In this document: positions 1-64,000 of the stretch, piece after piece | How the letters are laid out: the number at the start of each line of letters is the position of its first letter | Position numbering within the stretch: position 1 is the stretch's first letter | Position numbers and translations under genes: made by a program | Notes under the pieces: generated by a model | The model's database searches: none | The model's input: only the letters and a program-made list of their open reading frames with translations | Told to the model about the DNA's origin: nothing | Source: Amoebophrya sp. A120 | Taxonomy: Eukaryota; Protista; Dinoflagellata | Length of the DNA: 64,000 bases | Direction: 5' to 3' | Assembly: GCA_905178155.1 (NCBI GenBank) | Contig: CAJINV010000010.1 | Location: forward strand, 1,222,709 to 1,286,708

Positions 1-3000
1 ACGGTCACTGGAGTTGCAACTGCTGGCGCAAGTTCATCTGCCATCGAATTCGCCAGATCGACCGTTGTTTGCACTAGGAAGCAGTCGAGCAAGCAGCCGT
101 CGATTCCGAACGCGAAGATCAGACTTCCGAATGCTTTTCTACCCCACCTTCCCATGGAAATGCTTCCTGGAGCAAGTGCAAGCGGCTTGGAGAAGCTCGC
201 GAATATGCTTCCAGCCTGGAAATACGGCGACAGGCGGGAGTTCAGCTGTGATTTGGGGTACAAGACGAAGTGGGACCAGAGTCAGGCCTTCAACATCGTC
301 TACGATTTAGCGCAGGACGGGGAGTTAGATTACTTCGTGACAAAAGCGGACAGTGCTGCTACAGCACCAACAAGCACGAGTCCTGGAGGAGCCACAACGT
401 TCTCAAAGCCAGCTTCTACCGCCAGCACCATCTTGGAACGGTTCGACGAATCGAAAAGCAATGACTACTGTGTGAAACTTATCAACTACTGTCCGCCCAT
501 GCAGCAAACCGAGGATTTGACACCAAGAGTCGTTCCTAACAGTGCAACAATCTTAGTGTCCGACGCGGTCGAGGGGATAAACGCGGCTGGTGCTCCGAGT
601 AAAAGGGTGCTAGGGGATAAAGCGGAGTTGCAGTGCGCGAAACCGTACGCGTTTGAGATTGTCGAAGCGAAGATGTCGAAGAAACAAGTGCTGCAGCTGA
701 AGAAAGTTGCGAAAGGACAAAGCAAGCTGCAACTCACCTGTGTTGCGAAAACCGCAAGTGTTGGTGAGTGGGTGTTTGACGATAAAAGCATGAACGAGAA
801 GGATTTGAAGTGCGTACCGGTTTCCGACTACTGCCCAGATCTGCGAGGGTTCGTCAGCGCCACGAAGCAAATCGCAAGTCAGCTGGACACAACCGCGGTG
901 ATAAAGCAGCAAAGTTGGCGCGGGCGGTCGTTGCCAGAAGAGTGGGCGGAGCGGGAATATTTTACGGATTCGGTTTACCAATTGAAGTGCAAAACAGGGT
1001 TGGAACTGGTTCCAGTGCTGCAAACAGCGACGACTTCAGGTGGTGGAACAACTGCAGCAACCGCTGGAGATGAGAGGACACTTGCCACAGGACCTGGACT
1101 TAATTCTGCCGTGTTATCTTTTGAAACAACGGTAGAGTGCAATGAGAGGGAGACGCAATACGTTTTAAAAACAGCAAGCTCCTCGAGCAAGCCGCTAAAA
1201 CTCACTGCCGACACCCAGCTCTGCCGGCCGATTTCAAACTACTGCAAACCCATGTCCACCGAGCAGATCCAAATCAAAGTGTTGTCTGTCGGGGACTTTT
1301 CTGGGTACAACGATCGAATTGCGTTTTCCCTCAAAGGAGCAAAGTTGGGCGAAGTTATCGAAATGGAAAACAACAAGATCTGCCTCCATGGTTTCGGATC
1401 TTATCGACCTAATTCGGTGGATGCAAACAAGAAAATCAACTTTCAGTGCCAGGAAGACGGTAGCTTCTCCGGGTTGGAACAGGTGAACTGCCAACCGCAC
1501 CAGTGCACGGCCTTGGAACATCTACGGGCAGCGAAAGGAGTAAGTAGGAACTTCATCCAGGTGTCGCCAGACCCCAACTCGAAGGAACATTTGAAATTCA
1601 TGGAAACGTTGGAATTAGAGTGTCTCAGCGGGTACCAGAATTCTGAGAATTCCTTCACGAAACAGTGCTCCTGTTCCGCGTCGGCTGACAATAGCAAGGG
1701 AGTGTTGGTTGAGAACCCGAATAGCAATCATGGGTCGTCTGCAGAAACAGATCAACAAGACGCCTGTTCAAAATTAGAAACAGGCGACACAAGCTCGATT
1801 TGCGCGGAAGAAAACTTGAACTTCTGCCCCGCGGTAGATGTCGCTGCGGCCACAGCTGATAGTACTGTTTCACAAGAAGAAAGCTTCATCGTGGAAGCCA
1901 CCGTTCCGAGCGGGAAATACCAACAAGAAACCACCCTGAGCTGCAAACCCGGCTACGTGTTTGCGAGTACGAGTGACGATGCTCTGACTAGCGACTCTTC
2001 GCAAAGGAACAAGAAGCGTGGGTCTTGGGGAATCAGGAACAAGTCAAAAACAGTGGCTCTCTCAGACAAAAAACAACTGATCTGCGGCGGTCCGTCCATG
2101 CCGTACGAATCAAAAATCCGGCATTCTGGGTCTTGGTTTCCAGAAATCAGCACGTTGAAATGCGAGAAAAACCCTGATTTTTGCCCCGAATTGAAACCAA
2201 TCCCGAACGGGCAAGTTCTTTCCTTAACCGATGAGAAAAAGCTGCATTCCGTTATAACCCGCTCAGGTGTTACAATCTCAAACGTTACAATAGAATCTGG
2301 GATTTGTCTTGCATGATGAACATGACAGACTCGGACAGCATTCCACTTTCTGCAATACAAATTTCGCCAGATTGTAGTGCGGATTGGGACTCCAGAACTT
2401 GTCATGCGCAATCCTATGAGAGTCGGTTGGATCATGCAATCTTGCATCACAGATTTCGATATTCTATATGTAACGTTTGAGATTGTAACACCTGAGCGGG
2501 TTATATCCGTCGCAACGCTGAAGTGCGACAACGGCTACGAGGTCGCTTCGATCGGCGGCGTGGAAACGATATGCATTGCAAATATGTCTGGGTCTGGAAG
2601 GTTGGAACTTGTGACGCTATTTCTGCATTCTGAAAAAATCTGTATCTGTATTGCATGACCTTGACCAGCAAGGTGAGGGGTCCAGCTTGTGCGACATGGA
2701 GAGGGCATTTCTCATGCGGAATAGGCATCGGGAAGCCCCCTAAAAATCTGCGATGCTAGGTCATGCATTAGAGGCATCATGGGTCATGCAAAATATGCAG
2801 GACAAACCTGGCCATCTTCCAGACCCAGATATTTTTGCATTCGATAAACGACCGCGGTCTGCAATTCTCAAGCGGTGTGGGAGAGATTAGAAACGTTTTC
2901 CTGCAGTAGAATCGCGAACTATTGCTTAGCGGGAGAAGCGTTGCAGTCGCTGGAAAACGGGAATCTAAAAACTTTGGAAAAGAACAAGTTACTCGTTCTT

Positions 3001-6000
3001 CCTATCAACGAGCAATTGAAGCAAATCAACCGCGCGGACTACTGCGCCCCCGGCTACAGCTTTCCGGGGGAGGATATCCTGTGCAAAAGTATCGTACTCG
3101 TAGTAATCGCAAACATGCATTACAAATCTTGCTCTTAAGGCAAATCCGCATCACAAATTTTACTTCTCATGCTGTAATGCATTTATACGAGTACGATACT
3201 TTTGCAATGCATAGAGGAGATGCCAGTTTGCAAAGAGGGGGACGAGAAAAGCGGGAAGTTGGATCCGTTGCCTTTTTGTACCCAATCGGCGGACTTCTGT
3301 CCGGCGGTGTCTTCATTGAAGTCTATGGTAGAATCGATCCCCGCCGGCGTGAAGGACGGAAAAGCGGTCGTGAAGTGCAGCGCCGGGTATGTTGTCACCG
3401 GGGAGTTGCTGGCGGGGAGAGTAGAGACCGGCGCCAGAACAGAGGACGTCGACATGCAACTAGATATCACCTGTCAAATGCTCTCCACTTCCACCAAAGG
3501 CGGGAAATGGAGTCCGGATCCGAAAAAAGTTTGCGAATTGAGGAAAAATTACTGCGGCGAATTGCAGGTGAAAAATGGGTTCATGCAAACAGGTGGAATA
3601 AAGCAAGGGGAAGGTCAACAGATGAAAGTGAAAAAGCTCGGGGAACAAGCGATTGCCGTCTGCAACCCGGGGTATGAAATCGCGAATGGGAAGTCGAATA
3701 AGCACAACTGTGTGACTGATGGGTTGAAACAGGGGAAATACCAGCCGGAAAGGGCGACATGTGTGAAGATCAAGAATTACTGCCCCCCACTGTACAATAA
3801 CGAGGAAAATCACTGGGTGACGGACGTGCAGTCCGGCGCCCTGGGGGAAGAGGCGAAAATTTCCTGCGAGGCCGGGTACATGTTTCCATTTGCTGTTTCG
3901 AAAATCGGCAGTGCAGAAGCTGATGCCGGTTCAACAGAAGACTTCATTTTCGAACACACAATCACCTGCGCGCTCCCAGGTGGTGGCGAGTCAGCAGGCG
4001 CACAACTTATTCCTGGCGGAACCGCATCTTCACCTGGAACTACATTCGCCAACCCATCAACTTTCAACGACGAAGAAGGTTTTTGGACCAACGTGAAGCA
4101 CTGCGTCCCCGTTCCGGACTATTGTCCGAAAAACGTAGAGCTGCATGACGAGAACAAACGACCAATGAAAATTCTCAAGTCCGGCTTATCAAATGTAAAA
4201 ATGTCTGGGTCTGGAAGAATGCAACTTGTCATGCTGCATTTGGATTCAAGAAAAATCTGTATTGCATGAGTACCAAAAGGAATGTAATTTTTGCTACGCG
4301 GAGAGGGCATTTTTCATGCGGAATAGGCATCCAGAAGCTCTGAAAAAATCTGTGATGCTAGGGCATGCATCACAGACATCAGGGCTCATGCAAAACGTGC
4401 ATGACAAGTGTCAGAATGTTCCAGACCCAGACATTTTTGCATTTGATACGGCTCGATCTCCGATGATCTCTTCGCTTCTGATGTCCAATGCCTCAACCCC
4501 GCGTACACGAAACTCAAAGAGTCCCGCGGCAGTATCTGGCGGGGGCAGAGCTTATCCCTGCACAAGAAAGCGGCAGTCTGTCTTGCGGACAAACAGAAAA
4601 TTGGGAAGTGGGAGATTTACGGGAAGTGCGAGAAAGCGGAGAATTTTTGCTTCTCCAGCGAGGAAACAGATAAACACTTAACGTGTGAGAAACTGCCGGC
4701 GCTTCAGTTTGAACAGTCCGCGTCTGTGACGATCTGCGCGAAGGGGTATCTGGAGGAATCGGTGCTCGATTGGGAGGTGAAATTAACGTGCTCCGAGCAA
4801 GCGAAGGGGGCTTCCTCACCTTCTCCCACCTCATCGCAAACACAAGACGACGATGATGACATCTCGAACCGTGGGCAGTACCGCGTGACCGGGGTGCACA
4901 GTGAGAGGAAGCACATTAGTGACGGATCGATCTTGGATGGAAGTAAACTGAAATGCTTCGCGTCCAAGACCTACTGTCCGGATTTCAAGCATATGAAATG
5001 TAAAAATGTCTGGGTCTGGAAACTTGTGCTGCTGGGTGGCGTCTCATGATGAGGCTACAAATGCTGGCTCAGCATGACAAGTTTCTGAGGTCCTAGGTGT
5101 TGCCTAGTCTGCATGACAAACTGCGCTTCTGCATCACAGAAAAACGGAGCTCTTGGGTAATGTGCATGACAGATTTAAGAGTCATGCCAGACACGCATGA
5201 CAAACATGAATTCTTCCAGACCCAGACTACACTTTTACATTTGATAAAGCACGTCCCAGTTGTCCCAAGGAGAAAAGGGTTGCCGAAGGAAATGGAATTC
5301 CCGAGGTTGTTGAATTCCAGATTTCCTATAAAAGAACTCTGCGCGATCGGGTACGAGCCCGCGAACCCGGAGGAGGACTACCTTGTCTGCACCGAAGACA
5401 GGTATGCGCAGGGGAAATGGCTGGTGTCGAATTCACTCGAGTTGACGAGCAAACAGAAAAAAGCGAAACAGGATCAATACAATTGCGAGGCGATTCAAGA
5501 TTGGTGTCCGGAAGTTCTCGATGTCGAGAAAAACACGATCAGCAGCTCAAAAATCGCAGCCACCGCGCAAATCACCTGTCAACCGGGGTTTACGACGAGC
5601 TTTTTGTTCCAAAACAGCAAATTGAGGTGCATGGAAAAGCGGAAGTGGGGGTATTTGAAAATTGTGGATCCGAGTAAGTATCAACAAAGCACGTCTATGG
5701 CTGGTACTACGCGAGGGATGAATATCCCACGAACAAAGTGTTACAGTTACACATTTGTACGTGAATTCAGCAACACAAATTTCTCTGCATGAGAGAGAAA
5801 ACTTGTAATGCAGAATTTCTACGGGAAAACACCTATGAAACGAGGCTCCTATGCATATCCTGCATGACAGAGCTTGTCTGTCTTGCTTGGCCTGCAACCC
5901 AATGTGTAACTGTAACACTTTTTTCTCGCGATAATGAACAATATTTTTGGCGATTTTGACCTGTTTGGATTCGGGGGGACAACGGCGAACGGATATGCAG

Positions 6001-9000
6001 TGCAAACGTAATTTGGTAGTCGCACTAGTAAATTGTAACCATGCATAACAAATCTCATGTCTTAGCCAGATCCGCATTCCAAATTGCATTTTTTCTCTTG
6101 GAAAATTTGTATTGCAATTTTATCTACAAGAACTACTACGATATTTTTGCAATGCATAACGGACAGAGAGCTGGTGGTGCAACTGCAGTGACCATTGACG
6201 ATGAAAAAATCCGGGATGACCGTCTGCCGCCCGGGGTGAAAATGATGTATTTCGAAGGCGTTCAAGCGCACCAAAATAATCCGAGCAGTACAGACAGTAT
6301 GGGACCACAAGCCGCAGTCGTGTTGACCGATGCGACCCCAGGCAGCACACCGGGCGAAGATCGCGAGGTATCCTGAGCGAAAACGTCCCCTGCGCAAAAA
6401 CGTTCTAGAAAATGCTTCTCATGGGGCCCCGCATGAGAAAAATTTTACGCATGCTGATTTGCATGACAACGTATGAAATGGGGACGTTTTTGGATAGGAT
6501 ACGAGGACGATCTTCTGTGCGAGAAGAAGGAAGACTACTGTAAAGCAGTCCAAGAGCAGTCCTTCAGTATCGAGCCCGGGCTGATCAACGAAGTAAAATC
6601 TGTGGTTTGCGCCGATGGCTACGAACCCTTTGCCGCGGTGAAAATTGTACCTGGATCGATGGAACAAGTGGAAGACACTGGTGTTCCAAATATCAACAGC
6701 CAGATCGGACAGGAGGAGGACGACGCAGAAGTTTCATCTCCCGTGATTATCACTGCGAAGCCAAAAGAGCACCAGGTCCGCTGCGCACCGTCCGCCAAGG
6801 ATCCCCAAAACCTCGGAGAATATTTCGGCACCGACCTGAAAAAAGCGTGCGTGCCCAAGAAGAATTACTGCCCCGATTTGTCGAAGATTGTGGATCCAAC
6901 GACGGGCGAGAAGACGTTGCTCACACCGTTGCAAAACAGCCAGATCAACGAGGAGAAGAAGGTGAGTTGCGCCGTCGGGTATGGTTGTGCGGAATGTAAT
7001 ATGAAAAGGCAATTTTTGTTGAAATGCGTATCAAGCATAAGCAACGTAATTTCATCATCAAATGCAGCATCTTCGGGTACTACCGATGTTATTACCGGTC
7101 AGTGGCAATTAGCGGAGAAGTCCATGCGAGGGAACAAGCCGATTTTTGAAAACCGGAACCCTTGCAAGCCGATCGTCAGCTACTGTCCAAAGGACCCGCA
7201 GTTGGCGCCGTTCGGCGGGCCGGTTACGAAGGAAATTGAGATCTTCGACTTGAAAAAGCAGCTCGGGGAAAACTTCTGCAAAAACGACGAAGATATCGGG
7301 TTCCGGCTGAATCCGAATGAGGCACCGATCCGGGCGGAGTTGAGCGGGCCGCTGGGTGGTAGAAGTACAACTGGTTTGACGACTTCTATCGACGAAAGTA
7401 ATAGTGCCCTGCCAGCTCCACCGGCCCCTTACATTCTGCAGTGCAAGCCGAAATCGGATCAAGTCGGCGAATGGCGGGTAAGAGTCACCGCTTTCCCCAG
7501 CATCCCGCCGATCGCATTGTCCGATTTCAAACTTTGCTTACCGGCGAGTTGTGGGGCGAATGTCGTTACTTACAGCGGATTCGGGCCGACGAAGGAGGAA
7601 ACGGGGACGAAGAAGTTTCCGAAGGGGAGTGTTGAGAAAATCCAGTGCCCGGTTGGGTTTTCTTTGAAGAAGGACTTGGAGAGTTTGATTGAACAGATTT
7701 TTCCAGCGACCACGACAGGAGAAAAAAACTCAAAAACCGACAACAATAAGAATAAACTCCAAGCCACACTGAACAGAGACACTAACACCGTCGAGCTTCG
7801 CTGCAGCCAGCACATTGAAAAGCCGACGGAAGATTTTCTCTCCTCCGCACTCGATCCCGACTTCTACTGCGAGCCGAAGAGTTGCCAAGCGGGAAAGATC
7901 ACGAACGGGGAGATTCTCGACACGCACATTTTCGGCGAGCGCGTCTTCCCGAAATGCGATCTGGGTTTCGCGGGGAAGCCCTGCATGTGTGCGGCGAATG
8001 GGGAATTCGTGTACTTGCCGGCGACGACAAATGAGAAAAACAACGACAAATTCGGCGGAGAATTCGAAGAGGAAGAGGAGGAACGGAACAGGCCGTGGAA
8101 TTTCTTCGGCGGCTTCGGCAGTGGGGGAAAAACCGTCGATACAACCGCCGTGTTGCAGCAGGCGGACACGGCGGGAACGAGTTTAGAGCCTTGTGCGTGT
8201 AAGCTGTCCAAGTCTTTTTGCAACGAGCGGTCGGTCCCAGATTTACCCTTGCAGGGGAGGAGATTGACAGGTTTGGGCGATCAACCTGATGTAGCGCCTG
8301 GTCTTCAAAAGCAAAACCAGCGCCAGGCCGCTGTACAGGAACCTCGAGGCTTGCGGTTGAGACGTCGGCTGTTTGGAGACGAGGAACAAGGAAATCAGAT
8401 CGTCGCGGGGGCCGGCGGGGACAGGAAGATTTACGGCTCCTTCCGCCCCTCCATTGACGCGGCACTGGCGGAGACGAGGTACTATCACTGTCCGGATAAC
8501 ATGGTTTTGCCGAATAACCAGCATTTTGTCGAGGTGAAATGCATCGAACCGACGGAATCAACAAGCAAATCGAAGAAAGACCAGCATAAACGAGTGCAAA
8601 GCACGTCGAGTCCCATCGGGCAATATGTCCTCTCCACCACGAACGAGAAGTTTGATTTGAAGAATTACCAGTGCTCCGCCCAGCGGTGCCCGGAGTCCTT
8701 GGAGCAGTTGAAAAAAGTCGGTTACGAAATCCTCGACACGAAAGACAACACCTGCAGCGACGTATCCACTACAAATATGTCTGGGTCTGGAATAAAAGAG
8801 CGAATTTGTGATGCATGTTGCAGCCGCCCACACAAAAATCTGTGTTGCATGTCTTGCACAAGATCCCCACTTCTGACCATGTTGCCGAGAAGCGATTTGT
8901 CATGCAGACTAGGTATCACCATTTTTCACCAATAGGAGGCAGAACCTGTGATGCTAAGCCCTGCATTCCAGATTTTGTTGAGCTTGGAAAAATTGCATGA

Positions 9001-12000
9001 CAAATCTCGCAATCTTGCAGACCCAGACATGCGTGCTATCCATACGCCTCCGTCGGGGGCATCTGCCAGCTCCGCTGCGAGGGGGCGGACGAAGCTTGGG
9101 AGGTGTTTACGTGCAGTGACAGCGGAGAAAATGTTTCGGATCAGAGTCATGTTGGCGGAGGCTCGGCAGGACAGCAGGGGGCCGCTTCTACTAGCAAAAA
9201 CAAGTACAGCTGGGTCTCGAAGGACACGAAGGTAAAGTACAAGATCGATCTGAACCGCTGCCAGTCGCCGATCACGCTGATGTATCAAATGCAAAAATGT
9301 CTGGGTCTGGAAGAATGCAAGTTTGTCATGCTTGTCTGGCATGACTCCAGAATCTGTGTTGCATAGGCACGAAAAGGCCCTCGAACCTGTCATGCAAAAA
9401 CGCAGTTTGCCATGCGGAATACGTAAGACGTGGCAGCCAAAGGGTTTGTCATGCATAGCTGCGTACTGCAGTGCTTCTATCATTCACTTTTAGCATTACA
9501 AGTTTCCAGACCCAGACATATTTGCAGTCCATATGATGCTGCAAGACGCGATGACGAAGGAACCTGTTACGTTCAGCCAAATCGACTCTATATCCTGTGC
9601 AAAAGTATCGTACTCGTATTGCAATCATGCATTACAAATCTTTCTCTCCAGGTAAATCAGCACTACAAATTTTATTTCTCATGCTGAGGAAATTTGTGAT
9701 GCATTTATAAGAGTGCGATACTTTTGCAGTGCATACTCTATCGAGATTGAGAACGAACTCTACGGGAACCGAAACCTCCAGATCAACACGAAGCAGTTGG
9801 CGAAGAAAAACCGCGCCGTTTTCACGTGGCAGCAGGGCGACGTGGGGCAGTTGGTTTTGTCCCCGAAGCAAACCGCGGAGGCGCAGACCGGGATTCAGTT
9901 CAAGCAGGCCAGTCAGCAGTACGGTGAGCAATTTATCGCGAAGGATTTGGCGAATCCAAACCGGAAAATGCTGTTGTTCCTTCTGGACCGGGTTATGGAC
10001 CACGGAGACGTCAACGAAGACTGCACGTTCGCCGGGGAAATTTCCTCCTTCCGCGCGGTGCTCTGGTGGGACCAGTACCCGAAAGATTTGGATCTGTACG
10101 CGACCTACATGGAGTGCATCGACCAGGTGTACGATCTAGAAACCGCGATTGCGGATTCCCACGAGTTCCTCTCCTTCGGGGAAACAAAATCGACCTCGAA
10201 GGGCGGGCAGAGCAACGGTGACGGGCAGGTCCACATCAACTACCCGCGGATCACTGACGATGCGATTGAGGCGGACTCAGGTACCGCGGGGAAAACGACA
10301 GACCTGTGGATCTGGTCGGTCAACCCCACGCCAAGTTACGCGATTTCGTACCAAATGGGTTTAGTCGTTGGGAAATCGGGAAAGCCGGTGTACAGCCGGG
10401 CCACGGGGACGGGGCATCCTTATCCTGTGTAAAACCGTCCCCACCTCCCCGTGGTCAAAATGGCAGATCTGCTACACAAGTCAAGAAGGTTTTGCTGTTG
10501 CGCATGACAAGTGTAGTCGCGCGCAGCTGGTGGAGTAGCTGGTGCAGTCTGTCGCATTGCAAGTCAATTTTTTTATGCTGATTCGAGCATGACAAATTTC
10601 CTGATAGTGTTGGAAATGCCCGTTGTATATTGAGGTGCGCATGAGAGACAATTTGGGCACGCAGATTTGCATGACAAGCATGGGATGTTGGGGACGCTTA
10701 TTGTCAGGATAATCCCCGGGAATTCGCCACGGATGAGTTTGACGAGCTGAAAAAATGGTACAAAATATCAAACAAAAAAAGTTCGTCACGATCACTCATG
10801 CGCAGTTTTGCAATACAAAACTTTCTGTCATGCGTCAAAATGCATCACGGCCAAACTTCAGAAGGGGTTTCCTTTGAGTGTTTCTGCAATACAAGAAAAA
10901 CCTGTGATGCTGGAAAAGTTTCTCATGCAAAGCCTGCAAGTTAGTGACTGTGACAAACTTCTTGCCTTCCATACAAAAAGTACCCAGACGTGGAAAAATT
11001 GCCGTCTTTTTACCTCCCGTTCGCGAAAGGGATATCAAATGCAAAAATGTCTGGGTCTGGAAGAATGCAACTTGTCATGCTAAATCTGGATCATGTATTA
11101 AAAATCTGTGTTGCATGATTTCCAAAAGCTGTCCACTTTTGACCTAATCGAGAGGCAGTTTCTCATGCAGGATAGGCATGATAGAACTCTCACAGAATCT
11201 GTCATGCTATTTCCTACATACCAGGCCTCATGGGTCATGAAAAACCTGCATGACAAGTCTGGCACTCTTCCAGACCCAGACATTTTTGCATTTGATAAGG
11301 GAGCAGTGGTGGCATCAACTCTGGTGCAGCTGCAGGCGGAGCTGCTACTGCAGGAGACGACGAAGGCGGCGTCTCCTCTGGGTCGGAGAGCGATAGTAGT
11401 CCCGGGGCCCCGGGAGCAGGTGGGGCAGGAACAACATCTTCGCAGAACACCGTGATGAAAAAGCAGGACCTCGCCGCGCGGAAGCACCGGGCGGCTTTTG
11501 GCAACCCCATGACCTTCTTCGCGGACAAGAAATTCGAGAAATTCAAGCACTACGCGACTTTAGATATCCGCGAAGCCGGCTACGACGTTTGCCCGATCGT
11601 GTCCTGTGCTTCTAAACTGCAGGAGTTGCGGTCGAGCAACAAGAAAGTGGCCATGTTTGACAAGAAAAACTGCGTGCCCACGATCAACCAGCGGTCAAAG
11701 TGGGTCTCCTGGATTATCGCAAGAAAAAACTGTTTCGCTGTGAACTTGTGATGCAGAGAATGGGGCACAGAACGAGCTGTCTTGCTACACCTGCAAGACA
11801 TTGGATTTTTTAGTGTGTTTTCACTTGGCAAGCGCGCATGCCAAATATTTGGTGTCATGTGTAACTTGTGATGCCGATCTTGCAAGATCATCACAGTGAA
11901 GCAGTTTTTTCGTGGGATATGGATCAGCCCGCTCTTATATGCTCTGCAAAAGTATCGTACTCGTAGCAATTGCTGTTATGCATGACAAATCTCTTTTCCA

Positions 12001-15000
12001 AGGTAAAACAGCATTACAAATTTCATTTGTAATGCTAAGTCGATTTGTAATGCAATTACTATATATTATATTCATGCGAAAAAAGAGGTAGACAGAGGGT
12101 AAACAAGAGGTGGCCGAGAGGTCAAAAAGAGGTCAAAAGAGGTAAAAAAGAGGTCGACAGAGGTGGAGAGGTGGCGCGGGACCCCTTTCGAGAGGGTCGG
12201 CGAGAGGGTGCGCGAGTATAGCCCGCCGAAGGACCCACCTTAAGGCGGCGCCTAAGTGCCTCAGAGGGTGCAGAGAGGTCACAAAGAGGGGGCGCGAGAG
12301 GTCGACAGAGGTCGAGAGAGGTGGCGCGAATAAGGGCCAACCTCTCGCGCACCCTCTCGGCCACCTCTGGGCCACCTCTGTCGACCTCTACCCTCGAGTA
12401 TAGCCGGACTATTAGCGGGGACCCCCAAAAGAGGTAAAAAAGAGGGTCTGCGAGAGGTCTGCGAGAGGGTAAAGACACAAAGTAGCGGGCGCGAATCCGC
12501 ATGGGAGTCCCCATATTTAGCGTCGCAGGCTCTTCGCGGACTTGTTTTGTCCGGCGCCTGTCCCCACCACCCTCTCGCGCACCCTCTCGCGCCACCCTCT
12601 CGCGTCACCCTCTCGCGCACCCTCTCGCGCCACCCTCTCGCATCACCCTCTCGCGCACCCTCTCGCGCCACCCTCTCGCGCGACCCTCTCGCGCCACCCT
12701 CCCGCGCCACCCTCTCGCGGCGGGCGGCTTCTGTTCGCCCCCGGTGTTCTTTGCAGTTGCTCCCTGCGCAGAGCGCCCACAGGCGCGGGAGGCGCGCAAG
12801 TAGTCCTGCGGGTTGGCGCGGCGCAAACTCCAGTATGCTTCGTTGCGCACAGGCCCGTGGCGTTGTGGTCCGATCGGCAAACTGTCTTGCCCCGGTCCAA
12901 CAGCCTTGCGCTCCGGCGGCAGCCGGAGCATGGCTGGTTCATACTAGTACGATACTTTTGCAGTGCATATCTTAATGCATCTGGAGACCACGTACGACCG
13001 GAAATTGAGCGGCGGTGGGGCCGCAAAACTATATGCATTGTAAAAATGTCTGGGTCTGGAAGGTTGGAACTTGTAATGCTAGCTTTCCATACCTAGAAAA
13101 TCTGTATTGCATAACCAACAAAAGTCGCAGCCTCTTTTGTCAGGCAAAAACGCAGTCTCTCATGCGGATTGCCTATGAGAAAGCGTTTTGGGAAGTTGTC
13201 ATGCCGGACTGCATTCGAAAGTGTTTTCATCATGCACATTTTAGCATCACAAGTTTCCAGACCCAGACACTTTTTGCATTTCATAAACTACCTGCAGTAG
13301 TACAGTCTTCTTCGTCCGCAGATACTGAAAAGTTTTTCACCACTCGGCTGCAGAAAAGTCTGCAGGTTGAGCAGGAGAAGAAGCGTTTGTTGGTAGAGAA
13401 GGGTCAATTGAACAAGAAAACTTACGAAAAATTCTTGAAATCCATGTCCATGTGGAAGGCCAAGGGGAACAGTAAGAGAGTGCACAGCTTGCCCTCTCCC
13501 TCACTTGTCATGCAAAACCCCGAATCCAAGCGCTTCCCGGTGGCACTGTTTGCATGACACATTCTGGAAACCCAAACAGTACTACACGACGCGCATGAAT
13601 TATTTGTCATGCACATGCTCTACGTGTGCTCGGTTTCTATTGCTGTTCATGCAATACAAACGAGGGGGATGGGGAGTTGTTGTGCACTCTCATAAACAGT
13701 CGCTTGGAGTTAGAAGTGGACCACCGCGACGGCTTCGGCCCGGAGACGATCACGATGACCAATGTGCCTCTATCCTGTGCAAAAGTATCGTACTCGTATT
13801 GCAGTCATGCATTACATTAAGTTAAATCCGCATCACAAATTTTATTTCTCATGCTGAGGAAATTTGTAATGCATTAGCATTTATACGAGTGCGATACTTT
13901 TGCAGTTCATAGCCTCCGGGGCTGTATAAATTCGGCGTGCACGCTTTTACGGAAGATATGTACTTGCGGGATGCGACGCCGACGGTAGTTATGGGTTCTT
14001 CTATATAATTCCAACAGTTACAGTATCAGTACCATGAGAACATCAAAGCCAAACTCTGAAGCTGCAAGATTAAGCATGAGAAGAACTCGCTTCGGAAAAA
14101 CAAGAGCAATTTTCTTTCGTACGATATTTTTCCCCTATAAAAATGACCAGGTGAAGTTTTGGTTTGGCGACACGGTGTTGATTCATTGCAAACTTGACCG
14201 CGACTCCTGCGACGACCCTCAATATTCGGATGTCCGCTGGTGGAGCGTCGCGACGGTCCTTATCCCCTAAAAATGTGCCATCCCCATCCGATTTGTCATG
14301 CAAAGCATATAGGAAACTCTGTGTCTGTCATGCAGAAAATGGATGGGGAGCATTAATTTTCACCCAATAGTCATCGTGGAAGAGCTCCCGACGAAGACCA
14401 CCGACCCGGTAAGCAAGCAGCAGAAGCATATCCTATGTAAACACCGTCCCCATCCCAGCCATAGTCAAGATGGAAAATCTGCTATACAAATCAAGCAGAT
14501 ATGGTTGCTGCGCATGACAAGTTTGGCTCCGTAGTGAAATTCTGTTTAGCTAGCTCCAGCAGCATCACAGATCTAGAATATCATGCTGATTCGAGCATCA
14601 CAAATTTCAAAACGCGACGAGAAAACGCTTCTCATGGGGCTTTGCATGAGAAACATTACTATCTATTATATTCATGCGAAAATATGGGTTTGGAGAGGGT
14701 AGACGAGAGGTGGCGGGGAGGTGGAAAAGAGGTCAAAAGAGGTGAAAAAGAGGTCGACAGAGGTGGAGAGGTGGCGCGGGAGGTCATTCGGGAGGGTGGC
14801 CGAGGGGTGGCGCGAGTATAGCCCGCCGAAGGGGTCGCCCTTTGGGGCCGCTAAGGGCCTCGGAGGGTGCAGAGAGGTAAAAAAGAGGGCAAGCGAGAGG
14901 TGGACAGAGGTGCCGAGAGGTTGCGCGAATAAGGGGACCCCTCTCGCGGACCCTCTTGGCCACCTCTCGGCCACCTCTGTCGCCCTCTACCCGCGAGTAT

Positions 15001-16222
15001 AGCCGGATTATTAGCGGGGACCCCCAAAAGAGGTCAAAAAGAGGGTCTGCGAGAGGTCTGCGAGAGGGTAAAAACAGAAAGAATTGGGCGCGAATCCGCA
15101 TGGTGCTGCCCATATTTCGCATTGCAGGCCATTCGCGGACCTGTTTTGCCCGGCGCCTTTCCGTGCCACCCTCTCGCGCACCCTCTCGCGCAACCCTCTC
15201 GCGCTACCCTCTCGCGCCACCCACTCGCTCTACCCTCTCGCGCCGGGCGGCTTCTGTTCGCCCCCGGTGTTCTTTGCAGCTGCTCGCTGCGCAGAGCGCC
15301 CACAGGCGCGGGAAGCGCGCAAGCGGTCCTGCGGGTTGGCGCAACGCAAACAGGCGGCAGGAATCCAGTACGTTTCGCTATGCGCAGGCCCGTGGTGTTG
15401 TGGTCCAATCGGCAAACAGTCTTGCCCCGGCCCAACAGCCTTGCGCTCCGGCGTTAGCCGGAGCATGGCTGGCACTTATCATGCAGGTTTGCATGACAGC
15501 AGCTATGGGGCGGGGGCGTTTTTACATAGGATAAAGCAAAATTACCGCGTCAAATTACTCCAAAACGAAGCGCAGCAAAAAAAGAAGCTGCAATACCGGG
15601 ATTTGCCAACCCGGGAGGACGTGAGCCCGGATTTTGCGCGGGGAAGCTCGCTATCAAATGCAAAAATGTCTGAGTGGTCTGGGAGATTCTGAGACCTGTC
15701 ATGTACGTTTTGCATGAGCCATGATGCCTGTGATGCATGCCGTAGCATCACAGATTTTTCGAGGAGTTCTTGATGCCTATTTCGCATGACAAATGCCCGA
15801 TCCGCGTAGCAAAAATTGCATTCCCTTTGCTACTCATGCAATACAGATTTTTTTGGAATCCAAAAGCAGCATCACAAGTTTGCATTCTTCCAGACCAAGA
15901 CGCTTTTGCATTTGATACTCCCGGAGGAGGTACTACAAACGCGTGAAGCTGTTGTATGAAGACGACAGTGAACAGGAATTATCCTGTGCAAAAGTATCAT
16001 ACTCGTATAGCAGTCATGCATTACAAATCTTTTTCTCAAGGTGAATCCCCATTACAAATTTTTATTTCTCATGCTGAGGAAATTTGTAATGCCTTTATAC
16101 GAGTGCGATACTTGTTTTGCAGTTCATAGGAATCGAAATCCAACAACTGGACTCTGCAGAAGAAAACCTGCAGCTCCCACTGCTGGGTCGAAAAAGGGGT
16201 GGCCGACAAGTGTCTCGGGTGA
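1..16222 (+). CDS. Giant multi-exon Sushi/CCP-like repeat surface protein with C-terminal YfaP/DUF2135-like domain (5' end lies upstream of the window; 3,108 codons including the stop in the window)
   Basis: Frame is open from base 1. Recurrent C-x-x-G-Y...W...C...(N/D)(Y/F)CP modules. Late motifs WDQYPKDLDLY, LEVDHRDGFGPETITMTNVPPGLYKFGVHAF. Removing 23 TIR introns and one GT-AG intron (13985-14150) leaves 9,324 nt in one frame to TGA at 16220-16222. Domain names come from motif recognition only. Confidence 0.8.
2253..2505. mobile_element. Introner-like TIR intron (singleton family)
   Basis: Perfect 37-bp TIR tataacccgctcaggtgttacaatctcaaacgttaca; direct repeat tccgt/tccgt; removal gives LHSVATLKC. 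Confidence 0.92.
2570..2846. mobile_element. Introner-like TIR intron, family A
   Basis: TIR core atgtctgggtctggaag; direct repeat aacga/aacga; removal gives VETTAVC. Confidence 0.92.
3075..3213. mobile_element. Introner-like TIR intron, family B
   Basis: TIR core tgcaaaagtatcgtactcgta; direct repeat gagga/gagga; removal gives FPGEEMPVC. Confidence 0.92.
4187..4448. mobile_element. Introner-like TIR intron, family A
   Basis: TIR tatcaaatg(t/c)aaaaatgtctgggtctggaa; direct repeat cggct/cggct; frame restored. Confidence 0.92.
4992..5246. mobile_element. Introner-like TIR intron, family A
   Basis: Family A TIRs; direct repeat aagca/aagca; removal gives DFKHVPV. Confidence 0.9.
5723..5933. mobile_element. 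Introner-like TIR intron (singleton family)
   Basis: TIR core aaagtgttacagttacacatt; direct repeat atgaa/atgaa; frame restored. Confidence 0.9.
5994..6158. mobile_element. Introner-like TIR intron, divergent family B
   Basis: tatgcagtgcaaa...tttgcaatgcata; direct repeat acgga/acgga; removal gives ANGQRAG. Confidence 0.88.
6369..6501. mobile_element. Introner-like TIR intron, family C
   Basis: tatcct..aaaacgtcccc / ggggacgtttt..aggata; direct repeat cgagg/cgagg; removal gives EDREDDLLC. Confidence 0.9.
8763..9044. mobile_element. Introner-like TIR intron, family A, degenerate right end
   Basis: Family A TIR cores; only a 2-3 bp direct repeat (cg/acg); removing 284 nt gives CSDASVGGIC. Confidence 0.8.
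9283..9533. mobile_element. Introner-like TIR intron, family A
   Basis: Family A TIRs; direct repeat tgatg/tgatg; frame restored. Confidence 0.9.
9591..9735. mobile_element. Introner-like TIR intron, family B
   Basis: Family B TIRs; direct repeat ctcta/ctcta; removal gives DSIEIENE. Confidence 0.9.
10421..10711. mobile_element. Introner-like TIR intron, family C
   Basis: Family C TIRs; direct repeat atcct/atccc (1 mismatch); frame restored. Confidence 0.88.
10766..10973. mobile_element. Introner-like TIR intron (singleton, degenerate TIR)
   Basis: tat...ata ends; aagttcgtcac/gtgacaaactt inverted match; direct repeat caaaa/caaaa; removal gives WYKKYPD. Confidence 0.82.
11033..11297. mobile_element. 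Introner-like TIR intron, family A
   Basis: Family A TIRs; direct repeat aggga/aggga; frame restored. Confidence 0.92.
11715..11919. mobile_element. Introner-like TIR intron (singleton family)
   Basis: TIR core gaaaaaactg(t/c)ttc(g/a)ctgtga; direct repeat tggat/tggat; frame restored. Confidence 0.88.
11938..12969. mobile_element. Introner-like TIR intron, family B, enlarged by a nested insert
   Basis: Family B TIRs at both ends; direct repeat tctta/tctta; removal gives SPLLMHLET, in frame with the next exon. Confidence 0.9.
12055..12937 (+). mobile_element. Non-autonomous Helitron-like insert, copy 1 (nested in an introner)
   Basis: Homologous to 14655-15472. Ends in hairpin gctccggc-ggca-gccggagc followed by atgg-CTGG. 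No TSD seen. Body is gagagg/ccctctcgcg repeats. Helitron class is inferred. Confidence 0.65.
13032..13285. mobile_element. Introner-like TIR intron, family A
   Basis: Family A TIRs; direct repeat aacta/aacta; removal gives AAKLPAVV. Confidence 0.9.
13473..13694. mobile_element. Introner-like TIR intron (singleton family)
   Basis: ta(a/t)gagagtgcaca TIR; direct repeat aacag/aacag; removal gives GNSRLELEVD. Confidence 0.88.
13771..13911. mobile_element. Introner-like TIR intron, family B
   Basis: Family B TIRs; direct repeat gcctc/gcctc; removal gives NVPPGLY. Confidence 0.9.
13985..14150 (+). other. Canonical GT-AG intron
   Basis: gtagtt...accag, phase 0; joins DATPT to VKFWFG; no TIR. Confidence 0.75.
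14261..14369. mobile_element. Introner-like TIR intron, family D (109 bp)
   Basis: ccccatcc/ggatgggg inverted match; direct repeat gtcct/gtcat; frame restored. Confidence 0.82.
14429..15533. mobile_element. Introner-like TIR intron, family C, enlarged by a nested insert
   Basis: tatcctatgtaaa/tttacataggata; direct repeat aagca/aagca; removal gives QQKQNYRV. Confidence 0.9.
14655..15472 (+). mobile_element. Non-autonomous Helitron-like insert, copy 2 (nested in an introner)
   Basis: Same start attactat(c/a)tattatattcatgcgaaaa as copy 1; hairpin gctccggc-gtta-gccggagc followed by atgg-CTGG at the end. Confidence 0.65.
15652..15917. mobile_element. Introner-like TIR intron, family A (opposite orientation to 4187)
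   Basis: Family A TIRs; direct repeat ctcgc/ctccc; interior matches the reverse complement of the 4187 copy. Confidence 0.9.
15980..16128. mobile_element. Introner-like TIR intron, family B
   Basis: Family B TIRs; direct repeat ggaat/ggaat; removal gives EQESKSNNW. Confidence 0.9.
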
Positions 16223-17404
16223 GACAGGACTGGTATGTTAAATTTTGCGATAAAAAGCGCAAGCGCTGGAAGTACTTGGATCTTTAATGCCAGCGACACA
16301 GCACTTTTCACATTTTTTGATTTCTCAAAGCTCAACGCTTTTTCTTTTTTTGCCCCTATCTATTTTTTGCGAATGAAAAAACAACAAACCGACCCTATTT
16401 TCGTACATTATAACCAAAATACAATGAAATTTAATTCCAAATTCATCATGAATCCAATTTTATCAATACTACCGTCTTATTTTCTACTGCTTTAGGAGCA
16501 AGCAGTATTGAGCTACGCTGAAAAACAATTCAAACTAAAGCCAACGACAATAGAATTTACAACCTACATGTACATACGCTGATCTTTATTTCGCAGCTTT
16601 TCAGAAGATGATATTTTTATTTTTTCGTGGCCTCAGGATCGTAGCCATCGTCGTAGCACAAGGAATCTCCGACTCAGTTTCACCTTTTTGCGTGGCCTGT
16701 GTTTATTTTTCGGTGGAAGCAATCTCCACAGGATCACGAAAAAAAGTTTTGCAGCTTATCTTCAAGTACTTATTTCTCGTCGGTGTAAAGAGATACAACA
16801 GGATACCAAAAGAAGGGCATACTAGTCTCAGGGGCCGCGTGGCTTTTCCCACATTTAGGTTCTTTGCTGTTGAAATGGACTTTATGTATCTACGGCAGTT
16901 CTTGTGGTGTTCATACACATTTTAAAGGCGACACCAGAACTTATTTTCTAAAAGCACGACTCCGTGCCCTTTCGAAGATGTCTGTCCGGCAGCGCTGCAA
17001 GAGATCACCCATTCCTAGGTCTTCAGTGACTAATTTTCTCTCCTGAGCTTCTCTCTATGGCATTTTCATTTTCTGAAACACTTTTCCGAAGCTCAAATGG
17101 TATTGAATTGATTTCGGTTACAACACTTACAGCGACAAAGAGGGTCTATCAACAACTAAACGCTGTTTTCGTCTAGACTGTGCTTCTTGTTTGGTTGTTA
17201 GAATTCGAAGCAAATTAACAACCCGTACCGAAACGAGTTAAGTTTACGCAATTTTTGACATTGACTGCAAGGAACGCCATGAGGTTCTAGTTTTTTAGTT
17301 CTAGACAGCAATTCCAGTAGTTGAATAAAGGACCTTTGCAGCGAACAGAATTCCTCTGCAGTTGTATCCAGCTGCACCACAATACCTCGTTGATGGTAAT
17401 CACG

Positions 17405-20400
17405 ATGGCGCCACGCGAGAAGTCGCGAGGCCGCTACCAAATGTAAAAATGTCTGGGTCTGGAAGAATGCAACTTGTAATGCGTATTTCAGAACACAGAA
17501 AAGTCTCTCATGCATACGTAGCAAAAGCTCCCACTTTTTGCCAGCAAAATAGGGGACGTGTCATGCGGATTCGGCATTGCGGAAGGTTCTCGAAACCTGT
17601 GATGCTAGAGCTTCCATGCCAGACCTTCTGTGTCATGCAAAAACAGCATGACTCTTCCAGACCCAGACATTTTTACATTTGATAGCCGCGGCGGCGGCGC
17701 AAAGTCCTCGTCGAAGTCGCGCAGCAAAAGCGGCACTTCCATATCCAATGCAAATATGTCTTTCTCTGGAAGGATGCAAGTTTGCCATGCTTGTCTGGCA
17801 TGACTCATAAATCTGTGATGCAGGAGCAGGAAAAGGGCCTCTTGTCTGTCAAGCAGAAACGCAGTTTGCCATGCGGAAAACGAAACACGACAGCAGCTCA
17901 AAAATTTGTCATGCTGGGCTACATATTGTTATTGCAGTGCGCCCACCAATCACATTTTAGCATCGCAAATTTGTTTCCAGACCCAGACATATTTGCATTT
18001 GATATTCCATGAAGAAGAGCAAGTCGAGCTCGTCCCGGGGGCGAAGCAAAAGCTCGAGCAAAGGCGGGAAAAGCAGCGGAAAATCATCTTCGACAAAAAT
18101 GAAATCTGCCGGTACTAGTGGAACAACTGAAGAAGACACAATCTCCCTCACCACCGCGCCTTTCACGACCTTATACTACTTCGGCTGGTCTTTTTACGAG
18201 TCTTTGGTCTACTACACGGTGGAATTTGTGCAGAGCCAGGCCTTTCTCTTCGCTCTTCTCCCGCTTCTCACCGTCTATTTGGCGACGAAATTTGTCCTGT
18301 TCCCCGAACTCTACACCCCTCCCGGGAAGTGCGGCTCGCGGGCCGCCGCGATGGGAGCTTCAGCGACAGTCGGGGGAACAAAATCAAACACTACAAAATC
18401 CTTCACAACCACCGCAGGACAACCCGATGACTCTGCTTTCGACGGCGGGATTCTGTGGCAGGTGGAGCTGTACACGCTGGAGATTCTGTGGTGGGTGATC
18501 CTGGGCATCCTTTCCTCCGTCGGGTTTGGCACCGGATTACACAGTGGGTTGATGTTCCTGTTTCCGCACATCATGAAGGTGGTCTTTGCGTCGGAGACGT
18601 GCGACTTGTCCGATATGCAGACCATGTATCTCCACCCGTGTAAGTTCGAGTGCGGGAAGCCGTTTAAGGCTGGGCAAGAGTCAACCGCGACTTTGTTCGA
18701 GCTCTGGCTGCGAGTCGTCGTGCCGGTCATGGCCTGGGGTTTCGGTACCGCGGTCGGGGAATTGCCTCCCTACTTCATCAGCCGGCAGGCCAGCATGACG
18801 AAGGGAAAACGGGATGAAGAGTTCGAACGGGAGTTGGAGGTATGTTTTTTTTCCACGGAACTGTCATTTTTTGGTTGAAGATCATTTCAATGCCCCTTGG
18901 CTCTTCATTCCAGTTCCAGTTCCACACCACTACTTACCTTGTGTAGCAGCATGATCATGATCCGAACAATGACAATCCCGACAAGAAGCAGTTCTGTATC
19001 TTCACAGAAAAGCAGCTTCACAAAAACTGGAAAAACCCAGGAATCCCGCGGTGCGACCGATGCGTTTTCGAAGATGAAGATGATGACCATCGATTTCACG
19101 GAGAAATACGGGTTTCTCGGTATCCTATGTAAAAACGTCCCCACCCCATACTCGTAACGCAAATCTGCATGCTAAAATATTTTCTCGTGCGGAGGCCCAT
19201 GAGAAGCGTTTTATAGTCAGGTTTCGGAATTTGTCATGCTCCAATCTTCATGGTGTGCCAGATCTGTGGTGCTGCTGAACTAGCCAAACAGGATTACACT
19301 ACGACGCCAAAGAACCTGTGATGCGCAACAGCCAAAGCTTGTTGATTTGTCTAGCTGATTTGCCATCTTGTTGACTTTGGGGTGGGGACGTTTTTACACA
19401 GGATAGTCGGCGTCTTCCTCCTCGCCTCGTGGCCCAATGCGGCTTTCGACATGTGCGGCATGTGCTGCGGCTACCTGCAGATGCCGTTCTGTATGAACTG
19501 CAAAAGTATCGTACTCGTAGTAATTGCATTTATGCATTACAAAGTTCGTTCCCAAGGTGAATCAGCATGACAAATTCCATTTGTCATGCTGAGGTAATTT
19601 GTGATGGAATTACTACTAGTACGATACTTTTGCACAGGATATTCTGGACCTTTTTCCTCGCAACCGCACTGGGCAAGGGCGTGGTCAAGGTGAATCTCCA
19701 GGCGCTTTTTTTCATCGCGCTGTTCGGCGGCACCTTTTTCAAAATCGTGTTGGTCCCCGTCTCCCGCTTGCTCCAGTCTCTTCTCGGAACTTTGAAGGGT
19801 CTTCTGCCGGACTCGGTGGTGAAGACGGACGTGGCGGCGTTACTGACAAAACAGTATCCTGAATAAAAATTATGTCCCCATCCCAAAGTCAAGTTGGGAA
19901 ATCTGCTAGACAAATCAACCAGCTTTGCTTTTGCGCATGACAAGCTTGTCCTCGTACGTAGTATACTCCTTTCTAACTAGTACTATTTCATGTTGAGCAT
20001 TACAGATCTAGCTTATGACGCTGAAGACTCCAGCATGACAAATTTCAAAACACGAATAGAATGTGCTCCGCACCATAGGTTTGCGCATGAGAAATATTTT
20101 GAGCATGCAGATTTGCATGACAATTATTGGGTGGGGACGATTTTACACAGGATAAACAGCGACAGAAAATCATCTCCAAGTTCGAAAAACAAGCACGCGT
20201 CACCTTCGCCGAAGCCACCGGCGGCGCTGCGCTGCTGACGAAACCGATGTTGTTGAAGCTGTACAAGGGCTTCGAAAAGCCGGAGGGCGTGGTGGAGCGG
20301 ATTCTGGCCTCTTTCGACGCAAACAAGGACGGGAAACTGAGCCAGGCGGAACTTGGGGCGACGATTTCGGGGACCGACGGGAAATTCGCCTTGGGGTCGT

Positions 20401-20546
20401 TGGACCCGGAGGGGGATAGCGACTCCTGGATGAAAATGCTGTGGGATCTGTTTCTCGCGGGGGTGATCGGGTTCTTTTTTTTCAGTATCATTCAGCAGAT
20501 GGCGGCAACCAAGTATGCGGAAGTGACCAGCAAGAAAAAGAAGTAA
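17405..20546 (+). CDS. VMP1: Vacuole membrane protein 1 homologue (VTT/DedA family) with a C-terminal EF-hand; 7 exons, ~555 aa
   Basis: Signature motifs GILSSVGFGTGLHSGLMFLFPHI, WGFGTAVGELPPYFISR, SWPNAAFDMCGMCCG, PFWTFFLATALGK. Removing 5 TIR introns and GT-AG intron 18840-19040 leaves 1,668 nt in frame. An alternative in-frame ATG is at 17393. Confidence 0.9.
17435..17684. mobile_element. Introner-like TIR intron, family A
   Basis: Family A TIRs; direct repeat gccgc/gccgc; frame restored. Confidence 0.9.
17742..18004. mobile_element. Introner-like TIR intron, family A
   Basis: Family A TIRs; direct repeat ttcca/ttcca; removal gives GTSMKKS. Confidence 0.9.
18840..19040 (+). other. Canonical GT-AG intron
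   Basis: gtatgt...cccag, phase 0; joins ERELE to ESRGA. Confidence 0.8.
19121..19405. mobile_element. Introner-like TIR intron, family C (opposite orientation to 14429)
   Basis: tatcctatgtaaaaacgtccccacc / ggtggggacgtttttacacaggata; direct repeat ctcgg/gtcgg. Confidence 0.9.
19492..19641. mobile_element. Introner-like TIR intron, family B
   Basis: Family B TIRs; direct repeat ttctg/ttctg; removal restores the conserved VMP1 motif PFWTFF. Confidence 0.93.
19855..20154. mobile_element. Introner-like TIR intron, family C
   Basis: Family C TIRs; direct repeat aacag/aacag; frame restored. Confidence 0.9.
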
Positions 20547-21785
20547 AAATGAAAATCATCTACTTCGAGGAGATTATCCGTTGGACGAGATAGAAGTTTT
20601 CACACCAGGAAAAAAGAGATCGGATTTGCCTCGGCTTCTCCTCGCTCCTCGTACTTGTCGAAAATACTGTAAGAAAGTAGAAGAAACAGGCCCGCGTGCT
20701 GACGTTACAGAGCATTGCTTGCACTTCTACTTACACTTGTAAACCTCTGATCATTTTTTTAAGTTCTACCCTTCTACAACTTCAAGTTTAACTATTTTCA
20801 ACAGACCCTCCTGTCTTGCAGTATTTCGCATAACACTAACACAAGACGACGAATTGAAGATAACAGACTCGAACCTCCTTAGTACTATGGGAAAACAGAC
20901 GAACAGGCTAGTATTTGACTTTGATATGCTCGCGCGTGCGACCAACCTGTTCTTGATCCGCTAGCTGTGCTGACATTATGGATCTATTAAAACGTCACCT
21001 GCTCCTACTTCTCGTGAGGAAAAGTTTGACTTTGGTCTTCACCAACCAAGCCGCCCAGAGCTTGGTTGCAGTCCCAGCGGGACCATTCTGTCGCGGTCTG
21101 GTGTGTGTGGTGAATTTCTCTTCGGTATTTATCGAATGCAGCAGGAAGAGGACTATCTTCGAAAAGATGACAGAGCTATTTGCTAACCCCGTTCTTCATG
21201 ATTATGACGCGTTTACCGGAAGTGCTATCTTCATGATCTCTAGTACTGCGAAGAGATCCAGAAATACTAGCAGCATATAGCGAACCGCAAGCGCAGACAC
21301 CAGGACCAGCGTTTGCGGGTATATTATTTATTATAATTCGGAGATTGGTTTGGGTATGACTGTGCTAAGTACTGTTTTTCTTTTTTGCGGCACAAAGGAT
21401 CATCAACACAGATGGACTGTCCAATTTTTCTCACAGCGATAACGACCGTGATGCACGACGAGATTCTGATTTTCATTCCAGATCCAGTACATGGTTGCCA
21501 CTATTTCCGGATGTGCCTCCTGCTCCTCCTTGATTGAGCTTCCATCGTGCTGCTAGAAATGGTTTTACAGATGGGAGTTGCAGCATCGTATTCGTCATTA
21601 TTTATTCCCGGGGTCAGGATGAAAATAAATCGTTCTTGTCGCCGCATAACACCAACAAGGAGCTTTTCAACCTTGATGAAAAAAAATCGTTCCTCCTGAC
21701 AAAATGGACAATACGACTAACATGTTATCTAAATTAATACCATAAACTCTTCTGGGGGATGTTGATGTAGCTCGAATGACGAGCC

Positions 21786-24700
21786 ATGAATAGTGATGAC
21801 GAGTTACTGTCTTCGGATCCTGGCGTATCCTCATCTGTATTATCCGGGGACAACGACAATGGTACCACTACCAAGCAGCAGAATGCAGGCGCATCTTTTC
21901 GGGAACCAGGTAAGAATGATCAAACATTTTCGGACAGTGACGATGAGTTTTGCCAGGCTGATGGGCCTACTCCCGCCAGCTCCGCCGGACGAAAAAACGA
22001 CGAAGAGGACCTGGACGACGGCTTCGACGCGGGGCCGCAGGTTGGTCACTCGAGCAAAATCAAGACACGCGAGGAGAACACCAAAAGAACGACTCAAAGG
22101 ACCACCTCTCTGTCAGACTCAGACAGTGACGAAGAGTTTCTGTGCGAGAAAAATTCATCTATGTTATTGTGGGGTAGCAACGACAACGAGGACGATTCCT
22201 CAGATGTAGTAGGTGCCGACGGCGGTGCGGCTGCTGGAATAGGACAGGAAAGGAGAAACTCTGACTCTGGTGACATAGGCGTGGCCTTGGATAGCGACGA
22301 CGAGTTTGTGCACGGGGATCCTCGTGGATCATCGGTTGAGCACGGGGAAAATCGTGTTATGGATTGTAAAAATGTCTGGGTCTCCTGGAAACTTGTGATG
22401 CTGGGTGGCGTATCATGAGGAGGCCACAAGTGCTGGCTCAGCATGACAAGTCTCTGAGCTTCTATATGATGCCTATTCTGCATGACAAACTGCGTTTTTG
22501 CATGACAGAAAAGCTTAAGATTAAACGCCGAGGCCTCTGGAATGGATGGGCTAAGACAGGGAGTGTATAAAGCCCTCACCGATGAGCAGTATGAGGTGCT
22601 AGCAGAAGTATTCAGCAGATTCCTGCAGGAAGTTGAGGAATATGAGCTGAGACAAAACATGGGGAAAGGGCCAAAACTACTAGAGGAGCGCCTGAATGTG
22701 GTGCAGGTAGAGCTGCTAAAAAAGCAAACAGCAGCAACGACCGCGATAGAAAAAATAAGGACAGTAATACAAGGGACAGCGATTATGGGGGTGCTGATGA
22801 GCGCGGTAGTATATGAGATGGCACGAGTAGCAGACAAAAGCGACGCGCTCACACGATGCGGCTCAGCCTCGAAGCCAGGCGCAAGCTGTCAAGCCACAGC
22901 GCTGCAAGTGCTGGAGACCTGTCACGGGGGAGAAGCACGAGAGAAAGGAGAAGAAGGGAAGAAAGAAGAGAAGGGAAAGAAAGAAGAAAAGACAGCGACA
23001 GTAGTTTTTGGGCTAGATGCATCAAATTACTTCAACAGCATAGGACTCCCCCGAGCGGTGGCAGCCTATAGGGCCGCGAAGCTACACCCGTGCTTTATAA
23101 AACTGATAATAGTAACAGCATGGACAAAAGACCTATGGATTAGAAACGGCGAGCGCTCCGGTCATGTGATAAGACGTCGCGAGCTTATCCAGGGCGCCGT
23201 AGAAACGATGCTCGCGGGGACCCTGATCTTCCTCCCGGGAGTGGAAATTATTGCGGAATTTTTAGAGGAGATTTTTGATGAAAGTGGACGAGTAAACGAG
23301 AGCAGATTGCAGGCAGCAGAGGCGAAAACGAGAACAAGAGGAAAGCGACTATACAAAGGGGGGGATGTCGACACGACGTTCCCGGACTACGACTACAGGA
23401 CAGAAGTGGGCGAAATCTATCACAAAGAAGCCTCGCCGGCGGAAACGGGTTACAGGAGAGGAGAAAAGGCGACAACGGGCAAGGAGAAAGGGGGTAAAGA
23501 CAGGGAGAAGAAAAAAACAGAAACAAGATACTACTCGGGAGTCTTGCGGGGCGTCAGCAATAAAAAGTGGACGCTTTGTGTTCAGTATGTCGATGGCGGC
23601 ACCCTAGTGGTGAAGTTTTACATAGAGGATACAAAACCTATAGTGAGGGCATTAAAAGCAGCAAGCTGGGCATACGAGGAGACTTATGCAACGGAAGGCC
23701 AGTTTTTGGCGCCACAGAAGTGCGAGTTAGCAACATCCATAAGGGACGCGAAACTGGTTAACCTGCTCCGGCAAGCATTCCAGCCTTTCGGAATACTATT
23801 CGAGGAGAAGAGCTTCCTAAAGATTCTGGGCATCAAAATAGTGCCGCAAGACAAAGAAGAGCAGGCGAAAGTCCTGCAGGGGCAGGCGAGGCAAAGTATA
23901 GGGATCGGCCAGCACCTGGCGCGCCAGGTGATGATGCGAAGAAGGGGGCTGAACGGAGAGGAATTGACTTGGGTGGTGCAGGTGTTTTTCGTCTCGGCAA
24001 TGATTTACTATCTTCCAGCAATGCGTCGCTTCTTCGAAATAAAAAAATGGGCAGAATTAATGGGAGAGATGGCGCTGACAATAGCAGAAGCAATGGGGAT
24101 GACAATGGAGGTCGTGGAGGAAATAATGAAAAGAACAGGAACAGAAGCAGAGACGTTTTACAGGGTGATCTTTGGCATGAACATGCTAGGGCTCGCGGAT
24201 CCGTACACGATGGGGCTGAAAACGTTGCGGGCAACAGCGCAGGCCAACTACCTGACGGACCCAAGTATGTTTGCGCCTCTAGCGACGACACCAGTAAAGG
24301 TAGTGGGACAATCGAAAGCGGGTATATCCAAAACAGATGAGCGCCAGATACTGAAAAGAAAAGAAGCAGACATCGCGCTCCTGCAGGCGCTTAGCGACGG
24401 GGCAAAAGTGAGGCTATCGCCTGGGAGCGACTTGCGAGCGTGTGGAATAGTAAAGCAGCGCAGCGCAGTAGGGAAACTGAGGACGGCGAGCCAATATACA
24501 CACCGATCGCACAGAGCCGCCCCCGGCGCCAGGCTCTTTATTTTCGCGCTAATTTTCCTACAGTCGGCGCTCTTGTGGGGGCACTAATTTCTTGTCTAAG
24601 TTTTTGTGTAATTTCTTGTCTAATTTCCTGTCTAAGTTTTTGTTTAAGTTTTTGTCTAATTTCTTGTCTATTTTCCTGTCTATTTTTTTGTCTATTTTCC

Positions 24701-27700
24701 TGTCTATATTCGCGGTCTTTGCCGCCTCTAATTTCTGTCTAAGCAGCGGCCTTGGCCGCTTCGGCTGCTGTCTATTTTTTGTCTAATTTGCCCAGTTGGG
24801 CAATTTGCGTGCGATTTTGCCTATGTCGGCCGTTGCTCTGAAATTTAGGCGCAAACTTAGAAAATTTCGGGACGTGGTCAAGAACGGCTGAAAGGGTTGG
24901 CGGCGCAATTGCTTCGCCACTGCGCCTTTCTGGCGGGTCTTCGGCGATGGGCTCAGGCGTCTGCGTTCTGCAAGTCGCCCGCGCCCCGCCTGTGTCCCCG
25001 GCAAGGGTTGCCCGCCTCGGCCTATTGCCCGGGGCGGGCTTGCTCGCCCAGGCTAGGGCTTGGGCGGTTCAAAAAATAGCGGGAATTTAGGCAGTCGCCC
25101 GCCGGGGCTGGCTCTCCGCGACACCGAGGCGACGCGAGCATTATGGTTGATCGGGAAAGGCAGGGGGGATACGGAAAAAAAGGGAAAGCAGAGAAAAAGC
25201 AAAAAATATGGGTGAAGCATTCGGAAAAGGCGGGCACGACGATAGTAACAATACAAGAGGAAAGCTCGAGAGCCGAGGCACACCTGTGGAAAATAGAAAC
25301 AAAGGGGAGCCACCTGAAATCGGAAGTAAGAGAAGAGGAGAGGAGCTTCGTGGCGTATTGCAGTAATGCAATAAGAACAATCGAGAAGGTGAGGGAGAGA
25401 AGAATAGGCAAACAAGGTAGGACAGAAATAATGCTACTGGACTATGACGAACTAAGGGAAAAGACGAGAGGCCTGCTGCGCAAAGGAAACGGCATAGGGC
25501 TGGAGCTACAAGAAACGATCGAAAAGGCAGAGAGCGCGGATACAGGGCTGACAGTCGAAAAGAGAAGAGGAAACGCAAGGAGGACGGAGGCGAAAAGGGA
25601 TATAGAGAAGGAGATAACGGAACTGATCCCGCTTCGAGTAGCGAATGTGTTGAATCATGATAATGAATGCACGAGCTGGATTCGATTCGATTTTGGGAAA
25701 AAGTGTATAGGGATGGACCCTGTATGGGAGTGGCCGGAAATGTCAAAAATAGAAAGGCAGGCTTATATCCACGCGAAAATATTAGGCGAGAGAAAGAAAG
25801 AAGAGAGAGAAAACGACAACGGAGAAGGTAACAAGGAGAAGGAAAAAGCAGGGGGCGAGGGAATGATGGAAAAAAGGGACAAGAAGAAGGGAAGAGGTGG
25901 AGAAAACGAGAATCGGGCCGCGAACGCGGGAGCGAGTTCAGCCAGCCAGCCGCTGGCAAAAATCGCCCCTAAGATTGCCCTAAGAAAGTTCTAAGTTTGC
26001 GCGCCCCAGTATTGGTAGAAAGATCTCTGAAGGCAATGAAGCTCCTCGATCTTTCTCCTCGTTCTATGATAGTTCCGGTCTTTAGGTTTTGAAATGGATC
26101 GCACAGTGCTGACGAAATTGACGCCCAGTTCTTGGAATTTCTCTCGATCTGTCTCTTATCGCTCTGTTGGAGGGTATCCCGAGGATGTTTTGCAGTTTGA
26201 AGATGTTTATCTTGGTTATCGATTTCCAAATCATTCACTTTTACTCACAGCGACCGGCATATTTTACGGATTTTACTTGCTTATGTTGTTTGTTAGAAGT
26301 CCAGCGCGCATCAGTTTGTTGTCATAGTTTGCATCTCCCCTCAACGTATCTGGTTTTTGGAATTACCTACTCACCCCTTCGACCGCACTACCAGTATCAT
26401 GGAAGACCGTGTGCAAGGTGTTGGCCCCGGTGCACCGCCGGGCGAAATTGTGGCACCGGCGGAAGTTCAGGATCTCTCGGCACTGGAAGCCAAGATGACG
26501 ACGACGACGGATGTTTTGGCCGGTTTTCTGATCCGAACCGGGAAAGTTCGCTTACTTCGCGACATGATCCTGCTGCCCTCGGCGTCCCGCATCAACATGG
26601 GACGGTATGGGAAATTTATGTTGCGGGTCTTTCTCAGTGAAGCGGTTGGGACGGAGAAGGCAGTCTTATCCGAATTGGAAAGCCGGTCTGATGTGGCGAT
26701 CGGGCATGTTTACGAGAGGATCTTCACGCGTTTGAAGTTGGTCCTGCAGACGTGTCAGCGCAACTACATAACCACCTGGCTGCAGATGGTAGCAGGGCGG
26801 CGGCGTGGGCTTGTGAGCCACGTGCAGTTCGATGGGACACCCATCACCTTGCTCCCGAAAGGTGAATTCGTATCCGCCGACTCACTAGGAGTTTCGCAGT
26901 GTATTATCTCACCGCGGGAAGGGAGTGGCATTTTTTATTTGGTTTTGTTCTTTGTGTGTCGTAGATTTTCTAGTTTGCCAATGTTCATCCCAGCGCCCTC
27001 TTGTATATCTTATTCGCATGTCAAAACAGGTACTTTCGCGAGCCACGTCAGCAGCACCACCGAGATCGGCGTGGGTGGGGTTGAGCAGAATCGATGTTGG
27101 AACTCGCCGGATTGTGTGCATATGGTCGACGGGAAGCGCGACGTTTATGCAGAGAAAACACATGCTGCCACGCCACTAGTACTAGCGCATGAGATGCATT
27201 GGGAGCGTTATTTGAGGCGCCGGCGATTGTGCATGGCCTGCCTGTGGTGTGTCCGTGTTTTCTTTGCATACCGCGCAGGAGTACATGGAAATTCACAAGC
27301 GGACGACGAACGTGCGGTCCGAAGCCAAGAAGAAAACCCCTGGGGGCAAAGTCGGGCTCACCATGAGCCACTATGTGTCCGATGGTGGAGCGCTCGGGGT
27401 GGTGCGGAAGTATTGCGGCCTCCGGCACATGTCCTGCGGATTGGATGGTGGCCCAGCCACGGCTTTGGAGGCCCTGCATGACCTCCATGTCATGGATTCG
27501 TGTGTGTTGCATGGAACCCACGGGGCCGGCGAAGATGGTGCGCAGCGGGTAGATTTATTGGCTTCCGAGGCGCATTTAGATGACATCAAGCGGATTGCCA
27601 ATGGCCTGCGAAAGTCCTTCGGCGGTCTGCGGGAGGAGTTGTGCGATTGGGTCGACAGGAACTATGCCGGGGGGAAAAAATTGCAAGACTCGACCGACTA

Positions 27701-30700
27701 CGACGACTTGATGGATTGGATCAACCCCGGAAGCGACAAGCTCGTGGAAGAAATCAAAGAGCAGGAGCTTCGCTTCGTAGGGGGGAAATTGTTGGGAACC
27801 ATCCCACGCACGGAGAAGGGCGTGCTGGTCTTCATCGCCTCGCTGTTGTGCAGGATCTCGATCCGCGCATTCCAGTTCGGGCGGTTTGGCAATGGATTGG
27901 ACCCGGCCCGACGTGTGGTTCTGGCGGATGTCTGTGGGTTACTGCATTTTGCCGAATATGCGAAGCGTGTCGCGAAGCGGAAGTTCTTCCTCCAGCAGGC
28001 TTTTACAACCACGAAGCTGCGCTACAAACAGTTTCCCGTCGCGGCCTGGAGTTTGGTCACCTTCTTGCCCCCCATTGAGCGCTGCGAAAAGTCTCTGTTG
28101 AAGGGCGAGACGGTGGATGATGTTGTGCAGATTCGCAACCAGTTCCGGGCCGATGTTGCCGTGGTCCGGCGGCAAAATCTGCGAAAACTCTGGGCCTTTT
28201 CCCCCAGTATGACTGAAGCTGATCGGGAGACGTACATCAGTGCCAGCCTAGACGCTCTGTCGACCGCTGCTGCTTCTCAGGAGCTTTTAGCCTTTCGCCG
28301 CCTGGATTTGCCGCCCTACAGCATTGTTCTCCAGAAGCCCCGAACCCTCGACGCGATCTTGGACCGCATCAGCAACACCTCTGAGGATTGTCTCGACGCG
28401 GGATTCTGCGGGAAGTTAAAGAAGTTGCAGCACTACTCCCCTGGCAGCATCAACGACAGCAAGCAGTCGCTGTGTGACATTGTGCAAATTCTTCTCACTT
28501 TACCACAGACGATCATCATTCGGGAGCGCGCGCACAAAAGCGGACACCGGCACACAAAGTCGGCGAAGAGTTTCAGCAAGGTGAACGAGATACAGTTCGT
28601 CGAGCAGTATGTTGAGCAAAATCATCTGCTTGAAACCTGTCCCGGGAAAGCTCTAGCCGCAATGGGGAAGTCTTTGGACACTTTGCGAAAGGAGTCGGGC
28701 GCGAACATGGTGCGGAAGTCGGGAATGTTTTTGAAGGAGAAAGCCGGTGGCCAGGGGCACAGCTACGAAGACATGCGGGACACGGTGGCGAAGGAAACAA
28801 ACAAGACGTTTCAGCAACTGGCCAAGGCTGGCCAAGTGGAGTACCTGCAGCCGATGGTAGAAGAGCAGCAAAAGAAGTTACTGGAGAAAGCCGAGACCCG
28901 GCATGAGCAGCAGCTCGCGAAGTCGTACAAATTTCAGGACAAGGTGGCCCGGCGCCGATGCTTTGTCACGGGAACAAACTCGCACGACCTCGATGGCCTT
29001 ATCACGGAGAAAACTTTCTTGGATGAGTGGGGGAAGCTGCGCGTGGATTCTTCCAAGGCCGCGCTCCACGCGTGTGCCCAGGATTTCGACGCGAAGTTCG
29101 CGGAGCTTTTGGATAAGACGATGCTGCGGCTCCCAAGCCGTTCTCCGTATCTGGAGCATTGGGATGATTTGCAGGGAAATGTTGCGGAGATCGTGCGGAG
29201 CCACAAGCGGTGTCGGGACAAATTGGGCGCGGTCATCGTTGTGAAGTCGGAGGAACTGCTCGAGGATGATGATTTGGAGCTGGCGTGCTTCGAAGTAAGC
29301 TTCATCAGCCTGCAGCCGTACATATTGGGAATGGAGTACCTCCGCCCAGTCGACATCTCTATGGTCCCGGGTGGCAAACCTGGTCGGAAGACCTTCTTCG
29401 AGCGCACTGGGATTTTTCGCTACATTACCAAGCTGCTAGGCGATGTCTTTATCGTCGCGCGCGAGAACGTCACCTCCCACGGGGGAAAGTTCCTCGAGGT
29501 TCCGGGGAAGGCGACCTACTTCTTCATCGACAGGTGCGACACGTTTGAAAAGCTGCTTCCGGGCTCCTTGTTGGAGAGGGGGAAAAAGCAGAAGGCGGGC
29601 GAGGTTGAGGAGGACGAGGGGGAAGGCCGCTCCGCCGCTCTCAACAACTACAAAAAGCGGAAGGCTGGGAAGGTGATTAGCGTCGCAGAACTGCGGAAGA
29701 CAATGGACGGCGAGCGGCTGGCCAAGTTGGAGACCTGTTTCACGGACCTGCAGAAGGTTCGCGAAGAGGCGGCACAGAAATCAGCAGCAACTGCCGACCC
29801 CTTGCACAATACTGATATTAATCTAACAATTTCCGGCGGGGCCTGGGTCATGGCGAATCACAACAAAGCGAGTGACAAGCTCGAGATGAAGGTCAAGGAC
29901 AAACGCCTCTTTGCGGTCTGTGATCGGCTGAAGCTGAAGCGGGTGCGGGATTTTCGTCATGCTATGTGGGGAGACGATGAGAACCGGTCAGAAGAATCAG
30001 CTCGGAGTGTTAGAAACCTCTACCGCTTCTTCTTCCAGTCTGGTGCCCAACTTCCGGGCACAGCTGACACCTGCCCCGATCATACTAAAATCTGTCGCGC
30101 ACAAATCCAAAATGATCACAAGCCGGCGATTGCAAAACAAAGCAACTATCTCAAGGATCGCAAACAGTTCTTCTGCCACAGACGCGACGTCTTCTATAGT
30201 CATTTGATCGATCTGATCGACAACTGCGTCTACCGTCTCCCGGTCGACTCGGACGAGCAAGACGCGCTCGCGGTCGACACCATGAACATACAAGACGATG
30301 ATCTGTAAACCGTGCAAACCATTGGTCTGAACTTGCAAGAAGTCATAGCGAAATAACTCAAGCGCAAAGAGTGTAGCTCGTGTCGAGTCTCGAGCCCGAT
30401 CCTTTTCTGTTCTCAGCGTGTCGCGGTGCCTGATGGTCTTGATTGATGCAAAAAATTGACGCTGAAGATGATGTTGTCCACCCAGATGAACACAAATCAA
30501 AATCTCTTCTGGTTCTGTGCGCCTGAGCTTGTAACGTCGGGCCCCGACTTGTTAATTCCTAAACACACATAATTTTTTGCGACAGGGACTCTCATTCTGT
30601 TCTAGACGCTCTTGCAGCATCTGACAAAGCAGTCTTTGCAAGTTATACCGACCAACGGTTTACCACTGCATATCCTGGACTGCCCCGCGCTTCCTCGATA

Positions 30701-33700
30701 CCCATAAAGGATGTCTTCTGATCTCGAGAACAAAAACCCGGCCTCCGCTGCCACTTCTGTGGTTGGAAACGCGGAAACCAAGGCAGCTGCTGCCGGTGCT
30801 GCTTCGGCGAAGCAGGCTTCCCCCAAGGTCAAGGCGAAGAAGAAATCCCAGAACAAGGCGGCGAAGAAATCTTCCAAGAAGAAGACTTCCCCCTCGACCC
30901 TTGTTGTTCAGGTACTACGCTGTTTTTCGTAGGTATTCTACTTGCCTTGGATTGCTAATTTGTTAACTAATTTCGCGGATAACCCCTCGGCTAAATCGAT
31001 GCCTAATTTTGCGACTAATTGCTGGATAATTTTTTGAGGGGGACCTATTCCGTATTTGTGAAGGCAGTTTAGACACAGATTAGACGGATATTTAGACACG
31101 AAATTAGATGGCCCTCGCGTCATGTAGTTGGGCCTTTCGCTCCCCTTCCCCGAATTGGGGCGCTCGCGTTTCTTGCCTCCCTGGAGCGGGAACTTTTCGC
31201 CAGCCCCCGGCTGGCGAAAATCCCCACTGGAAATACAATTTGTGTTGAATTTCCAATGGGGATTTTCACCAGCCGGGGAGTTTTTCGATTGGAAATTCGA
31301 AAAGTTTTGAACTTTTAACTTTTGTCGAGCGGGAACTGGGACTTTGTACTTCCAAAGTTCCAGTTCCCGCTCGACAAAAGTGGGGAATGATGTGAAAGGA
31401 TTTCTCTTTCAAAAATGTTGAAAGACGAGAAATCCTTTCGCATCTTTCTCCACTTTTGTCGAGCGGGAACTGGAACTTTGGAATTCCAAAGTTCCAGTTC
31501 CCGCTCGACAAAAGTGTGCTTTCGCCAGCTCCCGGCTGGCGAAAATCCCCATTGGAAATTCAACACAGTTTGTATTTCCACTGGGGATTTTCGCCAGCCG
31601 GGGGCTGGCGAAAGCATTTTCACCAGCCCCCGGCTGGTGAAAATCCCCATTGGAAATTCAAAACGTTTTGAATTTCCAATGGGGATCTTCGCCACTCGGG
31701 GAGTTTTTCGATTGGAAATTCGACAAGTTTTGAACTTCCAACTTTTGTCGAGCGGGAACTGGAACTTTGGATTTCCAAAGTTCCAGTTCCCGCTCGACAA
31801 AAGTGGGGAATGATGTGAAAGGATTTCTCTTTCAAAAATGTTGAAAGACGAGAAATCCTTTCACATCTTTCTCCACTTTTGTCGAGCGGGAACTGGAACT
31901 TTGGAATTCCAAAGTTCCAGTTCCCGCTCGACAAAAGTGGAGAAAGATTTGAAGTTTTGGACTTCCAGTCCTTTCTTTCGCCAGCCCTCGGCTGGCGAAA
32001 GCACTTTCGCCGAGAAGTCGTTGGTGAAAGTCCCGATTGGAAATTCAAAAAGCTTTGAGGTTCCAGTCGGGACTTTCGCCAAAGACTCGTTTGCGAAAGA
32101 GGAAAACACAGGGAAAAGCCGCATACCATCCGCGGAGCAACGACTCTCTCTTGTTGCGGGGCGGCTTTTTCAACATGTTTTGTGGGAGGGTTTTGCTTTT
32201 CTAGTCTCCCTCGAGCGGGAACTGGAACTTTCGAGTTGCGAAAACTCGAAAGTTCCAGTTCCCGCTCCGGTGGGAGGAAGAAAACTGGTTGCGAAAGGAA
32301 CGACGTGTGCAGATTTTGTCACATGCAGCATCTGAATTTCCACAATTAAAGAGCTTGTTTATTCATGAAAAATCTTCTCTCAGGCGCCTACCCTGACCAA
32401 GAAACAGAAGGCGGCGGCCAAACGCAAGCAGCGGCAGGCGGCCAAGAGCATCCTCGAGCAGCAGACTTCGGACGCCCTGCCGGAGAAACTCGTGGGCCAC
32501 GCCTTCAAGATGGCGCGTAAGTTGAACACCAACAAGCGTTGGAAATTCAAAAAGAGCGTGATCAAGTCCGCCTGCTGGGAGGGAAACAGAACCACCGCGG
32601 AGTACATCGCTACGGAATACATTCCCGCGTTGCGGGCTGAGGCCAAAAAGAAGAAATTGGACAAGGGGGCGGACACGAAGTATTGGATTTTGAAGCCTGA
32701 GTGGGAAAAGGCCATCCTGGCCAAGTGGACGGAGGAGCGGGAGGAGCAGGCACAGCAGGTTCGTGGACGGGTCCGCCCGTCCATCCTCCGCATCTTCAAC
32801 GACTCCCTGTACCCGACCGCGCATCTGAAGCATAAAGCGGCGCTTGCGTGGCTCCACCGCCACGCGCAGCAGGTGAAGAAATCCTTCCCCCGGTGGTTGG
32901 AAATGACCGTGAACGCGGCGGCGTCGAGCTCCACCTCCGCCCCGCAGCAGACCGTGAGAATGTACGAGGCCACTACCGATCCGCTGGACAACACGTACGG
33001 CTTCGGGCGTACTGATTTCGAGCGTGCGCTCGACCTGGCTTCGACCGGAACGGGGCAGAACTCCGGGTCTACGCCTGTCACTGCTTCGAAGAACTCCTTG
33101 TTCGCTGCGAGTGAAAGCGTGAATCTGAAATCGCCCGGGAATGAACAGACCAAACTCGATTCCACGGTCAAAACCACCCCGCCGCCGAAGCCCTTCGCGA
33201 CGGCCGGCTCCGCTGGTCCGTTGACCAGCAGCTCTGCCCCGTCCGTGTCCAACACTGTTTCGCCCGTGAACGACGACCCGCTGCTGAACAACCCGACGAA
33301 GCGTGATGGAAAGCGGCCGTCGGATGCGGAGGATGAGCTGTTGCATCGTGCGAAAAGATCCCGGAGTGCCCTGCTCCAGGCGCGGCGCACGGGCCGTGGC
33401 GCGAGGGCCCGGGCCGCAGAGGAGGACTCTGCCGCGGATGAGAAGTACGGGCTGAACGCCACCGAGATCGGCGACGTAAACTCCGGGATTTTGCAGATCA
33501 TCTGCCAGAAGGACGCGGAGCTGGGCCGTCGCGACGACCGTGGCCTCGAGGCCCTGGCCGCCTATGTGGAGGCTTCGCAAGGTAAATGCTTACTCCTCTT
33601 TCCAAACCACAAGCTGCTTCATGCTTTTTGCAAACCTAGAAGGCCTTTTTTTTGTTGTCAAACATAGACAAACGGAGAGCAGCGGCAAGTGTCCATCTCA

Positions 33701-36700
33701 TCCACAAATCATCAGGCGGACACCTGCCGCCGGATTTTCCCGCTTAAATCAGGCTAAAAAATTGCTAAAAGCAAAAGACTAGGCCCCCGGCGGCGTTTCG
33801 TCAGTGCGCGCGCCGGGCCCTGGCTTTGTCCCATGCCTTGCGCCGTGGCCGCGCAGGCATTGGGGCGGCCACCTAGCATCCCCCGGGCTTTGTTTGCCCT
33901 CCCTCTTTCAGTTTTGCTCGTCGGTGGCGTTTGGGTTCTCCCTGTGGGGTTTCTGCGTTCTCATGGCTCGGCCGGGGCGTCGCCAAAGCAGTCCAGTTCC
34001 ATCCTTTGGGGCCGCCGCTACGTCCGTTTCATGGCGGATCGCCAGCAGCGGCATTTGCCAGCCGCCCGGAGCAAGGAAAGTGCTCCAAGCAGGACAGCGC
34101 CTGGGTGAGGCCCGGGGCGACCCTCTTTGGCGGGGGAGACGTCGTCTGGGGTGAAGGTGTTTGTTGTTCTGCTCGGGTTGTTTTCTTGCTTCGGACGGCA
34201 AGGTTGCGGCTCCTCCGGAAAGGGCCGGAGTTGGGTCCGGAGTTGGTAATTTTCGGCACTGCTAAAATCGGGATTTGGACTGCTAAAACGATTGCTAATT
34301 TGAATGCTAAAATGGCTGACCCTTGAAAATCGGAACGATTTTCAAGTTTTGGCATTTTAGCACAAAATTAGCAATTTTTTAGCAGACACTTTAGCACGGA
34401 TTTTAGCAGACGAAAACTGCCGCGGCGGGATGTGGTTCCAGGGGATTTAGCAGTGAATTAGCACTGAATTAGCAGACTTTTAGCAGAATTTTAGCAGACC
34501 GGCCGCCCCCCCAACATCTTGTGAAACGGGGGGAATCGTTGGCGTTGGAGGGGCGATCGCAGGGTCGGGCGTTCGGGAAGGTTCTATGGGAAGAACCGCT
34601 GCTCAAGTCTGACTGGTCATTCGGGGCGCGAATTGGTGGCGCGCAAGTCCGCCGTCGGGGAGGTGTTTCGGTTTCTCCCGCCCCAGCCCGTCGTCCTTCC
34701 GCCGGCCGGCGCGCTTGCGAGGCCCGCAAGGGGGCCGGCGCGCAAGTAGGCCTGGCCGGGTTTTTCTGAAGGGGCGCCTGCCGTCGCCTCCTTCTTCCGC
34801 CTCGCCTGTCTTCGGGCCCGGGGCAAGGCGGTCGTCTTCCCTTTTTCCCGGTTGTCGCGCGTGCTTCCCCTGTTGCTTTGGGGAAAAAAATTTTTTAGCA
34901 CTTTTTCAGCAGCTTTTTAACGAAAAAGCCCGGCGCCCTTTGTCCGCCTGAAAATCAAAACGACACAGACTCCAACGTGGACCAGGACGCCGTGGAGTCC
35001 GGTCGCGAGGCGGGCATTACCCTCCTGGAGAAGCGTTACGACGTCGGCGTTCGCTCCCCGGAAGATTTCCGCGAGGAGTATGATGCGTTTTTTGTTGTTA
35101 AAGTTCTTCTTCATCTTGATCGGTAAGTATTACGCGTTGCTCGCAGATTATAAATCAATCCGCTAGGTGGGTTGAAATATGGGCGCCCAACACTCCCAGT
35201 CCGCGCGCAAGCGTTGTCTAGAGGTGTTGACCTGGTCGCGAAATACAAACAACCCCCAGGCCCAGCGGTAGCACTTCTGTTCGATGCAGAGTGTGAGTCT
35301 TGCTTCTAGATGCGCATCAATCCACACACTCAGGTATTACGACGCGATCTCCATCCTCTGCCCCAATCTGCGCCGCGTGTACCTGTTCACGAAGAAAAAC
35401 AGCACCGGGACTCTTGCTTTTGAATGTGAAACGGACGAAGTCGAGCAGCTGTTGGACGACATCGAGACCTGCGAGATGCCGATGTTCGCGGAGACGAAGA
35501 AGGCATTGTTGCTTGCCCGCGAGCGGAGTGAGTGCGTTGAGCGCATTGGATGGGTAAGATTATTTTCTATCTCCGGCGCATTGGTCACCTGCTTCATGTG
35601 CTTGGTCTGCTTGCATTTCTTCCCGCCAGCAATGAGGACCACTGCTCTTCCCTCAACAAAAGCGAACAGGTCTTTCGTGATTATGATCCCCTGCAGCTGA
35701 ACTTCAACGAGATTGAGCAGAAGGAAGGACAGATCACGACACAGCTGGAACAGTTGTTGACTGACGCGAAGGGTGGGGACTACGCTGTGGACTTCTGGAA
35801 AGCCCTCGCGGATGCCATTCCCGACACAGTGGAAAACTGGACCCCGCGTTATTTCTACCGCCGCTACGTTGATGTGGCGGAGCATTCGACCTCCAATTCC
35901 GGCATCAAACACCTGACCGAAATCGAGAAGCAGCGGAAACATGTTGAGAAGGAGTTGGGCAAGATCTTTACCCCTGGCCAAACGACCGTGTATAGTTCAT
36001 CCCTATCTACTTCTTTTTAGCATTTAGCGATGCCCAATGTGCGACCTGTTTCTTTGAAAAGTGTTGGTATTTTGCATGACAAATTCCGGAGCGCCCATCC
36101 AAATGACCAAAAACGTCTCAGGTTCCAGCTCGTCCGCGGGATGAAGAATCTGCCGGAGTGTCTCGTCTGGGAGCGGATGGAATATGAGAAGGTCTGCCAG
36201 GATATCAACCAATACAACGAGAACCTGCTGGCGCGGGAGGCGCTGTTGGGGTTGGTGCACAACGACTTTCACGAATGGGCTGACGGTAATTCGCACTACG
36301 ACGCGGTGAAGGACGCCATCGAGGCGGGCCTCGCGTTGACTTACCCGGTCCGGAAGAAGCATTTCTTGACCGGAAAGGAAAAGGAGAGGGACGTGTGGAA
36401 ATATTACACCAAGTACATTCTGAAAAAGGCGGAGCGCGACCAGATGACGCCGCAGAAGATCACGCAGTATCTCAAGAAATTGGAAGAACTGGAGGAAGAG
36501 CTGCGCCATGGGGTGCAGGATGGTACTTGGTTGCAATTTCATGTTTATGTTGTCAATTTTGAAAAACACTTAACTGAGAGATGCGACGCGCAGTCGCAAG
36601 CTTTTCGAGCACACTCCTCGGTCCATGGTTGAACTACTTGAAGATATCACCCGCTCAAATGAACACGCACAGTTGTCGAGCATTGCTCCAAGATTTTGGA

Positions 36701-39700
36701 CAAGTTGAACTGGGTGGACGTTCTGTTGTCTGACATGAACTACAAAACCTACAAACGGTACGCCGACATGGTCGCGCAATCGCAGAACAAGGCGAAGGAG
36801 TTGGAAAAACAGAACCAGGACGAAGTCAAGGCGTTGGACCGCTTCACGGCGTAGGAGGCGGAACGGCAGAAGCAGCTGACGATGAGACGAAGACTCTTTC
36901 CTATGAGGCTGTCGAGTGGTTGTGATGCACCACAGACAGCGGTAACAAGAATCACAGACAACAAACTAATATTGCGCTGAACTTCGACTATCGTTGTTGC
37001 ATGGACGATTTTGCACCTCTGTACCTGCAACACAAATTGCGCCCCACCCGAACAGAACATAATGAAACCGTACTCAAAAAAGGAAGTAGTGCAGGTGCTT
37101 GGCTGCGGCCTTCTCCCCAAACGGCATCGGCGCCTGTTCTCATTTCTTTGGTTCTTGTTTTTTCTTCCTTCCCTTCGCTCTTCTTGTCCCTGGCCCAATG
37201 GGGCCTACAACTTGGTTGCTTCCGCACTTGTGGCGGGGCAGCACACCACCTGGCGGCGCAAGTGCTTCTGTGGCCGCCCGGTGCTCTCGACCCACCCACC
37301 CACCGCCCACAGGCATTGGGGCGGGTGGCCAACAGTAGGCGCGCAAAAAATTAGGGAAAATTCAGAATTTTTTAAGCCGGGGCGAATGCCCGGGCCCGGC
37401 AGACTGAGCGAGTTCGTCGGGGAGCAGCCAGGTAAATGCAAGAGGAAAACAGAAAAGAAAAAAAGAAGAAAGAGAAGAAAAATCGGACGAAACCCTTTCA
37501 GAAACGATTCTCAGATTGATAGAAAAAGAGAAGAAGACAGCGGATCAAGGAGGGGAGGAGATGAAGCAGAGGGCTCGGGGAATAATAGAGAAGGCGACGC
37601 GACTCTTGAAAGAGGCCGAGGGATTGGACCACGACCGGGGAGAAGAGAAGAGCACAGGAATGGAAATTGATGGAGACGTAGAAAGCGCAGACGAGGGTGG
37701 AGAAATGGAAGTCGAAACGAAAAAAGAATCGGACGGGGGAGGCGAATTCTACAAGGCAGATACATACGAAGGCACACGGCGCGGATACGTTTTCAAATTA
37801 GGGAAAGCGGGGCAAGGGTATTACAAGGACAGGGGACCTGAGGAAGCCACCCGCGTCTTCTTTAGCTGCTGCGTAGGCTGGGGGGAGGATGAAAAAAGGG
37901 AGGAAGCAAGAAGAAAGAGAGCAGAGCTGGCCCCAGACCCACAAATAGAAGAGGCGTCACTAAAAAGGCAACACAGAAAAGACGAAGAGGCGACTATCAC
38001 AACAAAAAATGACGAGCGAGGAGAGGCCAACCCGTCTCCTGGGCGGCAAGGTACCGACCGACCGGGAGAAAAGGAAGAAAGAAAAAAAGAAGAAAAAAAA
38101 TTTCCGACACTGGAGGAACTACTGGGCGACGACTTTGAAACAAAGGAAGAGGAAGAGCAACAGCAAGAAGAAAGACGAAAGAGAGAGGAGGAGAGGAAAA
38201 GGAGGAGGCAGGCGAAATATGAAACCCCTCTGCAAGAAGAACTGGCGAAAATGTTCAGGAGTTTAGACGAAGAAGTTAGAAGATAGGTAGTACAGTCGAG
38301 GTTGATGCGATGAGAACTCATACAATGAACACAGTGAAGGCATGTTGCGCAAATTTAATACGTTGAGGAAACACATAAAAAAAAACTGTAAGGGAAAGGG
38401 TGGGCCGCTCTCGAAGCAAAAAAAATAAACGAGGTGGGGGGTGTTCTGGCGGATGCGGAGGGAGGAGTGGAAACGGAGAGAGTATATACGAAAAAGCGAA
38501 ATAATTCGTAAAAGATGGCACCAACGTCCCGCGCGTCTCATCTCGTCCCCGCCAGCCCAGGAGGCACGGCGCTGCTTGTCATCTCGTCCACGCTGGCCGC
38601 TTAACTGCGGCCCGGCGCTGCTATCCCGCTGTAGAGAGCTAGTCGAAAAGAGGAAAATATATCAAAGTGGTGACAGGGTTGTTATTTTAAAAGTCTGTGC
38701 TAAAGCAGCACCCCCCTCCCCAAGGGGCCCCCTCGGGGCGGGCGCGATGGCGGCTCTGAGTAGCCGGAGCCCTGGGGCCCGATTCTTCGAATACGCATGA
38801 AAAAGGTGCGCGGACTAAGGTCGGCTGAAGTGCTCGAAAGGGGTACGCTTCGGGGTTGTCCGTCATCGTAGTAGGATCATCGGGTATGATCGATAGACCC
38901 CCAGTATACGTACTAGCGCACAGCCGGCCACAGACGTAAGTTTGCGATCAAGTTTGTAAGGCTAACCCATCAAGGCCACGCCGAGTCTCCACCTTGCTCG
39001 CGGGCTTGGATGGTAAGGGGGTTCTGCCACAAGTAGCGCCCACTGGTTGTTGTTACGCGTAAGCAATCGATAACGGTTCTGCGGCTGCGGCCGGGTGGTA
39101 GTTAGGAAGTGGATCGGGTATCCACCTAGGGGTATTGGCAGAGGCTAAATCTGTTCTAGCGCCCAGGTATTGGCAGAGGCTAAATCTGTTCTAACGCCAA
39201 CCCGCCAGGAGTTAAATGGTTACTACTACTACTACTGCATGACAGAAAAGCTGGGCTCTTGAGTAACGTGCATGACAGATTTAAGAGTCATGCCAGACAA
39301 GCATGACAAACTTGCATTCGTCCAGACCCAGACATTTTTACAGTTGATACGTGTCGTGGTAGATCCAGGCACCGGTCCTCAGAAGTGTGGCAAAGATCGG
39401 GAAAGAGCGACGCCGAGGCGAAGCAAGAAAATCTGTGACAGCGATGTTGAGCTTTGTTTTGGACACGTCATTGATGTCAAGACGGCCCCGGGAGCCGCTG
39501 GGACGGCGACCGGGGAAGTACACGTGGCTTGTCGCGCACCAGTGGCAGCTCTTTCCGGCGAGCGGGAAAGGACAGATGGGCGACTGGGACGGCCTGCAGT
39601 ACAGGACAGCAGGCCTAGTACTTGCGAGCGAAGTGAAGACGCCCTAGCCCTACAGGAAAAAAATGCAGGAGCGCAATCTCCGGCAGCCTGCACAGTGGGA

Positions 39701-42700
39701 CGTGAAGCAGTCCTCGAGAAGGCTCAGCAGGCTCCAACGCTAAGTACCTCTCCCTGCGTTTATTTTCCTCCACAACGGCGAGATCAGCCGCAACATCATA
39801 ATCATGCGGCTTCTGTCCCGCCCAAGATGTTGCGCTGTCTCGAATGCGGAGAGGAAAAGCCAAGCAGTTGTTTTCCGGCGACATCAGCGGGCAAGAACGA
39901 GAAAGACACGCCGGGAGTAAAAAACAGCGTAGCCCGTGGGGGTGCTTCCTCGACGACGGGCACAGGTAATCTTAGCGCGAATGAGCAGCAGGAAGCTGTC
40001 GGTCTGGACAACTATGATACTGCTGCAGCAGGAGCAGCGACAGGGCCTAAATTAAAGGATGATCAGAGCATTGGCACATCAACATCGAGTTCGAGATTGC
40101 TTGTCTGTCACTTTTGTGCGCAGTATGGGAGATCGAGGTTGGCGAATCTGGTGCCAGCAAAGGTGCCGTTTTCTGATTTGTTGCGACAAAATGAAACTAC
40201 TAAGGATGGATCTTCGGAAGACCAGCAAGGTTGTCGCGGAAACAATTCATCATCTGCAGACGCGCAGGAGCGCACAGGGGGCAGCAGCAACAGGCGCAGC
40301 TATATGGACGTTTACATTCTGGACGACGAGGAAGTTGAAACACAGGGCCACACACTAACCACCAACAGCATGGCGCCTCCACAGCACTTGCAACTTGGTG
40401 CTGTCTTGCATAATTCCACAGCGCCTCTAATATCGTCTTCTGACACCGCCGCCCGAAATTCTACCTCGAGGATAAAAATCGACGAAAAGAACGGCGACTC
40501 CTACCTCTTGCCACCCGGCTCTGCGACGCGAAACTGCCATCCCCACGAGTTGGCCTTGAGGAAACTCTATCAAATGCAAATATGTCTGGGTCTGGAAGGA
40601 TGCGAACTTGTGATGCGTGTTGCGGATCATCCAAAAATCTGTGTTGCGTGACTTGCAAAAGGTCCCCACTTCTGGCCGTTCTGAGGGGGCATTTCTCATG
40701 CGGAATAGGCATCACCAAGGGGCTGCAGAACCTGTGATGCCAGCCCCTGCATTCCAGACTTGGCGGAGCTTGGAAAAACTGCATGACAAATCTCGCAATC
40801 TTCCAGACCCAGACACTTTTGCATTTGATAAGCTCGCAGTAACTGATTTTCATCACATGAAGCTACCGCCGCGGCTGGAAGTGGATGATTTGCTCGATCT
40901 GTCAGAGAAGCCGTTTCTTCCCGAAGCCCGGATGAATAAGAAGGAGATTGATGTTGGTAATGCTCCTGGACCTGGTGGAAATAAAATATCAAACCAAAAT
41001 AGAGTCCCCAACCCCAACTACGACGAAAAACTGGCAAAAACGCTCGAATCCGACGACTACTGCCAGGATCTCGGGCGCTTTGTCGTTCGGAATCCGCGAG
41101 TCGAAAACAACGCAGATTTCCTCCGCATGAAGCGGTTTAAGCAAAACTTACTTCAGAAGGATACCGAGGACAAGGACCTCGCGACGAATTCCCATTTTGC
41201 TGGTCCGCTCGGCAACCCGTGGACGAACCGAGGCTTACAGTTGATTCCGGTGAACGCGAAATTTTGGCTGCTGAAGGAACAGGCCTGGCTCTACAGCAAG
41301 GGCGTTTGCTTGCCTTTCATGGAGAGAACCACGGAGGTTTTCCCCTTTGTGGAAGACATCGACTTGACAAATTGTCAGTGTACCTGGGAAAACAGTGTCC
41401 CCAACGCGGTGAAGTTTTTCCTACAACCGAAAGACTCCCGGAACCCCCGGTATGCGAAGAAGTACCCAGACTTATCATTCAGTTATCAAATGCAAAAATG
41501 TCTGGGTCTGGAAGGTTGGAACTTGTGATGCTATTTTTGGAATCTAAAAAAATCTCTATTGCATGACCAGCAAGAGGAGTCTAGTTTGTGCTACGCGGGG
41601 AGGGCGTTTGTCATGCGGAGTAGGCATCAGGAAGCCCTCTAAAAATCTGCGACGCTAGGCCGTGCATTACAGACATCCTGGGTCATGCAAAAATATGCGT
41701 GACAAATCTCAGAATCTTCCAGACCCAGACACTTTTGCATTTGATATCAGTCAGGAACAAACCAAACTCTTCTTCAACCTGGCCGACAAAAAGTTTCTGC
41801 AGAAGCGGGCCCGAATCCTCGGGCGCATGTTTCCGGGCAAGAAGTTGGAGTGCGTCGTGTTCTCCTCCTCGGGGTGGTCTATATGCATTGCAAAAGTATT
41901 TGACTTACTCGTAGTATTGCAATACAAATTGGCTCAGCATGACAAACGGAACGTCTCATGCTGATTTAACTTGAAAATTGAAATTTGTCTTGCATGACTG
42001 TAATTCCTACGAGTACGATACTTTTGCACAGGATGGTCTACGGAGAAGCACAAAATGAAGATTTCGCTACACCTGGTCTGGCCACACTTGCTGGTGAACC
42101 GGGAGATTTGCGCGCAGGTCCGGGCGGAAACTCTAAGGTATTTCCGGTCAAACCGGGGACGCATGTATCAGGAAGAGTTGAAAAAGCTGGGGAATACTGG
42201 TACTGCTGTGGTTACCGTATCCATACCGGAGTGCTTGAAATTGCTAAATAGCGGCGTGTTTGACCACAAATTGGTCGCGAAAACCTGCGTTGTGCGGAAC
42301 GGGGCGGTGGTCGTTTCGAAAGTTTTTACCAGCTTGACTGAGAGCGAAAGGCAAGTCGGAGATCTGTACTTCGAAAAAGGGTGGAAAGTAGCGAAAGTGG
42401 TGCTGTTGCGAGGAGGAGGAGACGGATCGTCATCGTCCACGACCACTTCTGTTGTCCACACGGTGCAGGAAGCTCTGCGAAAAATCGAGGAAAACGTGAT
42501 CGAACTGAAGCGGCGAGGACGGGGAAAATTGAGTTGCCAGCGCCCCTCATCCGATAAGAATTCGGTCACGTCAGAAATAAACGGTACAGCAGTACGTCCC
42601 GCTGAAGACAACAAACAGAACCTCACCAAAAAATTCGAGCGCCTCGAAATCCACTTTGAGACAGATTTTTGGGCGGACATTTTTGACGATGTGATTGAGA

Positions 42701-45700
42701 AACACCGGCAGGGCTTGCGGCCTCCGTTCGCCGATAAAAGAACGTACATGATCCCCGAGAAAATTTTTGAAGCGGATTTAAAACACTTTGCTACTGATTT
42801 TGGCTACTTCTACACCGGCGACGAGGTCGGGGGAGCGGGAGGGGACAGGAGGAAAAAGAAAGCCGGAATTATTCGCCCCGATGCCCCTCCGAACCCGAAG
42901 GCTACTTCTATCTCCACTGCTTCTGGGGGTGCTTCTCGTCTAGCACGAGACGAGGATCAGCCGGGAGGGGAGAGGATGAAAGACAAAGCCGGAAAAATAA
43001 ATGTCAAAGATGGTCCGGTCGTAAGGGCGGGTGCCAGCACATCCACCGTTCTCCCTCCAGCACAAAACCACGACGATCAACATCCGCAACGTCGTCAACA
43101 GCTCCCCGCGAAAAAACTAGTGTCCAAAGCCAAAGTCGAGCTGGTGTTCAGGAAAGCGGGAGGGGAGAAGAGGAAAAAGAAAGTCGGAATTATTCGCCCC
43201 GATGCCCCTCCGTACCAACGTGAATTTTGTCTGCGGCTAAAAGATTCAAAAATTTTGATTTTGAGTATGGCACCAAAGGAGTCTGGGCCGTCCCAGTCCC
43301 GGCGGTCTCGAAGGTCGCAGGGGGGCTGAGCAGGGACGCCTCCACCGGAAAGAATTTCGCCCACGGTAGCTGGCCATCGTCCGCATCTCGCGTCTCTACT
43401 TTCCTGCCCTTGTAGGCCCGGCTCCCCATTCTTCGGCTGTCCCAGTTGGGGCAGTCCGGAGGGGCCTGAGGGTGAGGGCGCAGACAAATTTACGCAAAGG
43501 CCCAAACGCACTTAGTAATGGCCTTGCGCAAATTTGTCTGCACCTCCGGCAGGGGTGCTCTCCTTGGACCCCCCCTCCCCTAGCCGCAGACGAATTTACG
43601 CAGCTCCTTTCTGGTTGGCCTTGTTTGCATGTCCATCAGCGCCAAAAGTTGGCACGCTTCCCGGGGGTATTGCGCCCCGTATTGCGATTTGGCGCTGATG
43701 TTTCAATGCCTCCCCTAATTGGTCATCCACTAAAAGCAGGGGTGGCCCTGCAGGTGATGTAGCAGAAATGAAGGTGGCCGCGCGCCGTTGCAAAAGCAAA
43801 TTTTTGAATTTTTCAGCCGCAGACAAAATTCCTCTTGGTACTCCGAACCCGAAGGCTACTTCTATCTCCACTGCTTCTGGGGGTGCTTCTTGTCTAGCAC
43901 GAGACGAGGATCAGCAGCAAGCTGAACTACAACTCCAGCGCTCCGCAAAAACATTATTGTCCAAGGCCAAAGTCGAGCTGGTGTTCAGGAAAAACCGAGG
44001 TCGCTTCCTGTACCGTTCTCAGTACATTGACCTCTGTAAATTAAACCACTTGAACCGCCTCACCCCCTCGTGGTTCAAGAAGCGCAGTCAGGACTACTCG
44101 CCGTTCGCGAGAACCTTGACGGAAGAGTGTCGACCGGTCTTGCCCTACGGGATTTTTGAGTTTGGAGGCTCTACTGGTTCAGAGCAAATGATAAATCAAT
44201 CTGATTTTGACTACGACGACGAACTCTGGGATCCCTGTTTGCCGGAGGGGAAACTGCCGGAGCAGAAAGTTATTGTCGATCCGGATTCGGAAACGATTCA
44301 AAATCTCCGACATTTCCACAACCGACAGAAGCCGATTGCTGGTGTCGAGAAGGCGGGAATGGTGAAAACGGAAGTACAGAAGATGAAAACTACAGCTGCT
44401 GGTGACCGTGACGCGGAAACGGCCGGGGCAGGGGGCGCGGGGACGATAACGATATCGAACAAGAATACAACATCCGGGTCTACAACAAGAACGCCAGACT
44501 CAGAACAAGATGGTGACACAACAACTGCACAAGCTGGGGGACAAGACGAAAATCGAAATCCTCTCAAGGTGGATACTCGGGCCACCCTTGTTCTATCAAA
44601 TGCAAAAATGTCTGGGTCTGGAAAAATGCAACTTGTGATGCTGCATTTGGATTCCAAAAAATGCTGTATTGCATGATTAGCAAATACGGGAATGCAATTT
44701 TTGCTACGCTGAGAAGGCATTTGTCATGCGAAAAAGGCATCAAGAAGCCCTCAGAAAATCTGTATTGCTAGGGTATGCATCACAGACATCATGGCTAATG
44801 CAACACGTGCGTGACAAATGTCAGACACTTCCAGACCCAGACATTTTTACATTTGATACGTTCATCCCCCATTACACCATTCCCAGCACCGGATGAGGTC
44901 TTTCACGAAGCAGGACCTGGAAAACACTTTGAAATTCATGATCAAGGGGACTTGCCGCGCACCGAAGGGTGCGCTCCCCTCGCCGGAATTTGTTTCGCCC
45001 GCAACCTGGCTTGCGGGGAGTCGGTTGCCGCGGAGCTTGGTCGCAGCGTTAGGGTCGTTTGATACAAAAAGTTCCGTTGCTGTGCAGGGGCCTCGTGTTG
45101 GTGTTCATGATGATGATGCCAGAGGTGGTGCTGGCTGTAGTGATTCTACCCGCGGCCCCTACTTACGACCCGGTAAGCCGGACAGCTGTGTCCGACGGTT
45201 CACCGGTACCATTGCAGAGTTCCAAGACAACATACAGGAAAGAATCCAAGAGCTGCAAGAATCACCGGCGAGCTACATAGTCGGCGACTTTCTCCCGATA
45301 CACGACCCGGACATGCAACCAGTCGTGCATCTATGCTGATGAAAAAGCGACATCTTTCGTCCAATCTGCACATCGCAACCCGCCTTGAATTTTATTTGCA
45401 GCATACCATGATGAAATGTAAAACTTTGCAAATTTCGATTTCTTGATGGCCATGATCAGGTTGCAAAATAAGCCATTTATGGATTAAGAAGTGCGAAGGC
45501 GTAGTTGTGAAGTGGTTGCCGATTTATTATTTCCGTAGCATAGCACCACGCGATCGCCAGTTTCGTATACGAGAAGTTAGGTAACGAGCAGGCCAGGGCG
45601 GTGTTTTTGAAAAGAGTTTTTGAGAAACGACGGGAGTTAGAAAGACAATCAAGGTCCTCGTGTGGTACGGAAAGACGAACTACAGCTACAACTTCTCCAG

Positions 45701-48700
45701 CAGATACACCCTGTTCTCCCCCGCCCTGTGCTTTCGACTCCCGGTTCCTAGAAACCGTGAAAGAGAACACGGACAAGCGCGTCGTGCTTTCCGGAAAGAG
45801 GGACTGGATCAAGCTGCTCGTGCCCGACGAAAACTACTCGGCTGAAAACTTTCTGCGTGGGGGCAAAAACTACAATGAAGCTCATCCACAAAGACAAACC
45901 CACTCGCCCTTCGGCCTCTCCCTTTGTTGCTGGCGCGGGGGCATCGGTTTGTCGAGGCCGGAAACGGATGTAGTGCCCGTGGACGAAAGCGACCTGTTTC
46001 AGCGGATTTACGGGAGGGAAATCAGGCCCGACGCGAAAGCGATTCGAGAGCGGGGCTTGGATTTTCACAGTTTGACGAAAAAAAAGTCGTCGAGGGAAGA
46101 GCGGCAGACCTCGGAGAGAGAAAACTGCCACAAATCCCACCTGTCCGGCTTTGCGGAGCTGTTTGACGCGGAAAATTATCAAATGCAAATATGTCTGGGT
46201 CTGGAAGAGCCAAACTTGTGATGCTGCGTTTGGATGCTAACAAAATCTGTATTGCACGAGCAGCAAGAGTATGGAGTCAAATTTGGCTACGCGGAGAGGG
46301 CATTTGTCATGCAGGATGCGCATCGATACATACGAAATTAAAAAATCTGTGATGCTATGGCATACATCACAGACATCATGGATCATGGAAAATGTGCATG
46401 ACAAACTTCTCCTCTTCCAGACCCAGAGACGTTTACATTTGATAAACACCACTTTTCAGAATTGAACCTGCCACGGGAATTGTGCGGAAGTAGTAGAGAC
46501 GCGAAGGAATTTGGGCTGTGTTCTGGGTTGAAAAACAAGCAAGAAAATACAAATACTAGCGCAGGAGCAGGGACGAGAGCACCATCAAAAACTGGAAAGC
46601 AGAGCTGCAGCTCCATGGAGGGGGGAATCTCCGCAAAATGTGCTGACATGAAACTGAAGAACATGGATGATGTGCAGGATTACTCCAGGCGGGAAAACTT
46701 CCGACGCCACGTGTTGGCGGAGATGGAGCGGGAGAAATTTGCCATGCGCGACGGGTATCCTGTGCAAAAGTATCGTACTCGTAGTAGTTGCGTTTATGCA
46801 TTACAAATCTCTTTCTCAAGTCGAATCAGCATTACAAATTCAATTTGTAATGCTGGGCTAATTTGTATACTAGTATGATGCTTTTGCATTGCATAACGGG
46901 GAGAAGGACGAGGAGAATTATCACATGCTGAACGTGTTGTTTGGGGAGAAAATCAATAAAGGTGTGCATGGGAAGACGAACGAAGAGATGATGTGGGAGG
47001 ATCATGTTGTCGTCGCAGAATCATGTGGACGACGCAGCTGCGAAATAAACCGCGACAAGGATTCCGATTCTTGTCCTCTAGTACCGGCACAAAACCAAGA
47101 AGAGGCAATGTCTCCGTGGTCCACCGTCGTTGGGTCTTCCAAGTCATTAATCAGCCAGCATATGGGTCTCCACCGGGTTCTGGACGAAATGCACATACTG
47201 CAGTGGGAAAAATGCAAAGGACCGCTTTCGTCGCAAATGAGAGCGGCAGATGGACCACGAGCGGAGGAGCAATGTGAAGATCCTTACAATAATGCAGAAC
47301 AGAAGCGCGCGGACGACCCACTGGCCCGTGTCCAGGAATGCGCAGCTGCGCTGGAGAGAGACGACTTGAGTCTTGACGAAATTTTGCGGCTCACCGATCC
47401 GGATTCGAAGGCAAAGCGAGTCTCGGCAATTTGTGCAGAACAGATCGATGGGACAACTGGCGTTTCTACTGCGTGTTCTCCGTACGAAGGAACAACGTCA
47501 TGCGGCCCTCACGATTCTCATTTTCTGGACGATCACGACGGCGACCGGCTACTCCCCCGACAGATCCGGATTTACTTTGTCGAAGATTTTGAAATGATTT
47601 TTCTGGTCTTCAACGTGCCGAAAGCGAGAATCCTACCCGTAGCGGCTATGGAGGAGGAGGATATGCAACACAAATTTCCCGTACATGTACAATATGCATC
47701 ACAAACTTCACCAGTTTGCAGTGTAAAACTTGTCATGCTAAACTAGGATCGAAGCCAAGTTTTGTCATGCAGGAACTACCGCATTTGTATGTGTGCAGGA
47801 AATTTACTGTGGATAGAGCAACTACACCGACTAGTCGGGGAAGATGGGGGCCGCAGGATGCAGAAGGATGATCCACGCGCACCACCCGAGCAGATTGCTG
47901 GTGTTCGGAAGCGGAATAAATGCAACAACCCGGATGAAGATATTTTCTCATCTGAAGACGACGGATTTTTGGCCAGAGATCATCGGTTTAACGACGATGG
48001 GTTCGACAGTTACAACTACGATAATCTCGAGGATTTTTATCCAAACGAGATGGGCGACGATGACCAAGATGGTGACCGTAACGCCTCTAGGAACCTCCAG
48101 AACGTCACTACGATCAAGATCTCCGAGCCGGTGCGCGGCGCTTGCTTCAGTCGGGCCAGACTCTTGCTTGAAGATTGGACGCAGGCAAGCGAATTTCGAA
48201 TTCCGATCCCGCACTACGGGGTGGGGTGTGTGGGGAAAGTGGACGTGGAGAGCACGACCTCCATGGCGAGAAGAGTAAAAATGCAGAATAAAAACTTTCT
48301 ACAAGAACACCTTCAAACGTCGACGCCGATTCTTTATCCAGTCTTCCCCCACATCAACGTTTTCATCGTACCCGACCACTTCGCGAGTTATCAAATGTAA
48401 AAATGTAGTCTGGGTCTGGAAGATTCTAAACTTGTAATGCTGTCTCTGGATTCTAAAAAAATTTGTATTGCATGACCAGCAAAAGGACTCCAGTTTGTGC
48501 TACGTGGAGAGGGCATTTATCATGCGGTAGAGGCATCACAAAGTCCTCTAAAAATCTGTGATGCTAGGGCATGCATCACAGACATCATGGGTCATTAAAA
48601 ATATGCATGTAATGCAAAAAGCGACGAGACCCGTTTGACGTGGTCCAGTTGAGACATGTCATGCAAAAGTCGATACCCACAGCGACGTGAGAGGCGCTAG

Positions 48701-51700
48701 ACGTAGGAAAACGATTGCGGTAGTTGATTTGGTTGGAGTAGCATGAAGTAAAGTAGGCTATAGTCCGGCAGTTTTGTTTTCCAGTTCCTCTTCGTACCAA
48801 AGTGCTCAGTAGTCAGTCACCATCAACGCGAAATGTCATCTAGACGGGGAAGGCGGGCGCGGGTGGCAGATGAACCAACCCGGACTGGTCGCTACAACTT
48901 CGAAGGGGTCCCGTGTGAATTATTCGCCAACTTTATCGCGGACGCGACCGGCCGCCGCGACGTGGTCTGCAACAACCGCGACAGCACAGACGAGACCGTC
49001 GCCTTGAAAATCAAAGGCGGCACCGGTGGCAGCAACCTCATCGCCAGATGGTGGAGCTCGTCGACTAAAGTAATTTTCCAAAACGATGAGCACGCGCGAA
49101 TGTCGGACGTTTTCCAGCACTTCATTGCTACGGGTTCGGCCGGGCAGATGAAGAACCAGGCCACGCCAGCAACATGGAAGGACGGCGTGTACGAATCGAC
49201 GGTAGGGGCCCTGTCCAGCCTGGACATGCAGGCGCCGCCGGCGATCGGGTATGGAGACCAGGAACAGAAAGCGATCCAGTATGAAACCGCCAACACAGGC
49301 AGCCAGTTGGTAGGGGGAGGGCAGTTGGGACAAAATCCCCACGATGCTGCTGCTTGGCTCTGCGACTACATGCAGCAGGCCACAGGACCGGGCTCGCAAG
49401 CACCTCTCACAGCTGCCGGCGGTCCAGAGCTATCCCAAGCCCAAGCCTACAACCCCCAACCCAGACAACAGCAGGCACCAATCGAACAGAACTACAACTA
49501 CCACCAGCACACCACTGGAAACTGCCCGTCCCGGCAAAACCACTACACTGCTCCGCGGGAGCTGGAAAAGGGCCAACAGCAGGCGGGGCATTCGGGGGAA
49601 GCCCGCCAGCAGCACACGGCGAACTAACACAAACACGCAGATGGGCATCGGCGTAAAAGGTGGCGGGGTAGTTACAGTTGGGGGAGCGGGTATGAAAGAG
49701 CAGATGAGCGAGCGGGGCACTAAGGGGAGTGAGCCGAAGATCCTGCTGAGCGAGCTGGGCGGCGGGACCGGCGTCGGGACTGTGGCGGACAGGCAGGCGA
49801 CCACCCACCAACGCCTCGCGGAAAGCAGCGCAATACTGGCGAACCAAGACCACTACCAGAACGAGGAAGCGATGCGTCTCCCTGGGATGAGAGAGAGTAT
49901 GCTGGCGCTCCAGAAACTGCAGGAGGAAATGGAAAAAATTCAAAAGGCACAGAGAGAGCAGATCACGCAGAGCCAGAGCGCCCCTCTGGGCGGCACAGTG
50001 ACCGGGGGCGATGGCACACAAGAAAAAACCAACCACGAGGTAGACCACGCGCACAACCAGGAGCGGGGAAACAACAAGCGACCCAAGGAACCCGTGGGAA
50101 CGCCGGAAAAACCCGCAAAAAAGAAGAAACAGGGCGTCGCGGACTGGTCTTCCGAAGAAGAGGAGGAGTTGTCGCCGTTGTTCACACCGTCGTGAAGCGG
50201 GAGCCGAATCAGAGGTCGAGGAAGGAGGGAACGATGATGAAAGCCCAATCAGAGCACACTACAGATACTACTACTTCGCGAAAAAAATGTTTTTTCGCAG
50301 TTCGGTCAGTTTTTGAAAAAGTAAGAACGCGGACACTAAGCAAACCACTCTCCACAGCAGAACACTGAAAGAAAGCGAAAAAGTCAGACAGAACGGCGCT
50401 CGGCCAGCCCTGAAGCAAGTCAGTCTAGGCATGTCCTTACGAGGTCGCCACGCGACCCGGAAAAATATTAAAAGATCAATACTCAAGGGCCCCGCGGGGC
50501 ACTTACCCACGCGAAGGCTTGCGCGATTGTCAATAAAGCAGACTGATAGGCATGGTGGATGTGATAGGTAGGAGCTAATGCGTAGTGACTAAGTAGGGGA
50601 GGCCGAACAGCGAAAGCGAAGCTGTAGTAAATGTAAGCTGTACTCTGCAGCGGGAAGCGGAGCGAGGCGGAGCAGAGGACGGCGACCGGAAGCCGCAGCG
50701 CCTTTTCCGAAGCAGGCAACAGAGAACCGCCTCCCCCGGCAAACGCGCGGAACCGGAAAGAACTGTGAGTGAGCAAACTTTATCGAGAGAGCTGGCGGCG
50801 AACACCCCCACCAACTGACGAAGAGTGAGGGGAGTGATGGAGGCGCGCAGGCAGCTGGAGAGGCTGCGCAAAGGCTTCGGAATGGACAACCCGGGGCAGG
50901 CAGACATCGAATTTCCGGGGGAGCCAGCAAAAAGGAAGGCCGTCACTCCCCGGGAGTACACCCCTGCGAGGAGCCAGCCGGTAGAAGGAGCAAAACCAGG
51001 CACGAAAGAGTACGCGAAAATTGTGCGCGACCGCTGCAGAGAACCTCCAGAAGCGCCTGGAAGCGATGACGCCCAACACGAGGCAGGACGAGGTCGACAA
51101 AAGGAAAAAGCGGAAGCGGGGCGCCCACGTGAAATCGCGGGAAAAGTTTCTCAAGATGTCGAAAGAGGGGCGGGCGGCAAATTTCGAAGAAAAACTGAAA
51201 AAAGGTGACGGCAGAGTGCTCACCACGGAGCAGCGCACCGAAAAGGCGAAGCAGAAGAGCGAGCGAGAGGTGAAGCGCCAGCAGTACCGGACGCGCGAGC
51301 TGAGAGAGCTGGCGCCAAACTAACGGCGAGGGGGGGGTGGTAGTCGGGAGGTGTGGCTAACGAATCGAGACAAAATCGACAGTGAGACAGCGGCGCGCTG
51401 CTTGGACTCCAGGTAAAGAACAGACGAAAAAACAGAAAGAGCACTGGTGGCGTGGGTGAAAGTCAGTGGTTGATGGAAGAAAAAAAGACGCTTTAAGGTG
51501 TTCGAAAAGTCACGGGCGAGGGCGCAGCCTTAGCGCTTCTATTCTTTCAGAAACAAGCAGCAGCAGCAGCGGCGTTTTTTAGCGTAGTTAGAGCCTTCCC
51601 ATTTTGCATGCAGAGATAACAAAGAAGCGTAGGGCGCGCGTGGCCGGAGCTTTTCACGAAGGACAGTAAGGATAGGCATAATGTGTGGGCTTTTGTATAA

Positions 51701-54700
51701 TTAGTTCTCATGTTGGCTTTTGTATGCCGTGTTCTGGCGAGAAGGCACTACACAGAAGGCATGACGCACGAATACAGCGAGTCCCATGAGGCTGACGTAG
51801 GGAGCAATAGAGCTAGTGTCGGTGAGCCTGCCAGCAAAAGGAATAAGCAAGTGAGGTAGCAGACCAAAAATGCACGACGAAAACCACAACCACATGGCTT
51901 GCGGTTAAACCGCCCCACACCCGACCAGACGCCGAAGATGCTCGGGCTCGGTCCAGAGGACATGGAGGACGACGACGAGCCCGAGTTCGTGAGCCACGTC
52001 TACTGGAACATGAATGGTTCGGGCGAAGCGAACACGGAGGCGCTAGCCAAGCTAGTAGCGGACTTACGGGCAACAGAGGCGGCGGCGGTCGAAATAAAAA
52101 AGAGCGAGCTGGACCTTGAGCAGGCAGCTTTTGAGGGCTTGAGTGAGCGGAAAGGTTTGCACGTTGTCGCCGCGACAAATTTGGTCGGCATCTCCACCAG
52201 CCTCAAGTGCGGCGGCGGCATGATAGCAGATTGCAACAAAGTGAGAGAGCGGCCGGCCATGGTGATCAGCAAGCTCATACTTGCACGAGACCCGTGCGGC
52301 GCTTTTTTCACCGAGGAGATAACCGACAAAGAAGACGCCACTCTCTGGGCGGTCGGGGCGGTGCGAGACAGACGGTTGACGTTGACTCTATACCGAAGGG
52401 AGACACGAGTGCCAATCGATACGCCGAGCAAGTCCTTCATCGCCAAGCAGGTCGGCGACCTGATTAAGGAAATCACTACCGCCATGAACATGTCTGACTT
52501 GTGGATAGTGTCGGGCGACCTCAACGCATACCACGAGGTCGACGCGGAGGACAGGGCAAAGCTTGAGGACCGCCAGCCAGCTTGTGCGTTAGTGCGCGCT
52601 GAAGTCCTTGAGCCTGTTTTCAATTTCCTTAACAGTCGCACACGCTTTCAGAACACGCAGGGCCCAACGTGCTACCGTTCAAAAACGTCGCCGACGGTTA
52701 TCGATTTCACAGCGGTAGGACCCAGAGAGGGCATTTTGTTCGCCGCAGAGATACAGCGGGTGCAGGTCGTTCGGGGACAGCAGAAAGAGTGCAAAGCCAT
52801 TCCGGAAAACAGCCCGCCCGAATTACCAGAGGGCGACCACATTGCACTCCACACCGCCATTAGCTGGTATAGGCCGCAGGCACCACAGCCGGCACAGAGC
52901 GGAGACGCGAGGCAGCCAGGCAGCGGCGAAAGGGCGAAGCCGCTCGCTTTCAACGCGCGGCATTCGGAGCTTATTCCGACTGAAGGTGAGAGAGAGCGGG
53001 CGAAGATCCTGAAAGGACAGAAGGAATTTGCGGAGCGCCTCCCATTTTCGGGAGTAATATCCTGGCCCAGGGGTACAAAAACGACAGAGGTTCTGGAGCC
53101 ACTATTCGAGGGAGCACAGATGCCCGACATCGAGCAGGTCGGCCTGGAAGGCATCCAGAGCTGGGCGCAGGAGGTACTCCTGGACTCCGGTGCGTGCAGC
53201 TACGTACCGACCGAACCGACAGAGGACATGAGGCAGCTGTTCGAGCGACAGACACCCGGCCAGCGAGGCGGGAGAACAGAAGGAGCGAACGGCGCGGACA
53301 AAAAGAAAGAAAAGGAGAGAGAGCATCGGTCAATGTTCGCGGGGCCGGTAGATGGGTCTACGCTAAATAACGTCTATCAGCACGCGAGGCAGGCGAGAGA
53401 GCAGGTTCTAGGAGTCCGCCGCGGCGCCCCGGCGGAAGAAATCAAGAAGATCAACGCCGGCACGGCCACGGCCCCCAGAGAGGTCGTCGGGGTTGAGGAG
53501 TGCACGAAAGAAATTTCCTTGGCTCACGTTTTCAAAAGTGGGCGAATCCGGTACGCCGAAGGAAAGCGCCACACGTTCAGCCCGGAGGAAATGCAGCGCG
53601 CCGTCACGCAGTTGACCGAGGCAGCGAAAGGTCTACCGCCTCTGCGAATCCCCGCAGCCGAATTGAGGAGACACATCACGAAGATGAACAAAGAAGCCTC
53701 CGGCGCCGACGGGGTCCGCTTGCGGGCCTATGCTGCTATGACGGGCCAGCAGATTAGCCAACTCGCAGCCGGTTACGGCGCCCTCTTGCAGGGAATTGGC
53801 CTCGCGGATTGGATCCCGGGACAGAAGGACGCAACTTCGCCGCCGGCGCTGAAGGTGTTGCCGGTCGAGATCCTCCGGAAAGCCTCACAACTTGGCGGGG
53901 ACATCTCGAAGCTCCGGACGGTAATTCGCGGGACACCGGTCTACCGGATTATGTTGAGCTTCCTTACGCACCGCATGGCCCGCATTGCGGACCTTGGGGA
54001 CGCTTTTACCCCTTCCGGGGCCGCCGGAAAGCCGGCTGCTTCCTGCATGGCAACCGTTTTAGAAATCCTGAAGGTCTGCTACGCGGAAGACCTGCAGAAC
54101 GGCTGCGAAAACAAGGAGCGAGCGGCGGAACTGAGTGAGCAGGAAAAAACGAACGCAGCGAACTGGCTAACGATCTTGATAGGAATAGACGCCAGCAATT
54201 TCTACAATTGCATCAGCATACCAAGCATGGTGCGGAGTTTTCGCTGGGCGCGGTTGCACCCCACCTACATCAAGCTGGCAATGCTTTCAAACTGGCGGAA
54301 AACCCTCTTCCTGAGGAACGGGAGTTGCTTCGCAGAGCTCAGCGACCATCGAGACCTCATCCAAGGCTCGGTGGAAGCTATGCTTTGTGGCGTCCTGCTC
54401 TTTATGAGAGGAGTCACCGCGGTGGCGCGGTTCGTGGAGGAGTGCTTCGACGCGGCCGGGCGAATCGATGAGAAGCGCATCGACAGCGCAGGGGCGAAGC
54501 TCCGCCGAACGCTGCGCGAAGATTTTGCGGGGGGAGATGACACCGGCGTCACCTTCCCGGACTACAGGCCGGCGGAGGAGGTCCATGAGCTCTTCCGCGA
54601 CGAGGAGGGCGATGGCGGTGCAGAGACGGGAAACAGGACGACGAGGACCCGGAAGACCCGGAGCAAAGAGCACGAGAGGACGAGAGTCAGCCAGAGACTG

Positions 54701-57700
54701 CCGATGAGTGAGCGGGAAGAGAAGGCGCCAAGGAAGGCAGCCGTCGTCCAATTTGTGGATGGTGGTACCCTCTCCATCAAATTCCACAAAGACGACGCCG
54801 AAAAACTGCGGAAGCTGCTGAAAATAGTGGCCACAGCGTGCGAAACGATGCACGCGCCCGAAGGGCAGCACCTCGCGCCAAAAAAGGCCGAGATGCTCCT
54901 TTCCGCTTCGGCGATGGACCAGCAGGCGCTATATCTCGCAGCCTTCCGCCCCTTCGGAATTGTCTTCAACTTGAAGGAGTGCACCAAGATCCTGGGCATC
55001 ACGATCCGGCTCGGCGACATACGGGACCAGGTTGATGCAATTCGCAAGCAGGTCAACAATTCAGTCTCGTTCGCGCAGCACCTCCGCTATCGAGTCATGC
55101 GAAGCAAGGGCAATTTCGTGATGACTGGCGCGGATCATCGGTGGGTGGTCATCTGCTTCTACATGTCGCCAATCATCTACATTCTTCCGGTGCTCCGCCT
55201 GATTTGCGCCCAAAGCGACTGGTCCGAGTTACTTATCGAGATGGCGACTTCAATCGCGAAGGTTATCGGTTTCGACCGAGAGGTCTGGGAGAGGATGACC
55301 ACGATGCACAACGTCACGCCGGAACTTTTCCACCGACTGACTTTCAGTGAGAACATCCTGGGGATTGTAGACCCGTACGTGCTCGGGATCAAGCTCCTCC
55401 GAGGCGTAGCGCAGAGCAACATCCTTACCGACATTGATGGCTTCGTGACTTGGGCTACGTTCCCGATCCGCTTCCACGGCACCGGGCTTGCAGGAATCGG
55501 CGCGGCCGACCGCAAAGCAGTACAGGTAAAGACGACGGCGGACTTGGCATTGGTTGAGGCGTTGAGCGAGGGAGCGGAAATCAGGTTGCCGGCGAAGTCC
55601 GACCTCCGACTGTGCGGCTTCATCCCGGACAGGAGCAGCAAGCCCCCGCCGCCCGAAAAGGTCCCGCGGGCGTGCCACAATGAGAGCGCTTTCGTGGTGG
55701 CATCGGCGGACGGCATGGGCGTCCGACTCCTGCAAACAGACACGACAGGGCGGGTTTCGGTACTTCGGCAGGTACGAACAAAACGCGAGCACCTGCTCAC
55801 AGAGGAGAGAGCGGAAGAAAGACAGTTCGTCGCGTATCTGAGTGGATTTCTATCCCTCAGTTAGCAGACGGAACAAGAGGAGCCAGGAGTGCACTACACT
55901 CACCTACGTACAGGCTATGCGACTGCTGGCGACTCCGGGGAAAGACGCGCGGGCCGCTGCGCCGGGGCGAAGGAATGGCCGTCCATTTCGCCGAGCAAGT
56001 CGAGCAGATGCACTTGAGGGGCCACAGAGTTGAGCGAGCGAACACAAGAACGGCGGAGCAGGTCGCCGAGGCAAGCAGAGAGATGAGCACAGTGACTGCG
56101 ACCAAAATCATAGGGCTCAGCATTGTAAACGCAACCGGGCACGACCACGAGTACACAGATTGGCCTGTCTACGATTTCGGTCGGTGCGAAGGCTTTCGGT
56201 TTCCCCCCGCTGCGGGACTGGAAAAAGCGGCGCAGCCTCGCAGCGCGGCGTGAGTACATCAGAGACTCGCTGCAGTTCCAAGACCTCCAAAACGGCGAAA
56301 GCACAGAAGACGAGCATCCGGATAATGATCCGGCGGAGGTTGAGAGAGCGGCCGCGCGATCGCCGGCGCCGAAAGGAAGGGCGAAAGCACAGGCAAAGGC
56401 GAGGGAGCAGCCCCCCCAGGAGAGAGCGGCAAAGCCAAAGGCGAAGGCGAAGCAACCAGGCCCGCAACCGAAACAGCAACTGGCGAAACGAGCGCAGGAT
56501 GCGGACCCGGGGCCCCCGAGGCGGCAGGCGGCCGGCGGAAGGGCGGCGCAGGCGAAACAGAACCCGGCCCCAGCAAGGAAAGCAGTGCCGGCGAGGAAGA
56601 AGTAGATAGGGTAGCTCTAGGACGCAGACGGCTAGTTGAAGAAAAAAAAAAAACAGAAGACCTACTACACAAAAAGCAAAAAGGTAACAGGTAGGACAGT
56701 CAGTACGAAGACCGGGAAGTTTAGTTTTTTGCGCAAAAAGAAAAATATAAAAAACAGCACAAGGTGCGTGCGGAGGACACAAGGTGACCACGCGGGCGGC
56801 GTGTTCACCCAGGCGGGCGGCGAAGAGCCAGTGATGGCTGAGAGAAAAAGAAAGAAACGCGGCTACTCCGTAGCCATATGGTCTCTAGTTCCTTTGCACT
56901 CCGGGCGCGAGGCCCGCCAGGGTTCTCGTCGCTCGTGTATTGTCTCCCACGCCGCGACAGGGCCCGCGGAGCGAAGCCCTACGGGACACGGCCCGGACAG
57001 AAAAAGTAGCAAAAGCCAAAAAGAACAAACCGCCGGGGGCCTTATGCCACCCACCTTCGGCACGCCAGAAGGCCACAAGCCCAGCAAATCCAAAAGAACC
57101 GGCAGTAGTAGCAGTGCACTACCTAGATACTAACTAGCTTAGACGGGTCTTAGCCTTAGCGCAAAGAAAGAGGGGCAAGTCCAAGAGGCTTTTGCATGGG
57201 GTCCACTGGTCACCGTTTCGCGCGAGCCATTCGGTGGACGACTGACCCCGCCCCATTTAAATAGCCGCTATGCGGGAGATTTGTAAAAACTGGACTTCGT
57301 CCGTCTCCGGGTGGCGTGCCCGGGGTTCAGTCTAAATAAATTTGCCCGGGAAAATACCACGCAGCGGAGCAATCAGGCCTACTCGTAGGCCAGTCGGGGT
57401 CTACCCTTTCTCCACGTCGTCAAATGTGGTTATTGGGTTTTGTTGGCGTATGTCAGGGGATCCCTGTCTTTGGCATTTCACGACTCTTCCCATGGGTTCA
57501 CTTCGATGATTGCTGCCGGGGACGTTCTTAGGCAGTCAGCTGGATGACTGTGACCTGGCTCGTACTGTGAACGCAGCTGGATGACTGTGACCTGGCTCGT
57601 CTTCGATGGGCGGGCGGATGGCTGTGACCTGTCTCGCCCATCAAGATCCCTAATCCGTAGCTCCTAGACGTTGCCTGGCCCGCGAATGACTCCACGGCAG

Positions 57701-60700
57701 CCGGATGTCCGTGACCTGGTTATAAAGGGCTTCGTCGATCGATTGTGCCACTAGGGCCTTGTGTTCTGGCTACTCCGGATCGCAATCGATGGAGGGCGGG
57801 ACCTGCACCGGCGACAGGCGCTATCCAACCAACCAACCAAGCCTGGCAATCTTCCAGACCCAGACATATTTGCATTTGATACGAGTTTACACGACGCAAT
57901 TGAGGCGGTTCCGTTTGACGAGCCGTTTGCGCGCATTTTGGTCCTATGCACTGCAAAAGTGTCTGGGTCTGGATCTGGAAACTTGTGATGCTGTTTGGCG
58001 AATCATGTGGACGCCTTCATTGACAGCCAAGCATGACAAGTTTTGGAGTTCTTGCTATAGTGTTGCCTATCTGCATGAGAAACTGCGTTTGTGGTGCATG
58101 ACAGAGAAGTGTGGCTTTTGTGTGGCGCGCATGACAGACTTGAGACCATGCTAGCTGTGCATGACAAATCCTGCATTCTTCCAGACCCAGACATGTTTGC
58201 ATTTGATAGGTCCGCACCGATCAGGAGTTGAGACAGACTTTGGTTGTGAACAAACACGTGTTGATTGACGGCTGGCGGTTGGGCGGACCGGTGAAGGTTA
58301 CGATTAGGAGGAACAGGAACTACAAATGTGCCCGCTGGCGTCCAAAGCAGAGCGATCGTGCAGCAAGACGGAACTTCAACACGAACAAGGAAGTTTGCCA
58401 TGCAAGGCATAAAGAGCACAAACTAGCTCGCATCTTCTCGCCTCCCCTGCTCCGTGTGGAAGTCGGCGGCGAAAGGGCGTGGTTCAAAAATCTGTGCTTC
58501 TCGGTCGTGGAGGATGAGAGTGTACTGAGTGAAACCATCAGAGAATCCGATGGAGCTGCTGCGGAGCAAAGTTGTAGGACGGCCCGACTACGCGAGAAAA
58601 CCAAATCGCCCAAGCTGTTCTACAAGTCTCCGATGGTGGAAATCTGTTGCGGGCATCCGGGGTTGGATCCAGACCAGTTTGGGCGGGTGACAGAGCAGGT
58701 CGCAAAGGGACATCAACAAGTGCAAAATATATCAAATGCAAATATGTCTGGGTCTGGAAGATTGCAAGGTTTGTCATGCACATTTTGCATGACCCGTGAT
58801 GTCTGTGATGTATGCCCTCGCATCACAATGTTTTTGCGGGCATCTTGATACCTATCCCGCATGAGAAATGCCCTCTCCGCGGAGCTAAAACTGGACGCCT
58901 CTTGCTGCTCATGCAATACAGATTTTTTTAGATTCAAAATAGCATCACAAGTTGCATTCTTCCAGACCCAAACATTTTTGCAATCAATAAAATACACATG
59001 CCGACAAATCTCCACCTTCTCCCCCTTTCAAGCGAGACGAGCTCGTCGGCCCGTTTTTTACGCAGTGCAGGTTTCAGCGGGAAAGGGATGTTAATGACAT
59101 GGCGAACAAAACGTCGAAAAGACGCCTTCGGAGTAAGGCAGGTGTAGTAACAGTTGGCACTTCTCCTGCTTCAGGCTCAGCAGATGATGAAGAAGTTAAA
59201 CCACCTAAATCAGAAATACGGTGCTGTACCGCCACCGGGGCTGCTGGAGTGAAAAATAACGGCGAAGCTGAACAAGCCGCACGACCGGATGCGAACAAGT
59301 TCAGAAGAAAGGGACCAACTGAACAAGAAGGTGACGAAGTACCAGTAACACAGGACGACGCCGCCAGCGACACCGAGCTTCAATTTTCCACCATGTTGCG
59401 CATTCCGGATAGTGAGGAGGAAGCCAGTTGCTTTTCCTCGGGTGTTATCCACAGAAAAAAACCCATCCACATCGAATTTGTCATGCAAAACACGTATCAA
59501 GTCATGTGTTTGTCATGCAAAAAATGGTTGGGGATGGGTTTTTTTCTGTGGATAGGGGCCGTCAGTGACAGCACGACTTCTTGTTCGCCCCCGTCGGGGA
59601 GCGGGAGTGACAGCGCTGGCAAGCGCGAATCGTCCGGGCGCTCTGGTTCCAATCTCGGGATGAGAATGAAGAACGAGAATTCTTGCCAAGTCACAGCCGC
59701 GAATCCTAAGCAGGATTTTTGCCTGCCCAACAAGAAGAATCCGAGTAAGAAAGGCAGAAAAACTTGTTCTCTCCGTGAAAGGTACAAAAACCGTGTCCGA
59801 AAAGCAGCCATGACCGGTAATTTTCCAGGATTGCTGATGAAACCGAAAACGGAGAGGTCTGCCAGTCTGGAAAGGGCGCAAAACAAGCGGGACGCAGTGG
59901 AGTTTTTTGCGGAGGATTATAATAAGCACGAGGGTACTAATGCTTGTCTTCGCCCAACTTCTGCTATCCGAGAAGTGAGAGGTGATGGTATGATCGGGAC
60001 GCCAGCGGCGCGTCGTCCATTTCCTTGTTCCCCACAAAGCGCTGCAAATCATCTTTCCCCTTGGTGGGACCCAGCGGAGGCGCGAATCTACCTTGGAGAA
60101 ACAGCCCACCTACATCCGTTGACGGAAATCTTGAAAATCCGGGACCGGTTGGTCAAACTGCGGGAAAAATGGAATCAACTTGTGTGTGATTCTTTTTGGT
60201 GGAAAACGAAGGATCGGGCTGATAGCGAAAAGTTAGAGAGGAAGCAGAAAATGAAAAACAAGAACCCCACCTTGTTCTCATCTAGGTGTGGAACCACGAG
60301 GCACACGAACTTTATGATGCGGAAGAAAAGACGAGAAAAGCCAATATTGTGCCTGACCCAACAACAACCAGGAGTCAGAGCCCGTCTGAAGAGGAACAAG
60401 TTGCAGAACACCTACCAGCGTTTGTCTTCGGTCTTCTTTGAAGAAAGTGTCGGAGCTCCTCGTAGCACTACTTCGTTCGCGGCGGTGGACTACTACAATT
60501 TAGTGTTAGAGGAAGCTGACCGGATTGCAACGAAAGTAGCACTGCTGGATCTGAAGCTGCGGTCCGTGGATGTGGTTGGGTTTTATAGGAGAGAAGTATT
60601 GGCTTTGGCGAAAAACCAAAATGAAACCGCGAAGAATGATGTTGATCAGGATCTTGAACAACTACAAGCAGATGGTACAACTTGCAACGCTGCTCTTCTC

Positions 60701-63177
60701 TCTTCGATAAAACTTCGAGTGGAAAAACGGCGGAAAAGGCTGCAGAAAAGGATCAAAATTTGGCAAGCAGAGATGAAAGCGCATCATTCTGAGATAATTT
60801 TGATGAAGGAGCAGAAGGAGGAACAAGACAAATCGACCGCAAGACAGTTAGTCCCAGCAGAACCGGCAAACAAAGCACAAAATCGCAGCGTCATAATTGA
60901 AGCAGAGTTTTCGCCTCCGCTCAGTCTAAAAGGTCGGCCGCCTTCTAGCGGGGAAAACGACAGCGACAATTCGGCGTCGATCGGTTCCTCGGGAAACCAG
61001 CTGTGTGCCGACCGCGAAGATGTTGGGTCCGCTTCACCGCGGCTACAGATCAGAGCAGCAAAAACTACAGCCCACAGTGCCACCTGTTTCACACCGAGGA
61101 CCCTCAAAGGTCGCGTTGAGAAAAACAGCCCTCAAGAACGGCTGCATCACCAGGTCGAACTTCCGGCTGATCCGCGGGAGTTTCACGACAGCTTGCTTGC
61201 TATGAAATGCAAAAGCATCGTACTAGTATAAATCGCATGACAAATTTCCTCAGCATGAAAAATAAAATTTGTTGTAATGCGGATTTGACTTGAGAAAGAA
61301 ATTTGTAATGCATGTTTGCAATTACTACGAGTGCGATACTTTTGCACAGGATACTTGCAGAGACGCAGGGATTCGACATTCTCATCGGACCACAGAGGAA
61401 GTTCGTGAAGATCAGCGATAACGAAGAATTTGCTGACTTTTTGCAAGTTCTGAGCATCGACGATGAATTCGAGAATGAAGGGCAGGGACAAGTACTAGAG
61501 GGGGAACAGGTGGTGCGCTGTCACAACGACATGAACGACGAGCAAAAGCAGAGAATTTCTGCATTTGACCAGCCGCGGACAACTGTGCGGATAAAAGCAG
61601 ACTCCGGGAGGTCGAGGCCAGTTGTTTTCGAGGATGCCTGCTCTACGCCAGAGTTGAAGCGCGAAGTGGTCCTTTTCCCGGGCGATTGTCTGCTTCTTGC
61701 GGACAATAGCACTGCAATTGAGTCGTTACCCCGCTCACGGAGAACGAAAGGCGCCGTCTCAAAACATAGGAACTGCGCAGCGTCATCTGCAGTTGTTGCA
61801 TTTTTACGCGCTTGCAAGTACGGCCAATACTGTGGCGGGAAAGGACGCGTAGTTGAGCGGTCGCGGCAACCCCAGGACAGTGACCCAATCAGTGATGATG
61901 TTGAAGGACCTCCACAGCTGGTGGATTTCGAAGCGTTATTTCCGCTTTTCTTCACGTTCCGCAGCAGACAAACAGCCGCCAGCACCTCCGTCCCCCAGTT
62001 TTACCACTGCGGCTTCTTCAACGTGGGTATCGCGCTGAACCCGGAAAAACTTGTTCCGGTGGACATCAACAGCAACACCGTCCTGTCCTCTCCCCCACCA
62101 ACCCTCGAGACCCGGTTTCACTACTGCCGGTTCGAAAGCTCAACGATTCTCGCAACCGAAACTGCTTACCACCCAACGTTGCAGGTTAAGAATTCGGAGT
62201 TTTTTGAGAACGGTTTGCTGCGTGGTGGAGCTACGGCTGGAAACGGTAACGAAATGACACAAAGTAGGATTTCTACACCAACATCATCGGCCGCTGCTGT
62301 TTCGCGATCATCATATCTGTCAGCTGAAAACGACACAGAGAACGAGGAAAACGATGCGCCTGGCCACGCTAGTACAAATAAACGGACGACAGCAAGAGGG
62401 AAGGGTAGCCGCAGGCTTCCCCAAGCCCAACGCGGCGGCCTTGCCCTGATCGCGAACTACAGCTCAACGGGCAGGTTTCGCATCCAGGATTGCAAATTCC
62501 CGGTGTTGAGAAGAACGACGTGGGAAGGGCTTGAAGATGAAGATAATGGCCAAATGAACGAGTCGGCAGCTGCGGAGGAGCAGGTCACAGGCGGGGCGAA
62601 CAATAGCGCGGCTTGGGAGCAGCCGGGAGCTGTTATGCACCGGGCCGCCGAGCCTCCGAAAAAAAATCTAACGAATTGTAAAGATTACCACAGGACAACA
62701 AATTCAAGTGAGCGTCGAATGATAACGTTCGAGGATCTGAGAAGAGCGAATAGTGCAGCTGCTAATTTTGAAAGCCAGACATCTGCTGCACATGTGGAGG
62801 TGGAAATGGTGAGTAGTGTAGTTGCAGCCGAGAACAATAAAGAAGCAGCAAACAATAACAAATCTCCAGCACGACCAGCACAAGGCACCACTTGCGCAAA
62901 AATCAGGAAAACCACGGACAACTTTTCTTCTCTTGATTTCTTCCAAGAGTTAGAGCAGGGCGACAGCAGGAAAGGCAGCGAGGAGATCATCATTCCAGGA
63001 GCAGCTTCATCCGCTTCCCCCGGTAGCACCACTATGAGGTCCAAATGGATCATCTCGGGTTTCCGCCGGTGGAATTGTGAAAGGCTACCTACGGATGAGT
63101 ACAGCCTGACTGACGCACGGGAGCCGCGAGTGAACGCGGGAGGGAAGAGATGTTTTGAATTTATCGAACTTTCTTGA
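21786..63177 (+). CDS. Giant ~3,900-aa protein with an AEP (primase-polymerase-like) domain and a right-handed beta-helix-like segment; 16 exons
   Basis: Removing 15 TIR introns (each plus one 5-bp repeat, 29,692 nt total) leaves 11,700 nt in one frame. AEP-like motifs ERTTEVFPFVEDID, KISLHLVWP and DIFDD...GLRPPFADK (about 41320-42740). Beta-helix-type start VPDHFASLHDAIEAV...RILVR...LVVNKHVLIDG. It could be more than one gene, but no stop separates the parts. Confidence 0.7.
24507..25121. mobile_element. Non-autonomous TIR element (MITE) inserted in the LINE ORF
   Basis: ~22-bp imperfect TIR tcgc..agagcc..ccccggcg; 6-bp TSD caccga (24501-24506, 25122-25127); internal ~12-mer tandem array of (a)tttcttgtcta type at 24585-24790. 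Confidence 0.8.
26399..30308 (+). CDS. DDE transposase of the CxxH-containing (hAT-like) type, ~1,200 aa, 3 predicted exons
   Basis: Candidate catalytic motifs VQFDGTP, YVSDGG, CVLHGTH and IIRERAH. GT-AG introns 26862-27029 and 27143-27278 leave 3,606 nt in frame. Lies inside an element with an 8-bp TSD. Start codon uncertain. Confidence 0.7.
30711..36854 (+). CDS. Second, multi-exon gene of the hAT-like transposon; Lys/Ala-rich basic N-terminus, function unknown
   Basis: Exons 30711-30911, 32384-33581 and 34969 onward join in frame through GT-AG introns. Further coding-like ORFs (35284-36632) and a stop at 36852-36854. The 3' exon structure is not resolved. Confidence 0.55.
31169..32284. 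repeat. Foldback-like element made of repeated long palindromes, inside an intron of the transposon's second gene
   Basis: Terminal inverted ggagcgggaact/agttcccgctcc; perfect palindromes at 31451-31516 (66 bp) and 31865-31948 (84 bp) centred on gaattc; near-perfect copies at about 31320 and 31742; a second palindromic module ttcgccagc...gctggcgaaa. Confidence 0.85.
33713..34950. mobile_element. Non-autonomous hAT-type element inside an intron of the transposon's second gene
   Basis: TIR caggcggaca/tgtccgcctg; degenerate 8-bp TSD caaatcat/aaaatcaa; tgctaa/ttagca subrepeats. Confidence 0.7.
39131..39193 (+). repeat. 28-bp direct repeat pair in the LINE copy 1 3' UTR
   Basis: ggtattggcagaggctaaatctgttcta at 39131-39158 and 39166-39193. 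Confidence 0.9.
40568..40830. mobile_element. Introner-like TIR intron, family A
   Basis: Family A TIRs; direct repeat aactc/agctc; removal gives RKLAVTD. Confidence 0.9.
41484..41746. mobile_element. Introner-like TIR intron, family A
   Basis: Family A TIRs; direct repeat tcagt/tcagt; frame restored. Confidence 0.92.
41882..42035. mobile_element. Introner-like TIR intron, family B (ends ATG rather than ATA)
   Basis: Family B TIRs; direct repeat gtcta/gtcta; removal gives SGWSTEKHKMKISLH. Confidence 0.88.
43213..43840. mobile_element. 628-bp TIR intron/MITE (distinct family)
   Basis: ~43-bp TIR taccaa..gaattttgtctgcggct..attcaaaaattt; direct repeat ctccg/ctccg; an empty paralogous site is at 42887-42891. 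Confidence 0.92.
44594..44858. mobile_element. Introner-like TIR intron, family A
   Basis: Family A TIRs; direct repeat tgttc/cgttc; frame restored. Confidence 0.9.
45332..45542. mobile_element. Introner-like TIR intron (short, degenerate TIR)
   Basis: tatgct/agcata ends; direct repeat gcatc/gcacc; removal gives VVHHAIASF, in frame with the 45601 ORF. Confidence 0.75.
46177..46444. mobile_element. Introner-like TIR intron, family A
   Basis: Family A TIRs; direct repeat aaaat/aacac (2 mismatches); frame restored. Confidence 0.88.
46756..46895. mobile_element. Introner-like TIR intron, family B
   Basis: Family B TIRs; direct repeat acggg/acggg; removal gives RDGEKD. Confidence 0.9.
47662..47815. 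mobile_element. Introner-like TIR intron (singleton family)
   Basis: tat..aaatttcc / ggaaattt..ata inverted match; direct repeat gagga/gagca; frame restored. Confidence 0.82.
48833..50195 (+). CDS. Putative ORF1 of LINE copy 2 (two overlapping frames, 48833-49627 and 49344-50195; probable frameshift)
   Basis: Position upstream of the APE-RT ORF inside the insert; Q/G-rich with a coiled-coil-like stretch; no recognisable motif. Confidence 0.45.
51899..55864 (+). CDS. APE endonuclease-reverse transcriptase polyprotein (ORF2) of LINE copy 2; C-terminus continues in another frame (55975-56253)
   Basis: APE/EEP motifs YWNMNG, VSGDLN, TVIDF, GDH; RT motifs EASGADG, GIDASNFYN, LIQGSVE, QFVDGG, GQHLAPKK, KILGI; first ATG at 51938. 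Confidence 0.88.
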   Translation: MRLNRPTPDQTPKMLGLGPEDMEDDDEPEFVSHVYWNMNGSGEANTEALAKLVADLRATEAAAVEIKKSELDLEQAAFEGLSERKGLHVVAATNLVGISTSLKCGGGMIADCNKVRERPAMVISKLILARDPCGAFFTEEITDKEDATLWAVGAVRDRRLTLTLYRRETRVPIDTPSKSFIAKQVGDLIKEITTAMNMSDLWIVSGDLNAYHEVDAEDRAKLEDRQPACALVRAEVLEPVFNFLNSRTRFQNTQGPTCYRSKTSPTVIDFTAVGPREGILFAAEIQRVQVVRGQQKECKAIPENSPPELPEGDHIALHTAISWYRPQAPQPAQSGDARQPGSGERAKPLAFNARHSELIPTEGERERAKILKGQKEFAERLPFSGVISWPRGTKTTEVLEPLFEGAQMPDIEQVGLEGIQSWAQEVLLDSGACSYVPTEPTEDMRQLFERQTPGQRGGRTEGANGADKKKEKEREHRSMFAGPVDGSTLNNVYQHARQAREQVLGVRRGAPAEEIKKINAGTATAPREVVGVEECTKEISLAHVFKSGRIRYAEGKRHTFSPEEMQRAVTQLTEAAKGLPPLRIPAAELRRHITKMNKEASGADGVRLRAYAAMTGQQISQLAAGYGALLQGIGLADWIPGQKDATSPPALKVLPVEILRKASQLGGDISKLRTVIRGTPVYRIMLSFLTHRMARIADLGDAFTPSGAAGKPAASCMATVLEILKVCYAEDLQNGCENKERAAELSEQEKTNAANWLTILIGIDASNFYNCISIPSMVRSFRWARLHPTYIKLAMLSNWRKTLFLRNGSCFAELSDHRDLIQGSVEAMLCGVLLFMRGVTAVARFVEECFDAAGRIDEKRIDSAGAKLRRTLREDFAGGDDTGVTFPDYRPAEEVHELFRDEEGDGGAETGNRTTRTRKTRSKEHERTRVSQRLPMSEREEKAPRKAAVVQFVDGGTLSIKFHKDDAEKLRKLLKIVATACETMHAPEGQHLAPKKAEMLLSASAMDQQALYLAAFRPFGIVFNLKECTKILGITIRLGDIRDQVDAIRKQVNNSVSFAQHLRYRVMRSKGNFVMTGADHRWVVICFYMSPIIYILPVLRLICAQSDWSELLIEMATSIAKVIGFDREVWERMTTMHNVTPELFHRLTFSENILGIVDPYVLGIKLLRGVAQSNILTDIDGFVTWATFPIRFHGTGLAGIGAADRKAVQVKTTADLALVEALSEGAEIRLPAKSDLRLCGFIPDRSSKPPPPEKVPRACHNESAFVVASADGMGVRLLQTDTTGRVSVLRQVRTKREHLLTEERAEERQFVAYLSGFLSLS
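57537..57720 (+). repeat. Short direct repeats in the LINE copy 2 3' UTR
   Basis: cagctggatgactgtgacctggctcgt at 57537-57563 and 57574-57600, with degenerate copies near 57616 and 57697. Confidence 0.85.
57945..58208. mobile_element. Introner-like TIR intron, family A
   Basis: Family A TIRs; direct repeat ggtcc/ggtcc; removal gives RILVRTDQ. Confidence 0.9.
58730..58989. mobile_element. Introner-like TIR intron, family A (opposite orientation to 4187)
   Basis: Family A TIRs; direct repeat aaata/aaata; frame restored. Confidence 0.9.
59446..59554. mobile_element. Introner-like TIR intron, family D (109 bp), hidden in frame inside ORF 59099-61231
   Basis: Perfect 23-bp TIR tatccacagaaaaaaacccatcc; direct repeat ggtgt/ggggc; two tttgtcatgcaaaa motifs. 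Confidence 0.88.
61201..61353. mobile_element. Introner-like TIR intron, family B (opposite orientation to 3075/9591)
   Basis: Family B TIRs; direct repeat cttgc/cttgc; removal gives LLAETQG. Confidence 0.92.
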
Positions 63178-64000
63178 AAGATGAAGCCACTGTGTTACTT
63201 ACGCGTAGCTCTAGCTGCTCGCGTTGACGAGGATACATGGGCGTGGAATTTCGCGCCTTAAATCTTTCTGCTGTTTTTTTTTCCGCAGCTCGTATGGATA
63301 TCAATTCTAGTTGCAGATGCTCACTGTTCTTTGACATGACGAACATTGTACTACATCTACAACGTCATTCAAAGTGTAGTAAATAAGAATAACATAATGC
63401 ACAACTACTATGTATATGAAAAAAGATTGCACGTCGCTGTCAGTAGCGTTATCCATGACTAGGATGTCCTTTTCGCCGGGGAATTACTGTCGACCTACTG
63501 CAGACGTCGAAACAGATCATTTTGGAATATCGAAGGGTCGAGATTTTACCTTCCGAAATAGCTTGAAATCGCAAAAAATATCGATCGCAATCTTCGTGCT
63601 GTGGTCAAAGCAAAAAACTCAAATTGCAATGACAGTATGAACAACCTTTCATCTCGTTGTGAAGCAAGTGCCCCGAGGGTCATTGGAGATGGATTCCCTT
63701 GTTCGCGACATCCTCGTGTGCGAATTCGTCTGTAGTGTAACGTTTGGTGGTTCGCTTCAAATATATTTATATAAGTTCGATCGGAGAGCGGCCCAGTCTT
63801 ATGTGGCTTGCATTTTTGTGGCTATATACTTCGAGAACGAGCTGTTGAGGGATTGATGGAGAGAAGGAAGACAGTTGTGTGGGTTTCATCGCTCGTTGAT
63901 GCATACATAAGAAGTGCAGAAGAGGAAGAAGAGCGGTTTCTGCTGTATTCCCAAAAATCTTAGTTTGAGGAGGAGAATTGTGAAGCGGATGAAAGATTTA

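Follow-up and report, generated by a model that had tools for sequence, protein, structure and literature searches.

Introner elements of Amoebophrya sp. A120 are likely removed from transcripts at one register within their 5-bp direct repeats

Analysis of a 64,000 bp stretch of the Amoebophrya sp. A120 genome (accession: GCA_905178155.1, CAJINV010000010.1:1222709-1286708), referred to here as the window, revealed 43 inserts in three host genes that are likely removed at a single register. The cut would fall after base 4 of a 5-bp direct repeat, giving an intron that runs from 1 nt upstream of the terminal TAT to 4 nt downstream of the terminal ATA (N-TAT...ATA-NNNN). Our overall reading, held with moderate confidence, is that the inserts are transposon-like and non-autonomous, carry terminal inverted repeats (TIRs) and a 5-bp site duplication, and are likely removed at a fixed register, probably by an altered major spliceosome. 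The inserts are the published introner elements (IEs) of A120 (Farhat et al. 2021, PMC7789003), and the class is already known since this is the same genome in which they were described. The text portions of PMC7789003 describe inverted repeats beginning with TAT, seven variable bases and AAA, direct repeats of 3–5 nt, non-canonical ends, and families as well as singletons without an internal transposase; nothing in the window differs in kind from this, as the ends, repeats, families and genome are the same. The remark in the initial annotation that such elements are known from Amoebophrya agrees with these portions.

Organisation of the elements

The initial annotation had reported 43 of 45 introns to be TA-bounded inserts between 2253 bp and 61353 bp, one with a TG end, and both the count and the coordinates held. 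A strict scan for TA...TA ends, a TIR and a perfect 5-bp repeat returned 26 matches in the window and 0–1 in each of five Markov-3 control sequences; relaxed scans and inspection brought the number to 43 (Table 1). All 43 elements begin with TA and 42 end with TA, the one at 41882 bp ending with TG. The 5′-ends read T (43/43), A (43/43), T (40/43), with A at positions 11–13 in 40–41 of the 43. The direct repeats were perfect in 32 elements and imperfect in 11 (eight with one mismatch, three with two), rather than in one as had been stated at first. Grouping at 65% identity over 70% of the length, within the window alone, gave three families (18, 10 and 3 copies) and 12 singletons; the earlier figures of at least four multi-copy families and eight singletons depend on the threshold.

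A scan of public metagenome contigs identified 182 loci of the same families, all in one other assembly, and family copies among the fetched loci were up to 95% identical. When ends were paired without using the repeat, 181 of 226 elements in this second assembly had a perfect 5-bp repeat, and none of the 226 had a direct repeat of 6–9 bp. Thirteen of these outside elements were dropped (more than two repeat mismatches or short flanks) and 122 of the remaining 213 could be oriented. Viral contigs gave 0 matches to the end motif. A target-site preference for C after the repeat, found at 22/43 window elements, was not replicated outside (only 38/122) and was rejected. Intron phase counts were 16/13/14 in the window and 64/32/26 in the outside set, where the frames are putative.

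An internal 8-mer was counted 142 times over the 9.8 kb of element bodies, evenly split between the strands, and 22.8 kb of exon contained a single copy. This repeated 8-mer, the TIRs, the constant 5-bp duplication, the short non-coding bodies and the occurrence in both orientations are shared with MITEs and other non-autonomous TIR DNA transposons; an autonomous partner or transposase was not found for the window elements. Elements 29 and 39 owe their lengths of 17.0 kb and 9.5 kb to the insertion of other elements. The 9.2-kb insert of element 39 holds an endonuclease and reverse-transcriptase ORF (51860–55861 bp; very high Atlas feature score) that is related to an ORF in the insert of element 29 (tblastx 41–45%), the latter insert being flanked by a 16-bp duplication and having a tail of TAC repeats. 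Both long copies carry retroelement-like inserts and no transposase.

Table 1. Elements, host genes and canonical introns of the window. Element coordinates run from TIR end to TIR end; the inferred intron runs from start−1 to end+4. Family A elements are ~260 bp and family B elements ~150 bp. Lengths in brackets after "removed" are those skipped in the RNA contigs.
Feature	Position (bp)	Strand	Family	Remarks
Element 1	2253..2505		singleton	TIR 20/20; perfect repeat
Element 2	2570..2846		A	
Element 3	3075..3213		B	
Element 4	4187..4448		A	
Element 5	4992..5246		A	
Element 6	5723..5933		singleton	
Element 7	5994..6158		B	
Element 8	6369..6501		singleton	sole GT-AG among the 43 at the inferred register
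Element 9	8763..9044		A	repeat mismatches at bases 3 and 5
Element 10	9283..9533		A	
Element 11	9591..9735		B	
Element 12	10421..10711		joins C once fetched loci are included	repeat mismatch at base 5, synonymous
Element 13	10766..10973		singleton in window	
Element 14	11033..11297		A	TIR 20/20
Element 15	11715..11919		singleton	13-nt exon next
Element 16	11938..12969		B	nested insert ~12055-12937
Element 17	13032..13285		A	removed (259 nt)
Element 18	13473..13694		singleton	removed (227 nt)
Element 19	13771..13911		B	removed (146 nt)
Element 20	14261..14369		singleton	weak TIR, 9/20; repeat mismatch at base 4; removed (114 nt)
Element 21	14429..15533		C	nested insert ~14655-15472; removed whole (1110 nt)
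Element 22	15652..15917		A	orientation opposite to 17, 24 and 25; repeat mismatch at base 4; removed (271 nt)
Element 23	15980..16128		B	removed (154 nt)
Element 24	17435..17684		A	removed (255 nt)
Element 25	17742..18004		A	removed (268 nt)
Element 26	19121..19405		C	repeat mismatch at base 1; removed (290 nt)
Element 27	19492..19641		B	removed (155 nt)
Element 28	19855..20154		C	orientation opposite to 26; removed (305 nt)
Element 29	22358..39349		A	copy split by 16.7-kb insert (22513-39231)
Element 30	40568..40830		A	repeat mismatch at base 2
Element 31	41484..41746		A	
Element 32	41882..42035		B	3′-end TG
Element 33	43213..43840		singleton	628 bp; TAC ends
Element 34	44594..44858		A	repeat mismatch at base 1
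Element 35	45332..45542		singleton	repeat mismatch at base 4; intact in DNA contig
Element 36	46177..46444		A	repeat mismatches at bases 3 and 5
Element 37	46756..46895		B	
Element 38	47662..47815		singleton	repeat mismatch at base 4
Element 39	48389..57881		A	copy split by 9.2-kb insert; public gene model spans it
Element 40	57945..58208		A	
Element 41	58730..58989		A	
Element 42	59446..59554		singleton	TIR 20/20; repeat mismatches at bases 3 and 5
Element 43	61201..61353		B	
Host gene 1	1..16222	+		5′-end outside window; 23 elements and 1 GT-AG intron
Host gene 2, VMP1 (vacuole membrane protein 1) homologue	17393..20546	+		5 elements and 1 GT-AG intron
Host gene 3	21786..63177	+		protein of unknown function; 15 elements
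Canonical GT-AG intron 1	13985-14150	+		skipped in transcript contigs
Canonical GT-AG intron 2	18840-19040	+		skipped in transcript contigs

Host genes

Three public A120 proteins matched the genes of the window: one was 100% identical to a VMP1 exon and the other two were the models for genes 1 and 3. Gene 1 encodes a large Cys-rich protein with Sushi-type repeats (Pfam Sushi, E=2e-8) and shared 2040 of 2041 residues with public model P0119, while the final 1536 residues of gene 3 matched model P0118 with one difference. Once the introns were removed, gene 1 formed a single open frame of 3106 codons, gene 2 one of 583 codons and gene 3 one of 3901 codons, which bears out the earlier claim that removing each element together with one repeat restores the frame. 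The gene 3 frame was open across both long copies (elements 29 and 39), and the public model crosses the 9.5-kb one. Pfam named 1 of 18 ORFs above its cut-off and Rfam gave 0 matches.

Removal from transcripts

The initial annotation had raised the case that mRNAs retain the elements; instead, contigs of run X3, whose RNA status is presumed, skipped exactly the element plus 5 nt at all 12 elements between 12980 bp and 22340 bp, and those of run X5 did so at at least 11 of the same 12. X3 and X5 represent one sample and consist of contigs rather than reads, and one cross-copy joint, whose short side measured 22 letters, was disregarded. The X3 contigs also skipped both canonical GT-AG introns, the intergenic region (21118–22340 bp) was uncovered, and each run contained one fully spliced contig of gene 2. 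No RNA joint of gene 3 was seen in the transcript data. The raw-read runs X9, X10 and X11 gave 6, 7 and 0 to 105 partial reads, all at element ends, and left the genes uncovered.

Removal did not depend on the direction of the element: family A was removed in both orientations (15652 bp as against 13032, 17435 and 17742 bp), as was family C (19121 bp as against 14429 and 19855 bp). Element 21 was removed together with its 0.8-kb nested insert and element 20, with 9 of 20 terminal bases paired, was removed in the same contig. The removal of both orientations and of a copy with a nested insert supports the conclusion that the cut is set by the element ends and not by what lies between them.

These joints would have another origin if reverse transcriptase had slipped across a hairpin flanked by direct repeats (a "falsitron") and the mRNA itself retained the elements. 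All of the RNA evidence here is cDNA-derived, and the anatomy of the elements is that given in the consulted portions of the falsitron literature. Slippage from 3′ to 5′ would presumably keep the downstream repeat, however, whereas the contigs keep the upstream copy at 14261 bp and 15652 bp, with 1 shared base. All five VMP1 elements are missing together from a single contig; moreover, the three genes all lack a frame unless the elements are taken out, and the spliced proteins align with their orthologues across the junctions. We find slippage scarcely credible.

Like ciliate eliminated sequences, the elements are bounded by TA, carry inverted repeats and leave one copy of the direct repeat behind, which would fit excision from DNA in one life stage followed by transcription of the rearranged DNA. 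DNA run X1, the one run from which the DNA evidence comes, gave at least eight exact pieces, of which those at gene exons extended ~25 nt into the flanking element ends without branching, and one X1 contig spanned element 35 intact. No element-free form, as expected of a ciliate internal eliminated sequence, was seen among the X1 pieces and joints listed; as contigs drop rare forms, this speaks only for the absence of a visible major element-free allele. Whichever way the element lay, the asymmetry of the retained copy followed the direction of transcription, and we know of no germline/soma split in this parasite. DNA excision is accordingly very improbable, and removal likely takes place at the RNA level.

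Position of the cut

Where the repeat is perfect the cut cannot be placed, but the imperfect repeats place it. The contigs retained upstream base 4 at 14261 bp and 15652 bp and upstream base 1 at 19121 bp, and at element 20 (14261 bp) the AT5 orthologue has the matching Leu. At element 9 (8763 bp) Asp-Ser is found in both the public A120 model and the AT5 orthologue. This pair of residues requires upstream base 3 together with downstream base 5, placing the cut after either base 3 or base 4, and the site has no in-frame GT-AG that might bias the gene model. AT5 is described in the text portions of PMC7789003 as having almost only canonical introns. At element 42 (59446 bp) the Ala of the public model is consistent with a cut no later than after base 4, and at element 12 (10421 bp), where the base-5 mismatch is synonymous, the AT5 orthologue is identical across the junction. 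The single register that fits both the contig joints and the Asp-Ser at element 9 is the cut after base 4. Base 5 would then come from the downstream copy, as inferred from protein-level evidence at one element (8763 bp) rather than from reads.

A cut directly at the TA, following base 5 of the repeat, is improbable, as is one that floats within the repeat between elements. The Fig. 3 legend of PMC7789003, a paper seen in part, calls the border position variable, and the polarity of the repeat mismatches at base 5 has the same direction as at bases 1–4: mismatches with AT upstream and GC downstream outnumbered the reverse, in the strict set by 17:2 (bases 1–4) and 6:1 (base 5) and in the relaxed set of loci by 14:11 and 7:2. 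As a register test this polarity leaned to a cut after base 5, but it was rejected since it fades in the relaxed set and is overridden by the protein evidence, namely Asp-Ser at 8763 bp in two independent sources and Ala at 59446 bp in the public model. Three of the seven strict base-5 mismatches are synonymous, so the polarity at base 5 can arise by change in the exon copy.

The cut after base 4 also agrees with the available part of Table S4 of PMC7789003, in which the top non-canonical motifs of A120 all start with N-T and those of strain A25, where the repeats begin with TTA, start with T-T. The motifs point to the same +2 T/+3 A register in both strains. A preference of the aligner (HISAT2) may, we assume, be reflected in the +2 T.

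Canonical sites at the junctions

The initial annotation had also considered that nearby GT-AG sites might be used. Element 26 offers an in-frame GT-AG pair (19120–19406 bp; 287 nt), which the contigs bypassed by skipping 290 nt, 3 nt more. The public VMP1 model does use the GT-AG at 19121 bp and so gains an extra Val that is absent in 5/5 aligned homologues and excluded by the RNA contigs. The A120 annotation pipeline kept the longest ORF among paths that included a canonical-site aligner, and this is likely why the Val was introduced. Elements 18 (13473 bp) and 28 (19855 bp) each have a GT donor and a CAG that lie one base too far apart (228 nt in the former) and were not used together; at element 28 the CAG one base beyond the acceptor was ignored. 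The initial annotation had obtained no GT-AG by sliding the junction in the cases it tried (e.g. 2253 and 13473 bp); GT-AG is reachable in this way at 6369 bp and 57945 bp, and 59446 bp would need a base change. At the inferred register GT-AG occurred in 1/43 window elements and 5/165 oriented elements, as chance predicts, and bases +1 and −4 to −1 were near the exon background in the 165.

Proposed mechanism of removal

We somewhat favour, at slightly better than even, an altered spliceosome with a ruler-set acceptor. The 5′ arm would supply an N-U-A-U donor with a relaxed +1, and the 3′ arm a candidate branch A at −7; the acceptor would be set by distance and not by AG, and the ends would meet through pairing of the arms or through a protein that binds them. 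As the two arms carry the same motif, either orientation would work. Insertion would be nearly harmless, and the elements could spread through exons, because one full repeat (4+1 bases) stays in the mRNA.

If the inferred register is right, T at +2 and a purine at +3 are present in 43/43 window elements; for the 122 outside elements the scan itself imposed T at +2 and A at +3. A was found at −7 in 164/165 oriented elements, within YTRAY in 73/165, and the branch-point-like end type lay on the 3′ side in 53 and on the 5′ side in 51. G.G or A.C pairs of the first and last intron bases, which spliceosomal chemistry favours, were not preferred (32/165 against 24–26 expected, p=0.10–0.24). The share of YTRAY, the lack of a 3′-side excess and the unbiased terminal pairs weigh against a spliceosome. 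Selection for pairing of the arms as RNA was only a trend, with 159:136 for G.U against A.C (p=0.2) and 44:27 for private changes (p=0.057).

The initial annotation had proposed that the ends are defined by TIR pairing or a TIR-binding protein and not by U1/U2 base pairing. That the ends define the cut was borne out, but the exclusion of U1/U2 was unsupported, since at the inferred register the N-T-A-T start (T at +2, A at +3) and the near-invariant A 7 nt before the acceptor leave room for recognition by snRNAs. Text portions of PMC7789003 report 83 of 89 spliceosomal proteins and the U2, U4, U5 and U6 snRNAs in A120, with U1 snRNA not detected though U1 proteins are present, and the minor spliceosome snRNAs absent in A25 and A120. 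Strain Kv, with canonical introns, has a recognisable U1, so loss or divergence of U1 goes with these introns. The N-TATCCT starts of some element families presumably only resemble a U12 donor. A fixed branch point, at −8 and so close to the A at −7 here, is found in Entamoeba invadens.

The same register might instead be read by separate protein machinery, either an endonuclease with a ligase or an arm-binding factor, that recognises the stem and terminal motif, as proposed for Euglena. The tolerance of all four bases at +1 and −1 would suit such machinery, as would the lack of any hybrid intron (one TIR end and one canonical end) among the 45 and the folding prediction, in which 35 of 39 elements have most of their first 20 nt paired to the opposite end (median z −6). 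Euglena introns likewise have fixed spacers round a paired motif (3 nt and 5–6 nt), and their authors, in the parts of the papers available, favour non-spliceosomal factors. Against this, the register gives T at +2 and A at +3 as spliceosomal donors do and matches that of strain A25 despite a different repeat motif; separate machinery would not call for the alteration or loss of U1 snRNA that is seen in precisely the strains with these introns. RNA-pairing selection was weak, arm positions 4, 5 and 7 were often unpaired, and an element with a 9/20 TIR was still removed. We therefore consider separate machinery rather unlikely and retain the altered spliceosome as the preferred reading.

Comparison with other introns

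As a class the elements lack the GT (or GC)...AG ends of U2-type spliceosomal introns but share the donor T at +2 and purine at +3 at the inferred register. Euglena nonconventional introns (PMC12501133, PMC11282704; seen in part) share a paired end motif, fixed spacers, free terminal dinucleotides and direct repeats at the junctions. Their signature is N3-CDG...CHG-N5-6 followed by a purine, whereas that of the elements is N1-TAT...ATA-N4 with long, family-level TIRs, and the first exon base was not purine-biased (94/165). The introns of Fritillaria borealis (PMC13326754, PMC11282704; likewise seen in part) share a MITE-like origin, non-GT-AG ends and the presence of canonical introns alongside, and these TIR-derived non-canonical introns are removed by the spliceosome. 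Fritillaria prefers AG-AC and AG-AT ends, keeps U1 and has a duplicated U2AF, in contrast to the free terminal bases and undetected U1 snRNA of A120.

What may be new here is the splice geometry, with one register inferred where the text portions of PMC7789003 give the intron border position as unknown. Orientation independence and a bypassed in-frame GT-AG were not found in these text portions, and the open-text literature searched yielded no later description of the mechanism, the register or the independence of orientation. The intron analysis in PMC7789003 was, in the parts available, restricted to 40–1000 bp, so the 1.0–17 kb copies with nested inserts fall outside it.

Implications

The majority of A120 introns belong to the IE class. 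A fixed register would replace "variable borders" by a rule that names the key nucleotides: U at +2, an A at either −7 or −5, and the spacer of 4 nt. Public gene models may err where a decoy GT-AG exists, as with the extra Val in VMP1. The register rule would account for a transposon filling exons at little cost. More tentatively, and with rather less confidence than we place in the altered spliceosome itself, the A120 spliceosome may make no demands on terminal dinucleotides and may need only a symmetric end (N-UAU / AUA plus four free bases), with an A of the terminal repeat as branch point and a measured acceptor; any such element, in either orientation and up to 17 kb long, would then be a perfect intron, able to shelter retroelements.

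Element ends and shared motifs

Across all element ends, arm positions 1–3 and 11–13 of the terminal inverted repeats were conserved between families, and at positions 4, 5 and 7 the two ends of the same element were often unlike. This pattern points to the ends being read by sequence recognition rather than by pairing at these positions. An 8-bp motif, GCATNA(C/G)A, was found on either strand in 41 of the 43 element bodies (window 2253–61353); it is common to unrelated element families and is a candidate protein-binding site.

The same families were carried by one public assembly, the source of at least 182 matches to the element-end pattern (L001–L182); among the matches listed, all came from that single assembly. 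Private substitutions in the families, counted over the window and these loci, comprised 231 AT-to-GC changes compared with 130 in the reverse direction. Such an excess is unusual for eukaryotes.

Nested insertions and an empty site

Two introner copies contained related LINE-like inserts encoding an endonuclease and a reverse transcriptase; a Pfam search of the two inserts returned no match. A GCATG motif adjoined both. Insert 1 was composite, with unassigned open reading frames of 1030, 432 and 394 codons, a 16-bp duplication and a TAC-repeat tail. A large cluster of inverted and direct repeats, including a palindrome of ~620 bp and a duplication of 423 bp, was also present within this 16.7-kb insert (31194–32088). 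The smaller nested element contained 13-bp tandem repeats, and each copy was in a different introner family.

Elements nested within introners
Feature	Window coordinates	Location	Relationship
LINE-like insert 1	22513–39231	inside introner copy	related to insert 2
LINE-like insert 2	48610–57835	inside introner copy	related to insert 1
0.8–0.9-kb element, copy 1	12055–12937		79% identical to copy 2
0.8–0.9-kb element, copy 2	14655–15472		79% identical to copy 1

Two tandem copies of a ~100-bp coding repeat were observed at 42860–43910. Element 33 was within one; the other represented the empty site.

Gene models

Gene 1 (1–16222) was a single frame of >3100 codons, of which the public A120 model comprised the last 2041 residues; its counterpart in AT5 was split into two adjacent models. 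A 13-nt exon (11925–11937) flanked by an element on each side was confirmed by the AT5 orthologue, which was identical across both junctions. The public A120 model of the VMP1 homologue contained an extra Val (19120–19409), absent from the RNA contigs and homologues, because the model had snapped to a decoy in-frame GT-AG. Further A120 gene models may contain the same kind of error.

Follow-up and report, generated by a model that had tools for sequence, protein, structure and literature searches.

Introners of Amoebophrya sp. A120 occur in both orientations and are removed from RNA, apparently at fixed distances from their inverted ends

The introners that interrupt the genes of a 64,000-nucleotide stretch of Amoebophrya sp. 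A120 DNA (hereafter, the window) are removed at the RNA level, and this holds for copies inserted in either orientation. The most likely reading, to which we give somewhat better than an even chance, is RNA excision by a system that pairs the element ends and measures distance from them. The preliminary description had proposed hairpin-directed RNA excision; joints and gaps in RNA contigs make end-directed RNA excision the best reading, with the pairing itself presumed.

The elements and the existence of introners in both orientations are known as such; what is added here is new, testable detail on a known system. In the parts of the article available, A120 introners are described as carrying an inverted repeat composed of TAT, seven less-conserved nucleotides and at least three As, together with direct repeats of 3-5 nt, non-canonical borders and a proposed hairpin (Farhat et al., 2021; PMC7789003). 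The window elements fit this description: their terminal inverted repeats (TIRs) start TAT-N7-AAA in the end profile, a 5-bp target-site duplication (TSD) is perfect in 255 of 327 elements, and they form repeated families with non-canonical borders that are removed from transcripts. Moreover, the host is A120, three exons being 100% identical to source-named A120 proteins. Judged by their sequence, the elements are therefore the introners already described. The same text reports that A120 keeps U2, U4, U5 and U6 and nearly all spliceosomal proteins while U1 snRNA was not detected, and it states as an open question how tens of thousands of non-canonical introns are removed without detectable U1; it also calls the intron border position unknown and restricts its analysis to introns of 40-1000 bp (PMC7789003). 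Introner orientation is not reported in that text, in which "orientation" has four matches, all on genes, and "strand" none. Within the literature searched, which included the available text of PMC12130899, PMC11282704, PMC12005148 and PMC12787238 and excluded subscription papers and figure images, no report was found of orientation, cut register or kilobase-scale nested copies in A120. Thus, even orientation, the position of the cut and kilobase-scale nested introners seem to be new additions to the A120 description. Introners that form introns in either orientation have been reported, in the portions seen, for Polarella and Aureococcus, at near-canonical sites and with an orientation bias (bioRxiv 10.1101/2020.10.14.339549), and one introner survey pipeline makes room for opposite-orientation copies (PMC9860276).

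Forty-two elements were found in the window. They start TA(T) and end (A)TA, one ending TG, with inverted ends of ~25-30 bp and the 5-bp TSD outside them. The elements had been called TA-bounded: TA does stand at the ends, but it belongs to the inverted repeat and the duplication lies beyond it. Interiors of the named copies are not palindromic. Elements as short as 109 nt and as long as 9.5 kb were observed to be removed, and one of 17 kb is added by its open reading frame (ORF) only; nested inserts are tolerated. TIRs, a fixed-length TSD, a lack of coding capacity and dispersed copies in either orientation are all features of MITEs. TSD composition is near the coding background at four of five positions (chi-square p 0.10, 0.32, 0.79, 0.19 and 0.04 for positions 1-5; n = 255), and 87 mismatches in 327 x 5 sites correspond to a decay of 5.3% per site. 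When inverted repeats with a 5-bp TSD were sought without the motif, 243 of 250 matches started TA and 237 TAT, and 21 lacked AAA; peaks of 3- and 4-bp repeats in the motif-free search probably reflect palindromes within the TIRs. Positions 1-3 of the TIR deviate in 11/846 cases versus 204/3334 at positions 16-28. One element (2253..2505) has perfect 30-bp inverted ends without AAA at positions 11-13. A Pfam search of 16 window ORFs matched Sushi only and no transposase domain, with a weak hAT-like atlas lead (0.79) at 27282-30305; an Rfam search and a scan of viral_contigs each gave 0 matches. As a separate observation, TIRs come in two types, TATC.. and TATG.., which combine freely at the two ends of copies in all families (TIR positions 4-7, 10 and 14), and mismatches at TIR position 4 are C-C or G-G in 139/152, a pattern that suggests end exchange between copies or families.

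Four host genes, all on the + strand, become continuous once each element and one TSD copy are removed together with two GT-AG introns. Host gene 1 (1..16222), open at the window start and encoding Sushi-like repeats, then reads through 3106 codons after the loss of 23 introners and one GT-AG intron (13985..14150, +, a control placed by RNA contig gap arithmetic); its last 2041 residues equal annotated protein P0001 except at one junction residue. Besides copies discussed below, its introners lie, without assigned orientation, at 2570-2846, 5723-5933, 5994-6158, 6369-6501, 9283-9533, 10766-10973, 11033-11297, 11715-11919, 11938-12969 (with a nested insert), 13032-13285, 13473-13694 and 13771-13911. 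Host gene 2 (17393..20546; 583 codons) loses 5 introners and one canonical GTATG..AG intron (18840..19040, +, a control missing from RNA contigs); its VMP1-like, SNARE-associated product (PF09335) aligns without breaks to homologues across all junctions and is 65% identical to an A25 protein. Host gene 3 (21780..45339; 1654 codons, ORF only) loses 6 introners, among them one of 17 kb, and host gene 4 (45544..63177; 2250 codons) loses 8, among them one of 9.5 kb. Further introners of unassigned orientation were found at 40568-40830, 41484-41746, 43213-43840, 44594-44858, 46177-46444, 46756-46895 and 47662-47815, and spliced protein P0089 crosses the one at 46756. Without any element removal the ORFs shrink, for example from 583 to 317 and from 3106 to 822 codons; with both TSDs left per site they span 846/565/415/617 codons, and with one TA left, as at ciliate internal eliminated sequences (IESs), 793/407/581/698. 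The earlier claim that removal restores the frame thus stands if the element goes with exactly one TSD copy, and fails if one TA is left. Two local features are also noted. The short gap at 45340-45543 between two long + strand ORFs may simply be intergenic, or it may be an intron that escaped detection, in which case genes 3 and 4 would be one; and gene 3 contains an exonic tandem duplication (42840-42960 and 43150-43900) in which introner 43213 occupies one copy only, the other being an empty site.

Named copies were compared as reverse complement versus same strand, with 30 nt trimmed per end. Family B copy 61201..61353 (-; TSD CTTGC) is reversed relative to forward copies 3075..3213 (+; TSD GAGGA; 73/54%) and 9591..9735 (+; TSD CTCTA; 80/55%). 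Relative to the forward A1 copy 4187..4448 (+; TSD CGGCT), the A1 copies 15652..15917 (-; 86/53%) and 58730..58989 (-; TSD AAATA; 80/53%) are likewise reversed, as is family C copy 19121..19405 (-; 76/54%, untrimmed) relative to the first 229 nt of 14429..15533 (+), a copy with a nested insert of ~0.85 kb. All the reversals originally noted therefore hold, each copy lying where its start had been placed, and four more were found: A2 copies 4992..5246 (-, by sequence comparison), 57945..58208 (-) and 22358..39349 (-; TSD CGTGT; enlarged to 17.0 kb by nested elements), and family B copy 41882..42035 (-), which ends TG instead of TA at its 3′ end. Reversed copies make up 8 of the 31 window members of families A1, A2, B and C.

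Scoring orientation against the host strand more widely, as had been suggested, gave an about even result across the window and at least 147 listed loci. These loci (418 kb, all in one other assembly) came from a pattern scan of metagenome_contigs with a family A seed; the 147 listed contain at least 343 unique elements, versus 0 in 182,930 nt of shuffled sequence from 30 loci. Host strand was assigned with a codon model for which the window served as training set, right for 41/42 elements of that set and self-consistent in 59/65 listed multi-element loci; 35 elements without a strand call and 23 from six mixed loci were left out, and 285 were kept, 37 of them without a family. Forward-to-reversed counts in the window plus listed loci are 67:48 (A1), 30:25 (A2), 18:27 (B) and 18:13 (C), none of which differs from even, and the second assembly alone gives 110:105 among the matches listed. 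Family B taken alone stands at 11:25 among the listed loci and 7:2 in the window.

Removal was observed in cDNA-derived contigs of one sample (runs X3-X6, guessed to be RNA). X3 contigs lack both GT-AG introns, and the gaps separating their matched pieces (52, 158, 52 and 303 nt) each equal the prediction for exact removal. Together, these gaps span reversed 15652 (imperfect TSD; a 52-nt gap) and reversed 19121 along with nine forward or unassigned copies, several as sums only. Forward copy 14429 falls inside the 303-nt gap, family C copy 19855..20154 (+) is skipped, and the forward introners 15980-16128, 17435-17684, 17742-18004 and 19492-19641 (all +) are missing. Joints that skip the element plus 5 nt were found at reversed 61201 (61195 to 61354; X3 and X6), reversed 57945 (57939 to 58209; X4, short side 26 nt), the 109-nt introner 59446..59554 (59443 to 59558; X3, side 25) and the 9.5-kb A1 copy 48389..57881 (+; TSD CGAGT; 48383 to 57882; X4, side 58, depth 2.7), which carries a retroelement-like insert and is also crossed by annotated protein P0088. 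Removal in both orientations is accordingly supported: forward copies are gone from RNA contigs, and of the 6 reversed copies that the compared stretches contain, 4 are gone as well, the other two, 41882 (identified by sequence) and 58730 (absent from the ORF and the annotated protein), lying without RNA cover, as does gene 3 in general. Copies 3075, 4187, 9591, 4992 and the 17-kb copy lie outside both stretches, and removal of the last would follow from its ORF. Raw-read RNA runs X10 and X11 yielded 6 and 3 partial reads, none over exons, and a representative protein search returned one 142-aa protein, which crosses a perfect TSD only.

Conventional border signals do not account for these introns. 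GT/GC..AG at exact borders is possible in only 21 of 327 elements, and no register gives a dinucleotide consensus, which counts against the canonical U2 (GT-AG) class. That each orientation has cryptic canonical signals of its own can be rejected as well (7/155 forward and 10/134 reversed copies). At 19121, public annotation P0002 takes an in-frame GT..AG that adds a valine; the RNA contig gap is 158 and not 161 nt, and six homologues also lack the extra valine, so the available GT..AG is unused. Because this contig and these homologues indicate exact removal, similar miscalls may be common in the A120 genome.

The imperfect TSDs allow the cut to be placed. In RNA, the left TSD copy is kept through position 4 at 15652, whereas at 59446 (TSD 3/5 identical) the left copy is seen at position 3 and the right at position 5, giving a cut at 3|4 or 4|5. 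In annotated protein P0001, 3|4 or 4|5 fits at the A1 copy 8763..9044 (+; TSD 3/5 identical), and 4|5 or 5|TA fits at the 109-nt introner 14261..14369 (TSD 4/5 identical). A cut between positions 4 and 5 is the sole register that fits all four informative junctions, of which two come from the kind of annotation that errs at 19121 and one has a 25-nt short side. The imperfect TSD of forward family C copy 10421..10711 (+) is uninformative, being synonymous, and codon fit, mutation polarity and stop codons at the 87 TSD mismatches gave no register signal. We infer that the intron includes 1 nt upstream of the 5′ TAT and 4 nt downstream of the 3′ ATA; the cut thus looks like a directional rule applied to a symmetric substrate. 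Removal is exact even at TSDs only 3/5 identical.

Under the favoured reading, an RNA-level machine would recognise the paired TAT...ATA ends, brought together by the terminal stem, as tested in Euglena, and would cut at those fixed distances, with a catalyst acting apart from normal GT-AG recognition. Since 1 + 4 = 5, any 5-bp-duplicating insertion with such ends would become a seamless intron, and a transposase-type DNA insertion, which we presume, would account for the even orientation. Folding predicts a terminal stem in 263 of 314 elements, equally often in the two orientations (126/148 forward, 107/129 reversed), although it is expected from transposon biology alone, and the mismatch and energy tests, which gave no RNA-specific pairing signature, count against the pairing. 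No G-U excess was seen at TIR positions 1-15 (146 G-U versus 177 A-C); positions 16-25, one interval among the five compared, gave 141 versus 106 (p 0.03). Duplexes of the sense and antisense sequence have equal energies (-37.8 versus -37.6, p 0.93). Position 4 pairs in 175/327 elements and position 7 in 137/327. TAT is the only near-universal motif and is better conserved than the distal stem, and an asymmetry at its first T (0 versus 7 of 327 deviating at the 5′ and 3′ ends) weakens with unbiased detection (2 versus 7 of 260, p 0.18).

It had been argued that strand-symmetric removal leaves no possible role for a directional branch point or polypyrimidine tract. This does not follow. Over the terminal ~25-30 nt, forward and reversed copies of all four families have the same majority sequence, so a directional signal inside the inverted repeat is shown either way, and symmetry of orientation rules out interior signals only. 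A U-run (TTT) at -13..-11, for instance, is found in 143/155 forward and 126/134 reversed copies. The subterminal repeat GCATNACA was also considered as a symmetric branch point and rejected, lying near the 3′ end in 1/13 reversed C and 0/14 reversed E copies.

The strongest alternative, tentative in our estimate, is that a spliceosomal machine lacking only U1 responds to directional signals inside the inverted repeat, pairing being incidental. Its signals, a part of the proposal that we consider equally tentative, would be a start N-U-A-U-(G/C) resembling +2..+5 of GUAUG, the U-run, an A of the terminal ATA serving as branch point and a 3′ site chosen by distance. Several observations suit such a machine: the 4|5 cut makes the intron read NUAUS, and a canonical intron of the window starts GTATG; the terminal 30 nt are identical both ways; TAT is more conserved than the distal stem and its first T deviates less often at the 5′ end, at the p value given above; the stem has no G-U excess; and U2, U4, U5, U6 and nearly all spliceosomal proteins are retained, with U1 not found, in the text seen (PMC7789003). 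Against it, any of the four bases can stand at intron positions +1, -1 and -2, at frequencies near background, there is no common branch motif (GCATNACA having failed as a candidate, as described above), the U-run is absent in 21 elements and the GT-AG available at 19121 goes unused. We know of no spliceosomal class with four-base freedom at +1, -1 and -2.

Ciliate IESs are transposon-derived sequences that interrupt coding exons with TA at both ends, one TA being left as the duplicated target. Excision at the DNA level before expression, either in this manner, as the preliminary description envisaged, or by transposase cutting with microhomology repair, would suit a strand-symmetric TIR substrate with TA ends, and DNA was compared for a single 7.6-kb stretch in one run (X1), possibly the assembly's own source, with 362 joints hidden from that comparison. 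It is nevertheless very improbable. TA-to-TA excision leaves +7 nt and a footprint of both TSDs +5 nt, and either breaks the ORFs; the one-TA outcome restores the frame of none of the four genes, and RNA joints skip the element plus 5. Contigs of X1, a run whose cover is even over introns and intergenic sequence, pass from exon into element at 15504-15734, 13885-14571 and 19617-19916, and inside reversed 19121 their depth is 35-47, like that of the unique flanks, so elements are retained in this DNA at single-copy depth. Removal is exact at TSDs 3/5 identical although TSDs decay, and element sequence is abundant in RNA runs. On the frames of the four genes and this 7.6 kb of DNA, the ciliate IES class is rejected; in A120 the TA lies inside the TIR, a 5-bp TSD lies outside it and removal is seen in RNA, not DNA.

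That the joints are artefacts of reverse-transcriptase template switching at direct repeats beside hairpins is the least credible explanation, since, despite direct repeats and strong stems being a known artefact signature (PMC4176328, in the part seen) and all RNA data being cDNA-derived contigs, the genes collapse without removal while the VMP1-like product aligns unbroken to its homologues, and exact skips occur at 3/5 repeats and across 9.5 kb.

Among known systems, the nonconventional introns of Euglena, in the parts of the reports available, are among the closest to A120. They are defined by paired triplets with fixed spacers, N3-CDG..CHG-N5-6, a code tested by knock-in (Nomura et al., 2025; PMC12501133). 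Both systems combine a lack of GT-AG with an irrelevant interior length and with terminal motifs and spacers (short 5′, longer 3′) that are paired and fixed in Euglena and putatively so in A120, and a MITE origin has also been proposed for the Euglena introns (PMC12501133, PMC11282704). The Euglena type is further marked by a requirement for pairing and a circular excised product. However, the lineages are unrelated, and the CDG/CHG motifs with spacers of 3 and 5-6 nt, which the A120 elements do not carry, stand against TAT/ATA with apparent spacers of 1 and 4; the Euglena code was tested by knock-in, the A120 code deduced. TSD position 5, which under a 4|5 cut is the first downstream exon base, shows a purine excess in both orientations (164/255; p 0.005 uncorrected, 21 positions tested), and may share the weak purine preference described at the downstream exon start in the Euglena text seen.

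In Polarella glacialis and Aureococcus, as in A120, TIR/TSD transposons make introns either way round, according to the text available (bioRxiv 10.1101/2020.10.14.339549). Those introners recruit G[T/C/A]..AG from the TSD or the element, need particular targets and are orientation-biased, whereas the A120 elements have no dinucleotide consensus, target near-background sequence and are evenly oriented. The case of Fritillaria borealis is similar in that, in the parts seen, its non-canonical introners are MITE-derived with TIR ends, non-GT/AG and the majority of introns; they differ in preferring AG-AC and AG-AT at repeats and in spliceosomal removal (PMC11282704, bioRxiv 10.1101/2025.08.15.670264). 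Border bases in A120 come, instead, from a random duplication.

Intron removal in A120 is thereby narrowed to signals in the terminal ~30 nt with free border bases; what lies between the ends, even kilobases of it, is not needed, and the cut seems to keep set distances of 1 and 4 nt from the stem. Such a cut predicts precisely what public RNA reads and tests of lariat versus circle should show, and its apparent spacers point to convergence with the Euglena code. A wider proposal, which we advance with some hesitation and consider rather less than an even bet, is that A120 possesses a second, non-spliceosomal splicing system, convergent with that of Euglena, which takes its 1-nt and 4-nt distances from an RNA stem closed by TAT/ATA. 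Whichever way it points, wherever in coding sequence it lands and up to a length of 17 kb, any 5-bp-duplicating insertion would then become a seamless intron, and introners might serve as safe landing sites for retroelements.

Several nested inserts were noted in passing. Two related (41-45% by tblastx) non-LTR-retroelement-like inserts lie within introners at 48614-57830 and 22516-39235; their tails are (CCAA)n and (TAC)n, a duplication of ~16-18 nt at a GCATGACA motif accompanies the second insert, and ORF 51860-55861 of the first shows endonuclease- and RT-like motifs by eye, with no Pfam match. Inside the 17-kb intron, ~25700-38000 holds a multi-ORF cargo with apparent GT-AG introns and a 1030-codon ORF (27216-30305), possibly a large DNA transposon, and 31195-32100 is a block of long palindromes. 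Finally, introner 11938 (family B) and introner 14429 (family C) each contain a copy (12054-12940 and 14654-15475, respectively) of one G/C-skewed element of ~0.85 kb that includes a 13-nt tandem array.

Follow-up and report, generated by a model that had tools for sequence, protein, structure and literature searches.

The window analysed here is a stretch of 64,000 nucleotides from contig CAJINV010000010.1 of Amoebophrya sp. A120. It contains a host gene in which two TIR introners have been enlarged by mobile elements. The features are as follows (positions are those of the window):

21786..63177, + strand: host gene with 15 exons
21786..22357, + strand: host exon 1, of low complexity, with the left CGTGT (22353-57) at its end
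22358..39349: loaded TIR introner between exact CGTGT repeats (22353-57 and 39350-54)
22358..22515, unstranded: introner left arm with a TIR starting in TAT, closing with the first LINE TSD copy (22500-15)
22516..24506, + strand: 5'-truncated LINE 1, putative reverse-transcriptase region, assigned from PF00078 and likeness to LINE 2
24507..25121, unstranded: MITE of 615 bp whose TIRs are imperfect, containing a 12-bp tandem array
25128..25938, + strand: LINE 1, middle piece, in frame once the inserts are peeled away
25939..37406, + strand: CAG...CTG DNA transposon of 11,468 bp with the 8-bp TSD AGCGAGTT
26399..30308, + strand: gene 1, hAT-like transposase candidate of ~1,220 aa with two introns, ends approximate
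30711..36854, + strand: gene 2, encoding a 902-aa protein of no assigned function, with six GT-AG introns
31194..32088, unstranded: palindrome (foldback-like) array inside gene 2 intron 1 (30912-32383)
33713..34950, unstranded: inner CAG-ended non-autonomous element of 1,238 bp inside gene 2 intron 2 (33582-34968)
37415..39236, + strand: LINE 1, 3' piece with the ORF end, 3' UTR and (TAC)n tail
39237..39349, unstranded: second LINE TSD copy (39237-52) and introner right arm
39350..40567, + strand: right CGTGT (39350-54) and host exon 2
48389..57881, + strand: second loaded introner of the same host gene, 9,493 bp, repeat CGAGT, holding LINE 2
51860..55864, within the second loaded introner: LINE 2 ORF with putative endonuclease and reverse transcriptase, followed by a (CCAA)n tail

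We built the host frame by removing 14 TIR elements, each together with one copy of its 5-bp repeat. This resulted in a stop-free frame of 3,937 aa. The other two frames of the model contain 140 and 182 stops, and 13 of the 15 exons are open only in the model frame. Without introner removal the frame stops after 210 aa. The gene comprises 11.8 kb of exon and 3.5 kb of introner; the exons are free of cargo and both LINEs lie in introners. The host protein had no Pfam match. No relative of it was found (one of the searches was confined to proteins of 250–2000 aa), and none of six unspliced ORFs of the window was present in the protein collection. Motifs resembling those of primase-polymerases (AEP) were noticed in the host protein by eye only.

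The 17-kb introner carries inverted ends of the Amoebophrya A120 type, which start with TAT and reach an A run. Their TIR score of 49 compares with a maximum of 30 in shuffled sequences. Between positions 18004 and 40568 the only family ends are the left one at 22358 and the right one at 39349. Both loaded introners are bordered by exact 5-bp direct repeats, and the first-pass annotation had correctly placed CGTGT around the larger one. Emptied of its cargo, this introner measures 255 bp and is 88% like an intact copy at position 4992. The 67-fold enlargement thus confirms the earlier picture of a small introner greatly expanded, but corrects its figures (~270 bp and 60-fold). The family is represented by 16 short copies in the window.

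LINE 1 is flanked by the 16-bp TSD GCATGACAGAAAAGCT at 22500-15 and 39237-52, with the (TAC)n tail directly before the second copy; the earlier description of this element holds, both TSD copies being exact. The chance of a shared 16-mer at two random positions of the span is 2.4e-6 (3.4e-5 for an 8-mer). The simple-repeat tail, the TSD and the 5' truncation, together with the absence of LTRs, are structural marks of a LINE. Once peeled, its frame runs for 1,223 aa without a stop, and the host frame is rejoined as well (ENRV-VVDPG), as the first reading had stated. LINE 1 shares 38% identity with LINE 2 over 662 aa (E=5e-144). This likeness begins at LINE 2 residue 608, and the APE endonuclease is absent from LINE 1. 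The PF00078 match of its reverse transcriptase (E=0.16) lies below the cut-off; further motifs were recognised by eye and are presumably those of LINE reverse transcriptases.

The MITE is flanked by the predicted 6-bp repeat CACCGA at 24501-06 and 25122-27, where a 7-bp reading is possible too. Its TIR score is 40 (shuffle maximum 27), and it is short (615 bp) and non-coding, with TIR and TSD, in line with its classification. No second copy was present among the window self-matches listed. Judging from the frame or arms that each insert interrupts, the order of insertion was probably introner, LINE, CAG-ended element, as had been proposed; the MITE, however, lies in the LINE beside the CAG-ended element and not within it.

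Copies of AGCGAGTT at 25931-38 and 37407-14 flank the 11.5-kb element, whose CAG ends and 8-bp repeat had been recognised before. An alternative reading gives a 10-bp repeat and AG..CT ends. Among the TIRs tested, that of the 11.5-kb element is the weakest (score 30, shuffle maximum 26). The gene 2 model is the best among 16 intron combinations. Its introns 1 and 2 hold the palindrome array and the inner CAG-ended element, respectively, in agreement with the first-pass annotation. The inner element has a TIR score of 55 (shuffle maximum 27) and an imperfect flanking repeat.

The transposases of the hAT superfamily share the signature order D, D, CxxH, R, E. This order is found in the gene 1 protein (D at 26831, D at 27371, CxxH at 27501-12, E at 28524) and in all four full-length relatives checked. 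Among seven relatives, five are labelled Amoebophrya. Pfam and PDB sequence searches gave no match of gene 1 to any hAT family. A single-sequence search for the transposase in a word-indexed set found nothing, and a profile search added one weak match only. The model of the relative P0008 (pLDDT 54) matched Hermes below threshold (E=0.2, probability 0.57), with Z-scores of 6.1 and 5.7 that are lower than those of ABC transporters at 7.6. For the full-length P0001 model, Foldseek found nothing and returned no Hermes row. The element itself has short, weak TIRs (CAG...CTG) and an 8-bp TSD, the usual length for hAT elements (PMC12730594, in its available part). The earlier label "hAT-like" therefore agrees with the motifs, the repeat and the sub-threshold Hermes match, but not with any significant match; we regard the 11.5-kb element as a candidate for encoding a divergent hAT-like transposase. 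Since its 8-bp/CAG signature is unlike the 5-bp/TA signature of the introners, it is probably not their mover.

The ORFs that lie downstream of the relative in L001 resemble gene 2 weakly and collinearly (E 0.026 and 0.016 in two of three hand-picked comparisons). The third comparison gave no match, and tblastn did not recover the other two; we take this likeness as a lead only. A search for a TIR/TSD pair around that relative, which reaches the end of its contig, gave none.

The second loaded introner and the single stop-free frame are additions to the first-pass annotation. Emptied, this introner measures 265 bp, which corresponds to a 36-fold expansion, and is 84% like an intact copy. The endonuclease of LINE 2 matches PF14529 below the cut-off (E=0.0013), and no TSD was found for LINE 2.

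Two sequence sets, X4 and X6, are presumed RNA contigs from one sample; among the sequence sets listed, none is on record as RNA. Both match exons on either side of the second giant intron with no differences, at a depth of 2-6, and lack three short introners of the host gene. The depth is near zero over the long ORF of LINE 2 and almost nil over exon 2 (0.05 and 0.35). Among the joints listed none crosses 48388/57887, and among the loose ends listed none falls at 39350-55. The raw RNA runs X7 and X8 cover introner look-alikes but no exon and are uninformative. In X4, the shorter side (left or right) of the joint 57939>58209 has 58 letters. This equals the distance back to 57882, the start expected for the spliced form of the 9.5-kb intron, and is a hint only. 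We rejected the joints 39349>41507 and 48607/48609>57838, which stem from cross-mapping by other copies of the family and not from an empty allele; they have short sides and letters in between, and the listed piece carries 12 differences.

Based on the five nested boundaries, the restored LINE and host frames and the second such introner in this gene, we propose the following history. An Amoebophrya-type TIR introner would first have inserted into a host exon and then received LINE 1, which in turn received the MITE and the 11.5-kb hAT-like transposon. The ~26-nt inverted ends would pair in the pre-mRNA and join the two CGTGT repeats, as proposed for the short copies, while the GT-AG introns within the cargo genes may be spliced separately or lost with the outer intron. 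Both giant introns are likely still spliced out of the 3,937-codon sequence. On balance we favour the view that the untouched ends of the larger introner still pair after the nested insertions, so that its whole 17 kb is removed as one intron.

Alternatively, the nest may have broken the gene. Transcripts of exon 1 would then end in the sense cargo and the downstream exons would derive from a new start or from trans-splicing, the open frame being a sign of youth. We consider this a real possibility, though an improbable one. All cargo genes lie in the sense of the host, so a transcript could end early. The unspliced frame ends soon. A precise insertion of any kind restores the frame, and a young nest is indicated by the perfect TSDs and by the open frame of LINE 1; an intact host frame is thus poor evidence that the gene is in use. 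Exons 1 and 2 are of low complexity and the AEP-like motifs seen by eye are encoded further downstream; a shortened protein might therefore be enough. Among the RNA pieces listed none lies in exon 2, while later exons are covered; with a patchy depth of 2-6 and a ~12-kb transcript, however, missing 5' coverage is uninformative. The 11.8 kb of exon, moreover, carry no lesion and were avoided by both LINEs. By hand arithmetic, the chance of the second LINE landing in an introner too is ~0.23, given an already dead gene and uniform landing.

Removal of the intron stepwise or by other ends, either through recursive cargo splice sites or through the right end of the next introner with skipping of exon 2, appears unlikely. 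The cargo does contain at least eight GT-AG introns, and cutting the left repeat after its first base would give a GT donor. The ends of the family also cross-pair about as well as cognate ones: the cognate pair is the outright best for only two of 18 introner ends. Pairing alone can thus not pick the partner, and we found no support for it as a partner-choosing rule. For the outer introner, however, the cognate ends pair with -36.4 kcal/mol and the cognate right end ranks second of 18, the single better one lying upstream; in addition, the 5-bp repeat is common to the cognate pair only. An assembly artefact is highly improbable, for although the span is made of repeats, a misjoin would not produce four nested and exact target repeats together with two restored frames.

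On our favoured reading, removal by the introner's own ends, cargo would gather in introners mainly because insertions survive there and not in exons. The window holds four loaded introners, which fits the earlier proposal of introners as safe harbours. On intervals picked by eye, landing in introners in 4 of 4 cases has p 0.005 against uniform landing. Against non-coding space, of which introners make up ~70% locally, p is ~0.25, so this pattern cannot be told apart from one in which insertions simply survive where neutral space is largest.

The A120 introners described in the available part of Farhat et al. 2021 (PMC7789003) have much in common with those found here: ends that start with TAT followed by an A run, a border repeat of 3-5 nt, a length of ~240-260 bp, non-canonical ends and a proposed exon-joining hairpin. 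They are described as short, transposase-free and MITE-like, whereas two copies here carry 9-17 kb of coding cargo. The word "nested" is absent from the main text, and Table 1 gives introns of up to 35,152 bp in A120 gene models. The same source reports no detectable U1 in Amoebophrya, proposes end-pairing of introners, and, in the part available, found no transposase in such a genome. In Dataset S2 of Gozashti et al. 2025 (PMC12130899, available part), A120 introner families include short TIR families that match LINE/retroelement proteins and have coordinates spanning several kb. Family 38, with TA/TA ends and a 5-bp TSD, is noted as Ginger. For some families that work credits non-LTR or LTR retrotransposons as intron makers, whereas here the LINEs landed in an existing TIR introner. 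The published retrotransposon-type families may be such nests.

In common with hAT elements (Hermes, PDB 4d1q/6dwz), the CAG-ended element has an 8-bp TSD, CAG ends and the D..D..CxxH..R..E order; it may also share an RNase H core with a large helical insertion domain. It differs in having no family sequence match, a long extension at the C-terminus of its ~1,220-aa protein, a length of 11.5 kb, a second, intron-rich gene and weak TIRs. Endonuclease-bearing LINEs in TIR DNA elements are also described for Tx1 in Tx1d transposons (Cosby et al. 2019, PMC6719617, available part). Tx1 is sequence-targeted, whereas here the landing element is also a host-gene intron and targeting by the LINE only a candidate. 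Secondary insertion likewise enlarges introns through mobile elements and is treated as a common confounder in the available parts of PMC9860276 and PMC12130899; here the host intron itself is non-canonical and transposon-made, and its removal is thought to rest on end pairing. Our literature search found no paper on LINE-in-introner nests or on a hAT element of Amoebophrya; Roy et al. 2023 (Curr Biol), known to us as a citation only, may bear on this.

More speculatively, introner ends might define an intron regardless of what they enclose, which would make introners length-blind landing pads within genes, LINEs might prefer the motif GCATG(ACA), which recurs inside introners, the published "retrotransposon introners" might be such nests, and the genome might hold an overlooked two-gene hAT-like family; taken together, we consider this doubtful. 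If true, the two-gene family would contradict the report of no transposase in this genome. Gene 1 is a transposase candidate in a type of genome where none was found, and the nest suggests a simpler view of the "retrotransposon introners" of Amoebophrya. Expansions of 36- and 67-fold, which occur in the same gene and enclose canonical introns, provide a natural test of the reach of end pairing.

The outermost layer of the nest has ends at 22358 and 39349 that share an exact CGTGT, the repeat assigned to it in the first-pass annotation, and these are the only introner-family ends within that interval. The elements concerned are:

21786–63177, host gene
22358–39349, 17-kb introner carrying LINE 1
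25939–37406, CAG element (11.5-kb transposon) inside LINE 1
48389–57881, 9.5-kb introner carrying LINE 2

With its cargo removed, the 17-kb introner measures 255 bp and is 88% identical to an intact copy at 4992. LINE 1 is bordered by the described 16-bp repeat and (TAC)n tail. When the 615-bp MITE and the 11,468-bp CAG element are cut out, together with a single target repeat apiece, the LINE frame runs for 1,223 aa without a stop. The CAG element contains two genes; the second (902-aa model, six GT-AG introns) carries the palindrome array in intron 1 and a CAG-ended element of 1,238 bp in intron 2. Every annotated layer was recovered at or beside its expected position. The insertions were sequential and precise, and both introner arms were left whole. 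Since the exact repeats are nested, misassembly of the 17-kb span is unlikely.

The host reading frame is restored as well, as had been claimed. Once 14 elements are taken out, a single repeat with each, the 15 exons read as one frame without stops over 3,937 aa (21786–63177). Flanking repeats are exact in nine of the 14 cases, with one mismatch in four and two in one. All 14 modelled introns are TIR elements, and 13 of the 15 exons are open in the model frame alone. The sequence searches run returned no database relative of the host protein; by eye it has motifs that look primase-polymerase-like.

The window is of eukaryotic type and densely populated by such elements: a strict scan found 29 TA...TA inverted-repeat elements of 100–420 bp with 5-bp flanking repeats, against one to four in each of three shuffles. 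Their TAT start and size agree with the introners of Amoebophrya A120 (PMC7789003), which, with the Amoebophrya labels on gene 1 relatives (below), points to this genus as the likely source. The cargo elements (22516–37406, 48610–57837) lack introners of the scanned types, whereas the host genes are full of them. Upstream same-strand genes at 1–11300 (long cysteine-repeat surface-type protein) and 17380–20545 (membrane protein) are both introner-riddled. A 628-bp TA...TA element at 43213–43840, longer than the other introners, has an exact CTCCG repeat and an internal palindrome; the exon sequence on either side is partly duplicated (about 42880–43160 and 43845–43990).

The 9.5-kb introner in the same host gene has an exact CGAGT repeat, measures 265 bp when emptied and is 84% like intact copies. 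LINE 2 within it (endonuclease match PF14529, E = 0.0013) is 38% identical to LINE 1 across 662 aa, ends in (CCAA)n and belongs to a different family. Its junctions show no target-site duplication, and a few target bases seem to have been lost. Two introners of other families (11938–12969 and 14429–15533) are also loaded, and their inserts, about 0.9 kb apiece, are related. The inserts are 87% alike across 300 bp and contain CCCTCTCGCG arrays and, close to the right end, a short hairpin; neither TIRs nor clear target-site duplications were found in them, and they are possibly Helitron-like.

Gene 1 of the CAG element, the transposase candidate (about 1,220 aa), has seven database relatives (E 9e-89 to 4e-11), five of them labelled Amoebophrya A25 or AT5.2. 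Its motifs run D (FDG), D (xxDG), CxxH, RxG and E (ERxH), the order of hAT and related transposases. A low-confidence model of one relative, P0008, matched Hermes in Foldseek with E = 0.2 and probability 0.57 (other listed rows ≤0.14). By VIA, Hermes gave Z 6.1 (158 aligned) and Z 5.7 (195 aligned, the longest alignment), with ABC transporters higher at 7.6. The Z 5.7 alignment places model residues 197–534 on Hermes 264–571; in each protein it covers the stretch between the CxxH and the final E. Because of the motif order, the Hermes match, the 8-bp repeat and the CAG ends, the annotated hAT-like identity is the best reading, but the Hermes match is weak and family membership falls short of proof. 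A target repeat of 10 bp is possible. A metagenomic contig (L001, 9914–19556) holds a gene 1 relative; after it come three ORFs with a weak, collinear resemblance to gene 2 and an 11-bp inverted tandem array. This arrangement suggests a shared two-gene layout. Farhat et al. reported A120 to be without transposase on the basis of Repbase domain searches (PMC7789003); a protein as divergent as gene 1 could be missed by such searches.

For removal of the 17-kb intron we propose that the introner arms would pair in the pre-mRNA and would present the repeats for a cut restoring the host frame, as the Fig. 4 legend of PMC7789003 proposes for short copies. The predicted pairing is −36.4 kcal/mol and ranks second of 18 for the left end. 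The cognate end is the outright best partner in just two of 18 cases, so pairing cannot be the whole rule for choosing partners; a shared repeat or transcription order may matter. In the 57945–58208 introner the repeat GGTCC gives spliced ends GT..AG; the same register gives GT..AC in the 17-kb intron and GA..AC in the 9.5-kb intron.

The 17-kb intron is probably still spliced, and with somewhat less confidence we favour removal by its own ends. Indirectly in favour are the 11.8 kb of host exons free of lesions and insertions, expression of downstream host exons, and annotated A120 introns of up to 35,152 bp (PMC7789003). Among 50 of the 58 A120 rows of Dataset S2 (PMC12130899), fam6 and fam16 combine a short TIR consensus and LINE matches with 7-kb coordinates, and fam135, with the same features, has four members at 18.8 kb; we take these coordinates to count columns of an alignment and hence to exceed the true intron lengths. 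Such multi-kb families also lend indirect support. Against splicing counts the sense orientation of all cargo. The open host frame proves little, because the nest is young.

Contigs from two runs of a single sample, both probably RNA, were mapped to 39240–59200. They match the exons either side of the 9.5-kb intron with 0 differences at depth 2–6 and skip three short introners (47660>47820, 57939>58209, 58723>58989). The long ORF of LINE 2 and host exon 2 have almost no cover. Among the joints listed none crosses 48388/57887, among the loose ends listed none lies at 39350–55, and two raw RNA runs covered no host exon in this region. In contig set X4 the shorter side of joint 57939>58209 is 58 letters. 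The repeat that follows the 9.5-kb intron begins at 57882, exactly this far from the joint; if the shorter side is the upstream one, the match would hint at splicing of that intron.

The proposal that introners act as safe harbours fits the insertions seen, as does plain survival of cargo in non-coding sequence. Introners received all four primary cargo insertions of the window. By rough estimates from intervals picked by eye, p is about 0.005 if landing were uniform, but about 0.25 if it were confined to non-coding space, about 70% of which is introner here. The insertion site of both LINEs is GCATG, which recurs within introners; these being two events from different families, they prove nothing about targeting. 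Some elements are known to favour another element as target (Tx1 into Tx1d, PMC6719617), and the later insertion of elements into existing introns is an acknowledged confounder (PMC9860276 and PMC12130899).

The literature searched, including parts of PMC7789003 (with legends of its supplement), PMC12130899 (with a minor share of Dataset S2), PMC9860276, PMC12166617 and PMC11282704, contained no description of LINE-in-introner nests or of an Amoebophrya hAT. Each part of the nest is of a known kind; the whole is real and well resolved, and it would gain weight if the RNA joints and a genome-wide pattern hold true.

Follow-up and report, generated by a model that had tools for sequence, protein, structure and literature searches.

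The window, that is, the whole stretch of DNA analysed (64,000 nucleotides of Amoebophrya sp. A120; positions 1,222,709 to 1,286,708 of contig CAJINV010000010.1), holds two LINE copies, each inside a TIR introner of a host gene.

22358..39349, forward strand: A2-type TIR introner hosting LINE copy 1, empty length about 255 bp, direct repeat of 5 nt, CGTGT
48389..57881, forward strand: A-type TIR introner hosting LINE copy 2, empty length about 265 bp, direct repeat CGAGT

Over their full length, the two halves of the copy 1 host aligned with the intact A2 introner at 4992-5246. Both hosts retain intact ends with the features given for A120-type introners in the excerpts of PMC7789003 used here, namely an inverted repeat of TAT, 7 nt and AAA, and direct repeats of 3-5 nt at the exon borders. 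In-silico excision of the introner together with the 5-nt direct repeat left the host frame open (492 and 211 aa tested), and the identical rule opened the frame across most uninterrupted introners. Both LINEs are intronic and sense to the host gene, as the first-pass annotation of this DNA had stated. RNA run X5, which was not strain-matched, gave 125 reads; nearly all were 90-95% alike and lay at introner ends, with 0 on exons, and the run was therefore set aside.

Copy 1 is a composite, and its parts are as follows.

22499..22515 and 39236..39252, forward strand: left and right TSD, 17 bp, perfect, beginning with T followed by GCATGACA
22516..24506, forward strand: 5'-truncated LINE, RT region, YVDGG at 23583, RVT_1 at E=0.15
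24507..25121, no strand assigned: nested TIR element of 615 bp, 6-bp TSD CACCGA, 12-bp tandem array
25122..25937, forward strand: LINE, ORF2 C-terminal region continued
25938..37407, no strand assigned: nested TIR element of 11.5 kb with TCAG..CTGA ends and TSD GCGAGT, containing an ORF (27216-30308), a palindrome array (31195-32270) and a nested MITE (33712-34951)
37408..39235, forward strand: 3' part of the LINE, with a 35-bp tandem repeat and a (TAC)n tail

The (TAC)n tail stands directly before the right TSD. GCATGACAGAAAAGCT occurs in the window only at 22500 and 39237, and the T preceding it extends the duplication to 17 bp, so that the TSD claimed earlier is real and one base longer. 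Homology to L001, an intact relative from a metagenome collection, breaks off at 24518 and picks up at 25122. The nested TIR elements rule out a single LINE of 16.7 kb; copy 1 consists of about 4.6 kb of 5'-truncated LINE and a stack of three TIR elements nested within it, about 12.1 kb in all. The 11.5-kb element may alternatively end in CAG..CTG, in which case its TSD is the 8-bp AGCGAGTT. Its ORF gave a weak hAT-transposase lead (score 0.79), with no Pfam match and no homologue found. By depth at 39051, the copy 1 3' part is present in about 10 copies.

Copy 2 is a longer and simpler insertion.

48608..48668, reverse strand: two introner-type motifs at the copy 2 5' junction, GCAT[G/T]ACA then AAAA
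48610..57837, forward strand: LINE copy 2, 9.2 kb, no TSD, (CCAA)n tail with (CCAA)4 at the insert end
51860..55864, forward strand: ORF2 with an APE-type endonuclease (about 51990-52870) and RT, FVDGG at 54749

The left flank ends in ATATGCATG at 48609 and the right flank, CAAGCCTGGCAATCTTCCAG, agrees with family-A siblings, placing the insertion point at GCATG^(A)CAA, as first proposed; 7/8 bases of the motif are present and its A is taken from the siblings. A scan found no TSD at the insertion ends, and neither scan nor eye found one hidden deeper inside the 5' end. A 4170-nt contig of run X1 crosses the 5' junction with 0 differences and at single-copy depth, which excludes an assembly error as the source of this junction; run X3 yielded 3 short pieces, none of them with a junction. 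The 5' end carries both motif copies noted in the first-pass annotation, TGTAATGCAAAA at 48608 (its first two bases belonging to the host) and TGTCATGCAAAA at 48657, and within the 9.2-kb body exact GCATGACA occurs only at 48657-48664. This segment is not a copy of a nearby introner, as no close match was found elsewhere in the window or in L001. The ORF2 C-terminus is broken, since homology runs on in another frame past the stop. By summed contig depth, a rough measure of copy number, the 5' half of copy 2 is single-copy, the RT region has about 2 copies and the 3' end 10-17 or more; the last bin, at 88x, was left out because its depth may be raised by introner contigs of high copy number.

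The identification as APE-type LINEs held up. Copy 2 ORF2 matches Exo_endo_phos_2 at E=0.0013, below the curated cut-off; the relative P0007 matches Exo_endo_phos above it, and L001 was called RVT_1 plus Exo_endo_phos by the atlas (0.93, recognition 2950). The APE/EEP endonuclease lies N-terminal to the RT in one ORF, and its WN, GD(L/F)N, ID and DH motifs could be aligned. RVT_1 matches of the window copies are weak (E=0.04-0.15). At the RT catalytic site both carry (F/Y)VDGG, and P0011 likewise has YVDGG; L001 and 6 database relatives have VDD. These data support an RT domain in the window copies, with catalysis only putative given (F/Y)VDGG in place of VDD. The window ORF2s had no Pfam match above the curated cut-off, and searches of Pfam at E<=0.1, of PDB sequences and for word-based homologues were empty; two AlphaFold models were of too low confidence for use (pLDDT 36 and 33). 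The non-coding features are those of LINEs: simple-repeat 3' tails, (TAC)n and (CCAA)4, without terminal repeats (LTR or TIR); 5' truncation, copy 1 starting at the RT, with 3'-biased depth in copy 2 (1x, 2x, 10-17x); and a variable TSD, 17 bp in copy 1 and none in copy 2. According to the excerpts of PMC4494074, non-LTR elements can leave TSDs as well as blunt or truncated targets.

The copy 1 protein shares 70% aa identity with L001 and 38-39% with copy 2. With their different tails, copies 1 and 2 are, as judged from sequence comparison, separate families of one divergent APE+RT lineage; a common 3' UTR was sought and rejected (best local score only 26). Of 21 database relatives, 20 were looked up, and 19 of these bear the name Amoebophrya. 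Proteins of the lineage had no sequence match to any non-Amoebophrya LINE, and the RT tree comprises the Amoebophrya relatives of the window copies and no reference LINE; membership of the Tx1 clade was therefore not assigned. Further copies were found at one or more loci of the metagenome collection (L001), and none in viral contigs or in the prokaryote genomes scanned. L001 is intact, yet both LINE ends are missing, so that it carries no target-site information; the sequence past its 3' break is not introner-like. The lineage is also present in strains AT5.2 and A25 and so probably predates these introners. The introns published for these strains are unlike the A120 type in the material available, and 99.98% of AT5 introns are given as GT-AG in the excerpts of PMC7789003, a figure that is no proof of absent introners because it may reflect the gene predictor.

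The first-pass annotation had placed both insertions at a motif of family A introners and raised possible introner targeting, with a fixed offset from the motif as one thing to check. Motif adjacency stood at both sites; however, the hosts belong to different subfamilies (A2 and A) and different copies of the motif were struck. The 3' junction lies at -1/0 relative to the motif in copy 1 and at +5/+6 in copy 2, a difference of 5-7 nt, so the nick position is not fixed relative to the motif across these two families.

Introners make up 9.1 of 12.5 kb (73%) of the non-coding DNA of the window and carry 19 near-motifs per kb (one every 30-45 nt) versus 0.5-0.9 per kb elsewhere. The probability that both insertions fall in introners of this window is 0.53, and that both fall within -1..+8 of the motif with <=1 mismatch is 0.006. 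The motif was picked after the two sites had been seen; the fair post hoc test is that of any shared 9-mer at both junctions, which gave 0.024 when all non-coding DNA was considered and 0.049 when only family A was, all these nulls resting on approximate introner bounds. Two Helitron-like elements serve as a control for non-LINE nesting.

12055..12937, forward strand: Helitron-like element of 883 bp in a B-type introner, 3' hairpin plus CTGG, no TIR or TSD
14655..15472, forward strand: second Helitron-like copy, 79% identical, in a C-type introner

One of these two junctions lies 1 nt from a motif variant, showing that motif adjacency arises easily.

Further insertion sites came from family 2, that of copy 2, for which 6 of 23 loose ends were seen; they were picked by the tool, and the sample is biased in a direction that may go either way. 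Besides the window copy, which lies in an introner, two of the four extra 5'-side flanks among these ends are introner-like with a motif within 14 nt, and two (at 57241 and 56950) are neither. Introner-like sequence also lies on the 5' side of a further long copy, where GCATTACA stands 4 nt ahead of the junction, and this flank breaks after 73 nt; loose end 57824, one of the two bearing the motif, is a candidate LINE insertion. Two motif-bearing flanks out of four have a probability of 0.05-0.10 at window rates and 0.009 at a genome-wide rate estimated from published A120 figures. By such figures, introners account for about 29% of non-coding DNA. The motif is on the LINE strand at both window sites and at both motif-bearing loose ends. 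Two 3' flank pairs, at least 255 nt long, agreed at 0.62 and 0.67, on a scale where random sequence gives 0.63, in-register siblings 0.80 and off-register siblings 0.61-0.68; the pairs are not in register.

We tentatively favor, short of even confidence, a combination of safe haven in introners and loose motif preference. Ordinary target-primed reverse transcription likely brought each of two separate APE-type LINE families into a TIR introner. There they likely persist, as splicing would still remove the introner, and hits would likely be made more frequent by an endonuclease that loosely favors GCAT(G/T)ACA, the motif repeated in introners. By analogy with established LINE biology, the steps would be a bottom-strand nick, priming on the tail, 5' truncation and then TSD formation or blunt joining; in copy 2, the tail of CCAA units leads into the CAA of the flank. 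Continued splicing of the 9.5-kb and 17-kb introners and selection against exonic hits are presumed in this scheme. The safe haven is supported by the large introner share of the non-coding DNA, by the Helitron-like copies and stacked TIR elements that nest too, and by published A120 TIR introner families with LINE and LTR peptide matches (PMC12130899, as excerpted). The preference is supported by the 9-mer null for the two sites and by the two motif-bearing flanks, and we call it loose because the offsets differ and the other two flanks lack the motif; only two insertion sites are fully resolved. A possible but less probable account is survival alone, in which insertion takes no account of introners or motif, selection removes the hits in exons, and the adjacency follows from how densely the motif occurs. 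The even chance of two introner hits, the concentration of near-motifs in introners, the other TE classes in the same introners, the unrelated long 3' flanks, the two non-introner 5'-side flanks and a lineage common to AT5.2 and A25 all agree with it; the shared 9-mer and the constant strand of the motif are what it explains poorly.

The targeting originally proposed, in the form of a dedicated, Tx1L/Tx1-Mar-like mechanism in which each family's endonuclease cuts at its own fixed offset and the LINE is a hyperparasite of introners, seems unlikely to us. Both window sites lie at the motif, two motif copies stand at copy 2's own 5' end, TE-targeting APE LINEs have precedents (PMC4494074, in the part available), and the introner-like flank of the family 2 sister long copy would fit a nick at +5 together with a TSD of 7 bp. 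Yet the flanks at 57241 and 56950, the out-of-register 3' pairs and the 73-nt limit of the introner-like 5' flank speak against it, and families only 38% identical would need a common or convergent strain-specific motif. The flank evidence may be softer if some contigs are non-autonomous derivatives or diverged subfamilies. What remains of the original claim is an adjacency modestly beyond the survival-only null (post hoc p about 0.02-0.05). Very improbable, finally, is an artefact, whether misassembly of a LINE into collapsed introner repeats or ORFs that are not those of a retrotransposon: the weakness of the database matches of the window ORFs and the lack of a contig spanning the copy 1 junctions among the matches listed would allow it, but the perfect 17-bp TSD, the contig across the copy 2 5' junction and the domain calls for L001 and P0007 argue against it.

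It is doubtful, from these sequences, that an Amoebophrya-specific LINE lineage retuned its endonuclease to a motif that lies subterminally in an introner superfamily of recent origin. If it did, no earlier case of a retrotransposon targeting introners would be known, mobile introns would serve as landing pads for a hyperparasite and would still be removed by splicing after growth from 0.25 kb to 17 kb, and the published "retro-homologous TIR introners" would be explained as nested insertions. Such targeting would also mean that a LINE endonuclease adapted quickly to a young, strain-specific repeat, and introners would join the known safe-haven targets. On the cautious reading too, introners seed intron growth: a 255-bp element became a 17-kb, four-layer transposon stack in a gene while both inverted repeats and the direct repeat were kept, which makes it possible to test directly whether pairing of the TIRs is by itself what defines these non-canonical splice sites. 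A warning also follows, that LINE or LTR matches in introner families can be secondary insertions and not introner origins. Titles and abstract openings gave no report of a LINE that targets introners, most subscription literature lying outside reach.

The host introners share their inverted-repeat start, direct repeats, size (about 250 bp) and non-canonical ends with the A120 introners of Farhat et al. 2021 (PMC7789003, in excerpt). That paper notes LTR and non-LTR retro-elements in the A120 genome, and its excerpts describe neither introner-nested retro-elements nor a target preference. Gozashti et al. 2025 (PMC12130899, also in part) list A120 "introners attributed to non-LTR/LTR retrotransposons", including the TIR-flanked retro-homologous family 38, and in their supplement sd07 the short TIR introner families fam16, fam6, fam2 and fam3 have LINE or LTR peptide matches. 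In our own reading, the row coordinates run to 7-16 kb, as nested insertions like the present ones would give; in the text available, however, such cases are treated as introner types or unknown mechanisms. In the window, the TSD, the tail and the split-host alignment show secondary insertion into a pre-existing introner, a process that appears in the excerpts of PMC9860276 only as a filter, for TE insertion into introns. The closest known systems are Tx1L of Xenopus, which targets Tx1D, and the crocodilian Tx1-Mar and Tx1-9_AMi, which target Mariner-N4_AMi and Harbinger elements (PMC4494074, PMC6719617, both in excerpt). Like the present LINEs, Tx1L and Tx1-Mar are APE-type non-LTR elements inside non-autonomous TIR DNA transposons, with TSD, blunt and truncated junctions. 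As far as those excerpts go, they differ in that whole families prefer one element, in some cases at a set position within it, whereas the hosts of the present LINEs are introners of two subfamilies, entered at different offsets.

The window is gene-dense. Some 42 short elements bounded by TAT...ATA lie in it, 38 of them uninterrupted and catalogued (bounds approximate) and 4 interrupted. They start with TAT, 7 nt and AAA, carry short direct repeats, and agree with how the accessible parts of PMC7789003 describe the introners of Amoebophrya A120. Introners make up 73% of the non-coding DNA of the window, and near-matches to the 8-letter motif GCAT(G/T)ACA occur at 19 per kb within them versus 0.9 in the remaining non-coding sequence and 0.5 in exons (4-6 per family-A introner in the 6 copies examined). 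An internal GCAT(G/C/T)ACA, at 30-45 nt spacing, was common to introner types A, A2, B, C and others despite their differing terminal repeats; a mobilising or splicing factor shared by all of them probably binds to it. A TIR element of ~626 bp (43213-43840) with a 5-nt direct repeat sits directly in exon-like sequence. Its excision restores an open frame, a paralogous repeat unit at ~42880 lacks the insert, and sequencing run X1 holds a second copy of the element, a candidate long introner.

The first-pass annotation had placed two related sense-strand LINEs, copy 1 and copy 2, inside introners, and this was borne out: the flanking halves of copy 1 reassemble into an A2 introner and those of copy 2 into an A introner, and the host frame is open after either introner is taken out with a 5-nt direct repeat. 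The target 16-mer of copy 1 occurs only twice in the window; the true duplication, 17 bp long, follows a (TAC)n tail. Between the duplications lies a 5'-truncated LINE of ~4.6 kb, split in three pieces. The (CCAA)4 tail of copy 2 continues into the CAA of the flank, and a search for a TSD of copy 2 found none. The elements concerned are:

24507-25121, non-autonomous TIR element of 615 bp, TC..GA ends, 6-bp TSD, inside copy 1
25938-37407, TIR element of 11.5 kb, ends TCAG..CTGA, 6-bp TSD, inside copy 1
33712-34951, MITE (non-autonomous TIR element), TCAG..CTGA ends like the 11.5-kb element, 6-bp TSD, nested in that element
48610-57837, sense strand, LINE copy 2, inside an A introner split at GCATG^(A)CAA

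L001, a metagenomic relative intact in this region (70% amino acid identity to copy 1), confirmed that the first insert interrupts an otherwise continuous LINE. Its contig carries an uninterrupted APE+RT ORF of the copy 1 family at 1-4113, cut off at both ends, and a family-A introner at 10138-10392. The ends of the 11.5-kb element differ from the TAT..ATA of introners. This element encodes an ORF of 1030 aa (27216-30308) and further ORFs, and contains at 31195-32270 a dense array of nested perfect palindromes with 89-nt arms and a 423-bp repeat. The ORF gave neither a Pfam match nor a homologue, and the atlas offered a weak hAT-transposase lead (0.79); it is noteworthy because the accessible parts of PMC7789003 report no putative transposase in A120.

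Standard searches with the full LINE ORFs returned no match, and queries cut to domain size matched Exo_endo_phos_2 (E=0.0013) and RVT_1 (E=0.04-0.15), both below threshold. The atlas grouped L001 with RVT_1 and Exo_endo_phos clusters (0.93), and a profile search recovered 21 proteins related to those of the LINEs, one of them above the Pfam endonuclease cut-off; 19 of the 20 looked up were named Amoebophrya (AT5.2, A120, A25). Copies 1 and 2 share 38-39% identity, have unrelated 3' UTRs, and cluster with L001 (support 100/99) in an RT-region tree of 8 sequences, fragments excluded. These copies are a real, new and divergent LINE lineage with well-defined nesting in introners. Where the catalytic YxDD is expected, both RTs of the window carry VDGG (23583 and 54749), as does one database relative, whereas the others compared read VDD; VDGG may be a tolerated variant or an independent inactivation. 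Since the C-terminus of copy 2 is also broken, neither copy is clearly active. Depth along copy 2 rises toward the 3' end from 1x to 2x to 10-17x, and is ~10x at the copy 1 3' UTR, the pattern expected of 5'-truncated LINE families.

An X1 contig spans the 5' junction of copy 2 with 0 differences. Two reverse-strand introner motifs, 49 nt apart, lie at that junction (48608-48668), as the first reading had noticed; a search of the window and L001 found no close match for the segment, which may derive from an introner by capture or belong to the 5' end of the LINE itself.

We then asked whether the insertions reflect targeting of introners, as had been proposed, or survival of harmless insertions only. 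Survival alone puts both LINEs in introners with a probability of 0.53, and we regard it as a serious though doubtful account. Both junctions fall within -1 to +8 of the motif (P = 0.006). Any shared 9-mer (≤1 mismatch) at both junctions, a fair post hoc test because the motif was not fixed beforehand, has a probability of 0.024, or 0.049 within family A, and therefore indicates a modest signal beyond survival. The motif claim thus stood for adjacency and failed for a fixed offset, as the junctions lie at -1/0 in copy 1 versus +5/+6 in copy 2 and strike different copies of the motif. These differences, together with mixed additional flanks, argue against dedicated targeting of introners, which is unlikely. 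That the pattern is an artefact is very improbable.

The additional flanks came from the copy 2 family only. Comparison of X1 contigs with 52600-57855 gave 23 loose ends, and 6 were examined, 4 on the 5' side and 2 rows on the 3' side. The flank at 52707 ends in GCATTACA plus 4 nt and matches a family-A motif position; that at 57824 holds the exact motif in family-A context 13 nt before a CCAA run, a putative LINE insertion. The loose ends at 57241 and 56950 are not introner-like. Two introner-like flanks out of four on the 5' side have a probability of 0.05-0.10 if the rates of the window apply, and of 0.009 with an estimated genome-wide rate. Each 3'-side row merges 2 contigs with at least 255 loose letters, and their agreement (0.62 and 0.67) is compatible with flanks that are unrelated (0.63) or siblings out of register (0.61-0.68), not with in-register siblings (0.80). 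The mixed flanks run contrary to strict targeting and mildly favour a preference.

Elements other than LINEs, taken as controls for a safe haven, also occupy introners. Besides the three TIR elements stacked within copy 1, two Helitron-like copies, in which neither TIR nor TSD was found, are nested here, one with a junction 1 nt from a motif variant:

12055-12937, Helitron-like non-autonomous element, 3' hairpin and CTGG, inside a B introner
14655-15472, second Helitron-like copy, 3' hairpin and CTGG, inside a C introner

In the accessible rows of supplement sd07 of PMC12130899, A120 TIR families fam16, fam6 and fam2 have LINE peptide matches and fam3 has LTR domains; we read these rows, beyond what the paper itself states, as genome-wide nesting of both classes in introners.

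Taken together, the best explanation, which we hold tentatively, is that introners are a safe haven and that the LINEs have a loose motif preference. Most likely, each LINE opened the bottom strand by a nick at or within the motif and primed reverse transcription on its own tail, with joining at a 17-bp stagger for copy 1 and blunt for copy 2, steps that draw on established LINE biology. The insertions likely persisted because, with both inverted repeats and the direct repeat intact, splicing would still take out the enlarged intron. A loose preference likely raised the chance of a hit, although the statistics are weak; it is suggestive and unproven.

APE LINEs that target transposable elements are known, Tx1L entering Tx1D and Tx1-Mar entering Mariner-N4_AMi, according to the accessible parts of PMC4494074 and PMC6719617. 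The lineage in the window behaves like a generic APE LINE, with no fixed offset across the copy 1 and copy 2 families. Our literature searches, with most subscription journals outside their scope, found no report of an introner-targeting LINE. If true, introner targeting, improbable as we judge it, would be a new behaviour, beyond that of a plain new LINE lineage in introners.

Follow-up and report, generated by a model that had tools for sequence, protein, structure and literature searches.

An introner-like inverted-repeat element and its empty site side by side in an intragenic duplication of Amoebophrya sp. A120

Within one exon of a gene of Amoebophrya sp. A120, in the 64,000-nt stretch of DNA analysed here (the window), a short coding segment occurs twice, once intact and once split by a 628-bp element. 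The locus raises the question of what this element is, whether it is an intron or a disruptive insertion, and whether it arrived before or after the segment was duplicated. The explanation that we favour, with a probability of about 80%, is that a non-autonomous DNA transposon with terminal inverted repeats (TIRs) and a 5-bp target-site duplication (TSD) inserted into copy 2 after the duplication, and that it is likely spliced out together with one CTCCG, restoring the reading frame.

The original prediction of an empty and a filled insertion site in an intragenic duplication was borne out letter by letter (Table 1). Copy 1 reads GCCCCTCCG and then AACCCG with a single CTCCG, whereas in copy 2 the CTCCG is doubled and encloses an element that has TA at either end. 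The peptide GIIRPDAPPNPKATSISTASGGAS is present twice only when the element and one CTCCG (633 nt) are taken out; left in the reading frame, the element leads to a stop at 43327. Long TIRs and internal inverted repeats had also been claimed, and both were found. The TIRs align without gaps over 43 bp (alternatively, over 51 bp at 86% identity with one gap), and the internal repeats pair 43477-43497 with 43524-43544 and 43634-43646 with 43688-43700. The core motif of the TIR occurs five times within the element, and the larger internal inverted repeat consists of copies of it. The description of the element as poor in CATG holds against the short element families (one occurrence, or 1.6/kb, compared with 17.9/kb in 30 short elements) but not as an absolute statement, the element-free part of the window having just 3.4/kb. 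Likewise, it is longer than most elements of the window (133-300 bp) but not than those at 11938-12969 (1032 bp) and 14429-15533 (1105 bp).

Table 1. Coordinates of the element, the duplicated segment and the host gene (positions in the window).
Feature	Position	Strand	Remark
Reading frame of the host gene, 1492 codons without a stop once five elements and one TSD each are removed	39263..45339	+	
Short-family element, host gene	40568..40830	+	TSD copies differ by one synonymous letter
Short-family element, host gene	41484..41746	+	268 nt skipped in one X6 contig
Short-family element, host gene	41882..42035	+	159 nt skipped in one X6 contig
Duplicate core, copy 1, 128 nt, 4 differences from copy 2	42834..42961	+	All four amino-acid changing
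Empty paralogous site, single CTCCG	42887..42891	+	
Duplicate core, copy 2 (43155-43212 plus 43846-43915)	43155..43915	+	Split by the element
Left TSD, CTCCG	43208..43212	+	
Non-autonomous TIR element, 628 bp, TA..TA, 56% GC, no coding capacity found	43213..43840	+	Likely non-canonical intron (633 nt including one TSD)
Left TIR, 43 bp, 38/43 identical to right TIR	43213..43255	+	G43243 private to this copy
Internal hairpin, arms formed by TIR core motifs (two copies)	43477..43544	.	Third internal copy at 43586
Another internal inverted repeat, with arms of 13 bp	43634..43700	.	
Right TIR	43798..43840	-	
Right TSD, CTCCG	43841..43845	+	
Short-family element, host gene	44594..44858	+	TSD copies differ by one synonymous letter

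Neither state of the site is an assembly artefact; both were found in DNA-like contigs. In X1, a sequencing run that we read as DNA from its even flank depth (17.6-20.2) and contigs of up to 95 kb, record 1 (42700-42916, 0 differences) spans the empty site and record 2 (42907-43273, 0 differences) enters the element; X1 may be the sample from which the window derives. Record 1 continues for 25 letters to the right of the empty site, which is below the 31-letter rule of our contig matching. The duplicates share just 28 nt upstream, so that words of 31 letters discriminate copy 1 from copy 2.

The first ~30 codons of the host frame lie inside a further element that ends at 39349, and its true start is not fixed. 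Among 7987 scored candidates, the sole homolog of this frame was P0001 from Amoebophrya sp. AT5.2, and P0001 as a query returned no further relative. The alignment covers residues 293-516 of P0001 upstream of the duplication (E 2e-47) and residues 534-649 downstream of the element (51% identity, E 5e-27). The duplication is derived in the window's lineage, because the 17-residue linker of P0001 holds a single PNPK, against two in the window. A Pfam search of 18 window frames gave nothing above the cut-off; P0001 has a faint match to AEP_C962R (E 0.047), also below the Pfam cut-off. As a separate observation, the host protein carries an SLHLVW motif at 42037-42100, which we take to be typical of archaeo-eukaryotic primase-like domains. 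Elsewhere in the window, at 2253-6501, removal of eight elements and one repeat copy each leaves a single frame of ~2400 codons.

The 5-bp repeat had been interpreted as a target-site duplication, and both the empty paralogous site and the other elements of the window support this. A scan for TIR ends that ignored the flanks, started from 12 seed elements and paired neighbouring ends, gave 32 pairs in the window. A perfect 5-bp direct repeat flanks 26 of them and a perfect repeat of 3, 4 or 6-9 bp none of the 32; at least four of the five letters match in 31. Fourteen of the pairs had previously been picked by a search that required a repeat, and the other 18 include 12 with perfect 5-bp repeats and 17 that match in at least four letters, where ~0.1% is expected per site. 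The sequence of the repeat varies from site to site. According to the published rule, A120 inverted repeats begin with TAT, followed by 7 nt and at least three A (PMC7789003). This pattern, TAT-N7-AAA, is present at 55 of 66 element ends in the window, while both ends of the 628-bp element read TAC-N7-AAT and so depart from it.

Some further observations were made across the window. The TSD copies are mismatched in six elements (10421, 15652, 19121, 40568, 44594 and 46177), and of the seven letters that differ, five leave the amino acid unchanged in the likely host frame (binomial p 0.02-0.08, depending on the null; the frames for 10421 and 15652 are uncertain). Either TSD copy may therefore be able to reach the mRNA. 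Eight TIR ends stayed unpaired (8763, 10766, 13032, 15980, 22358, 39349, 48389 and 57881) and are probably further elements with one diverged end. A nested palindromic repeat array at 31187-31930 has neither TA ends nor CATG and is unlike the introners.

The evidence for splicing of the 628-bp element is thin but specific. A 245-nt contig of run X4 (record 13, depth 3.2) joins 43018-43207 to 43841-43895. The joint skips exactly 633 nt, five letters fit on either side of it, and both parts have 0 other differences from the window. The contig holds T43184 and T43891, letters that are absent from copy 1, and is therefore not a misplaced copy 1. Of the ten sequencing runs, no matching one is on record as RNA, which says nothing about expression, and the RNA status of X4 is a guess; it may be DNA. 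The probable-RNA runs X4, X6 and X7 come from one sample, and the focal site is covered in X4 and not in X6 or X7, so that the joined form was seen in one of three such runs and in one contig. In X6, contigs skip 41479-41746 and 41875-42033, two neighbouring elements of the same gene, as expected of host-gene mRNA. X1 (single-copy flank depth as above) and X3 gave no 633-nt joint, and their contigs enter the element. Of the raw RNA runs, X8 matched the short-family repeat alone and X9 gave 0 reads; with none in the host exons, neither run is informative on removal.

The sequence of the element is consistent with a non-canonical intron. Its six possible splice registers are CT-TA, TC-AC, CC-CT, CG-TC, GT-CC and TA-CG, depending on where in the repeat the cut falls; none of the six is GT-AG or GC-AG. 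A GT-AG register is possible in just 2 of the 21 plus-strand elements of the window. In the predicted fold the ends of the element are paired (z -5.6; 0 of 20 shuffles were as good). Taken with the X4 contig, we conclude that the element and one CTCCG are likely removed by scarless splicing. Two further observations concern other elements. The right end of the element at 41882-42035 reads CAT rather than TAT and the element is still skipped cleanly in an X6 contig, so that a perfect TA end is unnecessary for removal. In X8, another sample with the same species label, ~90 raw RNA reads match the short-family TIR at 41484-41533 at 90-95% and share one foreign flank; a related element is apparently kept in an expressed transcript of that sample.

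Relatives of the 628-bp element were found in X1. Three left ends stand in foreign flanks. A 584-nt contig at depth 34.5 corresponds to 43244-43827 and differs at 6 positions, and a left end differs at 1 of 61 nt. A complete relative of 1001 nt has 37 differences across 193 nt at its left end and 9 across 80 nt at its right end, with 728 other letters in between. The differences in the 584-nt contig likely stem from a sister copy, because at 43364, a position where this contig departs from the window, the window letter is kept by an X3 contig whose anchor is the left flank. The sister would be ~1% away as seen, or perhaps 2% if merged contigs hide half of the differences. With a sister that is ~98-99% identical the family looks young, as had been supposed. 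Contig depth summed over the right TIR reached 322, compared with ~19, a figure that we do not take as a copy number. The asymmetry of the TIR at TIR positions 7-9 and 27 is common to other copies, and only G43243 is private. We considered the TIR mismatches (5/43) as a sign that the element predates the duplication, and rejected this reading because four of the five are common to other copies. Aligned in register with the TIR of the commonest short family, the two ends match at 16/28 and 18/28 positions beyond the TA (shuffle p 4e-4 and 4e-5). The TIR is a diverged relative of that short-family TIR, and because the two align in register, one enzyme may mobilize the 628-bp family and the short families.

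If the element were a disruptive MITE that is kept in mRNA, the X4 contig would have to be DNA of a relative without the insertion. The guessed status of X4 and its single contig are the points in favour of this, but the same sample lacks three different elements at once, the exon pieces listed for it have 0 differences from the window, and at a likeness of 80 X4 has no coverage within the element. Moreover, the stop that retention introduces would cost the protein a block that is conserved with P0001 at 51% identity. Retention is therefore very improbable, and the element is likely an intron, as had originally been supposed. The order of events is less sharply constrained. Between the duplicate cores there are 4 differences in 128 nt (3.1%; 2 of 113 in the inner part), which, set against 7-13 differences in 615 nt between the element and its sister, gives a Fisher p of 0.10-0.51. 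The earlier suggestion that the intron was gained after the duplication hence stands as the simplest order, with which the divergence is compatible, but these values are no proof of it. We consider this order highly probable because it takes one event, compared with two for a loss, and because the copies lie in tandem.

The element might instead have come first, copy 1 having been emptied through spliced cDNA (as source or by conversion) or by precise excision following a duplication that included the element. In that case the empty site would reflect the mRNA rather than the pre-insertion DNA. Dinoflagellates are known for the recycling of mRNA-derived genes, which would suit such a history, as would the small distance between the duplicate cores, which is not above the upper estimate for the element against its sister. 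However, two steps are then needed, duplication and exact loss, and the tandem arrangement of the copies, at a distance of 321 bp and with a tail in common, has the pattern of a DNA-level duplication. The near-identical sister and the TIR asymmetry, which is a family trait and not decay, also argue against this order, and PNPK is uninterrupted in P0001 at the protein level. We judge it improbable that the element was there first.

The element had been proposed to be closer to an autonomous parent, and nothing was found in support of this. None of its eight frames of at least 50 aa matched Pfam, and no trace of a transposase was found in it. The longest frame (130 aa) gave three matches among 1.84 billion proteins, P0002-P0004, which we rejected as spurious; they are proteins built of tandem repeats or a subtilase, and their scores add up over 4-13 weak stretches. 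A scan of metagenome and viral contigs with the TIR pattern gave 0 hits. A shorter TIR pattern had one 25-bp match, L001. It lies within a long frame on an unrelated contig and has no second TIR to pair with, and we attribute it to chance. Phages gave no match to the element, and an Rfam match to mir-641 (E 0.54; 20 bits, where the cut-off is 100) was rejected. The two elements of the window that exceed 1 kb have short-family ends and a non-coding interior unrelated to that of the 628-bp element, and its TIR is a diverged relative of a short-family one. As an aside, these two elements have different TIR types and a common 895-nt, GC-rich and repeat-laden interior at 79% identity, which suggests that interiors and ends may be swapped between families; their sizes recall the published fam103 (1143-1191 bp), a likeness of size alone.

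The family could still be a recent internal-deletion derivative of an autonomous transposon, in which case its TIR would lead to the missing transposase. It is low-copy and young with a long TIR, its interior is evidently exchanged in the 1001-nt relative, which shares both ends, and the A120 family fam38, as tabulated, is similarly built and has ORFs similar to Copia/Gypsy (PMC12130899). Against this stand the frames without a Pfam match, the repeat-summed matches of the 130-aa frame to unrelated proteins and the size of the longest complete relative observed, which is that of 1001 nt. Length is also no marker of ancestry, given that the two >1 kb elements share a non-coding GC-rich interior. 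We regard such a derivation as unlikely.

The properties of the element agree in large part with those of the introners that Farhat et al. (2021; PMC7789003) described from Amoebophrya, which have inverted repeats and 3-5-nt direct repeats, given as 5 bp in the legend of their Fig. S19. Like these, it has non-canonical splice sites, a 5-nt direct repeat (CTCCG), a hairpin and no internal transposase, and it is repeated at other loci, as seen from the three foreign left flanks, the sister and the 1001-nt relative. It differs in its 43-bp TIR (8-20 nt in Amoebophrya introners) and in its length of 628 bp, where the non-canonical introns of A120 average 240 nt (PMC7789003). An empty paralogous site 321 bp away also sets it apart from the introners as that paper describes them. 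Their criterion is excision backed by at least three RNA reads, compared with one contig of depth 3.2 from a run guessed to be RNA here. Apart from such read-level support, the element behaves as an Amoebophrya introner by their definition. The same paper reports loss of U1 and no transposase in A120, states that its authors could not distinguish gain from loss and that introner origin and splicing are unknown, and argues against a general transposase-mediated spread (PMC7789003). More widely, introners with TSDs and TIRs and scarless removal are an established class (PMC11282704; PMC9860276; bioRxiv 10.1101/2020.10.14.339549). A search for an empty and a filled introner site paired in an intragenic duplication found none within the limits of the literature searched.

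All 58 A120 rows of file sd07 of Gozashti et al. (2025) were compared with the element, by description only. Their fam38 (5 copies, 808-810 bp, TIR 49-53 bp) is listed with '5-bp TSD, TA/TA Termini', as here (PMC12130899). The table assigns it to Ginger, whereas the text describes it as without Ginger termini and TSDs. It is longer than the 628-bp element and is reported to have ORFs similar to Copia/Gypsy, which the paper identified with RepBase; here 0 of 8 frames matched Pfam. In size and TIR length the element resembles fam65 (625-627 bp, TIR 42-46 bp, 4 copies; 5' sites gt:2/at:2, all 3' sites non-canonical), whose splice sites would suit a GT..CC register. The annotation of fam65 is Mutator, with termini GG/CC and a TSD of 8-9 bp (PMC12130899), in contrast to the TA termini and 5 bp that the empty site fixes here. 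It would be either a different family or a misannotation. Among known transposons, IS3EU/GingerRoot share the TA..TA termini, and integrase-like DDE enzymes make duplications of 4-6 bp (PMC10045372). The TSD of IS3EU/GingerRoot is usually 6 bp, unlike the 5 bp of this element, and none of the 32 paired elements has a perfect repeat of 6.

These comparisons suggest how the favoured explanation could work. A transposase acting in trans would have inserted the element at a 5-bp staggered cut, and since the TIRs align in register, this enzyme would probably be the one that moved the short TA..TA families of the window. Removal may be guided by the TIR hairpin, which would draw the TSD copies to each other in the manner proposed for Amoebophrya introners. 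The departure of the TAC-N7-AAT ends from the A120 consensus and the argument of Farhat et al. (2021) against a general transposase-mediated spread both count against this scheme. A more far-reaching idea, which we put forward tentatively and hold to be possible though doubtful, is that all TA..TA introners of this genome, short and long, form one system. In it, a single IS3EU/GingerRoot-like integrase would make the 5-bp cut, and the TIR hairpin would serve the cell as the reference from which removal is measured. No splice dinucleotide would be fixed, and the position of the cut would float inside the duplicated 5-mer.

The phenomenon, including a 5-bp TSD with TA/TA ends, has already been published, and the present case refines the picture and does not overturn it. 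What it adds is that a single exon holds both states of the site, empty and filled, at a distance of 321 bp, which fixes the ends of the element and the 5-bp duplication without an outgroup. By this standard, the catalogued fam65, which is of the same size, may be misclassified. If all TA..TA introners were indeed one system, the young low-copy family described here would be a lead to the missing transposase, and the mismatched TSD pairs, with their mostly synonymous letters (5/7), would map the cut. For tests of splicing in Amoebophrya, the empty and filled pair is a built-in natural control.
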